This document shows, in pieces, positions 1-64,000 of a DNA stretch of 64,000 nt. Source of the DNA: Octopus vulgaris. Lineage: Eukaryota. A program made the translations under genes and the position numbers. How positions within the stretch are numbered: position 1 is the stretch's first letter; each line of letters begins with the position of its first letter. The notes beneath the pieces are model-generated. The model saw only the letters and a list, made by a program, of their open reading frames with translations. It was not told the origin of the DNA and made no database searches. The DNA lies in the NCBI GenBank assembly GCA_951406725.2, contig OX597835.1, forward strand, positions 14,198,001 through 14,262,000. The letters are read 5' to 3'.

Positions 1-284
1 TCCCCTTGATTTCTTTTTCTGGGGTATGTTGAAAGAGAAAGTTTACTCAATAAAGATTACAGATTTAAAACACACGAGAGAACGCATTACCAGTCAGTGT
101 GCTTAAATTGATGGCAATATAGACTTATTTAATCAAGTTCACCTGAATTTTGCAAAGCGCATCAAGTTATGCATTGAAAATGATGGAAATCACTTTGAAA
201 ATATTATTTATTATAATTAAATAAAATTGTTTTGTTTTAAAAGTATGTGTTAATTCCCATGTACGCAGACTTTGTGGACACCGT
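1..284 (+). mobile_element. 3' end of a degenerate Tc1/mariner (rosa/DD41D-like) transposon; duplicate of 53989-54272
   Basis: Starts in ...PLDFFFWG coding sequence and ends in the TIR CCATGTACGCAGACTTTGTGGACACCGT; near-identical to 53989-54272. Confidence 0.8.
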
Positions 285-1115
285 CTATTTTGTAAAACAA
301 TACTGAATTAGTTTAAACGTATACAAATGCATAAAAATAATTTTTAATTGAATTAGACATTTGCAAATACTATTAAATTTCATTCAACTCTAAAAAGCAG
401 GTAAAATTGGACAGAACTGACTGGATGACTTGATATATATAATCTATGATATTCTAGTAAGTTTCAAGTTTATAACACCTTGATATCTCATTTTATATGC
501 CTAAGACGTTTATTTTCTATTCTGGTTTTTATATATTTCTATACGTTATATTTGTATCTATAATTTATTTTAAGCCGAAACATAATACGATCCTTGTACG
601 AACGAAAGAACAAGAATGCCCTCTGGAACGTTTATCTTCCACCGGCGTTTGTAATCGATGGTGACATGTGCGATGATTTTGCGACTATCTTATATTTTAC
701 AGAGAAATTGGAAGCCCCGAATGTAAGTCAGCGCTTTATGCATAATTCAATATTCATAGTTCTCTATTTCTAACAGAAATTCTGTCCTCAATAACTATAG
801 ATCTATTTCTAAATGTATTTCTTTTTCTTTTCCTTCATGCACTCCCGTCTGCCTCTTGACAAAGCTTTCTTTCTCCAGCGTTCACCACGTCATCTCGTTA
901 GAGTTAACCAGCCCTTAGCGAAAATTTTGACTGTCCTGATTTTGTTAGCAGCTTTGACGTTCCACGTATCTCAAATTTTATCTAATTTGGTTTGGGGGAG
1001 CAATTGCTTTGAGAAGACACATCTAGTTGCAATGCGGAGCAAGTAAAATTGCCAACATCTGAGGAAGAGTTGTTTGTTTTTTTTTATATTCTGCCTTCAC
1101 GCTATAGTTCTCTAT
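1..1115. repeat. Segmental duplication, copy 1 (matches 53989-55048)
   Basis: Collinear, highly similar sequence with a few substitutions and small indels. Confidence 0.92.
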
Positions 1116-3306
1116 GAACCGAACCGAACCGAACCGAACCGAACCGAACCGAACCGAACCGAACCGAACCGAACCGAACCGAACCGAACCGAACCGAACC
1201 GAACCGAACCGAACCGAACCGAACCGAACCGAACCGAACCGAACCGAACCGAACCGAACCGAACCGAACCGAACCGAACCGAACCGAACCGAACCGAACC
1301 GAACCGAACCGAACCGAACCGAACCGAACCGAACCGAACCGAACCGAACCGAACCGAACCGAACCGAACCGAACCGAACCGAACCGAACCGAACCGAACC
1401 GAACCGAACCGAACCGAACCGAACCGAACCGAACCGAACCGAACCGAACCGAACCGAACCGAACCGAACCGAACCGAACCGAACCGAACCGAACCGAACC
1501 GAACCGAACCGAACCGAACCGAACCGAACCGAACCGAACCGAACCGAACCGAACCGAACCGAACCGAACCGAACCGAACCGAACCGAACCGAACCGAACC
1601 GAACCGAACCGAACCGAACCGAACCGAACCGAACCGAACCGAACCGAACCGAACCGAACCGAACCGAACCGAACCGAACCGAACCGAACCGAACCGAACC
1701 GAACCGAACCGAACCGAACCGAACCGAACCGAACCGAACCGAACCGAACCGAACCGAACCGAACCGAACCGAACCGAACCGAACCGAACCGAACCGAACC
1801 GAACCGAACCGAACCGAACCGAACCGAACCGAACCGAACCGAACCGAACCGAACCGAACCGAACCGAACCGAACCGAACCGAACCGAACCGAACCGAACC
1901 GAACCGAACCGAACCGAACCGAACCGAACCGAACCGAACCGAACCGAACCGAACCGAACCGAACCGAACCGAACCGAACCGAACCGAACCGAACCGAACC
2001 GAACCGAACCGAACCGAACCGAACCGAACCGAACCGAACCGAACCGAACCGAACCGAACCGAACCGAACCGAACCGAACCGAACCGAACCGAACCGAACC
2101 GGAACCGAACCGAACCGAACCGAACCGAACCGAACCGAACCGAACCGAACCGAACCGAACCGAACCGAACCGAACCGAACCGAACCGAACCGAACCGAAC
2201 CGAACCGAACCGAACCGAACCGAACCGAACCGAACCGAACCGAACCGAACCGAACCGAACCGAACCGAACCGAACCGAACCGAACCGAACCGAACCGAAC
2301 CGAACCGAACCGAACCGAACCGAACCGAACCGAACCGAACCGAACCGAACCGAACCGAACCGAACCGAACCGAACCGAACCGAACCGAACCGAACCGAAC
2401 CGAACCGAACCGAACCGAACCGAACCGAACCGAACCGAACCGAACCGAACCGAACCGAACCGAACCGAACCGAACCGAACCGAACCGAACCGAACCGAAC
2501 CGAACCGAACCGAACCGAACCGAACCGAACCGAACCGAACCGAACCGAACCGAACCGAACCGAACCGAACCGAACCGAACCGAACCGAACCGAACCGAAC
2601 CGAACCGAACCGAACCGAACCGAACCGAACCGAACCGAACCGAACCGAACCGAACCGAACCGAACCGAACCGAACCGAACCGAACCGAACCGAACCGAAC
2701 CGAACCGAACCGAACCGAACCGAACCGAACCGAACCGAAGGGAACCGAACCGAACCGAACCGAACCGAACCGAACCGAACCGAACCGAACCGAACCGAAC
2801 CGAACCGAACCGAACCGAACCGAACCGAACCGAACCGAACCGAGACCGAACGAACCGAACCGAACCGAACCGAACCGAACCGAACCGAACCGAACCGAAC
2901 CGAACCGAACCGAACCGAACCGAACCGAACCGCCGCCGCGACGAAGAACCGAACCGAACCGAACCGAACCGAACCGAACCGAACCGAACCGAACCGAACC
3001 GAACCGAACCGAACCGAACCGAACCGAACCGAACCGAACGGAACCGAACCGAACCGAACCGAAGGGAACCGAACCGAACCGAACCGAAGGGAACGGAACC
3101 GAACCGAACCGAACCGAACCGAACCGAACCGAACCGAAGGGAACGGAACCGAACCGAACCGAAGGGAACGGAACCGAACCGAACCGAAGGGAACGGAACC
3201 GAACCGAACCGAAGGGAACGGAACCGAACCGAACCGAAGGGAACGGAACCGAACCGAACCGAAGGGAACGGAACCGAACCGAACCGAAGGAACCCGAACC
3301 GAACCA
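1116..3306. repeat. (GAACC)n pentanucleotide satellite, ~2.2 kb, degenerating into GAAGGGAACG variants at the 3' end
   Basis: Direct reading; accounts for the spurious EPNRT/FGSVR ORFs. Confidence 0.98.
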
Positions 3307-3624
3307 TTGTCTATAAAGCATACAATGTAGAGGAAAAAAGATTTGAACACCTGGAGGCCGAAAGGGGCCGAAGGGAAGGGGGAAATATATTGATAACGCT
3401 AGTGGTGACAATGCTCAAAATATATAACAGACTGGAATTGTAGGCCCGTCTCTTGCAATTTCGACCAATTGTATTTTGTCCTCCCCCTGGTGTAGAAGTG
3501 TGGCTACAATCCATCCTACTTCTTCGGGGGTATCTTTCATAGTCGCACCAAGACACTTTTCGATGGTGCTTTCCTCCAGGTGTTCAAATCTTTTTTCCTC
3601 TACATTGTATGCTTTATAGACAAT

Positions 3625-5090
3625 TGTATATATAGGTATGTAAATATATACAAATTATAAAAACGTATACAAATTGTATATTTGTATATAATTGGTATAT
3701 ATTTATATATATGTATATGAAGATGTGCGAATTACATATATGAAGATATACAAATTATATACTTGCATAGGAATATCTACAAATTATATATATGTATATG
3801 AAGATGTGCGAATTACATATATGAAGATATACAAATTATATACTTGCATAGGAATATCTACAAATTATATATATGTATATGAAGATGTGCGAATTACATA
3901 TATGAAGATATACAAATTATATACTTGCATAGGAATATCTACAAATTATATATATGTATATGAAGATGTGCGAATTACATATATGAAGATATACAAATTA
4001 TATACTTGCATAGGAATATCTACAAATTATATATATGTATATGAATATATACAAATTATATATATGTATATGAATATATACAAATTATATATGTGTATAT
4101 GAATATATACAAATTATATATATGTATATGAATATATACAAATTATATATATGTATATGAATATATACAAATTATATATATGTATACAAATATATACAAA
4201 TTATATATATGTATACAAATATATACAAATTATATATATGTATACAAATTATATATATGTATATAAACGTATACAAATTATATATATGTATATAAATGTA
4301 TACAAATTATATATATGCATACAAATATATACAAATTATATATATGTATATAAATATATACAAATTATATATATGAATATAAATATATACAAATTATATA
4401 TCTGTATACAAATATATACAAATTATATATCTGTATACAAATATATACAAATTATATATCTGTATACAAATATATACAAATTATATATATGTATACAAAT
4501 TATATATATGTATATAAACGTATACAAATTATATATTTGTATATAAACGTATACAAATTATATATTTGTATATAAATGTATACAGATTATATATTTGTAT
4601 ATAAATGTATACAGATATATATAATTATATATATAATTTGTATATATTTATATACATATATATAAATATATACAAATTATATATATGTATATAAATATAT
4701 ATATAATTTGTATATATTTATATACATATATATAAATATATACAAATTATATATTTGTATATGAATATATACAAATTATATATATGTATATGAATATATA
4801 CAAATTATATATATGTATATAAATATATACGTATATATGTATATAAATGTATACAAATTATATATATGTATACAAATTATATATATGTATATAAACGTAT
4901 ACAAATTATATATATGTATATAAATGTATACAAATTATATATATGTATATAAATATATACAAATTATATATATGTATATAAATATATACAAATTATATAT
5001 ATGTATATAAATATATACAAATTATATATATGTATATAAATGTATACAAATTATATATATTTATATGTATATATATATATATATACATAT

Positions 5091-5123
<33 letters not shown>

Positions 5124-5150
5124 GTATATATATATAAATGTATACAATGT
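3625..5150. repeat. AT-rich 29/23-bp minisatellite (TATGAATATATACAAATTATATATATGTA family) with an ~81-bp higher-order unit x4 at ~3705-4040
   Basis: Direct reading; the 27-aa periodicity of the 3692..4102 ORF equals 81 bp. Confidence 0.92.
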
Positions 5151-5155
5151 ATACA

Positions 5156-5212
5156 CTGTCCAAGCCTTGCTAGCACGGAAAACGGCCGTTAGACGATGAT
5201 GATGATGATGAT
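5156..5212 (+). mobile_element. Retroposon 3' end with (GAT)n tail (same family as the minus-strand copy at 23441-23740)
   Basis: TCCAAGCCTTGCTAGCACGGAAAACGGCCGTTAGACGATGATG resembles the reverse complement of ~23445-23498. Confidence 0.6.
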
Positions 5213-6036
5213 TCTCCGTATTTTTTTCTCTCTCCTTTCTCTCACTTTCCCACTCTCTTAGTTTTCTTATCTCTCGGACTCTTCCTTGCTTTCTCTTACT
5301 CTCTATCTTTATCTATCTCTCTCCCATTTATAAACAACAGAAGATCTTGAGTAAGTTGAGAAATAAAATATTTAGAAAGATCAATCAGAAATATGAGGCA
5401 GTGATAATGGAAAAGTCTGCTTCAAGGCAGACAGCAAAATGCTAACATTTAAAAGGGACAGACGGACTTGCGAGCTGAAGAAAAATAATAAAATATTGGA
5501 AACCAAAGTTTGAAGGGATAGAATCTGAGGATAGTAGAGTCACCATGGCTGGCACTTCTTAACGACGGACAGCAATGTAGTGACAGTTTAACGACTGGCG
5601 TAAAATTTTCAACTTGATGTAAAAGAAAATTCGTAAACACCAAGTTTTGAAGTGATTCTTTCTCACGACAGTAGACTCACCATGGACTCTTTATCATGGA
5701 CTCTTTATCATGGACTCTTTATCATGGACGGCAACACATTGACGATTAAAAGGCTGGCGCAAATTTTTTAGCTTGATGTAACAGAGAATTCCTAAACACC
5801 CGCTCCTTTAAATTTTAATCCCATTCCAGCCCCATTTAGACCACTTTTCACATTTTGGTTAACATAACCCGATTTCATTCGGGTCTACTGGGGCCACATT
5901 TTATAAGATGAGGAATTTTGTCCTAGAGGTGACGCCTTTCATTTGAGGAAAAAAATAGTTGTCATGCAAACTTGCCAGCACTTTTAACATAGGTATGCAT
6001 ATTTTCAGCTGAATCGACCGACTACGTAATGCACAC

Positions 6037-6112
<76 letters not shown>

Positions 6113-6397
6113 CACGCATTATATATACAAATGTATACAAATGAGATATAGATCTGTATAAATTAAATTAGAGATAAAACCACTAATAGGCAAATCAAAC
6201 AGTGAAAAACCAACCTCCCCCTCTCCGCCGCCGAGCGCTCTCTCCTCAGTAAGGGTCTCCGCTTCACGCCACTCACGCGCCACTGTGATGAGTTCGAGAC
6301 TCGGGCGGACGTCAACTTGTTCCTGCGCCGCCTCAAACTTTGCGCATACTACCACGCATACTACAATTCCGTTTTTATTTTGGTTTACAATTATGTG

Positions 6398-6533
6398 GTA
6401 CTTATTTAATCGACCCCGAAAGGATGAAAGGCAAAGTTGACCTCGGCGGAATTTGAACTCAGAACGTAACGGCAGACGAAATACGGCTACGCATTTCGCC
6501 CAGTGTGCCAACGTTTCTGCCAGCTCGCCGCCT
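6398..6533 (-). mobile_element. tRNA-derived SINE (head GGCGGCGAGCTGGCAGAA family), 3'-truncated
   Basis: A/B-box-like head (GAGTTCAAATTCC) followed by the conserved GCCTTTCATCCTTTCGGGGTCGAT core; multiple copies in the window. Confidence 0.8.
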
Positions 6534-6844
6534 TCTGAAAAGTAAAATAGGTTCAGCACAGAATGGGTCTTAACTTTCACACTAGCAAGAACTATGTTGG
6601 TAAATTTTATATTTGAGAAGACCATGTGACACTGTTAACGTCTAGAAAACAGCTATCATCTAGCGGCTTCGTGGTAAAGGAGGTTACGTTAAGTATTCGT
6701 TCCAGATTTTTGGGTAACGTGTTATTTTTAGAAATATGTTGTTATCTCTGCCTTTCTTACTAGTTAGTATTTGGTTTCGTAACATTTATACAAAACTGTC
6801 TACTTTTTTTATCAGTAATGTGTACCAAGTGTTGGATTCATTTG

Positions 6845-7021
6845 GGTAAATTTTGATATTAACACCCCCACGATTTTCAATAGGAAAAAAAATTTACAGA
6901 AGACTACCGAGAACCACGTGGAGATGAAATGGTTGCATTTCGACCGGGAGCACCAAGACTGGGATAGTATAGCCCTTTTCCTTTAAGTTAAGACGATTAC
7001 ACACACACACACAGATATATG

Positions 7022-7098
<77 letters not shown>

Positions 7099-7180
7099 TC
7101 TTGGTAGTCTTCCGTAATTGTAGTCTTGGTAGTCTTCCGTAATTTTTTTCTTAGTGAAAATCTTAGTAACAAAATTTACC
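6845..7180. mobile_element. MITE-like element with imperfect long inverted ends and an internal CA/TA/TG microsatellite
   Basis: GGTAAATTTTG..GATTTTC..TTACAGAAGACTACC mirrored by GGTAGTCTTCCGTAA..GAAAATC..CAAAATTTACC; no TSD seen. Confidence 0.55.
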
Positions 7181-7429
7181 GCAAAATATGCACGTGTTTG
7201 GAGCATCAAAGAAAGGGGATGCCATGACAGAATCAGTAAATGGTTTACAGCATAAAAGAAATCACTTTAAACTTGCTAAAAGAATATTTGGGATGCCTTA
7301 TCTCTACCAAATATCAAACCAGATGTTTTCTGTAAGATCAATTTTGAGGATCTGATCAAAGTCTGAGGATCTGATCAAAGTCATTTTCATGTGACACTGC
7401 AAAAAATTGTTGTTGACAGACTTCGGCAG

Positions 7430-7643
7430 ATATTGTTTTCACCTCAATAGACGTCATGGATTGGTTGAAATTGCCGAAAATTAAGAAATTAAAGAGGAAA
7501 TAGCTTACAAACTACAGAATTTTCTCAAGAAAGCCAAGAGAAAAAGATGTTTTATAAACACATTCTACCAGTATACGAAGTTTAAAAGTGTTTAGTTGCA
7601 AAGAAATTATTTTTAAAATCTGCCGGTCAAAGCGAAAAGATCC
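7430..7643. mobile_element. Truncated right arm of the 11906-12625 MITE family
   Basis: Similar to 12415-12625 and ends ...AAAAGATCC. Confidence 0.7.
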
Positions 7644-8547
7644 ACCCCTCAAAAAAAAACATTAAACAATGGAAAATACTTTTCAATATCTTCACTTAGC
7701 AAAATAAGGTGTAAGAAATAGGATCACGCTTATCGTATCGTGTAGGAAATACGATTGCACGCGGTTCTATTCTTAACGAATTATTCAAAAGCCATAAAAT
7801 ACATATAACGACGATAGGACATAAGTGAATTGACACAAGTCTTCTGTTGGTAGATAAATATTTATTTCACATATTTTATAATCATGCGGATTTTAAGAGT
7901 TCGTAAACGTTAGCACGTTTTGTGTCTGTGTGTTCCGGTGGCGTGAAGCATACCCAAAGGTACTGAACATAGAATTAACAATGGCATTTAGTTTACCATT
8001 CATAGGGCAAGATGCTGGAATCTACTCAGAGACAATCGCATATCTGTAAGTTGAGCAGCAGGGGTCTAAGTTAGCTCTTAGAAGAACTGGAAACTAAGAC
8101 CCCAAGTGTCTGTGAAATCCTGCTTATATACTGTTTGGTTGGCTCACCGAACCCCAGAAAATGGAATTTTAACCGAAAGTCTTGATTGGCTGATTCGCAA
8201 TTATGGCGCGAAATAAGTCGAGACAATTCGCGTCACGTGTCGATCAGTGGCGCGGACCTCGTAGGGACCCTCGTGTTACATGTCACCCAGTGGCGCGAAA
8301 CACGTAGAGACCACTCGTGTCCTGTCAGCCAATCAAATTAGTGTTTAGAACAAGAACAGGTTGACCAAAGATGGTTGTAACCTCAAACGAGATCATTCCT
8401 GCCTTGCCTTTCACACAGTGAAGATATTAGCAATCGCTAAGTCATTTTTCACAATTGCTGAAACTGCCACGCTACAAAGGCGACGAACTTGCAGACTTGT
8501 TACCGCTCTGGACAAAATGCTTAAACCAATAATATACCTTAGCAAAT

Positions 8548-9380
8548 GAGGCGGCGAGCAGTTAGAGCCGTTAGCACATCGGACAAAATGCTTAGCGGCA
8601 CTTCATCCGTCGTCACGTTTTGCATTTAAGATCTGCTGAAGTCGACTTTGTCTTTGAACCTTTTTCAATAACAACATTTAACAAAAACATCTTTAAATGA
8701 TTATTCCGACCGGCTGCCAAGCAAATGGGAAGCAGTAATTGAAGTAGATGGTGAATATGCTCCGGAATATTCATTTAAAGATGTTTTTGTTAAATTTTGT
8801 TATCGTTTTTTGTTGAATAAAATCTACTGAAAAAAAAAAAAAGCCGCAATAATTATGCACCAACCTAATAATTAACTGGATGAGGTGATGATTAACAAGA
8901 GGAAAAGTCATGTGGCTACATCTCAGTATTAGTGATTTGCTTAAAGCGGCGAGCTGGCAGAATCATTCGCACACCGGACAAGATGCTCAGTGGCATTTCG
9001 TCTGTCTTTATATTCTGAGTTCAAATTCCACTGAGGTCGACTTTGCCTTTCACCCTTGCAGGGTCGATAAAATAAATACCAGTTATGCACTGGGATCAAT
9101 GTAATCTACTTACCCACTTCCCCGAAATTGCTAGCCTTGTGCCAAAATTTGAGACCAATATGTGTGATCTGCTTCAGGCAGTGAGCAGACAGAATCGTTA
9201 GCACGACGGACAAAGTGCTCAGCGGCTTTTTGTCCGTCTTCATATTCTCCGTTCAAAATTCCGCTGAGGTTGACTTTGACTTTTATCCTTTCAGGGTCGA
9301 TTAAATAAGTACCAGTTGAGCAATCGACACTAATCCCCTCCCTCGAAATTGCCGGCCTTGTGCCAAAATTCGAGTACTGC
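8548..9380 (+). mobile_element. Cluster of three SINE copies (~8548-8660, ~8945-9160, ~9176-9375) plus a mariner 3' fragment (~8700-8870)
   Basis: Repeated SINE head/core. The fragment encodes ...DRLPSKWEAVIEVDGEY and ends in a mariner-like TIR ATGCACCAACCTAATA. Confidence 0.7.
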
Positions 9381-9748
9381 ACTCAAGGCAAAGTCCCTAC
9401 AATATTACATGGTATTAGAGCAGGTAACAACAGAAAGGGAGGGGAGGAGGGAGAGAAAGAAACAGAGAGAGAGAATTGAGAGAGGGAGGGAGGGAAAGAC
9501 AGACAGAGAAAGAGAGTAATTGGTAAAAAAGTAAGTTAAACTTAGACAAATAAGTTGTATGTATATTCCGTATTGCTTTTATTAGATGCATTCATGGCTG
9601 ATTGGTTAAGAAGCTCGCTTTGTAATCAAGTGGTTTCGGGTTTAATTACACTGAGCGGCACTTTGGACAGATGTCATCTACTGTAGCCCCAGGCCGACCG
9701 ACGCCTTGTGAGTGAATTTGGTAAATCGATATCATGTGGAAGCTTGTC

Positions 9749-9780
<32 letters not shown>

Positions 9781-10093
9781 CACACACATATAGGTGTATA
9801 AAGGTTGAATGTGGATTCGTTTTTTTAATTGGAGGTTTCCAAAAAGATTCCTAATGTTGATTCTTCATACTTTGGTGGAAGTTTACAGGCGTAAATTTGC
9901 GAAGATATGAAAGTAGTACTTGTATATAATGTTTGATGAATTTATGGAACTTCGTTCCATAAATCCCATCAATTTTGTTAAGATTGGAGGAAGCAAGTTG
10001 TTAAAACTCCATATAAATTTTAACAACTTGTTTCCTCCATTCTTAACAAAATTAATGGGATTTATGCAACTTCATTCCATAAATTCATCATAC

Positions 10094-10150
<57 letters not shown>

Positions 10151-10162
10151 GTATATATATGT

Positions 10163-10451
10163 GTAGGTCCCGGGTTGAGTCGGGGTTAACCACAGTAAAT
10201 AAGGTACTCAATACATAGCAGAGTAAAGTAATTTATTTTATAGAAGGAGCTTCTACAGGACTAGAACTGTTTCATTCAGATGAAATCTTCAGGAAGCTGG
10301 CTGTCAAAATAAGTTCTGGTTTTTATGCATTTAGGCAGATTTAATGGAGTGGTGGTGGGGGACGTTTTTTGGGTAGGTTGGTATTTATTTTGACAGCCAG
10401 CTTCCTGAAGATTTCATCTGAATGAAACAGTTCTAGTCCTGTAGAAGCTCC

Positions 10452-10460
<9 letters not shown>
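10163..10460. mobile_element. Penelope-like terminal-repeat fragment in inverted arrangement
   Basis: Perfect ~72-bp inverted repeat (10241-10312 vs 10385-10456) containing a hammerhead core, bounded by (TA)n tracts. Confidence 0.6.
10399..10449 (+). ncRNA. Putative type I hammerhead ribozyme (mirror copy at 10248-10298 on the minus strand)
   Basis: Stem I AGCTTC/GAAGCT; core CTGAAGA; stem II (T)TTC-ATCT-GAA(T); GAA; stem III ACAG/CTGT; cleavage triplet GTA. Confidence 0.6.
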
Positions 10461-10495
<35 letters not shown>

Positions 10496-11639
10496 TATGT
10501 ACATATATATATATATACATACATACATACACACGCAACATACAGAGAGAGAGAGAGAGAAGGAGAGACATTACACATGTACAAATTAGAACATAATTAG
10601 ATACACAGACACATAAACAGAGAGAGAGGCGGGGAAGAGATAAAGAAACATTAAAACGTCTGATGTCAAATAAGCCAGCGTCTCAGCGGCGCCAAAACGG
10701 CTGCGCTGAAACGTCTCATATTCCATTTTATTTCACTAAATAGGTATTTGAAGAGGATATGAATGTATCGCAATCTCATTTCACTCCGACATCAGTGACA
10801 CTGAATCTATGTCACAAATTTTTTTTTATCAGTTGTATTTGTTAATGATAAGCTCAAACTTTTCCATAAAATCTCACAAACATTGCAGTGAAATAAAAAA
10901 AACACCTGAACTTCAAGCACGTAAACTTTCCATATACCTTTTTAAATTACAGCGCCGCCATCTCTTCAAAATTGATGACCAACACTATCATCTGGAATAC
11001 CCGAAAAAATGTATCTTTTCGATTTGTGTTGAATAATTTATCGGTCAAAAGAAACATTACACGTTTTGTTTGACCTATTTCACTTACATCTGATATTATT
11101 TTTCCTCTCTGAGATAATTCACTGATTCAGCTATTTGTTCTTGGTATTTGTTCATTGTTTCAGCTATTTGTTCTAGGCCACTAAACTATCTACTAATTTC
11201 TACTTAGTTCAGTATTTCACTACTGATTTTATATCGGCTGTTTTGCTTCAGAGCGCAGCACATAGCTTATAATAAAGATAGGATATCACTATATAGGCAT
11301 TCCTCACTTACATCGTTAATTAGACACGAAGTCAAAAAACGACTTAAGTCGAATTAACTTGTCTCTTGGCTAGGCTAGGCCGAATTTACTTGTCTTTGGG
11401 CTAAACTGATAATAACCACTCCCAGTTCTGTACTTTATTTATGAATGCATTGTCAATAATAAATGTTTAATAAAAACATATTTTAAGCTTACAAACAAAA
11501 AATAGAAACATTATCTACATATTCTGAGAGGGGAGAACTAACGTTTAAAGTGTTGGAAAAAAATATGCTGGTGTTGGTATTGTTACAAATGTTTTTAATA
11601 TTTGACCATTGAAAAGCTGTCAGAATCATTTGCACACAG

Positions 11640-11810
11640 GAGAAAATACTTAGACATTTCGTCCGTCTGAATTAAAATTCTGCAGAGATGACTTTATTTC
11701 GCATCCTCTCGGAGTCGATCAAGTAACTACCAGTTGAGCACTGGGGTCGATGTAATCGACTAACCCCCTCCTCTAAAATGTCAGGCCTTGTGTCCATAGC
11801 GGAAAGGAAA
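11640..11810 (+). mobile_element. Degenerate SINE copy
   Basis: Core ...GTCGATCAAGTAACTACCAGTTGAGCACTGGGGTCGATGTAATCGACTTA shared with other copies. Confidence 0.65.
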
Positions 11811-11905
11811 AAATATTTGTTCTGAACTACTCAACTGTCTACTTTCTTGATTTCAAATCTCAAACATAGTCATCTTTGTCTTTCAGCCTTTTTAAGACTC
11901 AATTG

Positions 11906-12625
11906 GGATCTTTTCCTTTTGAACGGCACTTTGTAACATAATATGTTGTAACATATTTCATCTTTAATTTCGAGCATTTCGGCAATTTTAACCAATCGCT
12001 GACCTCCATTTAGGTAAATAACATTCTGTGCACAATGAATATGTCCCTCCTTTAAGAAACAGATTGGGTTTATTTACATTTGTGAAGAAAAAAAATACCC
12101 TTCCCCAACCCTTACCCTAACTAACTAACTTTAACCCTAAATCTAAAATAGATTGAAATGCAATAGATCGATACTAGGGCCATAATTATGAGTGACATTT
12201 TCATTTGACACCGCTAGAAAAAAATCAATATCCCGTAGCGGTGTCGTATGAAATTATCACCCATAATTATAACCCTAGTATCGATCTATTGCATTTCAAT
12301 CTATTTTAGATTTAGGTTTAGAGTTAGGGTTAGGGGGAGGGTATCTTTCTTTCTTCACAAATGTAAATAAACCCACTCTGTTTCTTAAAGGAGGGACATA
12401 TTCATTATGCACAGAATGTTATTTACCTAAATGGAGGTCAGCGATTGGTTAAAATTGCCGAAATGCTCGAAATTAAAGACGAAATATGTTACGACATATA
12501 GAATTTTCTCAATAAAGCCAAGAAAAATGATGTTTTATAAACACATTCTATCAGTATACGAAGTTTAAAAGTGTTTAGTTAACTAGAAATTGTGTTGAAA
12601 AGTGCCGTTCAAAAGGAAAAGATCC
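11906..12625. mobile_element. Foldback MITE, Merlin-type (GG..CC ends, 8-bp TSD)
   Basis: TIR GGATCTTTTCCTTTTGAACGGCAC; nearly palindromic body; TSD CTCAATTG/CGCAATTG; internal TAACCC/TTAGGG motifs. Confidence 0.8.
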
Positions 12626-13088
12626 CGCAATTGTCTGTACGTCTTACTTTTAAATCATGTATCTGTAATTTCGCCTTGTCATATTGTATCCCGCTGAAAT
12701 GGCCTATGAATTGCGTTAGAATTTGTATTTGTGGAATATTCACTCAAATCAACGTTAATTTCCAGAGTAGAAATAGTTAATTATATGCTTGTTTATCACC
12801 ACAGACGAAGAATCTACCATATTCACTTACAAAGTGTTGGTCTTATGTCAAAGTAGAATATGTTAGTTTTTCGTGAAGAGGAGAAAACGGATGTTTTGGA
12901 CAAACATTTCTCATTTCTTCCATTTTGTGAACTTTTTCTACTTACTATTTGCAAAAACATAGACCATCACTAGTTCCCTACGGTTTCACGAAGAAATCGT
13001 TAGTTGACCACTGTAATTGAGGCGCTGCTTGAAAAGATTTTGACTATTTTCGTGAATAAATTCAGAAAAATATCTCTCTCGCACTCTC

Positions 13089-13089
13089 C

Positions 13090-13150
<61 letters not shown>

Positions 13151-13195
13151 CCTGTCTGTCTGTCTGGCTATCTATCTATATATCTATCTACCTAT
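13089..13195. repeat. (TATC)n microsatellite
   Basis: Direct reading. Confidence 0.95.
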
Positions 13196-14702
13196 TTGTA
13201 TGCATGTAGTTTTACTATTATTTGAAACGCACTCGGAGCAAAACGTAAAAACGCTGTGCTAACTGCTACAGTATGAAACAATTTTTAACTGAAATATTTG
13301 CAAAATCCTGAAATAAGAGTGAAATAAATAGAATAGGATGTTGCATCCTAGTGCAAAATAACTTGCATCCCATAACTAAATAACTTCATAACAGTTACAG
13401 CATATAAAACCATAGCTGTTGAAGCTAGGATTGACTCTGTAACAGTAACCACAGCAATAGATAACGTGTTCAAAGTTACTTGAGGTAGTTCGGTTGAACT
13501 TATTCAAAATGCGTTCCCCGAGCAAGTGACGTAAGAGAAAAAAGACCAGATTTCAATCATCAAAGAAAAATATCAAATACCAACAGTCATTTAATTTCCA
13601 TCGTAACAGACAAGCTTGCAGACGAATAACGTATTTGATGATTATACCCGTTTATTTATTTATCATCCACTCATTGAAATAATAACTGATGTTAAATCGA
13701 CACACTAATTATAAGATGTCGTCTGCATTCAGCTAACAGGTGAATTACAAAACAAAATACGTTTCTTTGTATTTATAATGGTTTGTCATCTCTTTACATC
13801 GCGTTCTTCTTGCTATCTTGTTCATTTGATAAAATTTCTGGTCTCACATCATAGTTTTCAACGATTAAGTTTTTATCTTGTGCTTTGGCTTCAATCTCGC
13901 CTGTTGTCCATATATGGATTCATTCGATATTACTAAATTTTACTGGTTTCATTTGACGACTGAGCCAGATGTTTTCGACCAACGGCTCGAATCTCTAACC
14001 TGATTTCAGTTTCTGATAATGGCTTTGAGAAAAGATTCAATTTTCTTCAGCTGTTAACCTAACGAAGTATTTTAGCTATGTTAAATTTTTTTTTTTTTAA
14101 TGACATATCTTAGGTGAAAAATAAATGAGATATCAATTTAAAAGTAAGTTTCGTTTTCTGGTCGTTAACATTCTACTTCGAGTTCATCGTTAATGCTTTT
14201 ATCTAAAATATATAAAGTTTCCTCTTCCCGTTGCCAAAAAACTACAGAGAAGAAAAAATATATAAAAGAAACCTTAGCATACAAAATAATATTCTTCGGT
14301 TTTATTGAAATAATTAGTGGGGATATGATAATATCACAACCGTTTTTCATTTGATACGTTCGACCTTTAGTTCTCAACTACGAAGAAAAACGTGAAGAGA
14401 AGGAATTTTTTTGGTTTTCTTTTCTTTTCTACACAGAGATTTTATTATTTTCTGTGATATCAGTACATAATTTATAGTAACCTTTATATTTTTTATCTAA
14501 CCTCATAGAGAATGTTCAAAAGTGAAAGTGACTTGATATCCAGGCAGCTTGTTTTCTGCGCATTATCTGTGCGCGCGTGCGTATATATATTTGATTAATT
14601 CAACTATATAAATTCCTTTTGAATGGGTGTAAGCCTCCAAGTCTCCCAGTTATATCCAGTGTATTAGTAAAAATAACCAAAAGATGTTAGCTTCGCATTA
14701 AT

Positions 14703-15015
14703 TTGTTGTTGTTTTTTGTTCCTTCTCGAGCCACACCTGGCTCATAGGGCCGGTTTCCCGGTTTCCTTGGCGTATAGGTTCCCCACCTTGGACGGGACGC
14801 TAGTCCATCGCAGGTGAGCTGCAATATGCAGGGGGAAAGAGTGAGAGAAAGTTGTAGCGAAAGAGTCAGCAGAGGTTCGCCATTACCTTCTGCCGGAGCC
14901 GCGTGGAGCTTGGGTGATTCGCTCATAAACACACACATCGCCCGGTCTGAGATTCGAACCCGCGGTCCCTCGACCGCGAGTCCACTGCTCTAACCACTAG
15001 GCCATGTGCCTCCAC
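14703..15015 (-). mobile_element. tRNA-derived SINE, second family (head GGAGGCACATGGCCTAGTGGTTAGAGCAG, tRNA-Arg-like)
   Basis: A box TGGCCTAGTGG, B box GGTTCGAATC, (AAC)n tail; same head as 17763-18052. Confidence 0.8.
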
Positions 15016-15992
15016 TTCGCATTGATGGATATGGGTAAATTATCATTTATGTACGAGAAAAAGGAAACGGAGAAATTGACATATAGACATCAATTTGGTG
15101 AAAGTTAAGAATACACGCACATCAAGTGCTTAGGTTAGGTTTTTTGTTACACCGAAAACGGATGGTGTACGTATTCTTTACCTCCGCCATCAATCTATTA
15201 AAATTAATTCAATTCCGAACAATATCAAACTCATAGAACCTACAATCATTTCCATGTTCAATTAATGTTCAAATTAGAGAAATTAAATTAAAGATTCATA
15301 CTGAATATAGTTAATTGAACATTTCGTCAGAGTAAGAATTTGATAGAAAAAGAACCACATCCCAATGTATTGGCTGATCATTGATAGACTCAGTCTTAAA
15401 TTCAGATATGTGCGCTTGCAGAGGGGTGCGCGGTCATGGATTTTTTGGGGAGTGCTGCCCAAAAGTTTTGAAAAAAATACGATTAAAGTGGAAATCGCAA
15501 TTCGTAACAAATAGACCTATGAAACAATAATGTTGTGAAACTGCTGGAAATATAATAACAATGTTATATTTGCAACAATGCGGTTAGAAAGGATGTTGCC
15601 AGGGCAACGCCTGCATTCGCCACTGGCTTGTGCATCCTAATGCATCCTTCATTTTCTTCTTTTTCTCATATATATATATATATATCGGTCAGTTCTCCAT
15701 AAGTCAGAGAAAAAAGCACACTCCAAAATAAATTTTGACCAGTTATATCCTTTATGTATTCGAGTAGTGGCATATAACTTGGTTATGGCATATAACTGGT
15801 CAGAAAGTTACCACAAGTTTTGCATCTACTATTGCACCAAGCAATATAGATGACTCATCAGACATACTGGCCGGAAGCACAAAGCCTCTTTACTGATGGA
15901 GGTATTCATATAAATACATATATCAGTAGAAATATCTACAGTAGAAGAAAAATCTTATAATTATACCTAACTTATTTTACAGTATTTTTCTG

Positions 15993-16525
15993 GGAAAGAC
16001 TTCCGTTCGTCACCTCCCATTTTCTCCCAAATTTGTTTACTTTTTAAATTTCTTTTGCCAAAAATCGCGTTTTCGGATACGGAGGTTCGGGAAAATTGTC
16101 AAAAATCGGCATTGTGAAAATCCCCCCCCACTTCTTCAATTTTGACTTTTTTCCGCAACACTAACCCTAAAACCGTAACCGTAAGTACAGAAATGTTTTG
16201 ACCTTTTGTCCGAATCTTGATGTCCGTATTTTTCCGCATATTTAGAAAAGAAAAAATTCTTTAAAAAAATTTTACAAAGATTTTGGGAAATTTTTTTCAG
16301 AATCATAATCTCTGTATTTTCCCGCATATTTTGAGAAAAAAAATTGTGAAAAAAGTTAAAAATGAAAGAAATAGGGGTGGGGGGTGGTAATTTAGAAATG
16401 TCGATTTTTGCCAATTTTTTTGCAGATTCGTATTCCCCTTAGCCGAAAAGGTAGGTTTGTGTCGAAAAAAAAAGTTTTTGAAAAGGATGGTTTGGTGGGG
16501 GGAGGGCACGGGCGGAAGTCTTGCC
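15993..16525. mobile_element. Merlin-type MITE
   Basis: TIR GGAAAGACTTCCG / CGGAAGTCTTGCC; exact 8-bp TSD TTTTTCTG at 15985-15992 and 16526-16533. Confidence 0.8.
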
Positions 16526-17064
16526 TTTTTCTGCTTCGATATTCCAAAAATATCTCGAATAACATATAACAGCTGGTAGAAACAATAACTTCAAACTTTG
16601 CCCTCTCTCTTTTCAGAGTTACATAGCAAGATTTTCTTTCAATTACATTCTCTGTACCATGTAGGTATACGATGTATTGTCTTACTAAAGGTCAACATCG
16701 TGAATATTGAACAATAAGTTCTGGCCGGTTTTGAAAGGGCAAAACCGGATGTTTGTATGTGAATATTTAAAAGACATATAGTCGAAGCGTTACCATCTTT
16801 AATCTCCTTCACAGTAATGAATTCCTATAGATAAGGCGGCCAGAACTGTGGAGTGATAGAAACGGTAACATATCAGATTAAATATCTTTGCTTTCCGAAT
16901 TCTTTGGGTCGAGTATATGTAAATATCAGCCATTACTTATCAATGTTAATCGATTTTTTTTTTTTTTGAAGCCTATGAAACATAAGGTTGGTTATCCGTT
17001 TTCCATGAGATATAAGTGGCCGAGATCTCAACATGCCCCATAATAGGACACCAGTCAGTTACAG

Positions 17065-17315
17065 GGTTTCAAGGCCAGCAATTTTGAAGAGAAGAGATAA
17101 GCCGAGTACATCGACCCCTGTACTTGAGGTATTTTATTTTAAGGACTTCAAAGGGATGAAGGGCAAAACTGATCTCGGCGTGATTTGAAATCAGAACATG
17201 AAGAGGCAAAAGAAATGCCTCTCAGCGAGATTTGAACTCAAAACGAAAAGATTCAGAAGAAACGTCGCTAAGCATTTCATCAAACGTGTTAATGATCCTG
17301 CGAGCTCGTAGCCTT
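17065..17315 (-). mobile_element. Degenerate SINE copy with internal duplication
   Basis: Similar to the GGCGGCGAGCT SINE family; GATTTGAA(A/C)TCA..AAC..AAGA segment occurs twice. Confidence 0.55.
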
Positions 17316-17666
17316 TAATTGACTGTATTCCGCCTCGGAAATTTTATGATTCGGTGCTAAAGCGTGAAATCAATATCTAGGACAGTAGACGTGATTGAAA
17401 ATGTAGAGTGCTGAACTAAATAAAGTATAGAGTTCATTTCGACTGCTCAACGTAATCTGAGTTCAAACCTTTGTTGTAGCGGTTTAAAAAACGGTGAATC
17501 AAGGAATAGACTTGCGCGCGCGCGCACACACACACAATCAACTTCCAAACAGTTTTCGACAACCAAATTCACTTGGAAGGCATTTGCACCAGGTACTGCA
17601 CTGAGTGACTGAAACTGAAATCACGTGGTTGGAAAACTAGCTTCTTAACCACAGCCGCGCGCGCGC

Positions 17667-17732
<66 letters not shown>

Positions 17733-17762
17733 ATGTATGTATGTATGTATGTATATGTGTGT

Positions 17763-18046
17763 GGAGGCGCAATGGCCCAGTGGTTAGGGCAGCGGACTCG
17801 CGGTTTCGATTCCCAGACCGGGCGTTGTGAGTGTTTATTGACCGAAAACACCTAAAGCTCCACGAGGCTCTGGCAGGGGGTGGTGGCGATCCCTGCTGTA
17901 CTCTTTCGCCACATCTTTCTCTCACTCTTTCTTCTGTTGGCCTGCTCGCTTAGCCAGCGGGGTGGCGTCATTTGAAGGCTAAAACAATGCGAACGCATTG
18001 TGACTAGCGATGTGTAACAACATCTGATGGTCTGGTCGGTCACGTG

Positions 18047-18052
<6 letters not shown>
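17763..18052 (+). mobile_element. tRNA-derived SINE (same head as 14703-15015, different 3' tail)
   Basis: GGAGGCGCAATGGCCCAGTGGTTAGGGCAGCGGACTCGCGG head; body shared up to CTTTCTCTCACTCTTT, then diverges. Confidence 0.8.
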
Positions 18053-18080
<28 letters not shown>

Positions 18081-18734
18081 CTATATATAAATAAATTTAA
18101 TTCGTCCTTAGTCGAGAGACACCTGTTGCTAATGTCCTGCATTAGTCCTTGTTTTCGTATAAATTCCTGCTTTCATCCAAGGAACCTAGTGCTTTTAGCT
18201 TAGATTTTCCTTGGGGCTGGCCAGATTGGAGCAGTCTCGAGTATAACCAGCCGAAACTGCAAATCTAATCTGGAACTCGACTGATGAAAGAAAACTCTGA
18301 ATGATCCGTCCTTGTTTTTTCTTGTCCATTTTTTGTATCATCTGTCTTGATGTTTTGCGTTCTTGCGAAGAAAAAAAGATACCCTTCTTGTCCCATTTTT
18401 TTGTATTCTATATATGTGTGTGTGTGTGTAAACAGGTGATTCTTTATCAATTGCTTCTGTCAAAATTTTTAGAAAACCTCCGAAACCATAAGTTCATGCC
18501 AACTGATATTGCAACTCCGCCTATTTGTTTTGGCTTGGCCATCAACCAGAATAACGATTTGAGTACTTTTATTCAAATCTAAGCCTCGTTATACGTTGTA
18601 TCTGTGACCAAGACATTTATTTATCAACATCTTCCTTGTCCGCCACGTCAAAGTAAATGCTGTTGTATTTAATGAAAGATTCTAACTTCCATTTCCTTTA
18701 CAAGGAAAAGTTAATGACAGTAACTTTTTGAAAA

Positions 18735-19855
18735 TATTCTTTACTACTCTAGACACAATGCTCGACATTTTGTGGGAGGTGGGGCCAGTCGATTAGATCG
18801 ACTTCAGTACGCAACTGGTACTTAATTTATCGACACCCGAAAGGATGAAAAGCAAAATCGACCTCGGGGAATTTGAATTCAGAACGTAGTGGCACACGAA
18901 ATATCTATTTCTTTACTACCCATAAGGGGCTAAACACAGAGAGGACAAACAAGGACAGACAAACGGATTAAGTCGATTATATCGATCAAGTACGTAACTG
19001 GTACTTATTTAATCGACCCCAAAAGGATGAAAGGCAAAGTCGACCTCGGCGGAATTTGAACTCAGAACGTAGCGGCAGACGAAATACCTATTTCTTTACT
19101 ACCCACAAGGGGCTAAACACAGAGGGGACAAACAAGGACAGACAAAAACGGATTAAGTCAATTATATTGACCCCAGTGCGGGATCTTTTCATTTTGAACG
19201 GCACATGTCAACACAATTTCTAGTTAACTAAACACTAACCCTAAAACAGATTGAAATGCAATAGATCGATACTAGGGTTATAATTATGGGTGACATTTTC
19301 ATTTGATACCGCTAGAAAAAAATCCCATTTTCCGTAGCGTTGTCGTATGAAAATGTCACCCATAATTATAACCCAAGTATCGATCTATTGCATTTCAATC
19401 TGTTTTAGGGTTAGGGTTAGGGGTTGGGGAAGGGTATCTTTTTTACTTCGCAAATGTAAATAAACCCAATCTGTTTCTTAAACGAGGGACATATTCATAC
19501 AGCACGGAATGTTTTCACCCCAAATGGAGGTCAGCGATTGGTTAAAATTGCCGAAATGCTCAAAATTAAAGTGGAAATATCTTACAAACTATAGAATTTT
19601 CTCAATAAAGCCAAGAAAAAATGATGTTTTATAAACACATTCTACCAGTATACGAAGTTTAAATGTGTTTAGGTGACTAGAAATTGCCTTTCTAAAGGAA
19701 AAGACCCCTAGTGCGTAACTGGTACTTATTTAATCGCTCCCGAAAGGATGAAAGGCAAAGTCGACCTCGGTGGAATTTGAACTCAGAATGTAGCAGCAGA
19801 GGAAATACTGCTAAGCATTTCGCCCGGCGTGCTAACGTTTCTGCAGCTCGCCGCC
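18735..19855 (-). mobile_element. Tandem/nested SINE array: one head and three bodies, two of which end in a Tx1-like 3' tail; interrupted by a MITE
   Basis: Minus-strand order: head - body - tail(GCCCCTTGTGGGTAGTAAAGAAATA) - GGTATTTCGTCTGCC body - tail - GATATTTCGTGTGCC body - ordinary tail. Confidence 0.8.
19181..19707. mobile_element. Merlin-type MITE (11906-12625 family, left arm partly deleted) inserted in the SINE
   Basis: TIR GGATCTTTTC; TSD CCAGTGCG/CTAGTGCG; the SINE resumes on both sides. Confidence 0.8.
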
Positions 19856-20208
19856 ATACTCTGTGAAAATGTTTGTATCTCATATGCTTAATGCTATATG
19901 AAATTGGTGATGAGTACTTACGCTGTGGCTCCTAGAGACTCGAGAAGGGATTAATTTTTGTAGGAACACTGCTATTAAACTTTTTAGTTTCAAGAGAAGA
20001 AAGCACATTTAATTTCTTTGCCTGTCATTTATTTCAATCATTCGACCACGGCCAAGCTGGAACACCGCGTTAAAAGATTTTAATCTAACAAATCAACCGC
20101 TGGGTTTCTTTTAATGTTTAAAAAGTTTTTTTTTAAAGTTTAGTACTTATTCTATCCATCTCTTTTACTAAAACTCTAATTTACAGGGATGTAAACAAAA
20201 CAATACTG

Positions 20209-20704
20209 GGTAATTGTTCAGTTTAGTAGAATAAAAAGAAATAAAATTAAGGGGAGATGAGTAGTAAAAGAAGCAGCTTGCGTTTTATACAGCATAAAGA
20301 CTGGCGATCACCGCCAGAAAGTGAACAAATGTCTTCTTTTTCTCAGTGGAATTACACCAGAGAAACTCATACAGATATGAAACAAACAATTCGTCCCATG
20401 TCCCAAACTGTCGTCTCAACTTCCGTTTCACCTGCATTAACATATTTTCCACATTTTGTGTGGACGTCTTGATCATGAGGATCAACAAAATGTTGTTGTA
20501 GGCACCACCATTGAGGATACCAATGTTCGTCATCCATCGCTGATTGTGTGAGACACAGGCAAAATCTACCTTTGTATCAGCTCAGTTAAAGTTTCTTCTG
20601 TGCGGTCAGGTACTTCGACCAAATAACACTTCCTCGAGACTCTTTATGCCACCGAACTACTTATCTGCCCCTTAATTTTTATATAACTAAACTGAACAAT
20701 TACC
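20209..20704 (-). mobile_element. Internally deleted Merlin (IS1016/IS1595-like) DNA transposon inserted in an older repeat
   Basis: TIR GGTAATTGTTCAGTTTAGT; exact TSD CAATACTG. Minus ORF 20285-20533 has ..STQNVENMLMQVKRKLRRQFGT..LFVSYLYEFLW, preceded by ISDGW in another frame; typical of the IS1595-type transposase C-terminus. Confidence 0.82.
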
Positions 20705-22329
20705 CAATACTGTCTGTCAAGTGGTGGTAGTGATGTTGGTGGGAACAAACACTGACACGAATACACGTATGCATATAGATATATATGTTATACGACCCAC
20801 AGTTCCAGCTATCAAATTAACTCACAAGGCATAAATCAGTCCAGGGTTATAGCAGAAGACACTTGTCTAAGGGGACTGAGCTCCCAAGTGAGCTTCTTAA
20901 CCGCACAGCCGTATCTGTGCCTATCAAAAGGTTTCTGAGGTGGGATTATTTTTAGTAATCGAAGCATTACAAATAGGATCGATATCGAATCGTGCTTTCA
21001 AAGCCCTTTCCACTTATTCCCTTTGTTCTCTCTTCCTCTTTTTACTCTCTCTCTCTCTCTCTCTCTCTTGTTTTATTTCTCTCTCATCTGTTCCATTTCT
21101 TTATTTCTGTTCTGCAGATGTGAATGAGATATATTAATTATTGACGAACTATGAATAGCACGCAACGTTTCCTTTATACACAAGCAACTCGCCCGCTAAT
21201 TTCAGGCCCTGTAGAAAAATCTAAGAAACGCTCTAGTATAATCGACTACAAAAATGTTTTCCTACGTCCAACATTCAAGGAAAGTATTGTGTGTGAAGCA
21301 TATGACATGAAAATTCCAGCTTATAGTGTAGAGGTTGATTCAGGTAAATATAAGTTAAATGATTTGAATAACTTAAACACACTCCAACAGGCAGTGAAGG
21401 TATGGCCTAGTAATTAGAGGTATTATGCTCACAATCATGTGGTCGCTGTTTCAGTTCCCAAATGTGTTGGTGCTCTAGAGAAAAACTCTTGCAGTGAGTC
21501 AGAAATGCTACTTTTGTTGCCATGTTGTTGCACTATAAGAACTCCAGCCAATCAGAGCTGGGCGTATATCAATACTAGAGGCAGTTCTTTGCCCATGAAG
21601 AGAAGTGAGAGTTTTAATTTAATTAGCCGATAGAGAGCAGAAAAGTAACATCTATCTTTCGACATGGAGCGGCAACTTTGCTTTGCACACCAACTTCGTG
21701 TCTGCTAGTTTTGAATTATATCACATCTCTCTTTCAACATGGAACAGCTCTTTGTTCTTCACATCTTTGTTGTGAGGCTAACTCTGAATTATATCAACTC
21801 GTGACTTACCACTAAATCTATTGTACAAACATAAGTGATAAAAGCTTTCCCTGACTCACACACACATACATACAAGTTACACATCTTACTACTTGTCAAG
21901 TGATGTTAATTAAAAAATATTTTTGAATAAAAATTGCTTTCTGATATTTTTCCTTTTACCAACTTCCACACTATAAATTATTGACAACACTCTCACTACA
22001 CTGGTGACACTATAAATGCACTCACACTAAAATTGTAGACACAACAAACGAACACCCTCACTAAATTGGTGACTTTCTACATAGGTGACTTACTACACTC
22101 TTTATTTCAGTTTGCTTTAGTCACTCAGATACAAATGAGTAACACTGCCATAACTAGCACTGTCTGTTATGTTGATGAGGGTTCCAGTTGACCCAACAAT
22201 GGAACAGCCTACTCGTGAGATTAATGGTGCAAGTTGTTGAGTGCTCCCCAGACACACTCATAATGTAGTTTTCAAGGAGACTTAGCAAAATTCAGAATGT
22301 GACAAGGCTGGTCCTTTGAAATATAGGTA

Positions 22330-22831
22330 CCGTAAATCCTCGAATATAGTCCGTCCTTGAGTATAATGCACAGGGGATTTTTAGGGGGCTGTACCTCTGA
22401 AAAACCTAAACTTTGTGTATAATATGCACTCCTTCTCTAACTTGAATCAAAGAGGGCTATATAACGTCCTTGGTTTGTAAAACTGTATATGGTAATGAAC
22501 TTTATTATTATTGTATATATATAACATAATGCAAACGTGTAGCATTTTTGTGCATTTTGTTTGCAGAAAATAAAGAAATAACAGTAATAACGTTTAATAA
22601 ATGTTGCTTACTGCAAGTTATGGATGATTCTTTTATGACTTCATTGCTTTCAGGCTTAGCTTAAGGTATATTTTCGTGCCCGACATCACAAAATGTGTCT
22701 GAATAAACATTGCCAGACAGCAATTAGAGATTCGGACATTGCTTAGAAAATATTTTTCATTTTTAACCTTGTGTATAATACGCACTAGGGATTTTGGGGA
22801 AAAAATGCAGATTATACTCAAAGATTTACGG
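22330..22831. mobile_element. Non-autonomous pogo/Tigger-like element
   Basis: TA-flanked TIRs CCGTAAATCCTCGAATATAGTCCG / CAGATTATACTCAAAGATTTACGG. Confidence 0.7.
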
Positions 22832-23440
22832 TACTACTGGGGTTTTTTTTGTCAGCTGCATGAACTGGGACTACATGAAATAAAATGTTTTGCTCAAGGA
22901 CACGACACACTGCTGGGAATCGAACTCACAACCTTACAGCCATAAGCTGAATACCTATCCATTAAGCAATGCACCTTCAACCCCACCCACCTTACTGGTT
23001 GATGAGTGAGGTCTGTCTCTTGAACAGTGGATGGTAAATCCAATAATTTTGTTTTCCTCTCAAAAGTTTTAATGTATTTTTTCTTATTTCCTTGTTCTGT
23101 GCAGATAGTTTCTGGAAATTCTTGTATTCTAACAAATGGAAAGATTGCTGTATGATACGTGTAAAACCTGGATTTCTGAATACCGATTTGACCATGACAT
23201 TAGCAACTTTATTGGAGAATAAACAAATATCAAGTCATAAAACTGTTGGCTTTATTAAATTTAGATCAAGCAATATTAATGAAGTGAAACCACAGGTAGG
23301 CTGGGTACTTTAAGTTTCCTACATTTTTGTCTTTTGCTCGTCCAGAGCATCTTCATAATTTTGTCCTAAACATGCATTCTTGTTTTCAGACTTTTAGTTA
23401 GTCCTGCTTTCATGTGTTTGGAGTAATGTAAATGTAATGG

Positions 23441-23740
23441 ATCATCATCATCATCATCATTGTTTAACGTCTGCTTTCCATGCTAGCATGGGTTGGACAA
23501 TTTAACTGAGGACTGGCGAACTAGATAGCTGCACCAGGCTCCAATCTGATCTGGCAGAGTTTCTACAGCTGGATGCCCTTCCTAATGCCAACCACTCCGT
23601 GAGTGTAGTGGGTGCTTTTATATGCCACCAGCACAAGAGCCAGTTAGGTGGTACTGGCAATGGCCACGCTCAAATGGTGCTTTTTATGTGCCACCTGCAC
23701 AGGAGCCAGTCCAGTGTCACTGACAACGACCTTGTTCAAA
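23441..23740 (-). mobile_element. Retroposon 3' portion with (GAT)n tail
   Basis: (CAT)n followed by GTTTAACGTCTGCTTTCCATGCTAGCATGGGTTGGAC; similar to 5156-5212. Confidence 0.6.
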
Positions 23741-24234
23741 TGTTTTTTTCAAAAAACGATGGTTGGAATCACTAGCATTGCTTGGGGGAGGGGCAGTAGG
23801 GGTGGCACTTTTAAAGGGGCACCACTTTTAGGTCTGCTTTAGGCAATGTGTGTTTTTTGTGGGGTCTAGGGGTGGAAAATGGAAGAGTTGCCCCGGGTGG
23901 CACACACTCTAGCTACGCTCGTGGTTGGAATGGTCTTTATTTTACTGTTACAATATAAGAAGCAACTTCCTCGAGTTGCACAAAGATTAGTCAAAGTTCT
24001 GTTAAGAATTTCTTAAGTAGCTGTGTTCATCTGGTTGGAAGGAAAAAAGAGAGAAAGAGAATAAAACAATTCACTCCACTAGGTTGCTGAGTAAAGAGGG
24101 TGGAGTTGTATAGTCCCTCAGAAACATGCAGTAGGTGCTCCTTCTGTTAGGTACCAGGTGAAAGAACAATGAGCTTTGGGCCAGGCACTGAAGAAAGAGG
24201 GAGAATTTAATTTGGGTTATGTATTTATAGTATC

Positions 24235-24607
24235 TTTACCTCTGCCTTAGCAAAGGCGGAGGTATTGTTTTCAGTCATGTTTATTTGTTTGTTTGTCTGT
24301 GGAGAAGATATCTCAAGAACCACCAGATGAATTCGGATGAAACTTTCAGGGATGTTTGTCCTTGTGACTGGCACAAACTGATTAGATTTTGGGATTGATC
24401 TGGTTCTGAACAAGGATTCTAGATTATTTTTCCTGTTTTTTTTTACTTAATTTTTGAGAGCAGTCGGGTTCATTTTTAGTATTCTCATTTGTAAGAGCAG
24501 TAGAGTTTATTTTAGATATTCTCATTTTAAAAATCCTCTCTGGCTAATCATTGAGAGGACATTGGTGTTGCCTTGGCGGAGGTTTGCACTTTCTGAGTGC
24601 TCTTGTT
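24235..24607 (+). mobile_element. Helentron-associated non-autonomous element (HINE/DINE-1-like)
   Basis: 5' subTIR TTACCTCTGCC with nearby inverted GGCGGAGGTA; (TTTG)n; 3' subTIR TTGGCGGAGGT followed by hairpin GCACTTTCTGAGTGC. Confidence 0.7.
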
Positions 24608-25249
24608 CTAATTAAATTACGTCATGCTAAACAAAAGGGTTTTAGTTTGTTTTGAACTAAGTTTGACAAGATATAGTCACAGGTTAACAGTCAACTTACA
24701 TAAATTTTTTAGTGCTAATGCCAAGAACACTAGGTGGGGACTCACAGAAAAATCTAGACTGGGTTTCAAATGGTGCACTTCAGAATCCAGGGAAGCGATT
24801 CGCTTGCGCAAACTTTTCCTTTCATAGGTCCCAAGTTACTTTGGTCATTTCCATTTACCAAATTCACTCACATGACATTATTTGGCCTGGGTTTTAGTAG
24901 AAGATATTTGTTTGCATGGTTGTGAGGATAACTGACCATACAGCTGTGAAGCAAACTTCTCAACCATACAGTTATGCATGGATATGCACATGTGTGCAGT
25001 TATGCATGTGTATCATCAGACTGTGGCCATGCTGGGACACTACCTTAAAGAATTTCAGTCAAATGAATCGACCACAGTACTTTTTTTCTTTTTCAAGCCT
25101 GGTACTTATTCTATCAAACTCTTTTGCTAAACTGCCAAGTTAAGGGAATGTAAACACACCAACATTGGTTGTTAAGGAGTGACAGGGGGACAAACACAGA
25201 CACCACACATGCACACACACACACTCAACGGGCTTCATTCAGTTTCCAT

Positions 25250-25349
25250 NNNNNNNNNNNNNNNNNNNNNNNNNNNNNNNNNNNNNNNNNNNNNNNNNNN
25301 NNNNNNNNNNNNNNNNNNNNNNNNNNNNNNNNNNNNNNNNNNNNNNNNN
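25250..25349. other. Assembly gap (100 N)
   Basis: Run of N. Confidence 1.
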
Positions 25350-25536
25350 TGGGGTCGAGAATCAGAAACACAAACCACAGACTTTCTAGGGGACGCAAAT
25401 CGACCTTTTTTAACTCTAAAAAAAAATTACCATCATTTTTTTCCCATTTTTTTGCTATTTTTTGGCTATAACTCTCTAAAAATGCTTTATAGTTATTTCC
25501 CTTACAAACCTGAGCAACGCCGGGCGATACTGCTAG

Positions 25537-25540
<4 letters not shown>
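25350..25540 (-). mobile_element. End of a non-autonomous Helitron-like element
   Basis: Minus strand starts TACTAGCAGTATCGCCCGGCGTTGCTCAGG (CTAG plus GC-rich hairpin) next to a (TA)n tract. Confidence 0.5.
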
Positions 25541-25581
<41 letters not shown>

Positions 25582-26290
25582 TATATATATATATACACAC
25601 ACACACATACATACATATATATTTGGAATTTACAAAAGAAACGAACAAAAGACGAAGACGGGTGTGTAAACAGCCAACAGGTTTATTAGTTTAACGCTCC
25701 GGACTTAGGAAAATTTATATAGGGAGTACTACTAATTTTAAAAATTAGATATAGGGGACACAAGAATTCATTTATTCACCCCTATATAAAAAAAATTCCA
25801 CGACATTTGCATCATGCATTAACCACCTCGTACAGTCTAACCATGAGTATAATTAATGATGGTCGATAATTACTGAATCAACACCATAGAACACATATAC
25901 TAAATCGTATAGGCTTTGCATCAAGGAATCGCGTAGCATACTATACGCTAGTAATAGAAATAAAAACATATTATTAAATAAAATTACAGACATTTTAGTA
26001 TGTTGTAAGCATAAATATTTAGCGTCTTATAATTTTCTTAAACTTTAAAATTAAATTTTTAAAATATAAAACTGTAAAGCTTTTTGAAAATACTATCTGG
26101 ATTAGATCCAATGAATATTTATGCATAAATCTAAAATCTTAAATAATTTCTTTGTTATTGTAGTATATATCAGTAAAAAATGGAATATTCCCAAAATTGC
26201 ATGATTAACTAAATGATTTTCATTTCTCATTTAAACGTGGTAATTCTCTATAAAATACTGTCACTTATTCATCGAAATCAACGTGGAATC

Positions 26291-26307
26291 TCACCATATA
26301 GTGCCTT
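26291..26307 (+). other. Target/TSD sequence TCACCATATAGTGCCTT (repeated at 31548, 36683, 41938, 47208)
   Basis: Identical 17-mer at both ends of the array and at every A-A junction. Confidence 0.92.
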
Positions 26308-26563
26308 CGTGAACATCGATACTCAAAAACGAAACGTGAGTTTTTTGTCTGAAATAGTGTTGTTGAAAGTTAGTAGTTTATTGTTGCTGTGTTAATATTG
26401 TTATTTTGTGTCTTTTCAATAAGACGGTTAGTGGCCTTCGCGCGAAGGTTGTGTACGTAGTTCCCCCCCGTGGGGGAATTATTGTGTGCCTTCGTGTACG
26501 AAACACATTCAAAAACAAAAAAAAAAAAAAAAAATATTTTCTACTAACGGCTGCAAAGCCAGA

Positions 26564-27894
26564 ATGTCCTTGGAAGGCAGTGAATGCAAACTGGAAGGAA
26601 AATTCGAAATGGATTTCCCCATTACCTATTCACCCATCTCAGGTGATGAAGAATCTCAAACCTCGGGTGAGAGAAGCACGCCGGCGGTGACACCGGAAAA
26701 AGAATCGGCGGTAACGCCAGAACAAAAGGCCCCAACAAAGAAGTTTGCGGAAGTTGTTGGACGCAAACAGAAAGATATAGATATAGAAAACCTAGAGAAA
26801 TATGAAGACCTTCTAAAGAAAGAAGGAAATGAAATTGCAGTGAAAAAAGATATGGAAAAAAAGGAAGAGATAGAAAAGAAAAGAATTATATACAAGACAT
26901 ATAGCACGACTACAAAAAGCATACAAAAAGTGGAAGAATGCAAAATAGAGGAGTGCCTGAAGACAATCCGAAAAGATATCACTTACATAAATAGAGGAAG
27001 ACGGTTCGGAACAGTAGAAGTGAGGTTCAGAACCGAAGAAATAGCTAAGAAGCTATCCACAGAACCTCAGAAAGCGGGAAATCTAGTCCTTCTACCCTTG
27101 TACAAAGGAAGAAGGACTTCAAAGATAGTAATGAGAAATATTCCCCCAGAGGCAGACGCCTCATGCCTGGTGGCGGCAGTGATGCTGGGCCTGAAAGAAA
27201 AAATCAACATCCTCCAAGCTACAGTGGAGGAGGAGGGATTTTGGCAGGGCCAGATCATAACAATGGCTATACAAGCAGAGGCCCAGACTCTGGAAGAAAT
27301 ACCAGAGGTGCTGAGGCTAGATGAGGAGGAGCGAGTTCTAGTATTTGTAGAAGGAAGAAAACCGAGGTGCTTCGGCTGCGGAAAGAAGGGGCACGTGAGA
27401 GCGGAGTGTCAACCAAAACCGCAGGTAGAAGAACCGTCGGAGAAAGAAGAAACGGAGGAAAAAAAGGAAACCAAAGAGGTGGAAAAAGCTGCAGAAAAGG
27501 AAAAAGAAAACGAAAAAGAGGAGGGTGGTCTAAAGTTACCAAAAAAAAAACGGAAAACTGAAACCACCCCTCAAGAAGAAGAAAACCTAAAGAAAAGGAA
27601 AGAGGTTACTTCTTCATTTATGGCCATTAAGGCTACTAACAACAGACTTGTCAATGTGTTGGCAGCCATGGCCAAGGTGGAACGTATAAGGAAGATGAAA
27701 GACTTCATCATATATAAAATAGGCCGGAAGGACTACAGGAGGATAAAATCCGAGTTCTTCCACGACGTGGGCCCTCTGAGACTGGACATGTCTCCATATC
27801 TATACGAGGGCCTACGTCGGACTCCCCCACGAGCCAAAGAAAAAAAAATGAAGAAGAAGGCGAAACCGCCGAAAAAGCCAAACTACCGATATAA
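26564..27894 (+). CDS. ORF1p (RRM-like region plus CX2CX4HX4C knuckle); homopolymer indels shift the C-terminal frame
   Basis: CFGCGKKGHVRAEC. ATG at 26564 or 26609; stop inferred from copies 2 and 4. Confidence 0.8.
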
Positions 27895-27902
27895 GGTAAG
27901 TG

Positions 27903-30900
27903 ATGAACTACATTTGTGTTGGTTGTTTAAATGTGCGCGGCCTGGGATCAAGCGGGAAGCAAGGTCGCTTCCTTAATGATATCAGGTCGCGCAATTTGGA
28001 TGTTATTGTTGCTACAGAAACCCGGTTAAAGGGGCCAAGAGATCTACTCCCACTGTTTGACGGCTACGAGAGTTTTTTCTCTCCTGGCAGTCCTGCAGGC
28101 GGGAGTGGGGTGTTGGTCCTACTAAAAAGAAACCGGGTTTTTGAGAAAAAGTTAATTTTTTCAGACCCAGAAGGTAGGCTGGTCGTCATGGATTTGACGT
28201 TCAGTAACGGTAAAGTTATCAGACTGGTTGCAATTTACGCACCCTGCAATGGGCAAAGTGATTATTATCGCGATCTAGAGAACTTTCTCGGTACTTCGCA
28301 TTCAATAGTTGTGCTAGGAGACTTTAACACAATTTGCAAAGCGGATGTAGATTGTGTTGGCTCGAATGATAGAAAAGGTAACACATGCTTCCTGGAACTG
28401 CTAAGCCGCTTTGAGCTAGCAGATCCTTATAGGTTGGAATTTCCGAACGCTCCATTGTGGACATGGTCAAACAGCGACGGATCTTCCAGGTCATACATAG
28501 ATAGAATTCTAATTAGAAAGGTAGACAGTAAAATAGCTAAGCGTCCACAGTTTTACCAGATCAGCTACAGTGATCATAAAATGGTCACTTGTAAGCTTGA
28601 CATAGATAAGGTTAGAAAGAGAGGATCCGGTTACTGGAAACTTAATACGTCCCTTTTGGCGATTAAGGAGTACAGAGACCGGATTAGGACCATAATTCAG
28701 AGGGCGCTGTCTGGTGCCATCATTAATAACAAATGGTGGTACGCCCTCAAACGAGCCATCAAGTTTGAGTCTATTAGATATAGCATAGGAGTAGTGTCTA
28801 GAGAGGCTAGAAGGGAAACTACTCTAGTTAAGGAATTAGAGGAAGCCATGAAAACTGGCTCTGCGGCTCAGGTGGCGTCCAAGAGACTGGTGTTAAACCA
28901 GCACCTCGAGGCCAAACACATGGGTTGCATTGTCAGGGCTAGAATCCGTCATATGGGATGTGAAGGAATCAACGCCGTGAGATGGGCCCGAGTGGTGGAA
29001 GCCCGGAATGGCAACGATGCCACGATTCGATCTTTGAAGAACCAACAAGGTGAGTTGATGGACGAACCCGAGGAGATGTGTGAGGCCTTTCAGGAGCGCT
29101 TCGCTCAGCTTTTCGGTGAGTGCGGCGGGCTGGATAGGAGGAGGGCCTTTACGGACCTACTCGACGGGCTGCCGCGCTTATCGGGGCGAGATGCGGAGGG
29201 CTGTGAAGGGCCAATCACGCCTGAGGAGGTGGTGGAGGCAATGGCGGACTGCGGCGCGGGCAAGGCGCCGGGTTTGGATGGTCTACCCTACGAGTTATAT
29301 AAGAATATGCCAGACTTGTTCGGGCACCTACTGGCGGAAGTCTATGCGAACTGGCAGCAGAACGGGTTGATACCCAGATCTGTGCGCCGGGGAGTAGTGA
29401 CTCTCGTCAGAAAGGACCCGAGCAAGGGGGAGTGCATTGATAATTTCAGGCCCATCACTCTGCTAAACACAGAGTTGAAGATTTTGGCCAAAGTGTTATC
29501 GAAAAGATTGGCGCGTGTCGCGGATGGTCTGATCGGGGAGGCACAGACATGTGCCGTTCCGGGCAGAACCATTCAGGATAATCTCCATCTAATGCGGTAC
29601 ACTATAGAGGGGTTTAATAGTGATTCTGGCAAGGGTGGGGCACTGGTCCATTTAGACCAATCCAAAGCTTTTGATAGGGTCGACCATCGTTACCTGGTGT
29701 CTGCTCTGGCACAGTTCGGGCTGGGCCTTGGCTTCCTCAGGTGGATTATCCAAATTTACGACAACATCGACTCGGTAGTTCGGGTGAACGGCTTCTTGTC
29801 GAAGCCGTTCAAAATCAAACGCTCGGTTCGTCAAGGGTGTCCGCTCTCCCCGCTTTTGTACGTGATGGCTCTTGAGCCATTACTGCGAAAACTGAGCGGC
29901 ATCCCGAGACAGCCAGGTAATGGAAAATCAGTGTCAGCGTACGCGGACGACATCACCATCATCGTGACCGAAATGGACCACCTATGTAAAGTAGGCAAGG
30001 CCATAGAGGATTACGAGACGGTGACAGGAGCAAAAGTTAATCGCGAAAAGTCAGTCGGCTTGCAACTCGGCACCTGGAGAGGCAAGTCGATGCCTCCTGA
30101 CAGCGTCGTGGGACGTTGGACGGAGGGTCCGATTAAACTGCTAGGGGTCTGGTTCGGTCCAGACCTCCAAATAGAGAAGAATTGGGGCGAGGTAACGAGC
30201 AAGGTGGCTGCAGTAGCCAAGACCTGGTCTAGGCGGTGGCTATCCTTGAAAGGGAGGGCGGAGGTGGCCAATGTGTTTATCGCATCGGTTATCATCTACC
30301 GCCTTTCCGTCGTTCCATGCCCTGATTCGTGGTTGACCAAGTTGGAAAGACAGCTCTTCTACTTCCTGTGGAAGGGCAGGAAACCACTTGTGAAACGCTC
30401 TACTTGCTGTCAACAACCGTTAAAGGGTGGGCTAGGGATGCCTTGGCTGATGATGCGCAGACATGCGCTGAGGTTAAGACATCTGTGGCTCTACCTGGAT
30501 GGTGAACGGGTGTGGTCTCCGTTAGCAAAACTGATGTTTCCCAAGTTCACTAGTTTCGGTGGATGGGAAACCTGGTTGAATCGTAGATCGAAACTCGGTA
30601 CATGGTATACGGAGTGTCGAAAGGCCCTCCTGCTATTCCGTCGCTCGGGCAACGCCTGCGGTGGGGGTTCCACCACATTCTTCTATAGAGGGTTGGTAGA
30701 GGCGGAATGTGAAGACACCTTGGGGGAAACCCTGGGTCTCGACGATAATCAGCTGGCTAGTCTGTTCCGACGTACGTTCGGGCCGAAGACTCTGGACAAC
30801 TTCCAGAAGTCTCTGGCATGGCAATGCTACAGAGGAGCTCTACCTGTTCGGGATAAACTCGCAAGGCACGGTGGCCAAGACAGTCCGATGTGTCCAAGAT

Positions 30901-31292
30901 GCGGGCGGGATAGGGAAACCGTCCCGCACGCTATTGTTCATTGTTCGGACGTGTCTGAGGTGTGGGTTTATGCCGAACAGCTGTTGTCAAGCACACGAAG
31001 AGTACAGCTGTCGACTGAGTGTATTAAAAAAATTGACCCACCAGATTTCCTCGCGAAAGAAGGTAAGACTTGTTTTCTCGTTGTGGTAGCAATTGCGAAG
31101 GAGGTGATATGGAAGACGAGAATGAAAGGTATACGGTCAGGCAAGTTCATATCCGGCCCTGGGTTGATGAACTACTTCATCTACCACCTGAAAAGGAAGA
31201 TAGGGCTGGAGAGAAAATGCCTGACTAAAAGAGTGTATGAAGAACGATGGAAGGATGTAGCACGGAAGTTGAGAATGGATGACACCATATAA
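27903..31292 (+). CDS. ORF2p: APE endonuclease + reverse transcriptase + C-terminal CCHC, intact
   Basis: LNVRGL, ATET, LGDFN, YIDRI, YSDH, WKLN; KAPGLDG, FRPITLLN, DQSKAFDRV, RQGCPLSP, YADD; GGLG; CPRC..H..C. Confidence 0.96.
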   Translation: MNYICVGCLNVRGLGSSGKQGRFLNDIRSRNLDVIVATETRLKGPRDLLPLFDGYESFFSPGSPAGGSGVLVLLKRNRVFEKKLIFSDPEGRLVVMDLTFSNGKVIRLVAIYAPCNGQSDYYRDLENFLGTSHSIVVLGDFNTICKADVDCVGSNDRKGNTCFLELLSRFELADPYRLEFPNAPLWTWSNSDGSSRSYIDRILIRKVDSKIAKRPQFYQISYSDHKMVTCKLDIDKVRKRGSGYWKLNTSLLAIKEYRDRIRTIIQRALSGAIINNKWWYALKRAIKFESIRYSIGVVSREARRETTLVKELEEAMKTGSAAQVASKRLVLNQHLEAKHMGCIVRARIRHMGCEGINAVRWARVVEARNGNDATIRSLKNQQGELMDEPEEMCEAFQERFAQLFGECGGLDRRRAFTDLLDGLPRLSGRDAEGCEGPITPEEVVEAMADCGAGKAPGLDGLPYELYKNMPDLFGHLLAEVYANWQQNGLIPRSVRRGVVTLVRKDPSKGECIDNFRPITLLNTELKILAKVLSKRLARVADGLIGEAQTCAVPGRTIQDNLHLMRYTIEGFNSDSGKGGALVHLDQSKAFDRVDHRYLVSALAQFGLGLGFLRWIIQIYDNIDSVVRVNGFLSKPFKIKRSVRQGCPLSPLLYVMALEPLLRKLSGIPRQPGNGKSVSAYADDITIIVTEMDHLCKVGKAIEDYETVTGAKVNREKSVGLQLGTWRGKSMPPDSVVGRWTEGPIKLLGVWFGPDLQIEKNWGEVTSKVAAVAKTWSRRWLSLKGRAEVANVFIASVIIYRLSVVPCPDSWLTKLERQLFYFLWKGRKPLVKRSTCCQQPLKGGLGMPWLMMRRHALRLRHLWLYLDGERVWSPLAKLMFPKFTSFGGWETWLNRRSKLGTWYTECRKALLLFRRSGNACGGGSTTFFYRGLVEAECEDTLGETLGLDDNQLASLFRRTFGPKTLDNFQKSLAWQCYRGALPVRDKLARHGGQDSPMCPRCGRDRETVPHAIVHCSDVSEVWVYAEQLLSSTRRVQLSTECIKKIDPPDFLAKEGKTCFLVVVAIAKEVIWKTRMKGIRSGKFISGPGLMNYFIYHLKRKIGLERKCLTKRVYEERWKDVARKLRMDDTI

Positions 31293-31826
31293 ATGTAGAT
31301 CAAAACGAAACCAAAAGTATCAGTGGTGAGGCGGGGCTCGTGGGGTCCGAGCTGAACCCGCCCCCACTCCACCTGTAGTGTCTTCCGGTCTGTTTTTTCT
31401 CATTCGATTTTTATAATTTTTGCAATTTTTGTAAATTTTTGAAATTTTTAAACTCATACTTTTGTAACCTCATACGTGAATCTGACCCCACATCAGGTTG
31501 TATTGTCCCCTCTTTGTTGGCCCCTTGTGGGTAATAATAAAAGAATCTCACCATATAGTGCCTTCGTGAACATCGATACTCAAAAACGAAACGTGAGTTT
31601 TTTGTCTGAAATAGTGTTGTTGAAAGTTAGTAGTTTATTGTTGCTGTGTTAATATTGTTATTTTGTGTCTTTTTCAATAAGACGGTTAGTGGCCTTCGCG
31701 CGAAGGTTGTGTACGTAGTTCCCCCCCCGTGGGGGAATTATTGTGTGCCTTCGTGTACGAAACACATTCAAAAACAAAAAAAAAAAAAAAAAAAAAATAT
31801 TTTCTACTAACGGCTGCAAAGCCAGA

Positions 31827-33158
31827 ATGTCCTTGGAAGGCAGTGAATGCAAACTGGAAGGAAAATTCGAAATGGATTTCCCCATTACCTATTCACCCAT
31901 CTCAGGTGATGAAGAATCTCAAACCTCGGGTGAGAGAAGCACGCCGGCGGTGACACCGGAAAAAGAATCGGCGGTAACGCCAGAACAAAAGGCCCCAACA
32001 AAGAAGTTTGCGGAAGTTGTTGGACGCAAACAGAAAGATATAGATATAGAAAACCTAGAGAAATATGAAGACCTTCTAAAGAAAGAAGGAAATGAAATTG
32101 CAGTGAAAAAAGATATGGAAAAAAAGGAAGAGATAGAAAAGAAAAGAATTATATACAAGACATATAGCACGACTACAAAAAGCATACAAAAAGTGGAAGA
32201 ATGCAAAATAGAGGAGTGCCTGAAGACAATCCGAAAAGATATCACTTACATAAATAGAGGAAGACGGTTCGGAACAGTAGAAGTGAGGTTCAGAACCGAA
32301 GAAATAGCTAAGAAGCTATCCACAGAACCTCAGAAAGCGGGAAATCTAGTCCTTCTACCCTTGTACAAAGGAAGAAGGACTTCAAAGATAGTAATGAGAA
32401 ATATTCCCCCAGAGGCAGACGCCTCATGCCTGGTGGCGGCAGTGATGCTGGGCCTGAAAGAAAAAATCAACATCCTCCAAGCTACAGTGGAGGAGGAGGG
32501 ATTTTGGCAGGGCCAGATCATAACAATGGCTATACAAGCAGAGGCCCAGACTCTGGAAGAAATACCAGAGGTGCTGAGGCTAGATGAGGAGGAGCGAGTT
32601 CTAGTATTTGTAGAAGGAAGAAAACCGAGGTGCTTCGGCTGCGGAAAGAAGGGGCACGTGAGAGCGGAGTGTCAACCGAAACCGCAGGCAGAAGAACCGT
32701 CGGAGAAAGAAGAAACGGAGGAAAAAAAGGAAACCAAAGAGGTGGAAAAAGCTGCAGAAAAGGAAAAAGAAAACGAAAAAGAGGAGGGGTGGTCTAAAGT
32801 TACCAAAAAAAAACGGAAAACTGAAACCACCCCTCAAGAAGAAGAAAACCTAAAGAAAAGGAAAGAGGTTACTTCTTCATTTATGGCCATTAAGGCTACT
32901 AACAACAGACTTGTCAATGTGTTGGCAGCCATGGCCAAGGTGGAACGTGTAAGGAAGATGAAAGACTTCATCATATATAAAATAGGCCGGAAGGACTACA
33001 GGAGGATAAAATCCGAGTTCTTCCACGACGTGGGCCCTCTGAGACTGGACATGTCTCCATATCTATACGAGGGCCTACGTCGGACTCCCCCACGAGCCAA
33101 AGAAAAAAAAAATGAAGAAGAAGGCGAAACCGCCGAAAAAGCCAAACTACCGATATAA
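31827..33158 (+). CDS. ORF1p, intact
   Basis: Continuous ORF with CCHC knuckle; stops 8 nt before the ORF2 ATG. Confidence 0.88.
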   Translation: MSLEGSECKLEGKFEMDFPITYSPISGDEESQTSGERSTPAVTPEKESAVTPEQKAPTKKFAEVVGRKQKDIDIENLEKYEDLLKKEGNEIAVKKDMEKKEEIEKKRIIYKTYSTTTKSIQKVEECKIEECLKTIRKDITYINRGRRFGTVEVRFRTEEIAKKLSTEPQKAGNLVLLPLYKGRRTSKIVMRNIPPEADASCLVAAVMLGLKEKINILQATVEEEGFWQGQIITMAIQAEAQTLEEIPEVLRLDEEERVLVFVEGRKPRCFGCGKKGHVRAECQPKPQAEEPSEKEETEEKKETKEVEKAAEKEKENEKEEGWSKVTKKKRKTETTPQEEENLKKRKEVTSSFMAIKATNNRLVNVLAAMAKVERVRKMKDFIIYKIGRKDYRRIKSEFFHDVGPLRLDMSPYLYEGLRRTPPRAKEKKNEEEGETAEKAKLPI

Positions 33159-33166
33159 GGTAAGTG

Positions 33167-36100
33167 ATGAACTACATTTGTGTTGGTTGTTTAAATGTGC
33201 GCGGCCTGGGATCAAGCGGGAAGCAAGGTCGCTTCCTTAATGATATCAGGTCGCGCAATTTGGATGTTATTGTTGCTACAGAAACCCGGTTAAAGGGGCC
33301 AAGAGATCTACTCCCACTGTTTGACGGCTACGAGAGTTTTTCTCTCCTGGCAGTCCTGCAGGCGGGAGTGGGGTGTTGGTCCTACTAAAAAGAAACCGGG
33401 TTTTTGAGAAAAAGTTAATTTTTTCAGACCCAGAAGGTAGGCTGGTCGTCATGGATTTGACGTTCAGTAACGGTAAAGTTATCAGACTGGTTGCAATTTA
33501 CGCACCCTGCAATGGGCAAAGTGATTATTATCGCGATCTAGAGAACTTTCTCGGTACTTCGCATTCAATAGTTGTGCTAGGAGACTTTAACACAATTTGC
33601 AAAGCGGATGTAGATTGTGTTGGCTCGAATGATAGAAAAGGTAACACATGCTTCCTGGAACTGCTAAGCCGCTTTGAGCTAGCAGATCCTTATAGGTTGG
33701 AATTTCCGAACGCTCCATTGTGGACATGGTCAAACAGCGACGGATCTTCCAGGTCATACATAGATAGAATTCTAATTAGAAAGGTAGACAGTAAAATAGC
33801 TAAGCGTCCACAGTTTTACCAGATCAGCTACAGTGATCATAAAATGGTCACTTGTAAGCTTGACATAGATAAGGTTAGAAAGAGAGGATCCGGTTACTGG
33901 AAACTTAATACGTCCCTTTTGGCGATTAAGGAGTACAGAGACCGGATTAGGACCATAATTCAGAGGGCGCTGTCTGGTGCCATCATTAATAACAAATGGT
34001 GGTACGCCCTCAAACGAGCCATCAAGTTTGAGTCTATTAGATATAGCATAGGAGTAGTGTCTAGAGAGGCTAGAAGGGAAACTACTCTAGTTAAGGAATT
34101 AGAGGAAGCCATGAAAACTGGCTCTGCGGCTCAGGTGGCGTCCAAGAGACTGGTGTTAAACCAGCACCTCGAGGCCAAACACATGGGTTGCATTGTCAGG
34201 GCTAGAATCCGTCATATGGGATGTGAAGGAATCAACGCCGTGAGATGGGCCCGAGTGGTGGAAGCCCGGAATGGGCACGATTCGATCGTTTGAAGAACCA
34301 ACAAGGTGAGTTTGGACGAACCCGAGGAGATGTGTGAGGCTCTTCAGGAGCGCTTCGCTCAGCTTTTCGGTGAGTGCGGCTTTGAACGGACCTACCAACA
34401 AGGTGATGGAGGGCTGTGAATGCCAATCATGCGCTGACGAGGTGGTGGAACAATGGCGGACTGCGGCGCGGGAGGAGATGTGGTCTACCCTACGAGTTAT
34501 ATAAGAATATGCCAGACTTGTTCGGTGGATAACTGGTTGAATCGTAGATCGAAACTGCAGCAGAAGGAGTGTCGAATCTGTGCGTTGCTATTCCGTCGCT
34601 CGAAGGCAACGCCTGCGGTGGAGGGTTCCACCATCATCTTCTATAGAGGGTTGGTAGAGGCGGAAAGTGAAGACACCTTGGGGGAAACGCGGGTCTCGAC
34701 GATAATCAGCTGGCTAGTCTGTTCCGACAGTACGTTCCGGGCAGAACCATTGGAAACGCATCTAATGCGGTACAACATAGAGGAGCTCTAGTGTTCGGGG
34801 TGGGCACTGGTCCAAGACCAATCCAAGATGCTGATAGGGAAACCGTCCCGCACGCTATTCGTTATTGTCTTCGGACGTTCTGAGGTGTGGGTTTTGCCGA
34901 ACAGCTGTTGTCAAGCACACGAAGAGTACAGCTGTCGAAGCCGTTCAAAATCAAACGCTCGGTTCGTCAAGGGTGTCCGCTCTCCCGCTTTTGTACGTGA
35001 TGGCTCTTGAGCCATTACTGCGAAAAGAGCGGCATCCCGAGACAGCCAGGTAATGGAAAATCAGTGTCAGCGTACATGGCGGACGACATCACCATCATCG
35101 TGACCGAAATGGACCACCTATGTAAAGTAGGCAAGGCCATAGAGGATTACGAGACGGTGACAGGAGCAAAAAGTTAATCGCGAAAAGTCAGTCGGCTTGC
35201 AACTCGGCACCTGGAGGCAAGTCGATGCCTCCTGACAGCGTCGTGGGACGTTGGACGGAGGGTCCGATTAAACTGCTAGGGGTCTGGTTCGGTCCAGACC
35301 TCCAAATAGAGAAGAATTGGGGCGAGGTAACGAGCAAGGTGGCTGCAGTAGCCAAGACCTGGTCTAGGCGGTGGCTATCCTTGAAAGGGAGGGCGGAGGT
35401 GGCCAATGTGTTTATCGCATCGGTTATCATCTACCGCCTTTCCGTCGTTCCATGCCCTGATTCGTGGTTGACCAAGTTGGAAAGACAGCTCTTCTACTTC
35501 CTGTGGAAGGGCAGGAAACCACTTGTGAAACGCTCTACTTGCTGTCAACAACCGTTAAAGGGTGGGCTAGGGATGCCTTGGCTGATGATGCGCAGACATG
35601 CGCTGAGGTTAAGACATCTGTGGCTCTACCTGGATGGTGAACGGGTGTGGTCTCCGTTAGCAAAACTGATGTTTCCCAAGTTCACTAGTTTCGGTGGATG
35701 GGAAACCTGGTTGAATCGTAGATCGAAACTCGGTACATGGTATACGGAGTGTCGAAAGGCCCTCCTGCTATTCCGTCGCTCGGGCAACGCCTGCGGTGGG
35801 GGTTCCACCACATTCTTCTATAGAGGGTTGGTAGAGGCGGAATGTGAAGACACCTTGGGGGAAACCCTGGGTCTCGACGATAATCAGCTGGCTAGTCTGT
35901 TCCGACGTACGTTCGGGCCGAAGACTCTGGACAACTTCCAGAAGTCTCTGGCATGGCAATGCTACAGAGGAGCTCTACCTGTTCGGGATAAACTCGCAAG
36001 GCACGGTGGCCAAGACAGTCCGATGTGTCCAAGATGCGGGCGGGATAGGGAAACCGTCCCGCACGCTATTGTTCATTGTTCGGACGTGTCTGAGGTGTGG

Positions 36101-36427
36101 GTTTATGCCGAACAGCTGTTGTCAAGCACACGAAGAGTACAGCTGTCGACTGAGTGTATTAAAAAAATTGACCCACCAGATTTCCTCGCGAAAGAAGGTA
36201 AGACTTGTTTTCTCGTTGTGGTAGCAATTGCGAAGGAGGTGATATGGAAGACGAGAATGAAAGGTATACGGTCAGGCAAGTTCATATCCGGCCCTGGGTT
36301 GATGAACTACTTCATCTACCACCTGAAAAGGAAGATAGGGCTGGAGAGAAAATGCCTGACTAAAAGAGTGTATGAAGAACGATGGAAGGATGTAGCACGG
36401 AAGTTGAGAATGGATGACACCATATAA
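33167..36427 (+). pseudogene. ORF2, disrupted (frameshift near 33340; scrambled RT region, probably an assembly artefact)
   Basis: Fragments 33164-33388, 33373-34293 and 35225-36427 match the intact ORF2. Confidence 0.8.
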
Positions 36428-36953
36428 ATGTAGATCAAAACGAAACCAAAAGTATCAGTGGTGAGGCGGGGCTCGTGGGGTCCGAGCTGAACCCGCCCCC
36501 ACTCCACCTGTAGTGTCTTCCGGTCTGTTTTTTCTCATTCGATTTTTATAATTTTTGCAATTTTTGTAAATTTTTGAAATTTTTAAACTCATACTTTTGT
36601 AACCTCATACGTGAATCTGACCCCACATCAGGTTGTATTGTCCCCTCTTTGTTGGCCCCTTGTGGGTAATAATAAAAGAATCTCACCATATAGTGCCTTC
36701 GTGAACATCGATACTCAAAAACGAAACGTGAGTTTTTTGTCTGAAATAGTGTTGTTGAAAGTTAGTAGTTTATTGTTGCTGTGTTAATATTGTTATTTTG
36801 TGTCTTTTCAATAAGACGGTTAGTGGCCTTCGCGCGAAGGTTGTGTACGTAGTTCCCCCCCGTGGGGGAATTATTGTGTGCCTTCGTGTACGAAACACAT
36901 TCAAAAACAAAAAAAAAAAAAAAATATTTTCTACTAACGGCTGCAAAGCCAGA

Positions 36954-38282
36954 ATGTCCTTGGAAGGCAGTGAATGCAAACTGGAAGGAAAATTCGAAAT
37001 GGATTTCCCCATTACCTATTCACCCATCTCAGGTGATGAAGAATCTCAAACCTCGGGTGAGAGAAGCACGCCGGCGGTGACACCGGAAAAAGAATCGGCG
37101 GTAACGCCAGAACAAAAGGCCCCAACAAAGAAGTTTGCGGAAGTTGTTGGACGCAAACAGAAAGATATAGATATAGAAAACCTAGAGAAATATGAAGACC
37201 TTCTAAAGAAAGAAGGAAATGAAATTGCAGTGAAAAAAGATATGGAAAAAAAGGAAGAGATAGAAAAGAAAAGAATTATATACAAGACATATAGCACGAC
37301 TACAAAAAGCATACAAAAAGTGGAAGAATGCAAAATAGAGGAGTGCCTGAAGACAATCCGAAAAGATATCACTTACATAAATAGAGGAAGACGGTTCGGA
37401 ACAGTAGAAGTGAGGTTCAGAACCGAAGAAATAGCTAAGAAGCTATCCACAGAACCTCAGAAAGCGGGAAATCTAGTCCTTCTACCCTTGTACAAAGGAA
37501 GAAGGACTTCAAAGATAGTAATGAGAAATATTCCCCCAGAGGCAGACGCCTCATGCCTGGTGGCGGCAGTGATGCTGGGCCTGAAAGAAAAAATCAACAT
37601 CCTCCAAGCTACAGTGGAGGAGGAGGGATTTTGGCAGGGCCAGATCATAACAATGGCTATACAAGCAGAGGCCCAGACTCTGGAAGAAATACCAGAGGTG
37701 CTGAGGCTAGATGAGGAGGAGCGAGTTCTAGTATTTGTAGAAGGAAGAAAACCGAGGTGCTTCGGCTGCGGAAAGAAGGGGCACGTGAGAGCGGAGTGTC
37801 AACCGAAACCGCAGGCAGAAGAACCGTCGGAGAAAGAAGAAACGGAGGAAAAAAGGAAACCAAAGAGGTGGAAAAAGCTGCAGAAAAGGAAAAAGAAAAC
37901 GAAAAGAGGAGGGGTGGTCTAAAGTTACCAAAAAAAAACGGAAAACTGAAACCACCCCTCAAGAAGAAGAAAACCTAAAGAAAAGGAAAGAGGTTACTTC
38001 TTCATTTATGGCCATTAAGGCTACTAACAACAGACTTGTCAATGTGTTGGCAGCCATGGCCAAGGTGGAACGTGTAAGGAAGATGAAAGACTTCATCATA
38101 TATAAAATAGGCCGGAAGGACTACAGGAGGATAAAATCCGAGTTCTTCCACGACGTGGGCCCTCTGAGACTGGACATGTCTCCATATCTATACGAGGGCC
38201 TACGTCGGACTCCCCCACGAGCCAAAGAAAAAAAAATGAAGAAGAAGGCGAAACCGCCGAAAAAGCCAAACTACCGATATAA
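36954..38282 (+). CDS. ORF1p with homopolymer frameshifts at ~37850-37910 and ~38230 (possible sequencing errors)
   Basis: Pieces 36798-37922 and 38008-38364 match copy 2. Confidence 0.7.
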
Positions 38283-38290
38283 GGTAAGTG

Positions 38291-41200
38291 ATGAACTACA
38301 TTTGTGTTGGTTGTTTAAATGTGCGCGGCCTGGGATCAAGCGGGAAGCAAGGTCGCTTCCTTAATGATATCAGGTCGCGCAATTTGGATGTTATTGTTGC
38401 TACAGAAACCCGGTTAAAGGGGCCAAGAGATCTACTCCCACTGTTTGACGGCTACGAGAGTTTTTTCTCTCCTGGCAGTCCTGCAGGCGGGAGTGGGGTG
38501 TTGGTCCTACTAAAAAGAAACCGGGTTTTTGAGAAAAAGTTAATTTTTTCAGACCCAGAAGGTAGGCTGGTCGTCATGGATTTGACGTTCAGTAACGGTA
38601 AAGTTATCAGACTGGTTGCAATTTACGCACCCTGCAATGGGCAAAGTGATTATTATCGCGATCTAGAGAACTTTCTCGGTACTTCGCATTCAATAGTTGT
38701 GCTAGGAGACTTTAACACAATTTGCAAAGCGGATGTAGATTGTGTTGGCTCGAATGATAGAAAAGGTAACACATGCTTCCTGGAACTGCTAAGCCGCTTT
38801 GAGCTAGCAGATCCTTATAGGTTGGAATTTCCGAACGCTCCATTGTGGACATGGTCAAACAGCGACGGATCTTCCAGGTCATACATAGATAGAATTCTAA
38901 TTAGAAAGGTAGACAGTAAAATAGCTAAGCGTCCACAGTTTTACCAGATCAGCTACAGTGATCATAAAATGGTCACTTGTAAGCTTGACATAGATAAGGT
39001 TAGAAAGAGAGGATCCGGTTACTGGAAACTTAATACGTCCCTTTTGGCGATTAAGGAGTACAGAGACCGGATTAGGACCATAATTCAGAGGGCGCTGTCT
39101 GGTGCCATCATTAATAACAAATGGTGGTACGCCCTCAAACGAGCCATCAAGTTTGAGTCTATTAGATATAGCATAGGAGTAGTGTCTAGAGAGGCTAGAA
39201 GGGAAACTACTCTAGTTAAGGAATTAGAGGAAGCCATGAAAACTGGCTCTGCGGCTCAGGTGGCGTCCAAGAGACTGGTGTTAAACCAGCACCTCGAGGC
39301 CAAACACATGGGTTGCATTGTCAGGGCTAGAATCCGTCATATGGGATGTGAAGGAATCAACGCCGTGAGATGGGCCCGAGTGGTGGAAGCCCGGAATGGC
39401 AACGATGCCACGATTCGATCTTTGAAGAACCAACAAGGTGAGTTGATGGACGAACCCGAGGAGATGTGTGAGGCCTTTCAGGAGCGCTTCGCTCAGCTTT
39501 TCGGTGAGTGCGGCGGGCTGGATAGGAGGAGGGCCTTTACGGACCTACTCGACGGGCTGCCGCGCTTATCGGGGCGAGATGCGGAGGGCTGTGAAGGGCC
39601 AATCACGCCTGAGGAGGTGGTGGAGGCAATGGCGGACTGCGGCGCGGGCAAGGCGCCGGGTTTGGATGGTCTACCCTACGAGTTATATAAGAATATGCCA
39701 GACTTGTTCGGGCACCTACTGGCGGAAGTCTATGCGAACTGGCAGCAGAACGGGTTGATACCCAGATCTGTGCGCCGGGGAGTAGTGACTCTCGTCAGAA
39801 AGGACCCGAGCAAGGGGGAGTGCATTGATAATTTCAGGCCCATCACTCTGCTAAACACAGAGTTGAAGATTTTGGCCAAAGTGTTATCGAAAAGATTGGC
39901 GCGTGTCGCGGATGGTCTGATCGGGGAGGCACAGACATGTGCCGTTCCGGGCAGAACCATTCAGGATAATCTCCATCTAATGCGGTACACTATAGAGGGG
40001 TTTAATAGTGATTCTGGCAAGGGTGGGGCACTGGTCCATTTAGACCAATCCAAAGCTTTTGATAGGGTCGACCATCGTTACCTGGTGTCTGCTCTGGCAC
40101 AGTTCGGGCTGGGCCTTGGCTTCCTCAGGTGGATTATCCAAATTTACGACAACATCGACTCGGTAGTTCGGGTGAACGGCTTCTTGTCGAAGCCGTTCAA
40201 AATCAAACGCTCGGTTCGTCAAGGGTGTCCGCTCTCCCCGCTTTTGTACGTGATGGCTCTTGAGCCATTACTGCGAAAACTGAGCGGCATCCCGAGACAG
40301 CCAGGTAATGGAAAATCAGTGTCAGCGTACGCGGACGACATCACCATCATCGTGACCGAAATGGACCACCTATGTAAAGTAGGCAAGGCCATAGAGGATT
40401 ACGAGACGGTGACAGGAGCAAAAGTTAATCGCGAAAAGTCAGTCGGCTTGCAACTCGGCACCTGGAGAGGCAAGTCGATGCCTCCTGACAGCGTCGTGGG
40501 ACGTTGGACGGAGGGTCCGATTAAACTGCTAGGGGTCTGGTTCGGTCCAGACCTCCAAATAGAGAAGAATTGGGGCGAGGTAACGAGCAAGGTGGCTGCA
40601 GTAGCCAAGACCTGGTCTAGGCGGTGGCTATCCTTGAAAGGGAGGGCGGAGGTGGCCAATGTGTTTATCGCATCGGTTATCATCTACCGCCTTTCCGTCG
40701 TTCCATGCCCTGATTCGTGGTTGACCAAGTTGGAAAGACAGCTCTTCTACTTCCTGTGGAAGGGCAGGAAACCACTTGTGAAACGCTCTACTTGCTGTCA
40801 ACAACCGTTAAAGGGTGGGCTAGGGATGCCTTGGCTGATGATGCGCAGACATGCGCTGAGGTTAAGACATCTGTGGCTCTACCTGGATGGTGAACGGGTG
40901 TGGTCTCCGTTAGCAAAACTGATGTTTCCCAAGTTCACTAGTTTCGGTGGATGGGAAACCTGGTTGAATCGTAGATCGAAACTCGGTACATGGTATACGG
41001 AGTGTCGAAAGGCCCTCCTGCTATTCCGTCGCTCGGGCAACGCCTGCGGTGGGGGTTCCACCACATTCTTCTATAGAGGGTTGGTAGAGGCGGAATGTGA
41101 AGACACCTTGGGGGAAACCCTGGGTCTCGACGATAATCAGCTGGCTAGTCTGTTCCGACGTACGTTCGGGCCGAAGACTCTGGACAACTTCCAGAAGTCT

Positions 41201-41680
41201 CTGGCATGGCAATGCTACAGAGGAGCTCTACCTGTTCGGGATAAACTCGCAAGGCACGGTGGCCAAGACAGTCCGATGTGTCCAAGATGCGGGCGGGATA
41301 GGGAAACCGTCCCGCACGCTATTGTTCATTGTTCGGACGTGTCTGAGGTGTGGGTTTATGCCGAACAGCTGTTGTCAAGCACACGAAGAGTACAGCTGTC
41401 GACTGAGTGTATTAAAAAAATTGACCCACCAGATTTCCTCGCGAAAGAAGGTAAGACTTGTTTTCTCGTTGTGGTAGCAATTGCGAAGGAGGTGATATGG
41501 AAGACGAGAATGAAAGGTATACGGTCAGGCAAGTTCATATCCGGCCCTGGGTTGATGAACTACTTCATCTACCACCTGAAAAGGAAGATAGGGCTGGAGA
41601 GAAAATGCCTGACTAAAAGAGTGTATGAAGAACGATGGAAGGATGTAGCACGGAAGTTGAGAATGGATGACACCATATAA
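38291..41680 (+). CDS. ORF2p APE-RT, intact
   Basis: Translation appears identical to copy 1. Confidence 0.96.
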   Translation: MNYICVGCLNVRGLGSSGKQGRFLNDIRSRNLDVIVATETRLKGPRDLLPLFDGYESFFSPGSPAGGSGVLVLLKRNRVFEKKLIFSDPEGRLVVMDLTFSNGKVIRLVAIYAPCNGQSDYYRDLENFLGTSHSIVVLGDFNTICKADVDCVGSNDRKGNTCFLELLSRFELADPYRLEFPNAPLWTWSNSDGSSRSYIDRILIRKVDSKIAKRPQFYQISYSDHKMVTCKLDIDKVRKRGSGYWKLNTSLLAIKEYRDRIRTIIQRALSGAIINNKWWYALKRAIKFESIRYSIGVVSREARRETTLVKELEEAMKTGSAAQVASKRLVLNQHLEAKHMGCIVRARIRHMGCEGINAVRWARVVEARNGNDATIRSLKNQQGELMDEPEEMCEAFQERFAQLFGECGGLDRRRAFTDLLDGLPRLSGRDAEGCEGPITPEEVVEAMADCGAGKAPGLDGLPYELYKNMPDLFGHLLAEVYANWQQNGLIPRSVRRGVVTLVRKDPSKGECIDNFRPITLLNTELKILAKVLSKRLARVADGLIGEAQTCAVPGRTIQDNLHLMRYTIEGFNSDSGKGGALVHLDQSKAFDRVDHRYLVSALAQFGLGLGFLRWIIQIYDNIDSVVRVNGFLSKPFKIKRSVRQGCPLSPLLYVMALEPLLRKLSGIPRQPGNGKSVSAYADDITIIVTEMDHLCKVGKAIEDYETVTGAKVNREKSVGLQLGTWRGKSMPPDSVVGRWTEGPIKLLGVWFGPDLQIEKNWGEVTSKVAAVAKTWSRRWLSLKGRAEVANVFIASVIIYRLSVVPCPDSWLTKLERQLFYFLWKGRKPLVKRSTCCQQPLKGGLGMPWLMMRRHALRLRHLWLYLDGERVWSPLAKLMFPKFTSFGGWETWLNRRSKLGTWYTECRKALLLFRRSGNACGGGSTTFFYRGLVEAECEDTLGETLGLDDNQLASLFRRTFGPKTLDNFQKSLAWQCYRGALPVRDKLARHGGQDSPMCPRCGRDRETVPHAIVHCSDVSEVWVYAEQLLSSTRRVQLSTECIKKIDPPDFLAKEGKTCFLVVVAIAKEVIWKTRMKGIRSGKFISGPGLMNYFIYHLKRKIGLERKCLTKRVYEERWKDVARKLRMDDTI

Positions 41681-42218
41681 ATGTAGATCAAAACGAAACC
41701 AAAAGTATCAGTGGTGAGGCGGGGCTCGTGGGGTCCGAGCTGAACCCGCCCCCACTCCACCTGTAGTGTCTTCCGGTCTGTTTTTTTTCTCATTCGATTT
41801 TTATAATTTTTGCAATTTTTGTAAATTTTTGAAATTTTTAAACTCATACTTTTGTAACCTCATACGTGAATCTGACCCCACATCAGGTTGTATTGTCCCC
41901 TCTTTGTTGGCCCCTTGTGGGTAATAATAAAAGAATCTCACCATATAGTGCCTTCGTGAACATCGATACTCAAAAACGAAACGTGAGTTTTTTTGTCTGA
42001 AATAGTGTTGTTGAATTGAAAGTTAGTAGTTTATTGTTGCTGTGTTAATATTGTTATTTTGTGTCTTTTCAATAAGACGGTTAGTGGCCTTCGCGCGAAG
42101 GTTGTGTACGTAGTTCCCCCCCGTGGGGGAATTATTGTGTGCCTTCGTGTACGAAACACATTCAAAAACAAAAAAAAAAAAAAAAAAAATATTTTCTACT
42201 AACGGCTGCAAAGCCAGA

Positions 42219-43547
42219 ATGTCTTTGGAAGGCAGTGAATGCAAACTGGAAGGAAAATTCGAAATGGATTTCCCCATTACCTATTCACCCATCTCAGGTG
42301 ATGAAGAATCTCAAACCTCGGGTGAGAGAAGCACGCCGGCGGTGACACCGGAAAAAGAATCGGCGGTAACGCCAGAACAAAAGGCCCCAACAAAGAAGTT
42401 TGCGGAAGTTGTTGGACGCAAACAGAAAAATATAGATATAGAAAACCTAGAGAAATATGAAGACCTTCTAAAGAAAGAAGGAAATGAAATTGCAGTGAAA
42501 AAAGATATGGAAAAAAAGGAAGAGATAGAAAAGAAAAGAATTATATACAAGACATACAGCATGACTACAAAAAGCATACAAAAAGTGGAAGAATGCAAAA
42601 TAGAGGAGTGCCTGAAGACAATCAGAAAAGATATCACTTACATAAATAGAGGAAGACGGTTCGGAACAGTAGAAGTGAGGTTCAGAACCGAAGAAATAGC
42701 TAAGAAGCTATCCACAGAACCTCAGAAAGCGGGAAATCTAGTCCTTCTACCCTTGTACAAAGGAAGAAGGACTTCAAAGATAGTAATGAGAAATATTCCC
42801 CCAGAGGCAGACGCCTCATGCCTGGTGGCGGCAGTGATGCTGGGCCTGAAAGAAAAAATCAACATCCTCCAAGCTACAGTGGAGGAGGAGGGATTTTGGC
42901 AGGGCCAGATCATAACAATGGCTATACAAGCAGAGGCCCAGACTCTGGAAGAAATACCAGAGGTGCTGAGGCTAGATGAGGAGGAGCGAGTTCTAGTATT
43001 TGTAGAAGGAAGAAAACCGAGGTGCTTCGGCTGCGGAAAGAAGGGGCACGTGAGAGCGGAGTGTCAACCGAAACCGCAGGCAGAAGAACCGTCGGAGAAA
43101 GAAGAAACGGAGGAAAAAAAGGAAACCAAAGAGGTGGAAAAAGCTGCAGAAAAGGAAAAAGAAAACGAAAAAGAGGAGGGGTGGTCTAAAGTTACCAAAA
43201 AAAAACGGAAAACTGAAACCACCCCTCAAGAAGAAGAAAACCTAAAGAAAAGGAAAGAGGTTACTTCTTCATTTATGGCCATTAAGGCTACTAACAACAG
43301 ACTTGTCAATGTGTTGGCAGCCATGGCCAAGGTGGAACGTGTAAGGAAGATGAAAGACTTCATCATATATAAAATAGGCCGGAAGGACTACAGGAGGATA
43401 AAATCCGAGTTCTTCCACGACGTGGGCCCTCTGAGACTGGACATGTCTCCATATCTATACGAGGGCCTACGTCGGACTCCCCCACGAGCCAAAGAAAAAA
43501 ATGAAGAAGAAGGCGAAACCGCCGAAAAAGCCAAACTACCGATATAA
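42219..43547 (+). CDS. ORF1p, intact
   Basis: Continuous ORF with CCHC knuckle. Confidence 0.88.
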   Translation: MSLEGSECKLEGKFEMDFPITYSPISGDEESQTSGERSTPAVTPEKESAVTPEQKAPTKKFAEVVGRKQKNIDIENLEKYEDLLKKEGNEIAVKKDMEKKEEIEKKRIIYKTYSMTTKSIQKVEECKIEECLKTIRKDITYINRGRRFGTVEVRFRTEEIAKKLSTEPQKAGNLVLLPLYKGRRTSKIVMRNIPPEADASCLVAAVMLGLKEKINILQATVEEEGFWQGQIITMAIQAEAQTLEEIPEVLRLDEEERVLVFVEGRKPRCFGCGKKGHVRAECQPKPQAEEPSEKEETEEKKETKEVEKAAEKEKENEKEEGWSKVTKKKRKTETTPQEEENLKKRKEVTSSFMAIKATNNRLVNVLAAMAKVERVRKMKDFIIYKIGRKDYRRIKSEFFHDVGPLRLDMSPYLYEGLRRTPPRAKEKNEEEGETAEKAKLPI

Positions 43548-43555
43548 GGTAAGTG

Positions 43556-46500
43556 ATGAACTACATTTGTGTTGGTTGTTTAAATGTGCGCGGCCTGGGA
43601 TCAAGCGGGAAGCAAGGTCGCTTCCTTAATGATATCAGGTCGCGCAATTTGGATGTTATTGTTGCTACAGAAACCCGGTTAAAGGGGCCAAGAGATCTAC
43701 TCCCACTGTTTGACGGCTACGAGAGTTTTTTCTCTCCTGGCAGTCCTGCAGGCGGGAGTGGGGTGTTGGTCCTACTAAAAAGAAACCGGGTTTTTGAGAA
43801 AAAGTTAATTTTTTCAGACCCAGAAGGTAGGCTGGTCGTCATGGATTTGACGTTCAGTAACGGTAAAGTTATCAGACTGGTTGCAATTTACGCACCCTGC
43901 AGTAATAATGGGCAAAGTGATTATTATCGTGATCTAGAGAACTTTCTCGGTACTTCGCATTCAATAGTTGTGCTAGGAGACTTTAACACAATTTGCAAAG
44001 CGGATGTAGATTGTGTTGGCTCGAATGATAGAAAAGGTAACACATGCTTCCTGGAACTGCTAAGCCGCTTTGAGCTAGCAGATCCTTATAGGTTGGAATT
44101 TCCGAACGCTCCATTGTGGACATGGTCAAACAGCGACGGATCTTCCAGGTCATACATAGATAGAATTCTAATTAGAAAGGTAGACAGTAAAATAGCTAAG
44201 CGTCCACAGTTTTACCCGATCAGCTACAGTGATCATAAAATGGTCACTTGTAAGCTTGACATAGATAAGGTTAGAAAGAGAGGATCCGGTTACTGGAAAC
44301 TTAATACGTCCCTTTTGGCGATTAAGGAGTACAGAGACCGGATTAGGACCATAATTCAGAGGGCGCTGTCTGGTGCCATCATTAATAACAAATGGTGGTA
44401 CGCCCTCAAACGAGCCATCAAGTTTGAGTCTATTAGATATAGCATAGGAGTAGTGTCTAGAGAGGCTAGAAGGGAAACTACTCTAGTTAAGGAATTAGAG
44501 GAAGCCATGAAAACTGGCTCTGCGGCTCAGGTGGCGTCCAAGAGACTGGTGTTAAACCAGCACCTCGAGGCCAAACACATGGGTTGCATTGTCAGGGCTA
44601 GAATCCGTCATATGGGATGTGAAGGAATCAACGCCGTGAGATGGGCCCGAGTGGTGGAAGCCCGGAATGGCAACGATGCCACGATTCGATCTTTGAAGAA
44701 CCAACAAGGTGAGTTGATAGACGAACCCGAGGAGATGTGTGAGGCCTTTCAGGAGCACTTCGCTCAGCTTTTCGGTGAGTGCGGCGGGCTGGATAGGAGG
44801 AGGGCCTTTACGGACCTACTCGACGGGCTGCCGCGCTTATCGGGGCGAGATGCGGAGGGCTGTGAAGGGCCAATCACGCCTGAGGAGGTGGTGGAGGCAA
44901 TGGCGGACTGCGGCGCGGGCAAGGCGCCGGGTTTGGATGGTCTACCCTACGAGTTATATAAGAATATGCCAGACTTGTTCGGGCACCTACTGGCGGAAGT
45001 CTATGCGAACTGGCAGCAGAACGGGTTGATACCCAGATCTGTGCGCCGGGGAGTGGTGACTCTCGTCAGAAAGGACCCGAGCAAGGGGGAGTGCATTGAT
45101 AATTTCAGGCCCATCACTCTGCTAAACACAGAGTTGAAGATTTTGGCCAAAGTGTTATCGAAAAGATTGGCGCGTGTCGCGGATGGTCTGATCGGGGAGG
45201 CACAGACATGTGCCGTTCCGGGCAGAACCATTCAGGATAATCTCCATCTAATGCGGTACACTATAGAGGGGTTTAATAGTGATTCTGGCAAGGGTGGGGC
45301 ACTGGTCCATTTAGACCAATCCAAAGCTTTTGATAGGGTCGACCATCGTTACCTGGTGTCTGCTCTGGCACAGTTCGGGCTGGGCCTTGGCTTCCTCAGG
45401 TGGATTATCCAAATTTACGACAACATCGACTCGGTAGTTCGGGTGAACGGCTTCTTGTCGAAGCCGTTCAAAATCAAACGCTCGGTTCGTCAAGGGTGTC
45501 CGCTCTCCCCGCTTTTGTACGTGATGGCTCTTGAGCCATTACTGCGAAAACTGAGCGGCATCCCGAGACAGCCAGGTAATGGAAAATCAGTGTCAGCGTA
45601 CGCGGACGACATCACCATCATCGTGACCGAAATGGACCACCTATGTAAAGTAGGCAAGGCCATAGAGGATTACGAGACGGTGACAGGAGCAAAAGTTAAT
45701 CGCGAAAAGTCAGTCGGCTTGCAACTCGGCACCTGGAGAGGCAAGTCGATGCCTCCTGACAGCGTCGTGGGACGTTGGACGGAGGGTCCGATTAAACTGC
45801 TAGGGGTCTGGTTCGGTCCAGACCTCCAAATAGAGAAGAATTGGGGCGAGGTAACGAGCAAGGTGGCTGCAGTAGCCAAGACCTGGTCTAGGCGGTGGCT
45901 ATCCTTGAAAGGGAGGGCGGAGGTGGCCAATGTGTTTATCGCATCGGTTATCATCTACCGCCTTTCCGTCGTTCCATGCCCTGATTCGTGGTTGACCAAG
46001 TTGGAAAGACAGCTCTTCTACTTCCTGTGGAAGGGCAGGAAACCACTTGTGAAACGCTCTACTTGCTGTCAACAACCGTTAAAGGGTGGGCTAGGGATGC
46101 CTTGGCTGATGATGCGCAGACATGCGCTGAGGTTAAGACATCTGTGGCTCTACCTGGATGGTGAACGGGTGTGGTCTCCGTTAGCAAAACTGATGTTTCC
46201 CAAGTTCACTAGTTTCGGTGGATGGGAAACCTGGTTGAATCGTAGATCGAAACTCGGTACATGGTATACGGAGTGTCGAAAGGCCCTCCTGCTATTCCGT
46301 CGCTCGGGCAACGCCTGCGGTGGGGGTTCCACCACATTCTTCTATAGAGGGTTGGTAGAGGCGGAATGTGAAGACACCTTGGGGGAAACCCTGGGTCTCG
46401 ACGATAATCAGCTGGCTAGTCTGTTCCGACGTACGTTCGGGCCGAAGACTCTGGACAACTTCCAGAAGTCTCTGGCATGGCAATGCTACAGAGGAGCTCT

Positions 46501-46951
46501 ACCTGTTCGGGATAAACTCGCAAGGCACGGTGGCCAAGACAGTCCGATGTGTCCAAGATGCGGGCGGGATAGGGAAACCGTCCCGCACGCTATTGTTCAT
46601 TGTTCGGACGTGTCTGAGGTGTGGGTTTATGCCGAACAGCTGTTGTCAAGCACACGAAGAGTACAGCTGTCGACTGAGTGTATTAAAAAAATTGACCCAC
46701 CAGATTTCCTCGCGAAAGAAGGTAAGACTTGTTTTCTCGTTGTGGTAGCAATTGCGAAGGAGGTGATATGGAAGACGAGAATGAAAGGTATACGGTCAGG
46801 CAAGTTCATATCCGGCCCTGGGTTGATGAACTACTTCATCTACCACCTGAAAAGGAAGATAGGGCTGGAGAGAAAATGCCTGACTAAAAGAGTGTATGAA
46901 GAACGATGGAAGGATGTAGCACGGAAGTTGAGAATGGATGACACCACATAA
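43556..46951 (+). CDS. ORF2p APE-RT, intact (2 aa longer)
   Basis: Same motifs as copy 1; APCSNNGQ vs APCNGQ. Confidence 0.96.
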   Translation: MNYICVGCLNVRGLGSSGKQGRFLNDIRSRNLDVIVATETRLKGPRDLLPLFDGYESFFSPGSPAGGSGVLVLLKRNRVFEKKLIFSDPEGRLVVMDLTFSNGKVIRLVAIYAPCSNNGQSDYYRDLENFLGTSHSIVVLGDFNTICKADVDCVGSNDRKGNTCFLELLSRFELADPYRLEFPNAPLWTWSNSDGSSRSYIDRILIRKVDSKIAKRPQFYPISYSDHKMVTCKLDIDKVRKRGSGYWKLNTSLLAIKEYRDRIRTIIQRALSGAIINNKWWYALKRAIKFESIRYSIGVVSREARRETTLVKELEEAMKTGSAAQVASKRLVLNQHLEAKHMGCIVRARIRHMGCEGINAVRWARVVEARNGNDATIRSLKNQQGELIDEPEEMCEAFQEHFAQLFGECGGLDRRRAFTDLLDGLPRLSGRDAEGCEGPITPEEVVEAMADCGAGKAPGLDGLPYELYKNMPDLFGHLLAEVYANWQQNGLIPRSVRRGVVTLVRKDPSKGECIDNFRPITLLNTELKILAKVLSKRLARVADGLIGEAQTCAVPGRTIQDNLHLMRYTIEGFNSDSGKGGALVHLDQSKAFDRVDHRYLVSALAQFGLGLGFLRWIIQIYDNIDSVVRVNGFLSKPFKIKRSVRQGCPLSPLLYVMALEPLLRKLSGIPRQPGNGKSVSAYADDITIIVTEMDHLCKVGKAIEDYETVTGAKVNREKSVGLQLGTWRGKSMPPDSVVGRWTEGPIKLLGVWFGPDLQIEKNWGEVTSKVAAVAKTWSRRWLSLKGRAEVANVFIASVIIYRLSVVPCPDSWLTKLERQLFYFLWKGRKPLVKRSTCCQQPLKGGLGMPWLMMRRHALRLRHLWLYLDGERVWSPLAKLMFPKFTSFGGWETWLNRRSKLGTWYTECRKALLLFRRSGNACGGGSTTFFYRGLVEAECEDTLGETLGLDDNQLASLFRRTFGPKTLDNFQKSLAWQCYRGALPVRDKLARHGGQDSPMCPRCGRDRETVPHAIVHCSDVSEVWVYAEQLLSSTRRVQLSTECIKKIDPPDFLAKEGKTCFLVVVAIAKEVIWKTRMKGIRSGKFISGPGLMNYFIYHLKRKIGLERKCLTKRVYEERWKDVARKLRMDDTT

Positions 46952-47241
46952 ATGTAGATCAAAACGAAACCAAAAGTATCAGTGGTGAGGCGGGGCTCGT
47001 GGGGTCCGAGCTGAACCCGCCCCCACTCCACCTGTAGTGTCTTCCGGTCTGTTTTTTCTCATTCGATTTTTATAATTTTTGCAATTTTTGTAAATTTTTG
47101 AAATTTTTAAACTCATACTTTTGTAACCTCATACGTGAATCTGACCCCACATCAGGTTGTATTGTCCCCTCTTTGTTGGCCCCTTGTGGGTAATAATAAA
47201 AGAATGGTCACCATATAGTGCCTTACTGCTTTCTGCTTTCT

Positions 47242-48976
47242 GCTCAGTCGTTTTTTTTTCGGCTCCTGAAAATTCGGTAAAAAAGAACAAAAAAGGTTGT
47301 TGTTGTTGTGGAAATTCTGAACGGCGTTGACGCGGTTTCGCGTTTCGCTCGTTCAGCGCGTTACACTTTTTCTGTTTTGGCGGCCGTTTTCGGTCTGTCA
47401 GACAGAAGGAAATGGACTATGAGTCTCTAACAGACTTGTCCACGACGGATGAGGAACTGGAACAGGCAATTGCAGTGAAGCTGATGGAGGAAAAGGCTGG
47501 AGTTTTTGAGTCTTTATCAGACTTGTCTAGTCTGAGGAGGAGCTAGAAATAGCAGTGAGGAAAATGGATCAGAAGCTGGGTTATACCTATGCCGGTGTAA
47601 CCAAGAAGGCGGAAGAGAAAGGGGTCGACATGGCCAAGTTGCCAAGTTACCAGAAATACATGAAGGGGGAAGGCGGTGAGGTGGAGCTGTCACCGACACC
47701 CAGGAGAAAAGAATGGTATGATAAGAGGACCATTGTTTACAGGGTGTTCGCAAACGAAAGGAAGAGGGTAGAAGTTGTAACCATGGAATGGATAGAGGAA
47801 GCCCTGCGAAGAACTGAGGAGGAAATAAATTTTCTGACTCGAGGATCCAAGTACGGGACCGTAGTTGTGCACTTTAAAAGTGAATCTGCAGCGAGGAAGA
47901 TGGCAGCGAAGGCGGTGAAGTCGGAAAAGGTAACACTGTTACCTACGTATTTAAACAGGAGGATTACACGAATAAGGGTGGAGGGAGTGCCACCAAACGT
48001 GGAGGCAGAATGGATTGTGGCGGCTGTGATCAGCGGCCACGAGGACGAAGTGGATATTCTCCATGCCTCGGTTAAGTCCGAGGGCTGGAGAGGCGTAACA
48101 GTGGAGCTGAACGTACAGGCAGAGACCGAGGTACTGGTGGACCTGACGGAAAGCATCAGACTGGGAGAAGTGATCATGAGAGTGTGGGTGGAGGGCAGGG
48201 CTCCACGTTGTTACAAGTGTGGCCTGAGGGGTCACATAAGAGCCTTCTGCCCTCCCCCAGGGAAAGAAATGGATCCCGAACCAGAGAGAGAGAAGCAGAA
48301 ACCAGAGGAGAAGGAAACAGAGGAAGAGAATACACAGAAATGGAAGGAAGCTGGAAGTAAGAGGAAGAGAAGAATATGTGGAAAAAAAGAAAATAATATG
48401 GAACTCCAATCTACCCCAAAACCTCCCACACCCTCTGAGTCCCACCCTATCCATGCAGACATTGAACCCACCCGCTCCCCCCAACAAGAAAACAAAAGAA
48501 AAAAAGAATACACACACACAAGAGATTGAAATCGAACCCAGGCCGTACATTTGTACTATGACTGAACAGAGGGAAGTTAAAAGTCTAATGGAAGAGTATA
48601 AACGGTATGATGTTGGAGAGACTAGGTATGCTGTGATTGAAAAGAAGAACATAGGTGAGTTTATGGGGAGGTGTGAAAGGGAGAATTGGGAGGTGAAAGA
48701 TATAAGAATGAGCGATGAATTCGTGGAAAATATGAATGAGTATTTCGGAGTAAGAATGGATATGGAATTTATTCGTATTGGCAAAGAACATTCAAGTGAC
48801 TATGAAAAACAAAGGACAGGTAAGTGATGCTGACGGACGGGGCCGTTGGTATCGCTTTCATTTTATCATTTTTTTCGTTTAACAATTCATGTTCATAAAG
48901 TTTAATTATAATGTTCTATGTCCCCATGTCTTTTGTTGTCCCCCTCTGTGTCGCCCCTTAGTGGGTAATAAAAAAT
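47242..48976 (+). mobile_element. ORF1-only non-autonomous Tx1-related element, family B copy 1
   Basis: 5'UTR, ORF1 homologue, short 3'UTR ending GCCCCTTAGTGGGTAATAAAAAA; no ORF2. Confidence 0.88.
47412..48827 (+). pseudogene. Family B ORF1, frameshifted (near 47530 and 48480-48510)
   Basis: Pieces 47555-48529 and 48378-48827 match the intact 49149-50564 ORF. Confidence 0.8.
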
Positions 48977-48978
48977 CA

Positions 48979-50716
48979 GCTCAGTCGTTTTTTTTTCGGC
49001 TCCTGAAAATTCGGTAAAAAAGAACAAAAAAGGTTGTTGTTGTTGTGGAAATTCTGAACGGCGTTGACGCGGTTTCGCGTTTCGCTCGTTCAGCGCGTTA
49101 CACTTTTTCTGTTTTGGCGGCCGTTTTCGGTCTGTCAGACAGAAGGAAATGGACTATGAGTCGCTAACAGACTTATCCACGACGGATGAGGAACTGGAAC
49201 AGGCAATTGCAGTGAAGCTGATGGAGGAAAAGGCTGGAGTTTTTGAGTCTTTATCAGACTTGCCTATGTCTGAGAAGGAGCTAGATATGGCAGCAAGGGA
49301 ATTGGAAAAGAAGCTGGGTTATACTTATGCCGGTGTAACCAAGAAGGCGGAAGAGAAAGGGGTCGACATGGCCAAGTTGCCAAGTTACCAGAAATACATG
49401 AAAAAGGAAAGCGGTGAGGTGGAACTATCACCGACACCCAGGAGAAAAGAATGGTATGATAAGAGGACCATTGTTTACAGGGTGTTCGCAAACGAAAGGA
49501 AGAGGGTAGAAGTTGTAACCATGGAATGGATACAGGAAGCCCTGCGAAGAACTGAGGAGGAAATAAATTTTCTGACTCGAGGATCCAAGTACGGGACCGT
49601 AGTTGTGCACTTTAAAAGTGAATCTGCAGCGAGGAAGATGGCAGCGAAGGCGGTGAAGTCGGAAAAGGTAACACTGTTACCTACGTATTTAAACAGGAGG
49701 ATTACACGAATAAGGGTGGAGGGAGTGCCACCAAACGTGGAGGCAGAATGGATTGTGGCGGCTGTGATCAGCGGCCACGAGGACGAAGTAGATATTCTCC
49801 ATGCCTCGGTTAAGTCCGAGGGCTGGAGAGGAGTAACAGTGGAGCTGAACGTACAGGCAGAGACCGAGGTACTGGTGGACCTGACGGAAAGCATCAGACT
49901 GGGAGAAGTGATCATGAGAGTGTGGGTGGAGGGCAGGGCTCCACGTTGTTACAAGTGTGGCCTGAGGGGTCACATAAGAGCCTTCTGCCCTCCAGGGAAA
50001 GAAATGGATCCCGAACCAGAGAGAGAGAAGCAGAAACCAGAGGAGAAGGAAACAGAGGAAGAGAATACACAGACATGGAAGGAAGCTGGAAGTAAGAGGA
50101 AGAGAAGAATATGTGGAAAAAAAGAAAATAATATGGAACTCCAATCTACCCCAAAACCTCCCACACCCTCTGAGTCCCACCCTATCCATGCAGACATTGA
50201 ACCCACCCGCTCCCCACCAACAAGAAAACAAAAGAAAAAAAAGAATACACACACACAAGAGATTGAAATCGAACCCAGGCCGTACATTTGTACTATGACT
50301 GAACAGAGGGAAGTTAAAAGTCTAATGGAAGAGTATAAACGGTATGATGTTGGAGAGACTAGGTATGCTGTGATTGAAAAAAAGAACATAGGTGAGTTTA
50401 TGGGGAGGTGTGAAAAGGAAAATTGGGAGGTGAAAGATATAAGAATGAGCGATGAATTCGTGGAAAATATGAATGAGTATTTCGGAGTAAGAATGGATAT
50501 GGAATTTATTCATATTGGCAAAGAACATTCAAGTGACTATGAAAAACAAAGGACAGGTAAGTGATGCTGACGGACGGGGCCGTTGGTGTCGCTTTCATTT
50601 TATCATTTTTTCGGTTAACACTTCATGTTCATAAAATTTAATTATAATGTTCTGTGTCCCCATGTTTTGTTATGTCCGGCACTCTTCGTAGCCCCTTAGT
50701 GGGTAATAAAGAAATA
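48979..50716 (+). mobile_element. Family B copy 2
   Basis: Same 5' end GCTCAGTCGTTTTT; 3' end GCCCCTTAGTGGGTAATAAAGAAATA followed by TSD GCCTTACTGCTTTCTGCT (50717-50734 = 47220-47237). Confidence 0.9.
49149..50564 (+). CDS. Family B ORF1p, intact, 471 aa (CCHC knuckle), divergent homologue of family A ORF1p
   Basis: RGSKYGTVVVHF ~ RGRRFGTVEVRF; VWVEGRAPRCYKCGLRGHIRAFC ~ VFVEGRKPRCFGCGKKGHVRAEC. Confidence 0.88.
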   Translation: MDYESLTDLSTTDEELEQAIAVKLMEEKAGVFESLSDLPMSEKELDMAARELEKKLGYTYAGVTKKAEEKGVDMAKLPSYQKYMKKESGEVELSPTPRRKEWYDKRTIVYRVFANERKRVEVVTMEWIQEALRRTEEEINFLTRGSKYGTVVVHFKSESAARKMAAKAVKSEKVTLLPTYLNRRITRIRVEGVPPNVEAEWIVAAVISGHEDEVDILHASVKSEGWRGVTVELNVQAETEVLVDLTESIRLGEVIMRVWVEGRAPRCYKCGLRGHIRAFCPPGKEMDPEPEREKQKPEEKETEEENTQTWKEAGSKRKRRICGKKENNMELQSTPKPPTPSESHPIHADIEPTRSPPTRKQKKKKNTHTQEIEIEPRPYICTMTEQREVKSLMEEYKRYDVGETRYAVIEKKNIGEFMGRCEKENWEVKDIRMSDEFVENMNEYFGVRMDMEFIHIGKEHSSDYEKQRTGK

Positions 50717-50884
50717 GCCTTACTGCTTTCTGCTGGATTTTACCTCGAGAAAGGAACCCTGAGGAAGGAGGGCTGAATTTCGAATACTTCGTACAACAAA
50801 CGGCTGCAGGTTAGGAAAAAAATTTAATCGCCTCTTTCAATTTAGGTTTTCATTTTTCATGTTTTTATTTGTATTTCATTGTTT

Positions 50885-51454
50885 ATATTGTGTCCGGATA
50901 TTGTTCCGATTTTTAAAGGAAAGTACATGGTCACTAAATACTTGCCATTACATTTTTAATGAACCAAATCTGAACCATTTCGTTGCACAATACGTCTCCA
51001 TCTTACACTTTACCTTAAAAATACCCTCTTCCCAGAATTGGGGTGGTTTCAAGGAAAATAATTCATCAAGGTGTCTTTTTACGTCATCTAAGGAATTGAA
51101 ATTTTCACCATTAAGACTATTCTGCAGAGACCTGAATAAGTGGAAATCCGAAGGAGTAATATCTGGTGAATATGGAGGGTGGGGTAAGTCACCCCAGCCA
51201 AGCTGCAGCAATTTTTGTCTGGTTCCCAAAGCATCAAATGCCGATAATGAATTTTTCTCATCTTTTAATTTAAAGGGTTACAGAATTAACACAGGTTATT
51301 GGAACATAAACCTTCTTCCACGAAAAGATAGATTAAATTGTTGTGCTCCAAATGGAGGTGTAGTCAAATCCTATTTTATGGACTCAAACATGTTCTAAAA
51401 TAAGTCGAAAGATAAGCTACTATAAATCTGCAAGAACTTTCCGGACAACCCAAT
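50885..51454 (-). mobile_element. Internally deleted mariner relic
   Basis: ORF 50948-51229 with HPPYSPDITPSDFHLF; TIR-like GAACTTTCCGGACAACCCAATA at ~51433-51454. Confidence 0.8.
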
Positions 51455-51852
51455 ATTTCTATATTTTTATCATGAAATTCTTAATATAAATATGTGGATA
51501 TTTGTATGGAATAATACCTCATGTGCTACATCTGAATTTTCTTGTCTGAATGTTTTAAGACAAATATCCGAAATTTTTATCGTATACCACATTTTATTAA
51601 TACTTAGCTCATATACGGAGACAAAAATGTTGTACTATATACTGCAGGTTATCTCCATTAAAATTATATTTAGCATTAGAATTCTTCAAGTAGTATAAAA
51701 ATGGTTATTGTCTGCATCATTCGAAAGCGAAATAAATTTTGCATAAGGTGTAAAAGATAAAAAATAATTTGTATGGTGTTAGTAACAAAATATTTTGTAA
51801 GAAATAGAACTTTTATCGTCTGTCTTAAATATATTTTCGCCAGTGTATATAT

Positions 51853-52950
51853 CTCAGGTCATCCCATAAGTTCTGTCTGAATTTTGGATAAAGAATACAA
51901 GTGATCAAATGTTATATTTAATTGAAAGTTAATCATCAATGTACTTTCCTAATTATCTATGACTTACCTCCATCTATTTACAAGCTTTTTAATCCCATCA
52001 ACGTAAAACTCTTTTGGTTTGAAAGCGAAGAACTCTGAAATGTCAGGTTCGACCTCCCCCTGGCTTGCGAAAGTTGTATCCCCCTACTAATTCTGTAAAC
52101 TATGAAACAAATGGTATCCTGAAGGAGTAAGGTCGGGAGAATAAGTTGGATGAAGAAATTTTTCCAAACCGACCCCTTCGATCTTCTGTGATGTGATCTT
52201 TGCATGTGGGGTTGCGCTTGTCCTGATGAAACATCACTCGTTTTCGACTCACTAAAGCGGCTCTTTTTTCCTTCAAAGCTTGGTTCAAACGCTCTAATTG
52301 CTGACAGTAGACTTGAGCATTGATTGTTGCATTAGGTGGTAACAATATAAAGTGAATTACGCCTTTGCAATCGCACCAGATAGAGAGTAGAACCTTTTTC
52401 CCATGAAGTTCCCTTCTCGGTTGTGGTTGAGAATTTTCCCTTTTACCAAGCCACTGTTTACGACGTCTAACATTTCGATAGAAAATCCATTTTTCATCAC
52501 AAGTCTATCGAAAAAGGGTGAAATGAGTTTGCGAGAATGGAGAGAAGAGCAGATGCCAACTCGGGATTTGCGGTTGCTTTCGGACAATACATAAGGCACC
52601 TATTTTCCAAGTTTAGGAACCTTTCCACGTTGTTGAAGATGACGATGAACTGTTGTATGGTTTGAAGTAAGCTTTATTGCCAATTCTTCAACTGATAATG
52701 ACGGATTTTCTTCAAGTAATGCCTCAAGGAGCTTGTCAAACTCAACTGGACATCCTGTTCGATATTCATCTTCAATTTTGCAGACGATCTCCTGCAAGTT
52801 CTTTCATTCGAGCACTTTGCCATAAACTGAGTGTATGTTTCGAGTCACTTCGGCATCAGAGTTACCTTTATTGTACTCATAAAGAATTATATGTGCCTTA
52901 AATGCTCCTTGGATACTTCCATGTTGAAAGGGTTTTAATCAAAGCAATTT
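51853..52950 (-). mobile_element. Degenerate mariner transposon (transposase ATG at ~52922; multiple frameshifts and stops)
   Basis: MEVSKEHLRH.., TGCPVEFD..LLEENPSLSVEELA..VHRHL..KLGK, TINAQVYCQQLERL..VMFHQD. Confidence 0.85.
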
Positions 52951-52951
52951 T

Positions 52952-54272
52952 AGGGTGTCCACGAAGTCTGGGTTTATGGAATAAAATCATAACATAAGAA
53001 ATAATAATTTTCCTTTTTTACTTTTGTTTAAATTAAATAAAAAAAATACTTTACTTTTCTAAATTTATTTGTTATTTTTTCTACAGATGATCGAATGATG
53101 GCTCTGTCTAAAGAAGAAAGAATCCCAGATCGAATGATGAATCTGTCTAAAGAAGAAAGAATCGAGTTAGTATTATTAAGTGGACGAGAGGGATGGTCTT
53201 ATCGCAAAATTGCGGAAGAATTTAATCTTCCACACCCTTGTAGGCAACCTATTTATTTTACTGCCGTCAGGAAATTGATCAAGAAATTTAAAGAAACAGG
53301 CAGTGTTTCGGATAAACCCCGTTCCGGGCGACCAAAGACTTCAGATGAAACTAAAGAGGCTGTCGAGGCTAAAGTTTCTGCTAGCTAGCCCCCAAAAATC
53401 ACTTCGTCGGACATCTACGGTGTTAGGTGTTCCAAAACCAACCATCCACAAAATGCTGGTTGAGGAAAAGTTTCATCGATACAACCTACAGATATTGCAT
53501 CACTTAAATGAAGACGATCCTGATAGACGAATGTAGACGTGCGAATGGTTTTCAGATAAATTGGATGAAAATATCAATTTTACGAAAAACTTTGTGTTGT
53601 TCAGTGACAAAGCTACGTTTTATGTAAATGGTGAGGTCAACAGACAGAATCTTCTATACTGGTCTCGAGGTAATCCACATTGGCTGGATCTATCCAAACA
53701 GCAAGACAGCAAAAAGGTGATGGTGTGGTGTGGTTTTTGGAAAGCTCATGTTCTAGGACCCTTCTTCATTGAACATGTAACGGATGAGACTTATGCAAAT
53801 ATATTGAGAGACAAATTAATATCTTAAATTGAGCGCCTAGGCGAGGACCTTCCGAATTGGTTTCAGCAGGATGAGGCCCCTACCCATTTTGCCACAACTG
53901 TTAGAGATTGATTTAATGACACTTTTCCTCCTCACTAGATTGGAAGAAGGGGTCATATGGAATGGTCCCCTCGTTCACCAGACCTTTCTCCCCTTGATTT
54001 CTTTTTCTGGGGTATGTTGAAAGAGAAAGTTTACTCAATAAAGATTACAGATTTAAAACACACGAGAGAACGCATTACCAGTCAGTGTGCTTAAATTGAT
54101 GGCAATATAGACTTATTTAATCAAGCTCACCTGAATTTTGCAAGGCGCATCAAGTTATGCATTGAAAATGATGGAAATCACTTTGAAAATATTATTTATT
54201 ATAATTAAAAAAATTGTTTTGTTTTAAAAGTATGTGTTAATTCCCATGTACGCAGACTTTGTGGACACCGTC
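52952..54272 (+). mobile_element. Degenerate Tc1/mariner element, rosa/DD41D-like
   Basis: TIRs AGGGTGTCCACGAAGTCTGGGTTTATGG / CCATGTACGCAGACTTTGTGGACACCGT; KFKETGSV..RSGRP, FSD, FQQD-x41-D within WSPRSPDLSPLDFFFWG; in-frame stops. Confidence 0.85.
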
Positions 54273-55048
54273 TATTATTTTGTAAAACAATATTGAATTA
54301 GTTTAAACGTACACAAATGCATAAAAATAATTTTTAATTGAATTAGACATTTGCAAATACTATTAAATTTCATTCAACTCTAAAATTGGGCAGAACTGAC
54401 TGGATGACTTGATATATGTAATCTATGATATTCTAGTAAGTTTCAAGTTTATAACACCTTGATATCTCATTTTATATGCCTAAGACGTTTATTTTCTATT
54501 CTGGTTTTTATATATTTCTATACATTATATTTGTATCTATAATTTATTTTAAGCCGAAACGTAATACGATCCTTGTACGAACGAAAGAACAAGAATGTCC
54601 TCTGGAACGTTTATCTTCCACCGGCGTTTGTAATCGATGGTGACATGTGCGATGATTTTGCGACTATCTTATATTTTACAGAGAAATTGGAAGCCCCGAA
54701 TGTAAGTCAGCGCTTTATGCATAATTCAATATTCACAGTTCTCTATTTCTAACAGAAATTCTGTCCTCAATAACTATAGATCTATTTCTAAATGTATTTC
54801 TTTTTCTTTTCCTTCATGCACTCCCGTCTGTCTCTTGACAAAGCTTTCTTTCTCCAGCGTTCACCACGTCACCTCGTTAGGGTTAAACAGCCCTTAGCGA
54901 AAATTTTGACTGTCCTGAATTGTTAGGAGCTTTGACGTTCCACGTATCTCGATTTTATCTAATTTGGTTTGGGGGAGCAATTGCCAACATCTGAGGAAGA
55001 GTTGTTTGGTTTTTTTTTATATTCTGCCTTCACGCTATAGTTCTCTAT
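53989..55048. repeat. Segmental duplication, copy 2 (matches 1-1115); homology resumes at ~56644-56895 (= ~3391-3635)
   Basis: Direct sequence comparison. Confidence 0.92.
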
Positions 55049-55058
55049 TTAATTAAGA

Positions 55059-55171
55059 TAGCCTAGCTTAGCCTAGCCTAGCTTAGCCTAGCTAGCCTAG
55101 CCTAGCTCTAGCTTGCTGTTGCCTGCTGCTGCTGTTGCTGCTGCTGCTGTTGCTGTTGCTGTTGCTGTTGT

Positions 55172-55245
<74 letters not shown>

Positions 55246-55270
55246 TTGCTGTTGCTGTTGTTGTTGTTGT

Positions 55271-55329
<59 letters not shown>

Positions 55330-55455
55330 TTGCTGTTGCTGTTGCTGTTGCTGTTGTTGTTGTTGCTGCTGTTGCTGTTGCTGTTGTGCTGTTGTTGTTG
55401 CTGTTGTTGTTGCTGTTGCTGTTGCTGTTGTTGCTGTTGCTGTTGCTGTTGCTGT

Positions 55456-55496
<41 letters not shown>

Positions 55497-55550
55497 TTGC
55501 TGTTGTTGTTGTTGTTGTTGTTGCTGCTGCTGCTGTTGTTGTTGCTGCTG

Positions 55551-55583
<33 letters not shown>

Positions 55584-55595
55584 CGCTGCTGCTGA
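55059..55595. repeat. Short (CCTAG/CTTAG)n followed by a (GCT/GTT)n compound microsatellite
   Basis: Direct reading; source of the polyQ/L/C/AV ORFs. Confidence 0.95.
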
Positions 55596-55672
55596 CAAGC
55601 ATTGCCGCTGCCCTGCTGCTGCGCCCAGCCGAGCGAGCTGCTGTCTCTCCTGTTTATAGTGGTGCGATCAAC

Positions 55673-56393
55673 GCCATAGCGCTCACTGTTGTCTCGTAGC
55701 CGCGGACAACATTGAGCCCAATGGCGCCCAGAGCGAGCTCTGGTCGCCATAGCGCTCACTGTTGTCTCGTAGCCGCGGACAACATTGAGCCCAATGGCGC
55801 CCAGAGCGAGCTCTGGTCGCCATAGCGCTCACTGTTGTCTCGTAGCCGCGGACAACATTGAGCCCAATGGCGCCCAGAGCGAGTCTCCGGTCGCCATAGC
55901 GCTCACTGTTGTCTCGTAGCCGCGGACAACATTGAGCCCAATGGCGCTCAGAGCGAGCTCTGGTCGCCCATAGCGCTCACTGTTGTCTCGTAGCCGCGGA
56001 CAACATTGAGCCCAATGGCGCCCAGAGCGAGCTCTGGTCGCCATAGCGCTCACTGTTGTCTCGTAGCCGCGGACAACATTGAGCCCAATGGCGCCCAGAG
56101 CGAGCTCTGGTCGCCATAGCGCTCACTGTTGTCTCGTAGCCGCGGACAACATTGAGCCCAATGGCGCCCAGAGCGAGCTCTGGTCGCCATAGCGCTCACT
56201 GTTGTCTCGTAGCCGCGGACAACATTGAGCCCAATGGCGCCCAGAGCGAGCTCTGGTCGCCATAGCGCTCACTGTTGTCTCGTAGCCGCGGACAACATTG
56301 AGCCCAATGGCGCCCAGAGCGAGCTCTGGTCGCCAGAGCGCTCACTGTTGTCTCGTAGCCGCGGACAACAGTGAGCCCAATGGCGCCCAGAGC
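55673..56393. repeat. GC-rich 73-bp minisatellite, ~10 copies, each unit made of two hairpins
   Basis: GCTCACTGTTGTC recurs at 55681, 55754, 55827... Confidence 0.95.
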
Positions 56394-56399
56394 CCTGCT

Positions 56400-56530
56400 C
56401 CTGACACTCCCTGGACCCTAAGCAAGGCGTGTGTAAAATTTGAATGAAATTGGTTGTGTAGTTCTCAAGTTATAGGGATTCACACAGACAGACAGATACA
56501 CATTCTTATTTTCATATATATCGATATACT
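56400..56530 (+). mobile_element. Helitron/Helentron-like non-autonomous element end
   Basis: TGTGTAAAATTTGAATGAAATTGGTTGTGTAGTTCTCAAGTTAT..(ACAG)n..TTTTCATATATATCGAT resembles invertebrate rolling-circle element ends. Confidence 0.45.
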
Positions 56531-56883
56531 AGCATTATGAGTATATATATGTGTTCATATTACATGTACACATATATATACATATATATATATATATACA
56601 TATATAAATTTACCCATAAAATACAAAATACAATGTTATATCTTGATATCGCTAGTGATAACAATACTCAAAATATATAACAGACTGGAATTGTAGGCCC
56701 GTCTCTTGCAATTTCGACCAATTGTATTTTGTCCTCCCCTCTGGTGTAGAAGTGTGGCTACACCAGCCTACCTCTACTTCTGCGGGGATATCTTTCATAG
56801 TCACACCAAGACACTTTTCGATGGTGCTTTCCTCCAGGTGTTCAAATCTTCTTTTTTCTCTACATTGCATGCTTTATAGACAA

Positions 56884-59800
56884 TTGTATATATGCAAATT
56901 GTATATAGGTATGTAAATATATGCAAATTGTATATAGGTATGTAAATATATGCAAATTGTATATAGGTATGTAAATATATGCAAATTGTATATAGGTATG
57001 TAAATATATGCAAATTGTATATAGGTATGTAAATACATGCAAATTGTATATAGGTATGTAAATACATGCAAATTGTATATAGGTATGTAAATACATGCAA
57101 ATTGTATATAGGTATGTAAACACATGCAAATTGTATATAGGTATGTAAATACATGCAAATTGTATACAGGTATGTAACATATGCAAATTGCATATAGGAA
57201 TGTAAATATATGCAAATTGCATATAGGAATGTAAATATATGCAAATTGCTTATAGGAATGTAAATATATACAAATTGCATATAGGTATGTAAATATATGC
57301 AAATTGCATATAGGTATGTAAATATATACAAATTGCATATATGTATGTAAATATATACAAACTGCATATATGTATGTAAATATATACAAACTGCATATAT
57401 ATATGTAAATATATACAAACCGCATTTATGCATGTAAATATAAACAAACCGTATATATGCATGTAACTATATACAAATTATATATATGCATACAAATATA
57501 AACAAATTATATATATGCATACAAATTATATATATGTATATAAACGTATACAAATTATATATATGTATATAAACGTATACAAATTATATATATGTATATG
57601 AACGTACACAAATTATATACATGTATATGAACGTACACAAATTATATACATGTATATAAACGTACACAAATTATATATATGTATATAAACGTATACAAAT
57701 TGTATATATGTATATAAACGTATACAAATTATATATTTGTATATAAATATATACAAAATATATATAATTATATATATAATTTGTATATATTTATATACAT
57801 ATATATAAATATATACAAATTATATATATGTATATGAATATATACAAATTATATATATGTATATGAATATATACAAATTATATATATGTATATGAATATA
57901 TACTATATATATGTATATGAATATATACAAATTATATATATGTATATGAATATATATACAAATTATATATATGTATATGAAGATATACAAATTACATATA
58001 TGTATATGAAGATATACAAATTACATATATGTATATGAAGATATACGAATTACATATATGTATATGAAAATATGCAAATTATATATATGTATATGAAGAT
58101 ATACAAATTATATATATGCATACAAATTATATATATGTATATATGTATACAAATTATATATATGTATATAAATGTATACAAATTATATATATGTATATAA
58201 ACGTATACAAATTATATATACGTATATAAACGTACACAAATTGTATATTTGTATATAAATATATACAAAATATATAGAATTATAAATATAATTAGTATAT
58301 ATTTATATACATATATATAAATATATAAAAATTATATATTTGTATATAAATGTATACAAATTATATATATGTATATGAATATATACAAATTATACATATG
58401 TATATGAATATATACAAATTATACATATGTATATGAATATATACAATATATATATATGTATATGAATATATACAAATTATATATATGTATATGTATATAT
58501 ACAAATTATATATATGTATATGTATATATACAAATTATATATATGAATATGAATATATACAAATTATATATATGTATATGAATATATACAAATTATATAT
58601 ATGTATATGAATATATACAAATTATATATATGTATATGAATATATACAAATTATATATATGTATATGAATATATACAAATTATATATATGTATATGAATA
58701 TATACAAATTATATATATGTATATGAATATATACAAATTATATATATGTATATGAATATATACAAATTATATATATGTATATGAAAATATACAAATTATA
58801 TATATGTATATGAATATATACAAATTATATATATGTATATGAATATATACAAATTATATATATGTATATGAATATATACAAATTATATATATGTATATGA
58901 ATATATACAAATTATATATATGTATATGAATATATACAATTTATATATATGTATATGAATATATACAATTTATATATATGTATATGAATATATACAAATT
59001 ATATATATGTATATGAATATATACAAATTATATATATGTATATGAATATATACAAATTATATATATGTATATGAATATATACAAATTATATATATGTATA
59101 TGAATATATACAAATTATATATATGTATATGAATATATACAAATTATATATATGTATATGAATATATACAAATTATATATATGTATATGAATATATACAA
59201 ATTATATATATGTATATGAATATATACAAATTATATATATGTATATGAATATATACAAATTATATATATGTATATGAATATATACAAATTATATATATGT
59301 ATATGAATATATACAAATTATATATATGTATATGAATATATACAAATTATATATATGTATATGAATATATACAAATTATATATATGTATATGAATATATA
59401 CAAATTATATATATGTATATGAATATATACAAATTATATATATGTATATGAATATATACAAATTATATATATGTATATGAATATATACAAATTATATATA
59501 TGTATATGAATATATACAAATTATATATATGTATATGAATATATACAAATTATATATATGTATATGAATATATACAAATTATATATATGTATATGAATAT
59601 ATACAAATTATATATATGTATATGAATATATACAAATTATATATATGTATATGAATATATACAAATTATATATATGTATATGAATATATACAAATTATAT
59701 ATATGTATATGAATATATACAAATTATATATATGTATATGAATATATACAAATTATATATATGTATATGAATATATACAAATTATATATATGTATATGAA

Positions 59801-62800
59801 TATATACAAATTATATATATGTATATGAATATATACAAATTATATATATGTATATGAATATATACAAATTATATATATGTATATGAATATATACAAATTA
59901 TATATATGTATATGAATATATACAAATTATATATATGTATATGAATATATACAAATTATATATATGTATATGAATATATACAAATTATATATATGTATAT
60001 GAATATATACAAATTATATATATGTATATGAATATATACAAATTATATATATGTATATGAATATATACAAATTATATATATGTATATGAATATATACAAA
60101 TTATATATATGTATATGAATATATACAAATTATATATATGTATATGAATATATACAAATTATATATATGTATATGAATATATACAAATTATATATATGTA
60201 TATGAATATATACAAATTATATATATGTATATGAATATATACAAATTATATATATGTATATGAATATATACAAATTATATATATGTATATGAATATATAC
60301 AAATTATATATATGTATATGAATATATACAAATTATATATATGTATATGAATATATACAAATTATATATATGTATATGAATATATACAAATTATATATAT
60401 GTATATGAATATATACAAATTATATATATGTATATGAATATATACAAATTATATATATGTATATGAATATATACAAATTATATATATGTATATGAATATA
60501 TACAAATTATATATATGTATATGAATATATACAAATTATATATATGTATATGAATATATACAAATTATATATATGTATATGAATATATACAAATTATATA
60601 TATGTATATGAATATATACAAATTATATATATGTATATGAATATATACAAATTATATATATGTATATGAATATATACAAATTATATATATGTATATGAAT
60701 ATATACAAATTATATATATGTATATGAATATATACAAATTATATATATGTATATGAATATATACAAATTATATATATGTATATGAATATATACAAATTAT
60801 ATATATGTATATGAATATATACAAATTATATATATGTATATGAATATATACAAATTATATATATGTATATGAATATATACAAATTATATATATGTATATG
60901 AATATATACAAATTATATATATGTATATGAATATATACAAATTATATATATGTATATGAATATATACAAATTATATATATGTATATGAATATATACAAAT
61001 TATATATATGTATATGAATATATACAAATTATATATATGTATATGAATATATACAAATTATATATATGTATATGAATATATACAAATTATATATATGTAT
61101 ATGAATATATACAAATTATATATATGTATATGAATATATACAAATTATATATATGTATATGAATATATACAAATTATATATATGTATATGAATATATACA
61201 AATTATATATATGTATATGAATATATACAAATTATATATATGTATATGAATATATACAAATTATATATATGTATATGAATATATACAAATTATATATATG
61301 TATATGAATATATACAAATTATATATATGTATATGAATATATACAAATTATATATATGTATATGAATATATACAAATTATATATATGTATATGAATATAT
61401 ACAAATTATATATATGTATATGAATATATACAAATTATATATATGTATATGAATATATACAAATTATATATATGTATATGAATATATACAAATTATATAT
61501 ATGTATATGAATATATACAAATTATATATATGTATATGAATATATACAAATTATATATATGTATATGAATATATACAAATTATATATATGTATATGAATA
61601 TATACAAATTATATATATGTATATGAATATATACAAATTATATATATGTATATGAATATATACAAATTATATATATGTATATGAATATATACAAATTATA
61701 TATATGTATATGAATATATACAAATTATATATATGTATATGAATATATACAAATTATATATATGTATATGAATATATACAAATTATATATATGTATATGA
61801 ATATATACAAATTATATATATGTATATGAATATATACAAATTATATATATGTATATGAATATATACAAATTATATATATGTATATGAATATATACAAATT
61901 ATATATATGTATATGAATATATACAAATTATATATATGTATATGAATATATACAAATTATATATATGTATATGAATATATACAAATTATATATATGTATA
62001 TGAATATATACAAATTATATATATGTATATGAATATATACAAATTATATATATGTATATGAATATATACAAATTATATATATGTATATGAATATATACAA
62101 ATTATATATATGTATATGAATATATACAAATTATATATATGTATATGAATATATACAAATTATATATATGTATATGAATATATACAAATTATATATATGT
62201 ATATGAATATATACAAATTATATATATGTATATGAATATATACAAATTATATATATGTATATGAATATATACAAATTATATATATGTATATGAATATATA
62301 CAAATTATATATATGTATATGAATATATACAAATTATATATATGTATATGAATATATACAAATTATATATATGTATATGAATATATACAAATTATATATA
62401 TGTATATGAATATATACAAATTATATATATGTATATGAATATATACAAATTATATATATGTATATGAATATATACAAATTATATATATGTATATGAATAT
62501 ATACAAATTATATATATGTATATGAATATATACAAATTATATATATGTATATGAATATATACAAATTATATATATGTATATGAATATATACAAATTATAT
62601 ATATGTATATGAATATATACAAATTATATATATGTATATGAATATATACAAATTATATATATGTATATGAATATATACAAATTATATATATGTATATGAA
62701 TATATACAAATTATATATATGTATATGAATATATACAAATTATATATATGTATATGAATATATACAAATTATATATATGTATATGAATATATACAAATTA

Positions 62801-64000
62801 TATATATGTATATGAATATATACAAATTATATATATGTATATGAATATATACAAATTATATATATGTATATGAATATATACAAATTATATATATGTATAT
62901 GAATATATACAAATTATATATATGTATATGAATATATACAAATTATATATATGTATATGAATATATACAAATTATATATATGTATATGAATATATACAAA
63001 TTATATATATGTATATGAATATATACAAATTATATATATGTATATGAATATATACAAATTATATATATGTATATGAATATATACAAATTATATATATGTA
63101 TATGAATATATACAAATTATATATATGTATATGAATATATACAAATTATATATATGTATATGAATATATACAAATTATATATATGTATATGAATATATAC
63201 AAATTATATATATGTATATGAATATATACAAATTACATATAAGTATATGAATATATACAAATTACATATAAGTATATGAATATATACAAATTTTATATAT
63301 GTATATGAATATATACAGATTATTTATATGTATATGTAGATATACAAATTACATATATGTATATCAATATATACAAATTTTATATATGTATATGAATATA
63401 TACAAATTATATATATGTATATGAATATATACAAATTATATATATGAATATATACAAATTATATATATGAATATATACAAATTATATATATGAATATATA
63501 CAAATTATATATATGAATATATACAAATTATATATATGAATATATACAAATTATATATATGAATATATACAAATTATATATATGAATATATACAAATTAT
63601 ATATATGAATATATACAAATTATATATATGAATATATACAAATTATATATATGAATATATACAAATTATATATATGAATATATACAAATTATATATATGA
63701 ATATATACAAATTATATATATGAATATATACAAATTATATATATGAATATATACAAATTATATATATGAATATATACAAATTATATATATGAATATATAC
63801 AAATTATATATATGAATATATACAAATTATATATATGAATATATACAAATTATATATATGAATATATACAAATTATATATATGAATATATACAAATTATA
63901 TATATGAATATATACAAATTATATATATGAATATATACAAATTATATATATGAATATATACAAATTATATATATGAATATATACAAATTATATATATGAA
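56884..64000. repeat. AT-rich 29-bp satellite (homogeneous ~58550-63230) switching to a 23-bp deletion variant after ~63425
   Basis: Unit TATGAATATATACAAATTATATATATGTA; the terminal unit lacks 6 bp; divergent 29-mers at 56884-57450. Confidence 0.97.

What the first reader, a model, noticed from the sequence alone, without database searches (positions are those of the whole stretch)
18906..19170. SINE carries the same 3' tail as the Tx1-like LINE and the ORF1-only element
Seen: SINE tail (minus strand) TTGTCCCCTCTGTGTTTAGCCCCTTGTGGGTAGTAAAGAAATA; family A TTGTCCCCTCTTTGTTGGCCCCTTGTGGGTAATAATAAAAGAAT; B1 TTGTCCCCCTCTGTGTCGCCCCTTAGTGGGTAATAAAAAA; B2 ..TAGCCCCTTAGTGGGTAATAAAGAAATA. The elements are otherwise unrelated at the DNA level. 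Known: SINEs share 3' ends with partner LINEs of stringent clades, whereas mammalian L1 is relaxed (polyA only). Inference: this Tx1 group uses a stringent ~45-nt 3' recognition signal (short CCC..GGG hairpin plus AATAAA-like motif) exploited by two classes of parasite.
Basis: partly seen in the sequence, partly recalled or inferred. Interest (0 to 1): 0.8.

Follow-up and report, generated by a model that had tools for sequence, protein, structure and literature searches.

The report
SINE borrows a Tx1-like LINE tail
A very common short jumping repeat, several half-length elements and many long retrotransposon families in this probably octopus genome all end in the same 45-base tail, which likely serves as the handle by which the long elements' copying enzyme picks its RNA, a pairing well known for other retrotransposon groups but not found in the papers searched for animal L1/Tx1 elements.

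Summary
The shared tail is real (SINE against A, B1, B2: 0 of 5000 shuffles each). An 18-base core has 123,839 exact matches genome-wide, control 0. Likeness is confined to the last ~45 bases. The tail persists in LINE families whose ORF2 C-termini are 52-100% identical and that use different targets, and in ORF1-only relatives. 58 of 112 sampled SINE tails are terminal; 32 of those 58 have 10-20 bp target duplications (control 1.7%); none carries poly(A). Corrections: in this window copy both such tails are internal and the element ends in a different tail; family A itself is unlikely to be the SINE's partner (younger, target-restricted); the hairpin is weak and covariation slight; Tx1 membership rests on features, the tree is inconclusive. 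Stringent recognition is inferred, not shown. SINE/LINE tail sharing is textbook; a pair in an animal L1/Tx1 lineage was not found in the papers searched (Repbase not searchable). The scan noted this before on other DNA of this genome. New variant of a known kind.

The parts
18735..19180 (-). 5'-truncated multimeric SINE copy: partial unit with LINE-type tail, full 183-base unit with LINE-type tail, last unit with a second tail type; no convincing target duplication (longest shared flank word 7 bases)
19089..19131 (-). LINE-type tail 1 of the SINE copy (internal; followed by SINE head from position 47)
18906..18948 (-). LINE-type tail 2 of the SINE copy (internal)
18735..18795 (-). second tail type, the true 3' end of this copy; a 23-base probe of this type has 5,925 exact matches in G000
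26308..47205 (+). four head-to-tail copies of LINE family A (about 5.3 kb each; starts 26308, 31565, 36700, 41955), separated by copies of the 17-base target word; copy 2 is rearranged inside ORF2
26432..27976 (+). ORF1 of A copy 1 (stop to stop), with a CCHC zinc knuckle; no Pfam hit
43553..46951 (+). ORF2 of A copy 4, 1132 aa: AP-type endonuclease, reverse transcriptase, zf-RVT; best PDB match human L1 ORF2p
47162..47205 (+). tail of A copy 4 (same tail at 31503, 36638, 41893)
47238..50716 (+). two head-to-tail ORF1-only elements B1 (47238-48975, frame broken) and B2 (48976-50716, frame 49068-50564), each ending in the tail
26291..26307 (+). left copy of the 17-base target duplication of the A array (right copy 47208-47224)
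47220..47237 (+). left copy of the 18-base target duplication of the B array (right copy 50717-50734)
25971..26307 (+). left part of the multi-copy target repeat into which A and B inserted; right part resumes at 50717

Best explanation
The 45-base tail is the conserved 3' end of a large L1-group, probably Tx1, LINE lineage of this genome, and the SINE and the ORF1-only elements carry it likely because the LINE's ORF2 protein binds it and starts reverse transcription at a nearly fixed point about ten bases behind a short hairpin, without needing poly(A). Shown: shared tail, its confinement to the last ~45 bases, its conservation across families with different targets, terminal position with 10-20 bp target duplications in SINE copies, absence of poly(A). 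Inferred: the SINE got the tail from a member of this lineage by template switching; ORF2 recognises the tail RNA; the hairpin is part of the signal; RNA that runs on behind the tail pairs with the nicked target, which biases insertion toward sites resembling the SINE's own head and yields head-to-tail multimers. The partner is likely an older, less target-restricted family of the lineage rather than family A. The window's own copy is a multimer whose last jump was likely primed at its second tail type.
For: Tail present in 22 of 22 printed family A ends (8 of 30 loci not printed, anchor missed), 30 of 30 family C loci, 28 of 30 family E loci, 40 of 40 copies of subfamilies 90-96% identical to A and ORF1-only elements at the target repeat. 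Identity to the SINE drops from 0.71-0.89 to 0.23-0.67 upstream of the tail. Contigs from public runs of organisms A, B and C pile up on the tail bin and break off at both of its edges. 58 of 112 SINE tails are terminal; 32 of 58 have a target duplication (score 9 or more) against 1.7% of 174 swapped controls; lengths 10-20, like the 17 and 18 bp of the A and B arrays. The 3' junction is fixed at the tail end although the SINE unit has no regular Pol III terminator (a four-T run in 35 of 108 units). A stem of 4 or more pairs directly before the hexamer in 27 of 30 hand-picked representatives, against 17% of 1006 random hexamer sites and 28% of shuffles; 90% of cells paired against 39-52% for slid partners. 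The two main tail variants predict the bases that follow, both inside multimers and at terminal junctions (Fisher p 0.0002 and 0.0014).
Against: No functional test. Single tails fold no better than shuffles by a clear margin (z -0.16 to -1.78); only 2 of 11 pairs show a change on both sides, and the covariation score (0.096) is close to slid controls (up to 0.088); RNAalifold keeps only a 3-pair stem. The window's SINE variant pairs the lower stem poorly. The tail contains a poly(A)-signal-like hexamer, so part of its conservation may serve 3' processing. 26 of 58 terminal tails showed no duplication, and about 4 of the 32 positives lie in simple repeats. No LINE family was found whose likeness to the SINE extends beyond the tail (best 0.89; a targeted pattern gave 4 matches that were not inspected). 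SINE insertion sites do not match family A's target. The representatives were chosen by eye and are related to one another.
Confidence: 0.7

Rival explanations
1. The tail is kept in the LINEs as a 3'-end processing or polyadenylation signal; the reverse transcriptase is relaxed, and the SINE's captured tail helps only by giving its RNA a usable 3' end.
For: A poly(A)-signal-like hexamer is the most conserved block; the hairpin is weak; crocodilian Tx1 passengers (SINEU) have poly(A) and no shared tail (PMC4494074); distant relatives in metagenomes end in A-rich runs and lack this tail.
Against: No poly(A) at any printed LINE or SINE junction; the commonest SINE variant has a non-canonical hexamer; 35 further bases upstream of the hexamer are conserved too; ends are fixed within a few bases.
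Confidence: 0.17
2. The LINE-type tail is only a relic middle part of a composite SINE that is moved through its second tail type by another LINE.
For: True of this window copy's layout; 16 of 30 second-type tails have a LINE-type tail within 800 bases upstream and 10 of 30 have target duplications (control 0.8%); 54 of 112 LINE-type tails are internal.
Against: 58 of 112 are terminal and 32 of those have duplications starting at the tail end, so the tail works as a 3' end in many copies.
Confidence: 0.05
3. The SINE uses the tail as stated, but the link between tail variant and insertion site, and the multimers, come from different partner LINE families with different endonuclease preferences (including one that cuts SINE heads), not from RNA-target pairing.
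For: Near-identical subfamilies of the lineage go to different fixed targets; earlier scan notes report a family that lands in a SINE head (unchecked); target starts share a short consensus.
Against: In five duplications seen by eye (L006; L186, L191, L203, L211) the right copy matches the SINE's own continuation where the left copy differs; one case (L013) does not fit. None of 40 LINE ends checked ran into this SINE's head.
Confidence: 0.35
4. The likeness is chance or convergence on a low-complexity motif, or the LINEs took the tail from SINE insertions.
For: The shared stretch is short and partly low in complexity.
Against: 0 of 5000 shuffles; the tail sits at a constant distance behind the ORF2 stop and varies family by family.
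Confidence: 0.02

Closest known systems
Stringent SINE/LINE pairs of the L2, CR1 and RTE clades (UnaL2/UnaSINE, ZfL2, bivalve V- and CORE-SINEs; PMC3747384 section 1.4 and Table 1 read, PMC4176376 and PMC4824008 passages)
   Same: SINE shares only the 3' end with a LINE; short stem-loop close to the end; no need for poly(A); tail swapping on a shared SINE body.
   Different: Here the LINE is of the L1 group; the tail has no terminal short tandem repeat; the stem is weaker and its role untested.
Monocot LINE1-1_ZM with ZmSINE2/3 and Chlamydomonas L1-1_CR with SINEX-3_CR (PMC3472496 passages; PMC3747384 Table 1)
   Same: L1-clade LINE with a conserved ~45-base 3' end shared with SINEs, predicted hairpin; the only three L1-clade pairs in that survey of 58.
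   Different: Those are plant and algal; this is an animal lineage, target-specific, without poly(A), and also carries ORF1-only passengers.
Crocodilian SINEU with Tx1-Mar (PMC4494074, parts 2-4 of 5 read)
   Same: SINE-like passengers of Tx1; tandem insertions; Tx1 families that target other repeats or microsatellites.
   Different: SINEU has snRNA heads and poly(A), no LINE sharing its 3' end was found, and partnership was inferred from shared targets; here the tail is shared and the SINE does not share family A's target.
Kibi/Koshi, microsatellite-targeting Tx1 (as cited in PMC4494074)
   Same: Family C of this lineage is followed by (TC)n in 28 of 30 loci; family D by (TATC)n in 2 of 2.
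   Different: No sequence of Kibi or Koshi was available to compare.
HAL1 and other ORF1-only non-autonomous LINEs (passage in PMC5786205; the HAL1 paper was not held)
   Same: B keeps an ORF1 homologous to the autonomous family's, lacks ORF2, has its own target duplication.
   Different: B shares a structured tail rather than poly(A) with its helper and uses the same target repeat.

Membership tests
Stringent SINE/LINE pair | SINE and LINE share the 3'-terminal sequence and little else | tested here: met
Stringent SINE/LINE pair | Shared sequence is the real 3' end of SINE insertions (target duplication starts there) | tested here: met
   32 of 58 terminal tails against 1.7% control; not met for the window's own copy
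Stringent SINE/LINE pair | Tail conserved among diverged LINE families | tested here: met
Stringent SINE/LINE pair | Stem-loop supported by compensatory changes | tested here: inconclusive
   pairing 90% against 39-52% slid, but 2 of 11 pairs with two-sided change; weak folding
Stringent SINE/LINE pair | Tail required for retrotransposition and bound by ORF2 | not testable with these tools
   needs an assay as in PMC4176376
Stringent SINE/LINE pair | One identified partner family, matching in age and insertion signature | tested here: inconclusive
   best tail identity 0.89 with L039, L137, L139; A 0.80-0.84; SINE copies 93.5% alike, A 99.6%, E 95.7% (top hits only)
Tx1 clade | L1-group ORF2 with AP endonuclease, RT and C-terminal zinc domain | tested here: met
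   (human L1 ORF2p E 4e-71; R2 E 1e-24)
Tx1 clade | ORF1 with CCHC knuckle (feature recalled, not unique to Tx1) | tested here: met
Tx1 clade | Sequence-specific insertion into repeats or microsatellites | tested here: met
   19 of 22 printed A ends run into the target repeat or the next tandem copy; 18 of 20 copies of a 90% subfamily at one base of another repeat; 28 of 30 family C at (TC)n
Tx1 clade | RT phylogeny with named Tx1 elements | tested here: inconclusive
   no named references; A forms its own clade (support 1.0) with an Argonauta protein; joins U2-flanked, Keno-like loci only at support 0.84
tRNA-derived SINE | Internal A and B boxes, short, non-coding, target duplications | tested here: met
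   231-base monomer with box-like motifs at 10 and 74 (one mismatch allowed); ARAGORN and Rfam find no tRNA; duplications
tRNA-derived SINE | Pol III transcription | not testable with these tools
   only contig runs were offered
Named SINE superfamily (V, CORE, Meta, Deu, Ceph) or octopus OR1/OR2/OK | Central domain matches a published consensus | not tested
   no reference sequences held
ORF1-only non-autonomous LINE (HAL1-like) | ORF1 homologous to the autonomous family, no ORF2, own target duplication | tested here: met

The most novel reading that the evidence does not exclude
An animal L1/Tx1 lineage that selects its RNA by a structured tail instead of poly(A), measures the start of reverse transcription from that tail, and lets the few bases of RNA behind the tail pair with the cut DNA, so that each element's own read-through flank steers where the next copy lands. 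This one rule would explain the SINE and ORF1-only passengers, the SINE's head-to-tail multimers, the tandem LINE arrays and the fast change of target between subfamilies that are 90-96% identical, and would be the animal case of stringent L1-clade recognition so far reported only for green plants.
Probability: 0.3. Interest if true: 0.8.

Novelty: new variant of a known kind. Interest (0 to 1): 0.58.

Why it matters
The published view is that L1-clade LINEs are the exception to SINE/LINE tail sharing (3 of 58 pairs, all plant or algal; PMC3747384), and it is left open whether the ancestral L1 was stringent or relaxed. An animal L1/Tx1 lineage with intact young copies, a defined 45-base tail and two classes of passenger makes that question directly testable, names the likely driver of a SINE with well over 100,000 copies, and offers a natural series of near-identical enzymes with different targets.

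Tried and rejected
Identity of the target repeat: no Rfam family at gathering score in the window; the E-value search of 5 loci gave only sub-threshold microRNA matches, in L038 and L048; laying four contig runs on an empty site showed mainly an embedded high-copy repeat and no splice joint; no RNA holder listed. Cross-phylum conservation of the tail: the 80 metagenome relatives are 24-44% identical, and none of the 19 downstream stretches read by eye showed this tail; too distant to be a test. Protein atlas gave only RT/endonuclease families. A pattern for a LINE-like leader directly before the SINE's longer tail gave 4 matches, not inspected. A short peptide search returned mostly family A and close relatives and was not used. 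My first idea that L090 and L115 were a second SINE was dropped: L115 carries ORF2 upstream and L090 a LINE-like 3' UTR. A LINE landing in this SINE's head: 0 of 40. Literature searches found no SINE sharing a tail with an animal Tx1/L1 element; one search failed. Repbase, Dfam, SINEBase, Ohshima and Okada 1994 and the HAL1 paper could not be read; the one supplement of PMC13282606 was listed but not read and may bear on family names.

Full report
Observation. An 18-base probe finds 8 matches in the window (two on the minus strand at the SINE, four in family A, two in B) against 0.05 expected; a gapped pattern finds 6 against 0. The 45-base SINE tail aligns to the tails of A, B1 and B2 far above 5000 shuffles each. 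At DNA level A and B share only the tail, but their ORF1 proteins are 35.6% identical over 216 residues. The nearest named ORF2 homolog is from Argonauta hians (64% over the RT region), so the genome is probably an octopus (inference).

Anatomy of the window. Four head-to-tail copies of a 5.3-kb LINE (A) span 26308-47205, followed by two ORF1-only elements (B) to 50716. ORF2 has an AP endonuclease, RT and zf-RVT and is closest to human L1 ORF2p among solved structures; ORF1 has a CCHC knuckle. The A array is flanked by a 17-base and the B array by an 18-base duplication. Both sit in a multi-copy repeat: 18 matches to one probe, 63 to another; of 30 loci read, 14 carry an element of this lineage and 16 are empty (counted by eye). 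The SINE copy at 18735-19180 is a 5'-truncated multimer: two LINE-type tails inside, and a different tail at the end. So the finding's coordinates mark internal tails.

Is the tail a true 3' end elsewhere? The core has 61,946 plus 61,893 exact matches in G000, reversed control 0. All 30 first loci were SINE copies with a 231-base monomer. In 70 targeted loci from the start of one contig and 40 random 10-kb stretches, 112 distinct tails were found: 58 terminal, 47 followed by the SINE head from position 47, 7 from position 14. Of the 58, 32 have a duplication of 10-20 bases that starts at the tail end, against 1.7% of 174 swapped controls; about four of the 32 lie in simple repeats and one (L009) may be spurious. 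None shows poly(A). The same head and body also occur with other ends: in the random 400 kb the body gave 88 hits, the LINE-type tail 24 (two of them LINE ends) and the second tail 9. The second tail is also a working end: 10 of 30 with duplications against 0.8%, and 16 of 30 have a LINE-type tail within 800 bases upstream.

Conservation in the LINE lineage. The tail lies a few hundred bases behind the ORF2 stop in 22 of 22 printed A ends (8 of 30 loci were not printed), 30 of 30 family C loci (ORF2 end about 53% identical to A), 28 of 30 family E loci (about 60-66%), and 40 of 40 copies of subfamilies 90-96% identical to A. ORF1-only elements at the target repeat end in it as well. Likeness to the SINE is 0.71-0.89 over the last 45 bases in 26 of 27 representatives and falls to 0.23-0.67 upstream. 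The families go to different places: A to the window's target repeat or in tandem (19 of 22); a 90% subfamily to one base of another repeat (18 of 20), the intermediate set to at least four fixed sites; C to (TC)n (28 of 30); D to (TATC)n (2 of 2). The tail therefore belongs to the element, not to the target. Contigs from runs of three coded organisms pile up on the tail and break off at its two edges, so the sharing holds beyond this one assembly (one run may be the source sample). Relatives at about 30% identity from metagenomes do not show the tail in the 19 stretches read.

Structure. A stem of at least four pairs lies directly before the poly(A)-signal-like hexamer in 27 of 30 hand-picked representatives, against 17% of 1006 random hexamer sites and 28% of shuffles; many fold into a longer interrupted hairpin that takes the hexamer into its lower stem. 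On the sequence alignment 90% of cells pair, against 39-52% for slid partners, but only 2 of 11 pairs change on both sides and the covariation score is close to the slid values; RNAalifold keeps three pairs; single-sequence z-scores are -0.16 to -1.78. The hairpin is plausible, not proven.

Junction bias. The commonest tail variant is followed by two guanines in 18 of 30 terminal copies and by head position 47 in all 32 of its internal cases; the variant with the canonical hexamer is followed by the start of head position 14 more often, both terminally (6 of 18) and internally (5 of 9) (Fisher p 0.0014 and 0.0002). In five duplications seen by eye the right copy matches the SINE's continuation where the left copy differs, and one does not fit. 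This suggests that RNA running past the tail pairs with the primer strand, but different partner endonucleases explain the bias as well; the formal test was not completed.

Which partner? SINE copies are about 93.5% identical to their majority, the best-scoring A copies 99.6%, C 99.1%, E 95.7% (LINE sets are top hits and biased young). Tail identity is highest (0.89) with L039, L137 and L139, not with A (0.80-0.84). SINE copies are dispersed. The partner is therefore likely another, older member of the lineage (inference).

Clade. L1 group is shown. Tx1 rests on the CCHC ORF1 and on target specificity, including (TC)n as in Kibi (PMC4494074). In an RT tree of 101 sequences without named references, A forms a clade with the Argonauta protein and unnamed homologs (support 1.0) and joins U2-flanked, Keno-like loci only weakly (0.84).

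Comparison with print. Tail sharing is standard for L2, CR1 and RTE partners; a survey of 58 pairs lists only three SINEs with L1-clade tails, in maize/sorghum and Chlamydomonas, none Tx1 and none from molluscs (PMC3747384 section 1.4 and Table 1; PMC3472496 passages). The known Tx1 passengers, SINEU, have poly(A) and no LINE with a shared 3' end was found (PMC4494074 parts 2-4). A 2026 repeat annotation of Octopus vulgaris lists 13 recently active L1-Tx1 families and mostly unclassified SINEs, and its main text has no occurrence of 'tail' or 'partner' (PMC13282606 part 1 of 3 and a word search). Eight searches found no animal Tx1/L1 tail pair; Repbase and the 1994 octopus SINE paper could not be checked. 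Earlier notes of this scan on other DNA of the same genome reach the same pairing and add a LINE family that targets a SINE head; I found none landing in this SINE's head among 40 ends.

Verdict. Real, genome-wide, and best read as stringent-type tail recognition in an animal L1/Tx1 lineage, with the assay, the exact partner and the clade label still open. New variant of a known kind; interest 0.58.

Noticed in passing
window 25971-26307 and 50717-50830; L033-L048, L119-L148: Multi-copy repeat of unknown nature that collects insertions of many LINE and ORF1-only families within about 100 bases; its upstream part has promoter-like motifs and several copies have an ORF1 element pointing away on the other strand (L036, L040, L048), as if around a two-way promoter.
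   Followed up: partly
L393-L432: Subfamilies only 4-10% apart in the ORF2 C-terminus use at least five different fixed target sites; 18 of 20 copies of one subfamily sit at the same base of an unidentified repeat, one (L411) in a tRNA-like head of another SINE.
   Followed up: partly
window 46990-47025 and the same place in L039, L046, L047, L155: A second, G+C-rich, partly self-complementary motif shortly behind the ORF2 stop seems kept among LINE families while the AT-rich middle of the 3' UTR is not.
   Followed up: no
window 18735-18795; L333-L362: The second SINE tail type also has a short hairpin with a loop like that of the LINE-type tail and a similar purine-rich end; its LINE owner was not found.
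   Followed up: partly
L010, L014, L016/L017, L018, L184: Several terminal SINE copies sit in the same other repeat family at similar sites.
   Followed up: no
window 34521-34938: A 79%-identical degenerate duplicate of part of ORF2 inside A copy 2, with a deletion; rearrangement or assembly error.
   Followed up: no
G000:C22:14183395-14194811 (just before the window); window 1-1115 and 53989-55048: Another family A array with the same target repeat lies a few kb upstream of the window, and the window's first 1.1 kb is repeated at 93% near 54 kb: the target region is itself duplicated.
   Followed up: no
window 1116-3305, 3737-5136, 55113-55579, 55672-56393, 56888-64000: Satellite blocks: a 5-base repeat (438 copies), AT-rich 29/58-base satellite at both ends, a 6-base repeat and a 73-base repeat of about 10 copies.
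   Followed up: no
window 11941-12633 and 19177-19708: Palindromic repeat family with short telomere-like hexamer runs, adjoining the SINE copy.
   Followed up: no
L226, L231, L236, L237: Metagenome LINEs flanked by U2 snRNA sequence, Keno-like, from unnamed eukaryotes.
   Followed up: partly
G000:C1:15779646-15780173: Second-type SINE tail repeated six times at a 101-base period, a SINE-derived tandem array.
   Followed up: no

Follow-up and report, generated by a model that had tools for sequence, protein, structure and literature searches.

Site choice by APE-type target-specific LINEs is attributed to the sequence preference of their endonuclease. In PMC4494074, Tx1-Mar, SINEU, and Tx1-9_AMi of crocodilians and Tx1L in the Xenopus element Tx1D are described as Tx1 elements and passengers that prefer a site within a transposon, that stand in tandem around a TSD, that have flank-derived 5′ ends, and that may be transcribed from the flank; the octopus locus studied here resembles them on each point. 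Tandem growth has a further counterpart in Drosophila, where a second element entering the regenerated target leaves a TSD between the copies of R1 arrays and TE tandem dimers, and where dimers subsequently grow by unequal exchange (10.1101/158386, in excerpt). According to parts of PMC5911963, TRE5-A and TRE3 of Dictyostelium are, like the LINEs described below, APE elements of the L1 group; their insertion window is set by a promoter and lies 40 to 54 bp upstream, or 40 to 150 bp downstream, of tRNA genes. Excerpts of two further reports describe the half-L1 HAL1 as non-autonomous with ORF1 only (PMC5753468), as is the passenger found here, and Merlin DNA transposons as having 5′-GG termini, inverted ends, and an 8-bp TSD (PMC8101967), as does the host found here.

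Organization of the retroelement train

The window, a stretch of 64,000 nucleotides of Octopus vulgaris DNA, contains six co-oriented retroelements, all on the + strand and arranged head to tail within one copy of a repeat that we term T1. Four are LINEs of family A (5118 to 5253 bp, n = 4), which are 0.15 to 0.33% apart with the exception of A2, and two are ORF1-only elements of family B (~1.74 kb, n = 2), which are 97% identical to each other. The T1 left flank (25539..26290, +) is an older variant, with copies elsewhere that are 76 to 92% identical, and an assembly gap lies at 25250-25349, within the window and left of the train. In this flank, a candidate TATA-like box (26228..26235, +) reads CATTTAAA, while most T1 copies have TATTTAAA; a second TATAAAA (26249-26255) is private to the window's T1 allele.

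A 17-mer, TCACCATATAGTGCCTT, occurs five times in the window, first at 26291..26307 (+) and then at 31548, 36683, 41938, and 47208. A1, a Tx1/L1-type LINE (26308..31547), begins with a 5′ tag (26308..26330, +) composed of C, GTGAAC, and ATCGATACTCAAAAAC, and A2 to A4 carry an identical tag. ORF1 of A1 (26564-27976) has local frameshifts, and its ORF2 (27903-31292) is open, with APE, RT, and zf-RVT domains. ORF1 is open and ORF2 is broken in A2 (31565..36682); A3 (36700..41937) has an ORF1 frameshifted in an A-run and an open ORF2 (38291-41680); and both ORF1 (42219-43547) and ORF2 (43556-46951) are open in A4 (41955..47207), which has a different 3′ junction. An 18-mer, GCCTTACTGCTTTCTGCT, occurs twice, as the left duplication of the B pair (47220..47237, +) and at 50717-50734, in the T1 right flank (50717..50942, +), where a candidate splice-donor-like CAG/GTTAGG is found at 50809/50810. 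B1 (47238..48978) has a frameshifted ORF1, and ORF1 of B2 (48979..50716) is open (49149-50564, 471 amino acids).

Coding state and classification of the A and B elements

The initial annotation had counted four autonomous LINEs; four A units are indeed present, but ORF2 is open in three (A1, A3, and A4), and both ORFs are clean in A4 only. The ORF1 frameshifts of A1 and A3 lie in homopolymers. In A2, the segment 34380-34933 consists of scrambled ORF2 pieces of 75 to 79% identity. Its cover in DNA contigs is patchy, loose ends carry normal sequence, and no bridging contig was found among those listed from four DNA runs, although such a hole proves nothing. The scramble is likely an assembly consensus error, as the contig picture suggests, and trains of near-identical 5-kb units flag assembly trouble spots.

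The A ORF2 product matches PF03372, PF00078, and PF13966 (an N-terminal APE, an RT, and a C-terminal zinc-binding domain) and is accompanied by a separate ORF1; among solved structures, human L1 ORF2p is the closest match (E = 4e-71, versus 1e-24 for R2). Family A belongs to the L1/Tx1 group of non-LTR retrotransposons. Architecture and behavior would place it in the Tx1 clade rather than the L1 clade, with a weak CCHC knuckle (E = 0.07); among 37 homologues, a "TX1" label was attached to one only, at 26% identity.

The description of the B elements as ORF1-only holds, as they lack ORF2 and have a 3′ tail in common with A. ORF1 of B2 is 31 to 33% identical to A ORF1 and contains a weak CCHC knuckle. 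An ORF2 start after a B-like ORF1 was seen in 0 of 151 hits across 63 fetched loci, leaving B without an endonuclease, and the loci yielded no autonomous parent of B type. With ORF1, no ORF2, and the 3′ tail of its autonomous partner, B is a HAL1-like non-autonomous ORF1-only element. The flanks proposed for B did not stand: the 18-mer was expected around each B element but is absent at the B1/B2 junction, where the B1 tail joins GCTCAGTCG, the 5′ end of B2. B1 therefore sits in B2's head.

Target repeats and their occupancy

An empty site had been reconstructed by removing all six elements, and it matches real empty copies elsewhere in the genome; in CACCAT[A/G]TAG, most of these copies have G, and the window has A. 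The target is broader than the ~30-bp site first described: the genome contains the exact 17-mer only 6 times, and insertions are scattered over a zone of ~110 bp within T1, a dispersed repeat with 86 exact anchors in the genome. Among the 46 T1 copies having both exact anchors, 33 are short and 13 are long, and all 13 long copies contain these LINEs (12 sense, 1 antisense), against a chance expectation of ~0.004 occupied sites among 46 when 2000 ends are placed at random.

Mapping of 3′ flanks, which the initial annotation had suggested as a check, placed 34 of the 40 best A 3′ ends in T1 trains (T1 assignment of the C27 arrays at 32.95 and 31.87 Mb is from the left flank alone), including 33 of the 34 youngest (≥97% identical). 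B 3′ ends from 22 loci lie in a second repeat, T2, at 14 loci and in T1 at 2. Under the definition of Kojima, by which a target-specific Tx1 element has >20% of its flanks in one repeat type (PMC4494074, in part), A is specific for T1 and B for T2. Full-length copies are found mainly in T1 or T2, inserted in sense orientation; truncated copies are also found at random places. These data support the view of target-directed Tx1-like elements with a multicopy target that acts as a landing pad. They do not support convergence of two lineages on overlapping 17- and 18-bp targets, given that B lacks an endonuclease, has A's 3′ tail, and is in T2 at 14 of 22 loci. The T1 18-mer heads seven B copies in an array on C2, both ends of which are T2, and the tag of one B copy (L087) starts farther upstream than the TATA box of T2, a point against the mechanism proposed below.

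Junction sequences travel with the elements. The commoner duplication of A is ATCGATACTCAAAAAC, which the window copies carry only as 5′ tag; the tag is T1 sequence of other alleles, and its last 16 bp are A's usual duplication. Junctions are uniform inside an array and different between arrays, and the elements transport target-derived 5′ tags from locus to locus. Clustering of 26 inserted 5′ regions at 80% gave 10 clusters, or 9 after dropping one interrupted A, and at least nine families use the T1 zone.

Could the train instead descend from one A and one B insertion, multiplied only locally or by assembly error and spread only as giant-element cargo? A1 to A3 have identical junctions and 1 to 5 differences (A3 differs from A2 at 1 position over 4060 compared columns), A2 is scrambled, the assembly has a gap 1 kb to the left, and several loci have junctions in common, all of which fit such a history. 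However, A4 differs in 3′ junction and sublineage, with 7 differences from a copy on C30 versus 12 from A1, and T1, including old copies outside the giant element, hosts at least nine families and is nicked at many positions. For the system as a whole, this explanation is already largely refuted, and we give it very little credence. Two adjacent copies on C30 show 27 differences. Single-base differences within the array may be polishing artifacts.

The idea that the target is a known RNA gene (U2, tRNA, 5S) gained no support, with no tRNA gene in the window and no Rfam match at gathering score; Rfam searches of the T1 right flank and of an empty T1 copy gave E > 1 matches only. A protein-coding exon was also rejected, with no ORF and only short frames as judged by eye. 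No RNA data set was listed as containing T1, and T1 has low cover in four presumed-RNA contig sets, with no splice joint at the donor-like site, which is uninformative either way.

Nick positions and target recognition

Relative to the TATA-like box, nicks span −20 to +86, and 14 of 24 events, on differing local sequence, fall at +28 to +42; this count omits C27c (first tail missed), L324 (antisense), L338 (no 3′ junction), and the window's B. The +28 to +42 interval was picked post hoc, and copies may trace back to a single loaded host. Visual inspection was used to read or correct about one-third of the offsets. The other 10 nicks, the window's own included, are found repeatedly at set motifs: TCACCAT (+58-61 and +79), CAACTG (+67), and GCCTT (+86). 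T2 has a TATAAAG of its own, and nicks there lie ~+35 to +37 from it; in an allele without the usual motif, the position is +39. No TATA box was found at that distance before off-target insertions in the 5 of 12 loci that were readable (non-microsatellite duplication, outside T2).

Strict tethering at a fixed distance to TBP or the Pol II pre-initiation complex, analogous to that of TRE5-A to TFIIIB, would explain why T1 and T2, which are unrelated targets, have a common spacing. Of the 16 family-site classes, 8 lie within one 15-bp interval (binomial 6e-4, interval chosen post hoc), tags begin ~+32 from the box, and TRE5 and TRE3 offer precedents in the L1 group (sections of PMC5911963). Nevertheless, offsets range from −20 to +86, those from +61 to +86 reject a strict TATA-distance model, and L338 has the window's 5′ junction without the extra TATAAAA, which also rejects a site shifted with the new TATAAAA of the window allele. 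We consider strict tethering improbable.

A sequence-specific APE in each family, as in Tx1L, would need T1 to contain several loose matches and would make the TATA-like box incidental; it widens the idea of the initial annotation to many families. PMC4494074 gives targeting by the endonuclease as the rule for the clade, and family-site pairs recur at different box distances: TCACCAT(A/G)TAGTGCCTT is duplicated at +58-61 in the window and at +79 by another family (L323), and CAACTG is used twice at +67. A favors ATCGATAC, and B and A-like relatives favor CACATGG in T2. Yet A alone, in copies 98 to 99% identical, uses ATCGATAC, GAAC/ACCCGA, ACCCAAC, and TCACCAT; with at least four sites in T1, it is not a one-fixed-site element of the Tx1L or R1 type. 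Furthermore, none of the 40 best A 3′ ends was seen in T2 despite its 1327 exact anchors versus 86 for T1, and the motif-less T2 allele was still hit at +39, albeit by another family. This explanation seems unlikely to us, if less so than strict tethering.

The mobile host of T1 and the probable nature of T2

A 3′ hairpin plus CTAG, a common 5′ end, and no TSD characterize Helitron-like non-autonomous elements. T2 terminates in such a hairpin with CTAG, and its copies begin at a common 5′ end; it may be a Helitron-like repeat, and it holds an old ORF1 fragment. Young T1 copies ride inside giant Merlin-type elements (23.6 kb, 8-bp TSD), and T1 is also occupied in old copies outside the giant element. 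In the window, the right arm of such a composite (50717..64000, +) contains mariner and Tc1-like remnants and satellites, is 95 to 99% identical to copies on other contigs, and runs ~14.5 kb beyond the window. The right arm of a neighboring host copy occupies 1..6213 (+), and the T1 of that copy, 3 kb left of the window, carries another train of three A-type LINEs.

A giant copy at G000:C24:35334248-35357825 has inverted ends and the TSD TTAGTATC, and giant copies on C24 and C13 have an 8-bp TSD. Both ends and a TSD were found at two of six loci examined, one of them in a microsatellite; the right end was not found within 20 to 30 kb behind four of five loci, the window's copy included. Short relatives have an exact 8-bp TSD in 22 of 25 cases. 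From its 5′-GG inverted ends and 8- to 9-bp TSD, the host appears to fit the Merlin superfamily. A Merlin transposase remnant (DDE_Tnp_IS1595, E = 6e-17) was present in one short relative (L149), the only case among 42 loci with such ends, and none was found in the four giant copies scanned.

Proposed mechanism

The reading that we favor, and hold to be reasonably probable, is a head-to-tail train of Tx1/L1-type retrotransposons in T1, a zone used by at least nine families and likely a borrowed promoter. The first step, visible in the copies themselves, is the gathering of full-length sense copies in T1 or T2, with truncated ones also placed at random. An A-type ORF2 protein may then nick behind the TATA-like box, mostly at +28 to +42; short local motifs, and probably pairing by target-derived sequence at the RNA ends, would determine the exact base. 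As the structure shows, each insertion duplicates its site, and later elements, including ORF1-only passengers like B, thus stack at one position. Dimers could expand via unequal exchange or copying of junction-spanning RNA, and dimer formation followed by expansion has precedent (10.1101/158386, in excerpt); the window would record at least two A events and at least two B events, with A1 to A3 possibly one amplified event. Transcription starting in the flank would add the 5′ tags, and the giant Merlin-type element, as two loci show, moves T1 to other locations. More tentatively, and with some doubt on our part, a Tx1 radiation may find the start region of TATA promoters inside mobile elements rather than a DNA word, take the promoter, and 5′-tag its hosts while Merlin multiplies the strip, forming a three-tier, self-renewing set of parasites.

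Comparison with known systems

One family with several target sequences and nine families in one zone provide a naturally occurring set of alleles and near-identical enzymes with which to ask how elements recognize and switch targets; the answer also matters for retrotransposon-based gene insertion. Should the link to a promoter not hold, the locus is a case of ordinary, well-documented Tx1 targeting of other transposons. No published target analysis of octopus Tx1 or of TATA-proximal Tx1 insertion was found in the openly accessible literature searched, and the promoter-proximal, multifamily zone is a variant without a published match in that literature.

The differences from described systems, as far as the excerpts of the cited reports describe them, are as follows. 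Unlike in the crocodilian and Xenopus Tx1 systems, at least nine families nick at many positions over ~110 bp behind a TATA-like box, the passengers are ORF1-only, and the hosts are a 23- to 30-kb Merlin-type composite and a putative Helitron-like repeat that contains an old ORF1 fragment. Unlike in Drosophila R1 arrays and dimers, trains are of mixed families, the target is dispersed and non-rDNA, and junction tags are exported to other targets. In Dictyostelium, targeting through Pol III/TFIIIB was shown experimentally (PMC5911963), whereas here the TATA-like box lies in a repeat with no tRNA or Rfam gene and tethering is hypothetical. B differs from HAL1 in that its ORF1 is just 31 to 33% identical to that of A, with no B-type autonomous parent in the fetched loci, and the host differs from Merlin in the lack of a transposase match in the four scanned giant copies and in its 23- to 30-kb cargo of old repeats and satellites. 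By analogy, the system as a whole appears to work like crocodilian Tx1-Mar combined with R1-type arrays.

Composition of the element train

A motif search of the window (G000:C22:14198001-14262000) found the 17-mer (the duplication of A) and the 18-mer at the positions reported in the initial annotation. The train (window 26286..50734) consists of four A units of 5118-5253 bp (A1 to A4) and two B units of 1737 and 1738 bp (B1 and B2), the latter with 36 mismatches between them, all on the + strand and head to tail. ORF2 of A encodes APE, RT, and zf-RVT domains, and its nearest solved structure is human L1 ORF2p; judged by sequence, A is a Tx1/L1-type LINE, with the Tx1-clade label putative. 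The A copies had been described as four autonomous LINEs; ORF2 is indeed open in A1, A3, and A4, but both ORFs are open in A4 only. The middle of A2 is a patchwork of pieces 75 to 79% identical, for which no bridging contig was found in four contig sets, and is likely a consensus error. B is an ORF1-only element. Its copies had been reported as flanked by the 18-mer, which holds for the pair as a unit but not for each copy, since B1 is inserted in the 5' end of B2.

Target repeats and their occupants

The proposed target, a fixed site of ~30 bp, is multicopy as suggested, but its flanks form part of a dispersed repeat, T1, that has a ~110-bp insertion zone, while the exact 17-mer occurs only six times in the 2.8-Gb genome. 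Exact T1 anchors numbered 86 (right) and 85 (left) genome-wide. Among 46 copies with both anchors, 33 were short (empty or nearly so), and real empty copies elsewhere bear out the reconstructed empty site; all 13 long copies were occupied by elements of the A/B LINE group (12 sense, 1 antisense), against a chance expectation of ~0.004 on a generous count. Empty copies show abundant indel variation between the anchors. T1 returned no match to tRNA or Rfam families; it carries a putative TATA-like box and, downstream, a putative donor-like splice site. T1 alleles at L057 and L055/L056 are missing all or most of the insertion zone and could be escape alleles or scars left by repair.

Among the best 40 A 3' ends, 34 lay in T1 trains (12 loci), 5 were off target (4 of them truncated), and 1 was unchecked; within this set, 33 of 34 copies at least 97% identical were in T1. 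For 26 elements inserted in T1, the 5' regions formed 10 clusters at 80%, or 9 without one interrupted A.

The principal B site is located within T2, a 1-kb Helitron-like element with 1327 exact anchors, occupied in 2 of 30 sampled copies and containing a decayed ORF1-like fragment derived from the A/B LINE group (L259:1000-2050 and relatives). The 40 best B hits comprised 22 loci, of which 14 end in T2 and 2 in T1; one further locus ends in a SINE, and 5 are without assignment. Group-wide, 30 of 373 3' ends were sampled in position order: 8 adjoin T2, 11 adjoin another element across a T2-like duplication, and the remaining 11 adjoin other sequence. Since no ORF2 followed a B-like ORF1 in the fetched loci and A and B have a common 3' tail, B is most readily interpreted as a passenger element. 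An abundant SINE (window 18787-19180 and 19112, - strand) shares this tail, so the LINE group may mobilize it as well, its dispersed distribution notwithstanding. Separately, an A relative of 80% identity has three 3' ends that are nearly identical to one another (L307-L309; G000:C1:77.08-77.16 Mb); these have the same flank, which begins ATCGATG, as does the usual site of A, and were probably duplicated together.

Nick position relative to the TATA-like box

With offsets counted from the box, 24 T1 nicks with both junctions read (several corrected or read by eye) ranged from -20 to +86, and 14 of them, on dissimilar sequences, fell at +28 to +42. By family-site class, 8 of 16 fell in this interval (binomial 6e-4, for a post hoc window). 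T2 is nicked at ~+35 to +37 from its own TATAAAG, and a T2 allele without the usual motif at +39. A pure distance-from-box rule is ruled against by the A site of the window (+58-61), which a different family also duplicated at +79, by the B site at +86 on C31, and by locus L338, which has the 5' junction of the window without its extra TATAAAA. Given both the clustering and these cases, we conclude that site choice reflects local sequence as well as a zone effect. Promoter-guided target choice is possible but in our judgment doubtful.

Junctions and train growth

The commoner duplication of A is ATCGATACTCAAAAAC, found at four loci and in the train neighboring the window. The A copies of the window bear it, preceded by GTGAAC, as a 5' tag (target-derived sequence) behind their own 17-mer, and in other arrays the 5' tags are longer and layered. 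On C2, a 13-copy B array with T2 at both bounds has seven B copies headed by the T1 18-mer. These tags indicate that flank sequence moves along with the elements; an upstream transcription start, or RNA running across junctions, would be expected to give such tags. Junctions are uniform inside each array. The 13-copy B array on C2 (G000:C2:138770565-138793400) shows several junction types and ends in an autonomous A relative and T2.

We compared 26 copies over 4060 columns, excluding the A2 scramble and gapped columns. A2 and A3 differ at 1 position, A1 differs from them at 4 to 5, and A4 differs from A1-A3 at 8 to 12 and from a C30 copy at 7, while two neighboring C30 copies differ at 27. These counts suggest that trains are a mixture of independent insertions and local amplification. 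In R1 and R2, read-through target RNA makes insertion more precise. A second T1 train, with three older A-type LINEs (G000:C22:14178948-14194885; L135 and L136), lies 3 kb left of the window and belongs to a different host copy.

A giant Merlin-type carrier

Young T1 copies are embedded in a composite built from old repeats and satellites, 95 to 99% identical across contigs; its copies have a common left end, which lies close to many T1 loci. That end also occurs in short relatives, of which 22 of 25 carry an exact 8-bp target-site duplication (TSD) and one contains a Merlin transposase remnant; these ends and TSDs fit the Merlin definition (PMC8101967). Both ends, together with an 8-bp TSD, were identified for two giant copies, one of 23.6 kb on C24 and one of 30.4 kb on C13, the latter within a microsatellite. 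In the window, the right arm of the composite is present and the left flank is older; the end of this copy was looked for and not found. Insertions also occur in older T1 copies that lie outside the giant element, and targeting therefore does not depend on the carrier.

The composite also bears an internally deleted T2 piece (window 56544-56840 and 3385-3582, - strand), a decayed transposase frame at 53087-54200 that we take to be Tc1/mariner-like, and a mariner-like remnant at ~51000-51400 (- strand). Satellites occupy window 1116-3305, 55113-56393, and 56888-63998. The first satellite behind the unique arm of the host varies between copies (a 5-mer, TTGCTG, or TTTA), and shared 70/73-bp and 29-bp satellites follow it. 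Elsewhere in the window are a 720-bp element bounded by related GGATCTTTTC ends (11906-12625) and a Merlin transposase remnant (~20460-20750).

Relation to known systems

The system is real, target-directed, and richer than first reported, and it is assembled from already known parts. Our literature search found no paper describing this system. An octopus repeat survey describes 13 active L1-Tx1 families, and the word "target" is absent from its main text (PMC13282606). ORF1-only elements are already known (PMC5753468), Dictyostelium has promoter-positioned L1-group elements (PMC5911963), and the same route of insertion followed by local amplification has been described for R1 and transposable element dimers (10.1101/158386). 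For Tx1 families, other transposons as targets, tandem copies around the TSD, and flank-driven transcription are described (PMC4494074); transposon targets and tandem TSD-spaced copies are likewise features of the octopus A/B trains.

Follow-up and report, generated by a model that had tools for sequence, protein, structure and literature searches.

A multicopy ORF1-only retroelement family in Octopus vulgaris, probably descended from a Tx1-type LINE

Organization of the locus

The window analyzed here is a 64,000-nt stretch of the Octopus vulgaris genome. It contains four full-length LINEs of one family, A, followed by two shorter units of a second family, B, which are fused to each other:

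26286..47224, + strand: four full-length, apparently Tx1-like LINEs (A1-A4), the candidate helper, each edged by a 22-23-nt piece of target
47220..47236, + strand: left copy of the 17-bp target-site duplication (TSD) flanking the B1-B2 dimer, exactly matching 50717-50733
47237..48975, + strand: B1, an ORF1-only unit with a broken ORF, whose 5' end echoes the last 7 nt of the target
47412..48827, + strand: ORF1 of B1, broken by three 1-nt deletions, with a 3-nt in-frame insertion at 48254-48256
48976..50716, + strand: B2, an ORF1-only unit fused to the B1 tail without a TSD
48976..49148, + strand: 5'UTR of B2, unrelated to that of A
49149..50564, + strand: ORF1 of B2, an intact open reading frame of 471 aa
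49155..49295, + strand: two N-terminal helical repeats (49155-49208 and 49242-49295) with a period of 29 aa, from predicted structure and sequence comparison
49320..50003, + strand: conserved core, predicted tandem RRM plus CCHC zinc knuckle (Tx1/ZCCHC3-type ORF1), from AlphaFold, Foldseek and atlas matches
50555..50566, + strand: AGGTAAGTGATG, a consensus 5' splice site lying across a TGA-ATG stop-start, common to A and B
50565..50716, + strand: 3'UTR of B2, its last ~55 nt (50655-50709) homologous to the A 3' tail
50717..50733, + strand: right copy of the 17-bp TSD, identical to the left copy
50717..50837, no strand assigned: right part of the target, a multicopy sequence whose summed contig depth is far over that of low-copy contigs in sequencing runs X1, X11 and X19

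The two B units are identical at 1688 of 1739 aligned columns (97%). Our measurements bear out a preliminary description of the locus, which had reported ~1.74-kb units with a 5'UTR, an ORF1 homologue and a ~150-nt 3'UTR: the UTRs measure about 170 nt and 152 nt, and the tail is A-rich. The reported TSD is also real, but there is one per dimer rather than one per unit, in that a single exact 17-bp duplication surrounds the pair and the B1/B2 junction has none. Dimers lacking an internal TSD occur at other loci as well, as seen in a joint from 50716 to 48990 (depth 389 in run X1) and in gene model P0078, where a B tail runs straight into a B 5'UTR; gene models P0001 and P0002 contain three B ORF1 ends apiece. 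As previously stated, B has no apparent ORF2 remnant: six ORF2 queries against 47200-52100 gave a best E value of 0.085, for a match within a B 5'UTR. The mini-ORF downstream of the stop-start is in different frames in B1 and B2.

Coding state and predicted fold of ORF1

The proposal that B has its own intact ORF1p holds for one of the two units. ORF1 of B2 is open throughout, but the B1 frame ends after 44 codons; the deletions relative to B2 lie near 47529, 48480 and 48498, two of the three in homopolymer runs. The N-terminal tandem motif noted earlier is a genuine repeat, its two parts agreeing at 8 of 18 residues and at 34 of 54 nt, and its length differs among copies while keeping the frame (joints 49154>49218 and 49205>49310 in run X11).

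Residues 71-280 of the protein are modeled by AlphaFold with a pLDDT of 90-98. The best Foldseek matches to this model are tandem RRMs (E about 3e-5), and the atlas matches are CCHC and ZCCHC3 RBD clusters (0.90-0.92), whereas the Pfam zf-CCHC profile gives an E value of only 0.067. The C-terminal part (372-471) has low pLDDT and no match in the atlas. As modeled, the B ORF1p is a tandem RRM plus CCHC knuckle protein, the type found in Tx1 ORF1p; the cited part of an earlier study ties ORF1p of this type to Tx1 (PMC5203782).

ORF1 of B shows signs of constraint. Between B1 and B2 there are 11 synonymous and 16 non-synonymous changes (pN/pS 0.38, Fisher p 0.016, from one pair with 27 changes), and in the core alone the counts are 4 and 1. 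Among the best 12 of 25 indels, all four within the ORF are in frame and all five in the UTRs are of 1 nt. ORF1 therefore looks constrained, judging from these substitutions and indels, although part of the signal could stem from an autonomous ancestor.

Relationship of B to the neighboring LINEs

Three of the A copies (A1, A3 and A4) are 8-16 substitutions apart over 5.2 kb, and A2 has an odd replaced segment. The A ORF2 has an APE endonuclease, a reverse transcriptase and a C-terminal zinc domain (zf-RVT), and the closest named match to A is ‘Transposon TX1 uncharacterized 149 kDa protein’. By its domains and this best match, A appears Tx1-like.

The ORF1 proteins of B and A are 36% identical over 218 aa (E 1e-44). 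At the nucleotide level, the ORF1 comparison gives a local score of 32 against a shuffle mean of 26.8 and maximum of 39 (n=200), and the comparison of the B2 and A 5'UTRs gives 22, inside the shuffle range (maximum 25, n=200). The claim that A and B are alike at the protein level only is thus correct for ORF1 proper, but two stretches are common at the nucleotide level. The first is the final 55 nt, for which the anchored score exceeded all 3000 dinucleotide shuffles in four of four tests; the folds predicted for A4, B1 and B2 disagree, and no stem-loop is common to all. The second is AGGTAAGTGATG, which occurs in the window only in the four A and two B copies and in A lies at the ORF1/ORF2 boundary. 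This 12-nt motif counts only through its matched position, because seven chance matches of 11-13 nt exist between A4 and B2.

In a quick tree of 67 of 136 matches (those with at least 115 core residues) plus B, the B ORF1 is sister to the O. sinensis protein P0014, to which it is 51-54% identical, and not to A (SH-aLRT 99). Derivation of B from A is rejected on the low ORF1p identity, the lack of nucleotide similarity in ORF1 and this placement, in agreement with the earlier view that B is not a recent deletion product of A. Since the B ORF1 comes from another lineage, the distance between A and B dates the split of the lineages and not the loss of ORF2.

Dispersal of B in the genome

Gene models of O. 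vulgaris contain the B ORF1 end on 13 different contigs of chromosome size, a figure from 17 records among 28 looked-up proteins plus cluster members, which reveal the ORF1 end and not the DNA downstream. In single-segment records this end is 86-98% identical to B, and one B segment lies within a CFAP65 gene model. Parts of B are present in 20 of the 24 runs listed, from 8 studies, 12 of them with at least half of its words; the run comparisons cover the best 40 of 216 substitutions and 15 of 45 joints. B is multicopy in three DNA-like runs (X1, X11 and X19). In particular, a 165-nt B contig with one difference has a depth of 4653 in X11, against 7-46 for the other listed contigs, and a 266-nt B contig has a depth of 1472 in X19, against 3-23, where depth is not equal to copy number. 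Contig 26 of X2 links ORF1 to the target across the B 3'UTR, with no ORF2 (49938-50734). X2 is a run that we guess to be RNA and to which we give no weight for transcription; none of the runs containing B is recorded as RNA. Metagenome and viral contigs yielded no B loci with flanks.

These observations establish B as multicopy and dispersed, in line with the ORF1-only family named in the preliminary description. The two copies in the window, one of them broken, next to the odd A2, might have suggested a deletion confined to this locus or an error of assembly; the 13 contigs, the many runs and the contigs spanning ORF1 to 3'UTR already refute this.

A different possibility is that B arose recently by deletion from an autonomous B-like family so far unseen, which would mobilize it and from which the ORF1 constraint would be inherited. 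The grouping with P0014 rather than A would fit, as would the high similarity of most B copies, an insertion point that is not A's, and the 13 recently active L1-Tx1 families of O. vulgaris (PMC13282606 Table 1). Yet copies diverged by 11-15% (contigs 4 and 27, 85-89% identical) already continue past the stop into a B-type 3'UTR, with an overlap of just 20-25 nt, and present-day copies include the in-frame ORF1 length variants. Two weaker points count against a parent of this kind: in X1, X11 and X19 the summed depth shows no drop where ORF1 gives way to the 3'UTR, and none of 2198 longer candidates joins a B-like ORF1 to an ORF2. Of the best 24 of 1489 loose ends, none falls at the ORF1 stop. 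We consider this origin unlikely.

Target and insertion site

A and B occupy the same multicopy target, at which A is stacked four times at one site. The target has no tRNA match and no Rfam match at gathering score, its E-value matches being at chance level; there are no inverted repeats between the flanks, no second target copy within the window, and no match between the empty site and the fetched proteins. A second B 5' junction, in contig 25 of X2, falls at an identical position in a diverged copy of the target and also has the 7-nt target echo, so that both junctions with non-element 5' DNA agree. B thus appears specific for a sequence in the target, as judged from these two 5' junctions. 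The proposed retention of target specificity stands to this extent, but the B site is 11-18 nt downstream of the A site, and the nick is not that of A.

The second junction also bears on whether the spread of B was passive, through tandem amplification or carriage within the repeat around it, with no retrotransposition in trans. Head-to-tail arrays without TSDs at several places and the multicopy nature of the target are compatible with such spread. In contig 25, however, the element has 1 difference from B2 in 989 nt (0.1%), and the flank has 3 differences in 30 nt from the target of the window, which is not expected from joint duplication. The exact 17-bp TSD around the dimer, the A-rich tail and the 3% difference between B1 and B2 likewise speak against passive spread, and we regard it as very improbable.

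Proposed origin and mechanism

The interpretation that we favor, and consider likely, treats B as a non-autonomous non-LTR family of Octopus with recent activity, which arose when a LINE of Tx1 type, from a lineage distinct from that of A, lost its ORF2. B keeps a 5'UTR, the RRM-RRM-CCHC ORF1, the old stop-start motif and an A-like 3' tail. Its RNA would encode its own ORF1p, which would coat that RNA in cis, and the common tail may attract ORF2p, either from A or from a related family that ends in this tail. Once the recruited endonuclease had nicked the repeat, B would be inserted by target-primed reverse transcription with a ~17-bp TSD, 11-18 nt off the A site. More tentatively, the B1-B2 dimer could stem from a single insertion event: having copied B2, the reverse transcriptase would have switched to another B RNA at its 3' end. 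Whether A itself supplies the ORF2p seems evenly balanced, with the 3' tail favoring this role and the offset insertion point disfavoring it.

A more elaborate version strikes us as possible but doubtful. Here B would be a long-lived ORF1-only parasite of the Tx1 clade that takes the A ORF2p via the tail, its own RNA ends or ORF1p shifting the site by 11-18 nt, with HeT-A-like multimers formed by template jumping and a U1-type 5' splice site serving as an RNA control signal common with A. HeT-A arrays run head-to-tail.

Relation to known elements

B would work like HAL1 and HeT-A but is not mammalian HAL1, and the parasitic strategy is already known. HAL1 resembles B as a multicopy dispersed family with ORF1 and no ORF2; the cited parts of the literature describe it as encoding ORF1p alone and depending on ORF2p in trans, the retained ORF1 being read as a need for ORF1p in cis (PMC5753468; PMC3627910). 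However, HAL1 comes from mammalian L1 proper, whereas B is from a mollusc and its named relatives are octopus proteins; B also has a Tx1-type RRM-RRM-CCHC ORF1, a 3' tail in common with a LINE, an apparently specific target and multimers without TSDs. The preliminary description had HAL1 elements arising from Tx1 too, but in the passages cited, ORF1-only elements derive from L1 (HAL1, in mammals), Jockey (HeT-A) and CR1 (Ag-Sponge) (PMC5786205; PMC5753468). The last two resemble B as bipartite non-autonomous LINEs with an ORF1, as far as the source excerpt goes (PMC5786205), but belong to other clades; HeT-A, moreover, is described in part of another source as inserting at chromosome ends without an endonuclease (PMC2881922), whereas B is interstitial with a 17-bp TSD.

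SINEU-3 of crocodilians, in the cited portion of its description, is non-autonomous, has a repeat target in common with the Tx1 family Tx1-Mar and stacks in tandem, but it is non-coding and snRNA-derived, with TSDs sandwiched in its tandems (PMC4494074). B encodes an ORF1p and has no TSD inside the dimer. A SINE identity for B was rejected on its 471-aa ORF and the lack of a tRNA or Rfam match. Tx1-clade LINEs (Tx1L, Keno, Kibi, Koshi and Tx1-Mar) are like A in domains and in repeated insertion at one site, and like B in ORF1 type; they differ in that B is without ORF2 and that the target here matches no Rfam family.

Our literature search found no ORF1-only family of the Tx1 clade; Repbase and the repeat library of PMC13282606, outside that search, may contain one. 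As far as the literature searched goes, B adds the Tx1 clade, and molluscs, to the range of the ORF1-only strategy. ORF1-only LINEs are a natural test for why ORF1p must be made in cis, and the described mammalian cases are old. Because B is young and has an intact copy, with intact copies of ORF2 and a defined target next to it, the need for ORF1p in cis, the use of ORF2p in trans and target choice could be assayed with natural sequences.

The 5' splice site at the end of ORF1 also has a practical consequence. Where gene models leave B at AGGTAAGTGATG, the next codon begins with G in 16 of 17, as required for phase-1 splicing at this position, and the B ORF1 end with its splice donor accounts for a set of spurious-looking octopus gene models.

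Structure of the A array and the B units

Comparison of the window with itself shows two sets of repeated units:

26286-47224: A1-A4, four head-to-tail copies of a 5.26-kb element of the full-length Tx1-like family A
after the A array: B1 and B2, two 1.74-kb units of the ORF1-only family B

A has an ORF1 of 443 aa and an ORF2 of 1129 aa, the second with endonuclease, RT and zf-RVT domains. Its closest named relative is the 'Transposon TX1 uncharacterized 149 kDa protein' (31%), the best named match of a protein search. ORF1 is intact in A2 and A4 and frameshifted within A-rich stretches in A1 (26564-27976) and A3 (36954-37922); ORF2 is intact in A1, A3 and A4. At 34521-34938 of A2, a segment of ~420 nt stands in place of ~520 nt of ORF2. 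It is 79% similar to ORF2 sequence further on (35690-36149); either a template switch brought it in from a related Tx1 family, or the region is misassembled.

The pieces of target, the multicopy sequence into which A and B inserted, that lie 5' of the A copies (26286-26307, 31543-31564, 36678-36699, 41933-41954) are identical, and the piece after A4 (47202-47224) deviates from these four in having GGT for CT. The 5' end of A may include sequence that resembles the target; alternatively, unequal crossover may have enlarged the array. Because the 5'-junction motif of A recurs within its 5'UTR (26301, 26486 and equivalents in A2-A4), the apparent target-site duplication (TSD) of A may partly be 5' microhomology.

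B1 and B2 are near-identical units of ~1.74 kb, as first described (1688 of 1739 columns match). The 471-aa ORF1 proposed for them is intact in B2 (49149-50564), but in B1 it is broken by three 1-nt deletions, two of which, in homopolymer runs, may be errors of assembly. Six ORF2 proteins compared with 47200-52100 gave no match (best E 0.085), consistent with the reported lack of an ORF2 remnant, and the N-terminal repeat of B ORF1p is real (8 of 18 residues identical). An exact 17-bp duplication is also present (47220-47236, 50717-50733), but it flanks the B1-B2 pair and not each unit; the B1 tail adjoins the B2 head directly, with no target sequence in between.

Such joints recur. Sequencing run X1 has a B-B joint (50716>48990, depth 389) without a TSD, gene model P0078 passes from a B tail straight into a B 5'UTR, and models P0001 and P0002 each hold three B ORF1 ends in series. 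That one TSD surrounds two different copies is most simply read as one insertion event, in which the dimer would have formed by an end-to-end template jump, an activity that the R2 enzyme reportedly has. Insertions in sequence, accompanied by loss of target, would also fit, as would copying of a read-through RNA.

Ancestry of the B ORF1 protein

The AlphaFold model of B ORF1p (79-sequence alignment) is confident at residues 71-280, with block pLDDT of 90-98, and weak elsewhere. Its top Foldseek matches are tandem RRM domains (E about 3e-5), and its protein atlas matches are CCHC and ZCCHC3-type RNA-binding clusters at 0.90-0.92, scores that carry no calibration for parts of proteins. A CCHC knuckle is conserved across the alignment, with a Pfam score below the cut-off. 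ORF1 proteins of RRM/CCHC type have been linked to the Tx1 clade (PMC5203782).

The named relatives of both ORF1s are Octopus proteins, mostly from O. vulgaris. B ORF1p resembles A ORF1p at the protein level alone (36% over 218 residues), with the ORF1 DNA alignment falling within shuffles, as the preliminary description had it. A quick tree of 67 core sequences makes B ORF1 sister to P0014, a protein of O. sinensis (SH-aLRT 99), and puts A ORF1 in a separate group with the relatives P0021 and P0023 (98). The distance between the two is about that of either to many other octopus-type ORF1s. B is therefore not derived from A, which bears out the earlier view that it is no recent deletion product, and the 36% identity dates the split of the lineages, not the loss of ORF2.

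B is a dispersed, ORF1-only family

B is a multicopy family and not a one-off, as shown by gene models, run depth and a bridging contig. The B ORF1 end is present in 22 of the fetched proteins. Among the records looked up, 17 O. vulgaris gene models contain at least 37 residues of it, on 13 distinct chromosome-scale contigs (41 to 226 Mb), one of which also has P0049, a 58% relic. The O. sinensis model P0056 has the B N-terminal repeat at 75%. The CFAP65-like O. vulgaris model P0003 terminates in the B ORF1 C-terminus; a B copy therefore lies in or behind that gene, and exonisation is a candidate.

Part of B was found in 20 of 24 listed runs (8 studies, three organism labels). We mapped the contigs of four runs onto 48930-52100 at 85% likeness, with a tool whose depth is no copy number: a 165-nt contig of X11 with one difference reaches depth 4653 (7-46 for the other seven contigs listed), and a 266-nt contig of X19 reaches 1472 (3-23 for the other seven). 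Depth is still high up to the B 5' end. From this we infer, roughly, hundreds of near-identical copies. X1 is possibly the same sample as the assembly and is not independent.

Contig 26 of run X2 (800 nt; 4 differences and 3 gaps) extends out of ORF1, across the 3'UTR and into target, and has a 3-nt insertion missing from B2. In X1 contig 4 (89%) and X2 contig 27 (85%), B-type sequence continues 20-25 nt beyond the stop, where the tool's bridging rule is 31 nt. No loose contig end at the B stop occurs among the best 24 of 1489, and in three runs the summed depth does not drop where ORF1 gives way to the 3'UTR.

Signs of constraint on ORF1 and the main rival

Of the changes between B1 and B2 ORF1, 11 are synonymous and 16 non-synonymous (pN/pS 0.38, Fisher p 0.016, one pair). 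Twelve of the 16 lie within the first 89 codons; the core has 4 synonymous to 1. Among the best-supported rows of longer lists, 6 of 16 ORF variants in run contigs are synonymous, a set that overlaps the B1/B2 changes and is not independent. All four listed ORF length changes (+3, -3, net -54, net -96) are in frame, a chance of 1 in 81 if one third were in frame by chance, leaving out two more ORF joints with uncertain inserts; all five listed UTR changes are of 1 nt.

An autonomous ancestor may have passed on this apparent constraint, and B1 itself is frameshifted. The main rival reading is that B descended recently from an unseen autonomous family resembling it. The autonomous partner sought for B-like ORF1 did not appear: a weak search of 2198 longer protein candidates yielded no B-like ORF1 fused to ORF2, and a rare or more distant parent may exist. 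We consider the rival unlikely.

Insertion site

The A 3' junction lies at 47201/47202 and the B TSD starts at 47220, an offset of 11-18 nt once tail-target microhomology is allowed for. Over 989 nt, X2 contig 25 agrees with B2 at 988; its loose 5' end agrees with the B1 junction in 27 of 30 letters, all three differences falling within target, and has the same 7-nt echo at the B 5' end. Because a near-identical element sits in a target copy differing by about a tenth, this suggests that B inserted there independently, at the corresponding target position; an allele of the window locus is less likely. The suggestion that target specificity is kept would thus hold at 2 of 2 B junctions, which share one point, but that point is not A's nick.

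Three runs show the DNA to the right of the insertion point (50732-50837) to be multicopy, and our searches found no match that identifies it. On the minus strand, 50708-50803 holds a polypyrimidine tract and a CAG acceptor-like site ahead of a short open frame that spans the insertion site and might be an exon of the target element. Tx1 families often insert in other repeats (PMC4494074).

Sequence common to A and B, and a proposed mechanism

The last 55 nt of A4 align with the B1 and B2 tails above all 3000 dinucleotide shuffles, whether or not the final five letters are included; no common fold was found for this tail. Because LINE partners and their SINEs typically have such tails in common (PMC4494074), the tail is the best sign that B may use an A-type ORF2p. 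X2 contig 28, mapped at 50638-50713, joins the B 3' tail to different upstream sequence, which we read as another family or subfamily with this tail.

Building on the directly observed anatomy, dispersal, common tail, TSD and site of B, we propose that B RNA would supply its own ORF1p in cis, that ORF2p would be recruited in trans through the 3' tail, and that B would have inserted by a target-primed mechanism, a combination we hold to be probable. The chance that A is the helper is about even. In O. vulgaris, 13 L1-Tx1 families have been active recently (PMC13282606 Table 1).

ORF1-only LINEs include HAL1 from L1, HeT-A from Jockey and Ag-Sponge from CR1 (PMC5786205, PMC5753468, PMC3627910, PMC13756887). 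B would work like these, but differs in origin from HAL1 and so stands outside HAL1 proper. Our search of papers found no ORF1-only Tx1-clade family, and B may already have been named, for instance in Repbase; the O. vulgaris repeat survey gives L1-Tx1 totals alone in part of its text and a four-term search of its supplement (PMC13282606). B is a real feature and a new variant of a known strategy, its helper and age being provisional. As a young family that retains an intact copy, B opens the HAL1 model to testing.

All A and B copies carry AGGTAAGTGATG where ORF1 ends, which accounts for its six occurrences in the window. We take it to be a consensus 5' splice site (U1 consensus). In A it is not kept for ORF1 protein coding, because it is positioned 3' of the ORF1 stop and contains the ORF2 start. 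A G-initial codon, which splicing at this donor requires, comes next in 16 of the 17 gene models that exit B at AGGTAAGTGATG, the 58% relic included. This shows that the putative donor is conserved and attracts annotation; its cellular use is a candidate. The splice consensus overlies a TGA-ATG stop-start that resembles the UAAUG coupling of SART1 (PMC2881922).

Flanking sequence

Right of the array lie transposase relics (50948-51277, 52100-52504, 53086-54200), presumably of Mariner/Tc1 type from their motif and of very high copy where run contigs were mapped. A 1.1-kb stretch occurs twice at 93% (1-1115, 53989-55048), with simple repeats after each copy. The window also contains long pentamer and TACA-type arrays (1116-3305; 56885-64000) and a 100-N gap near 25255-25355.
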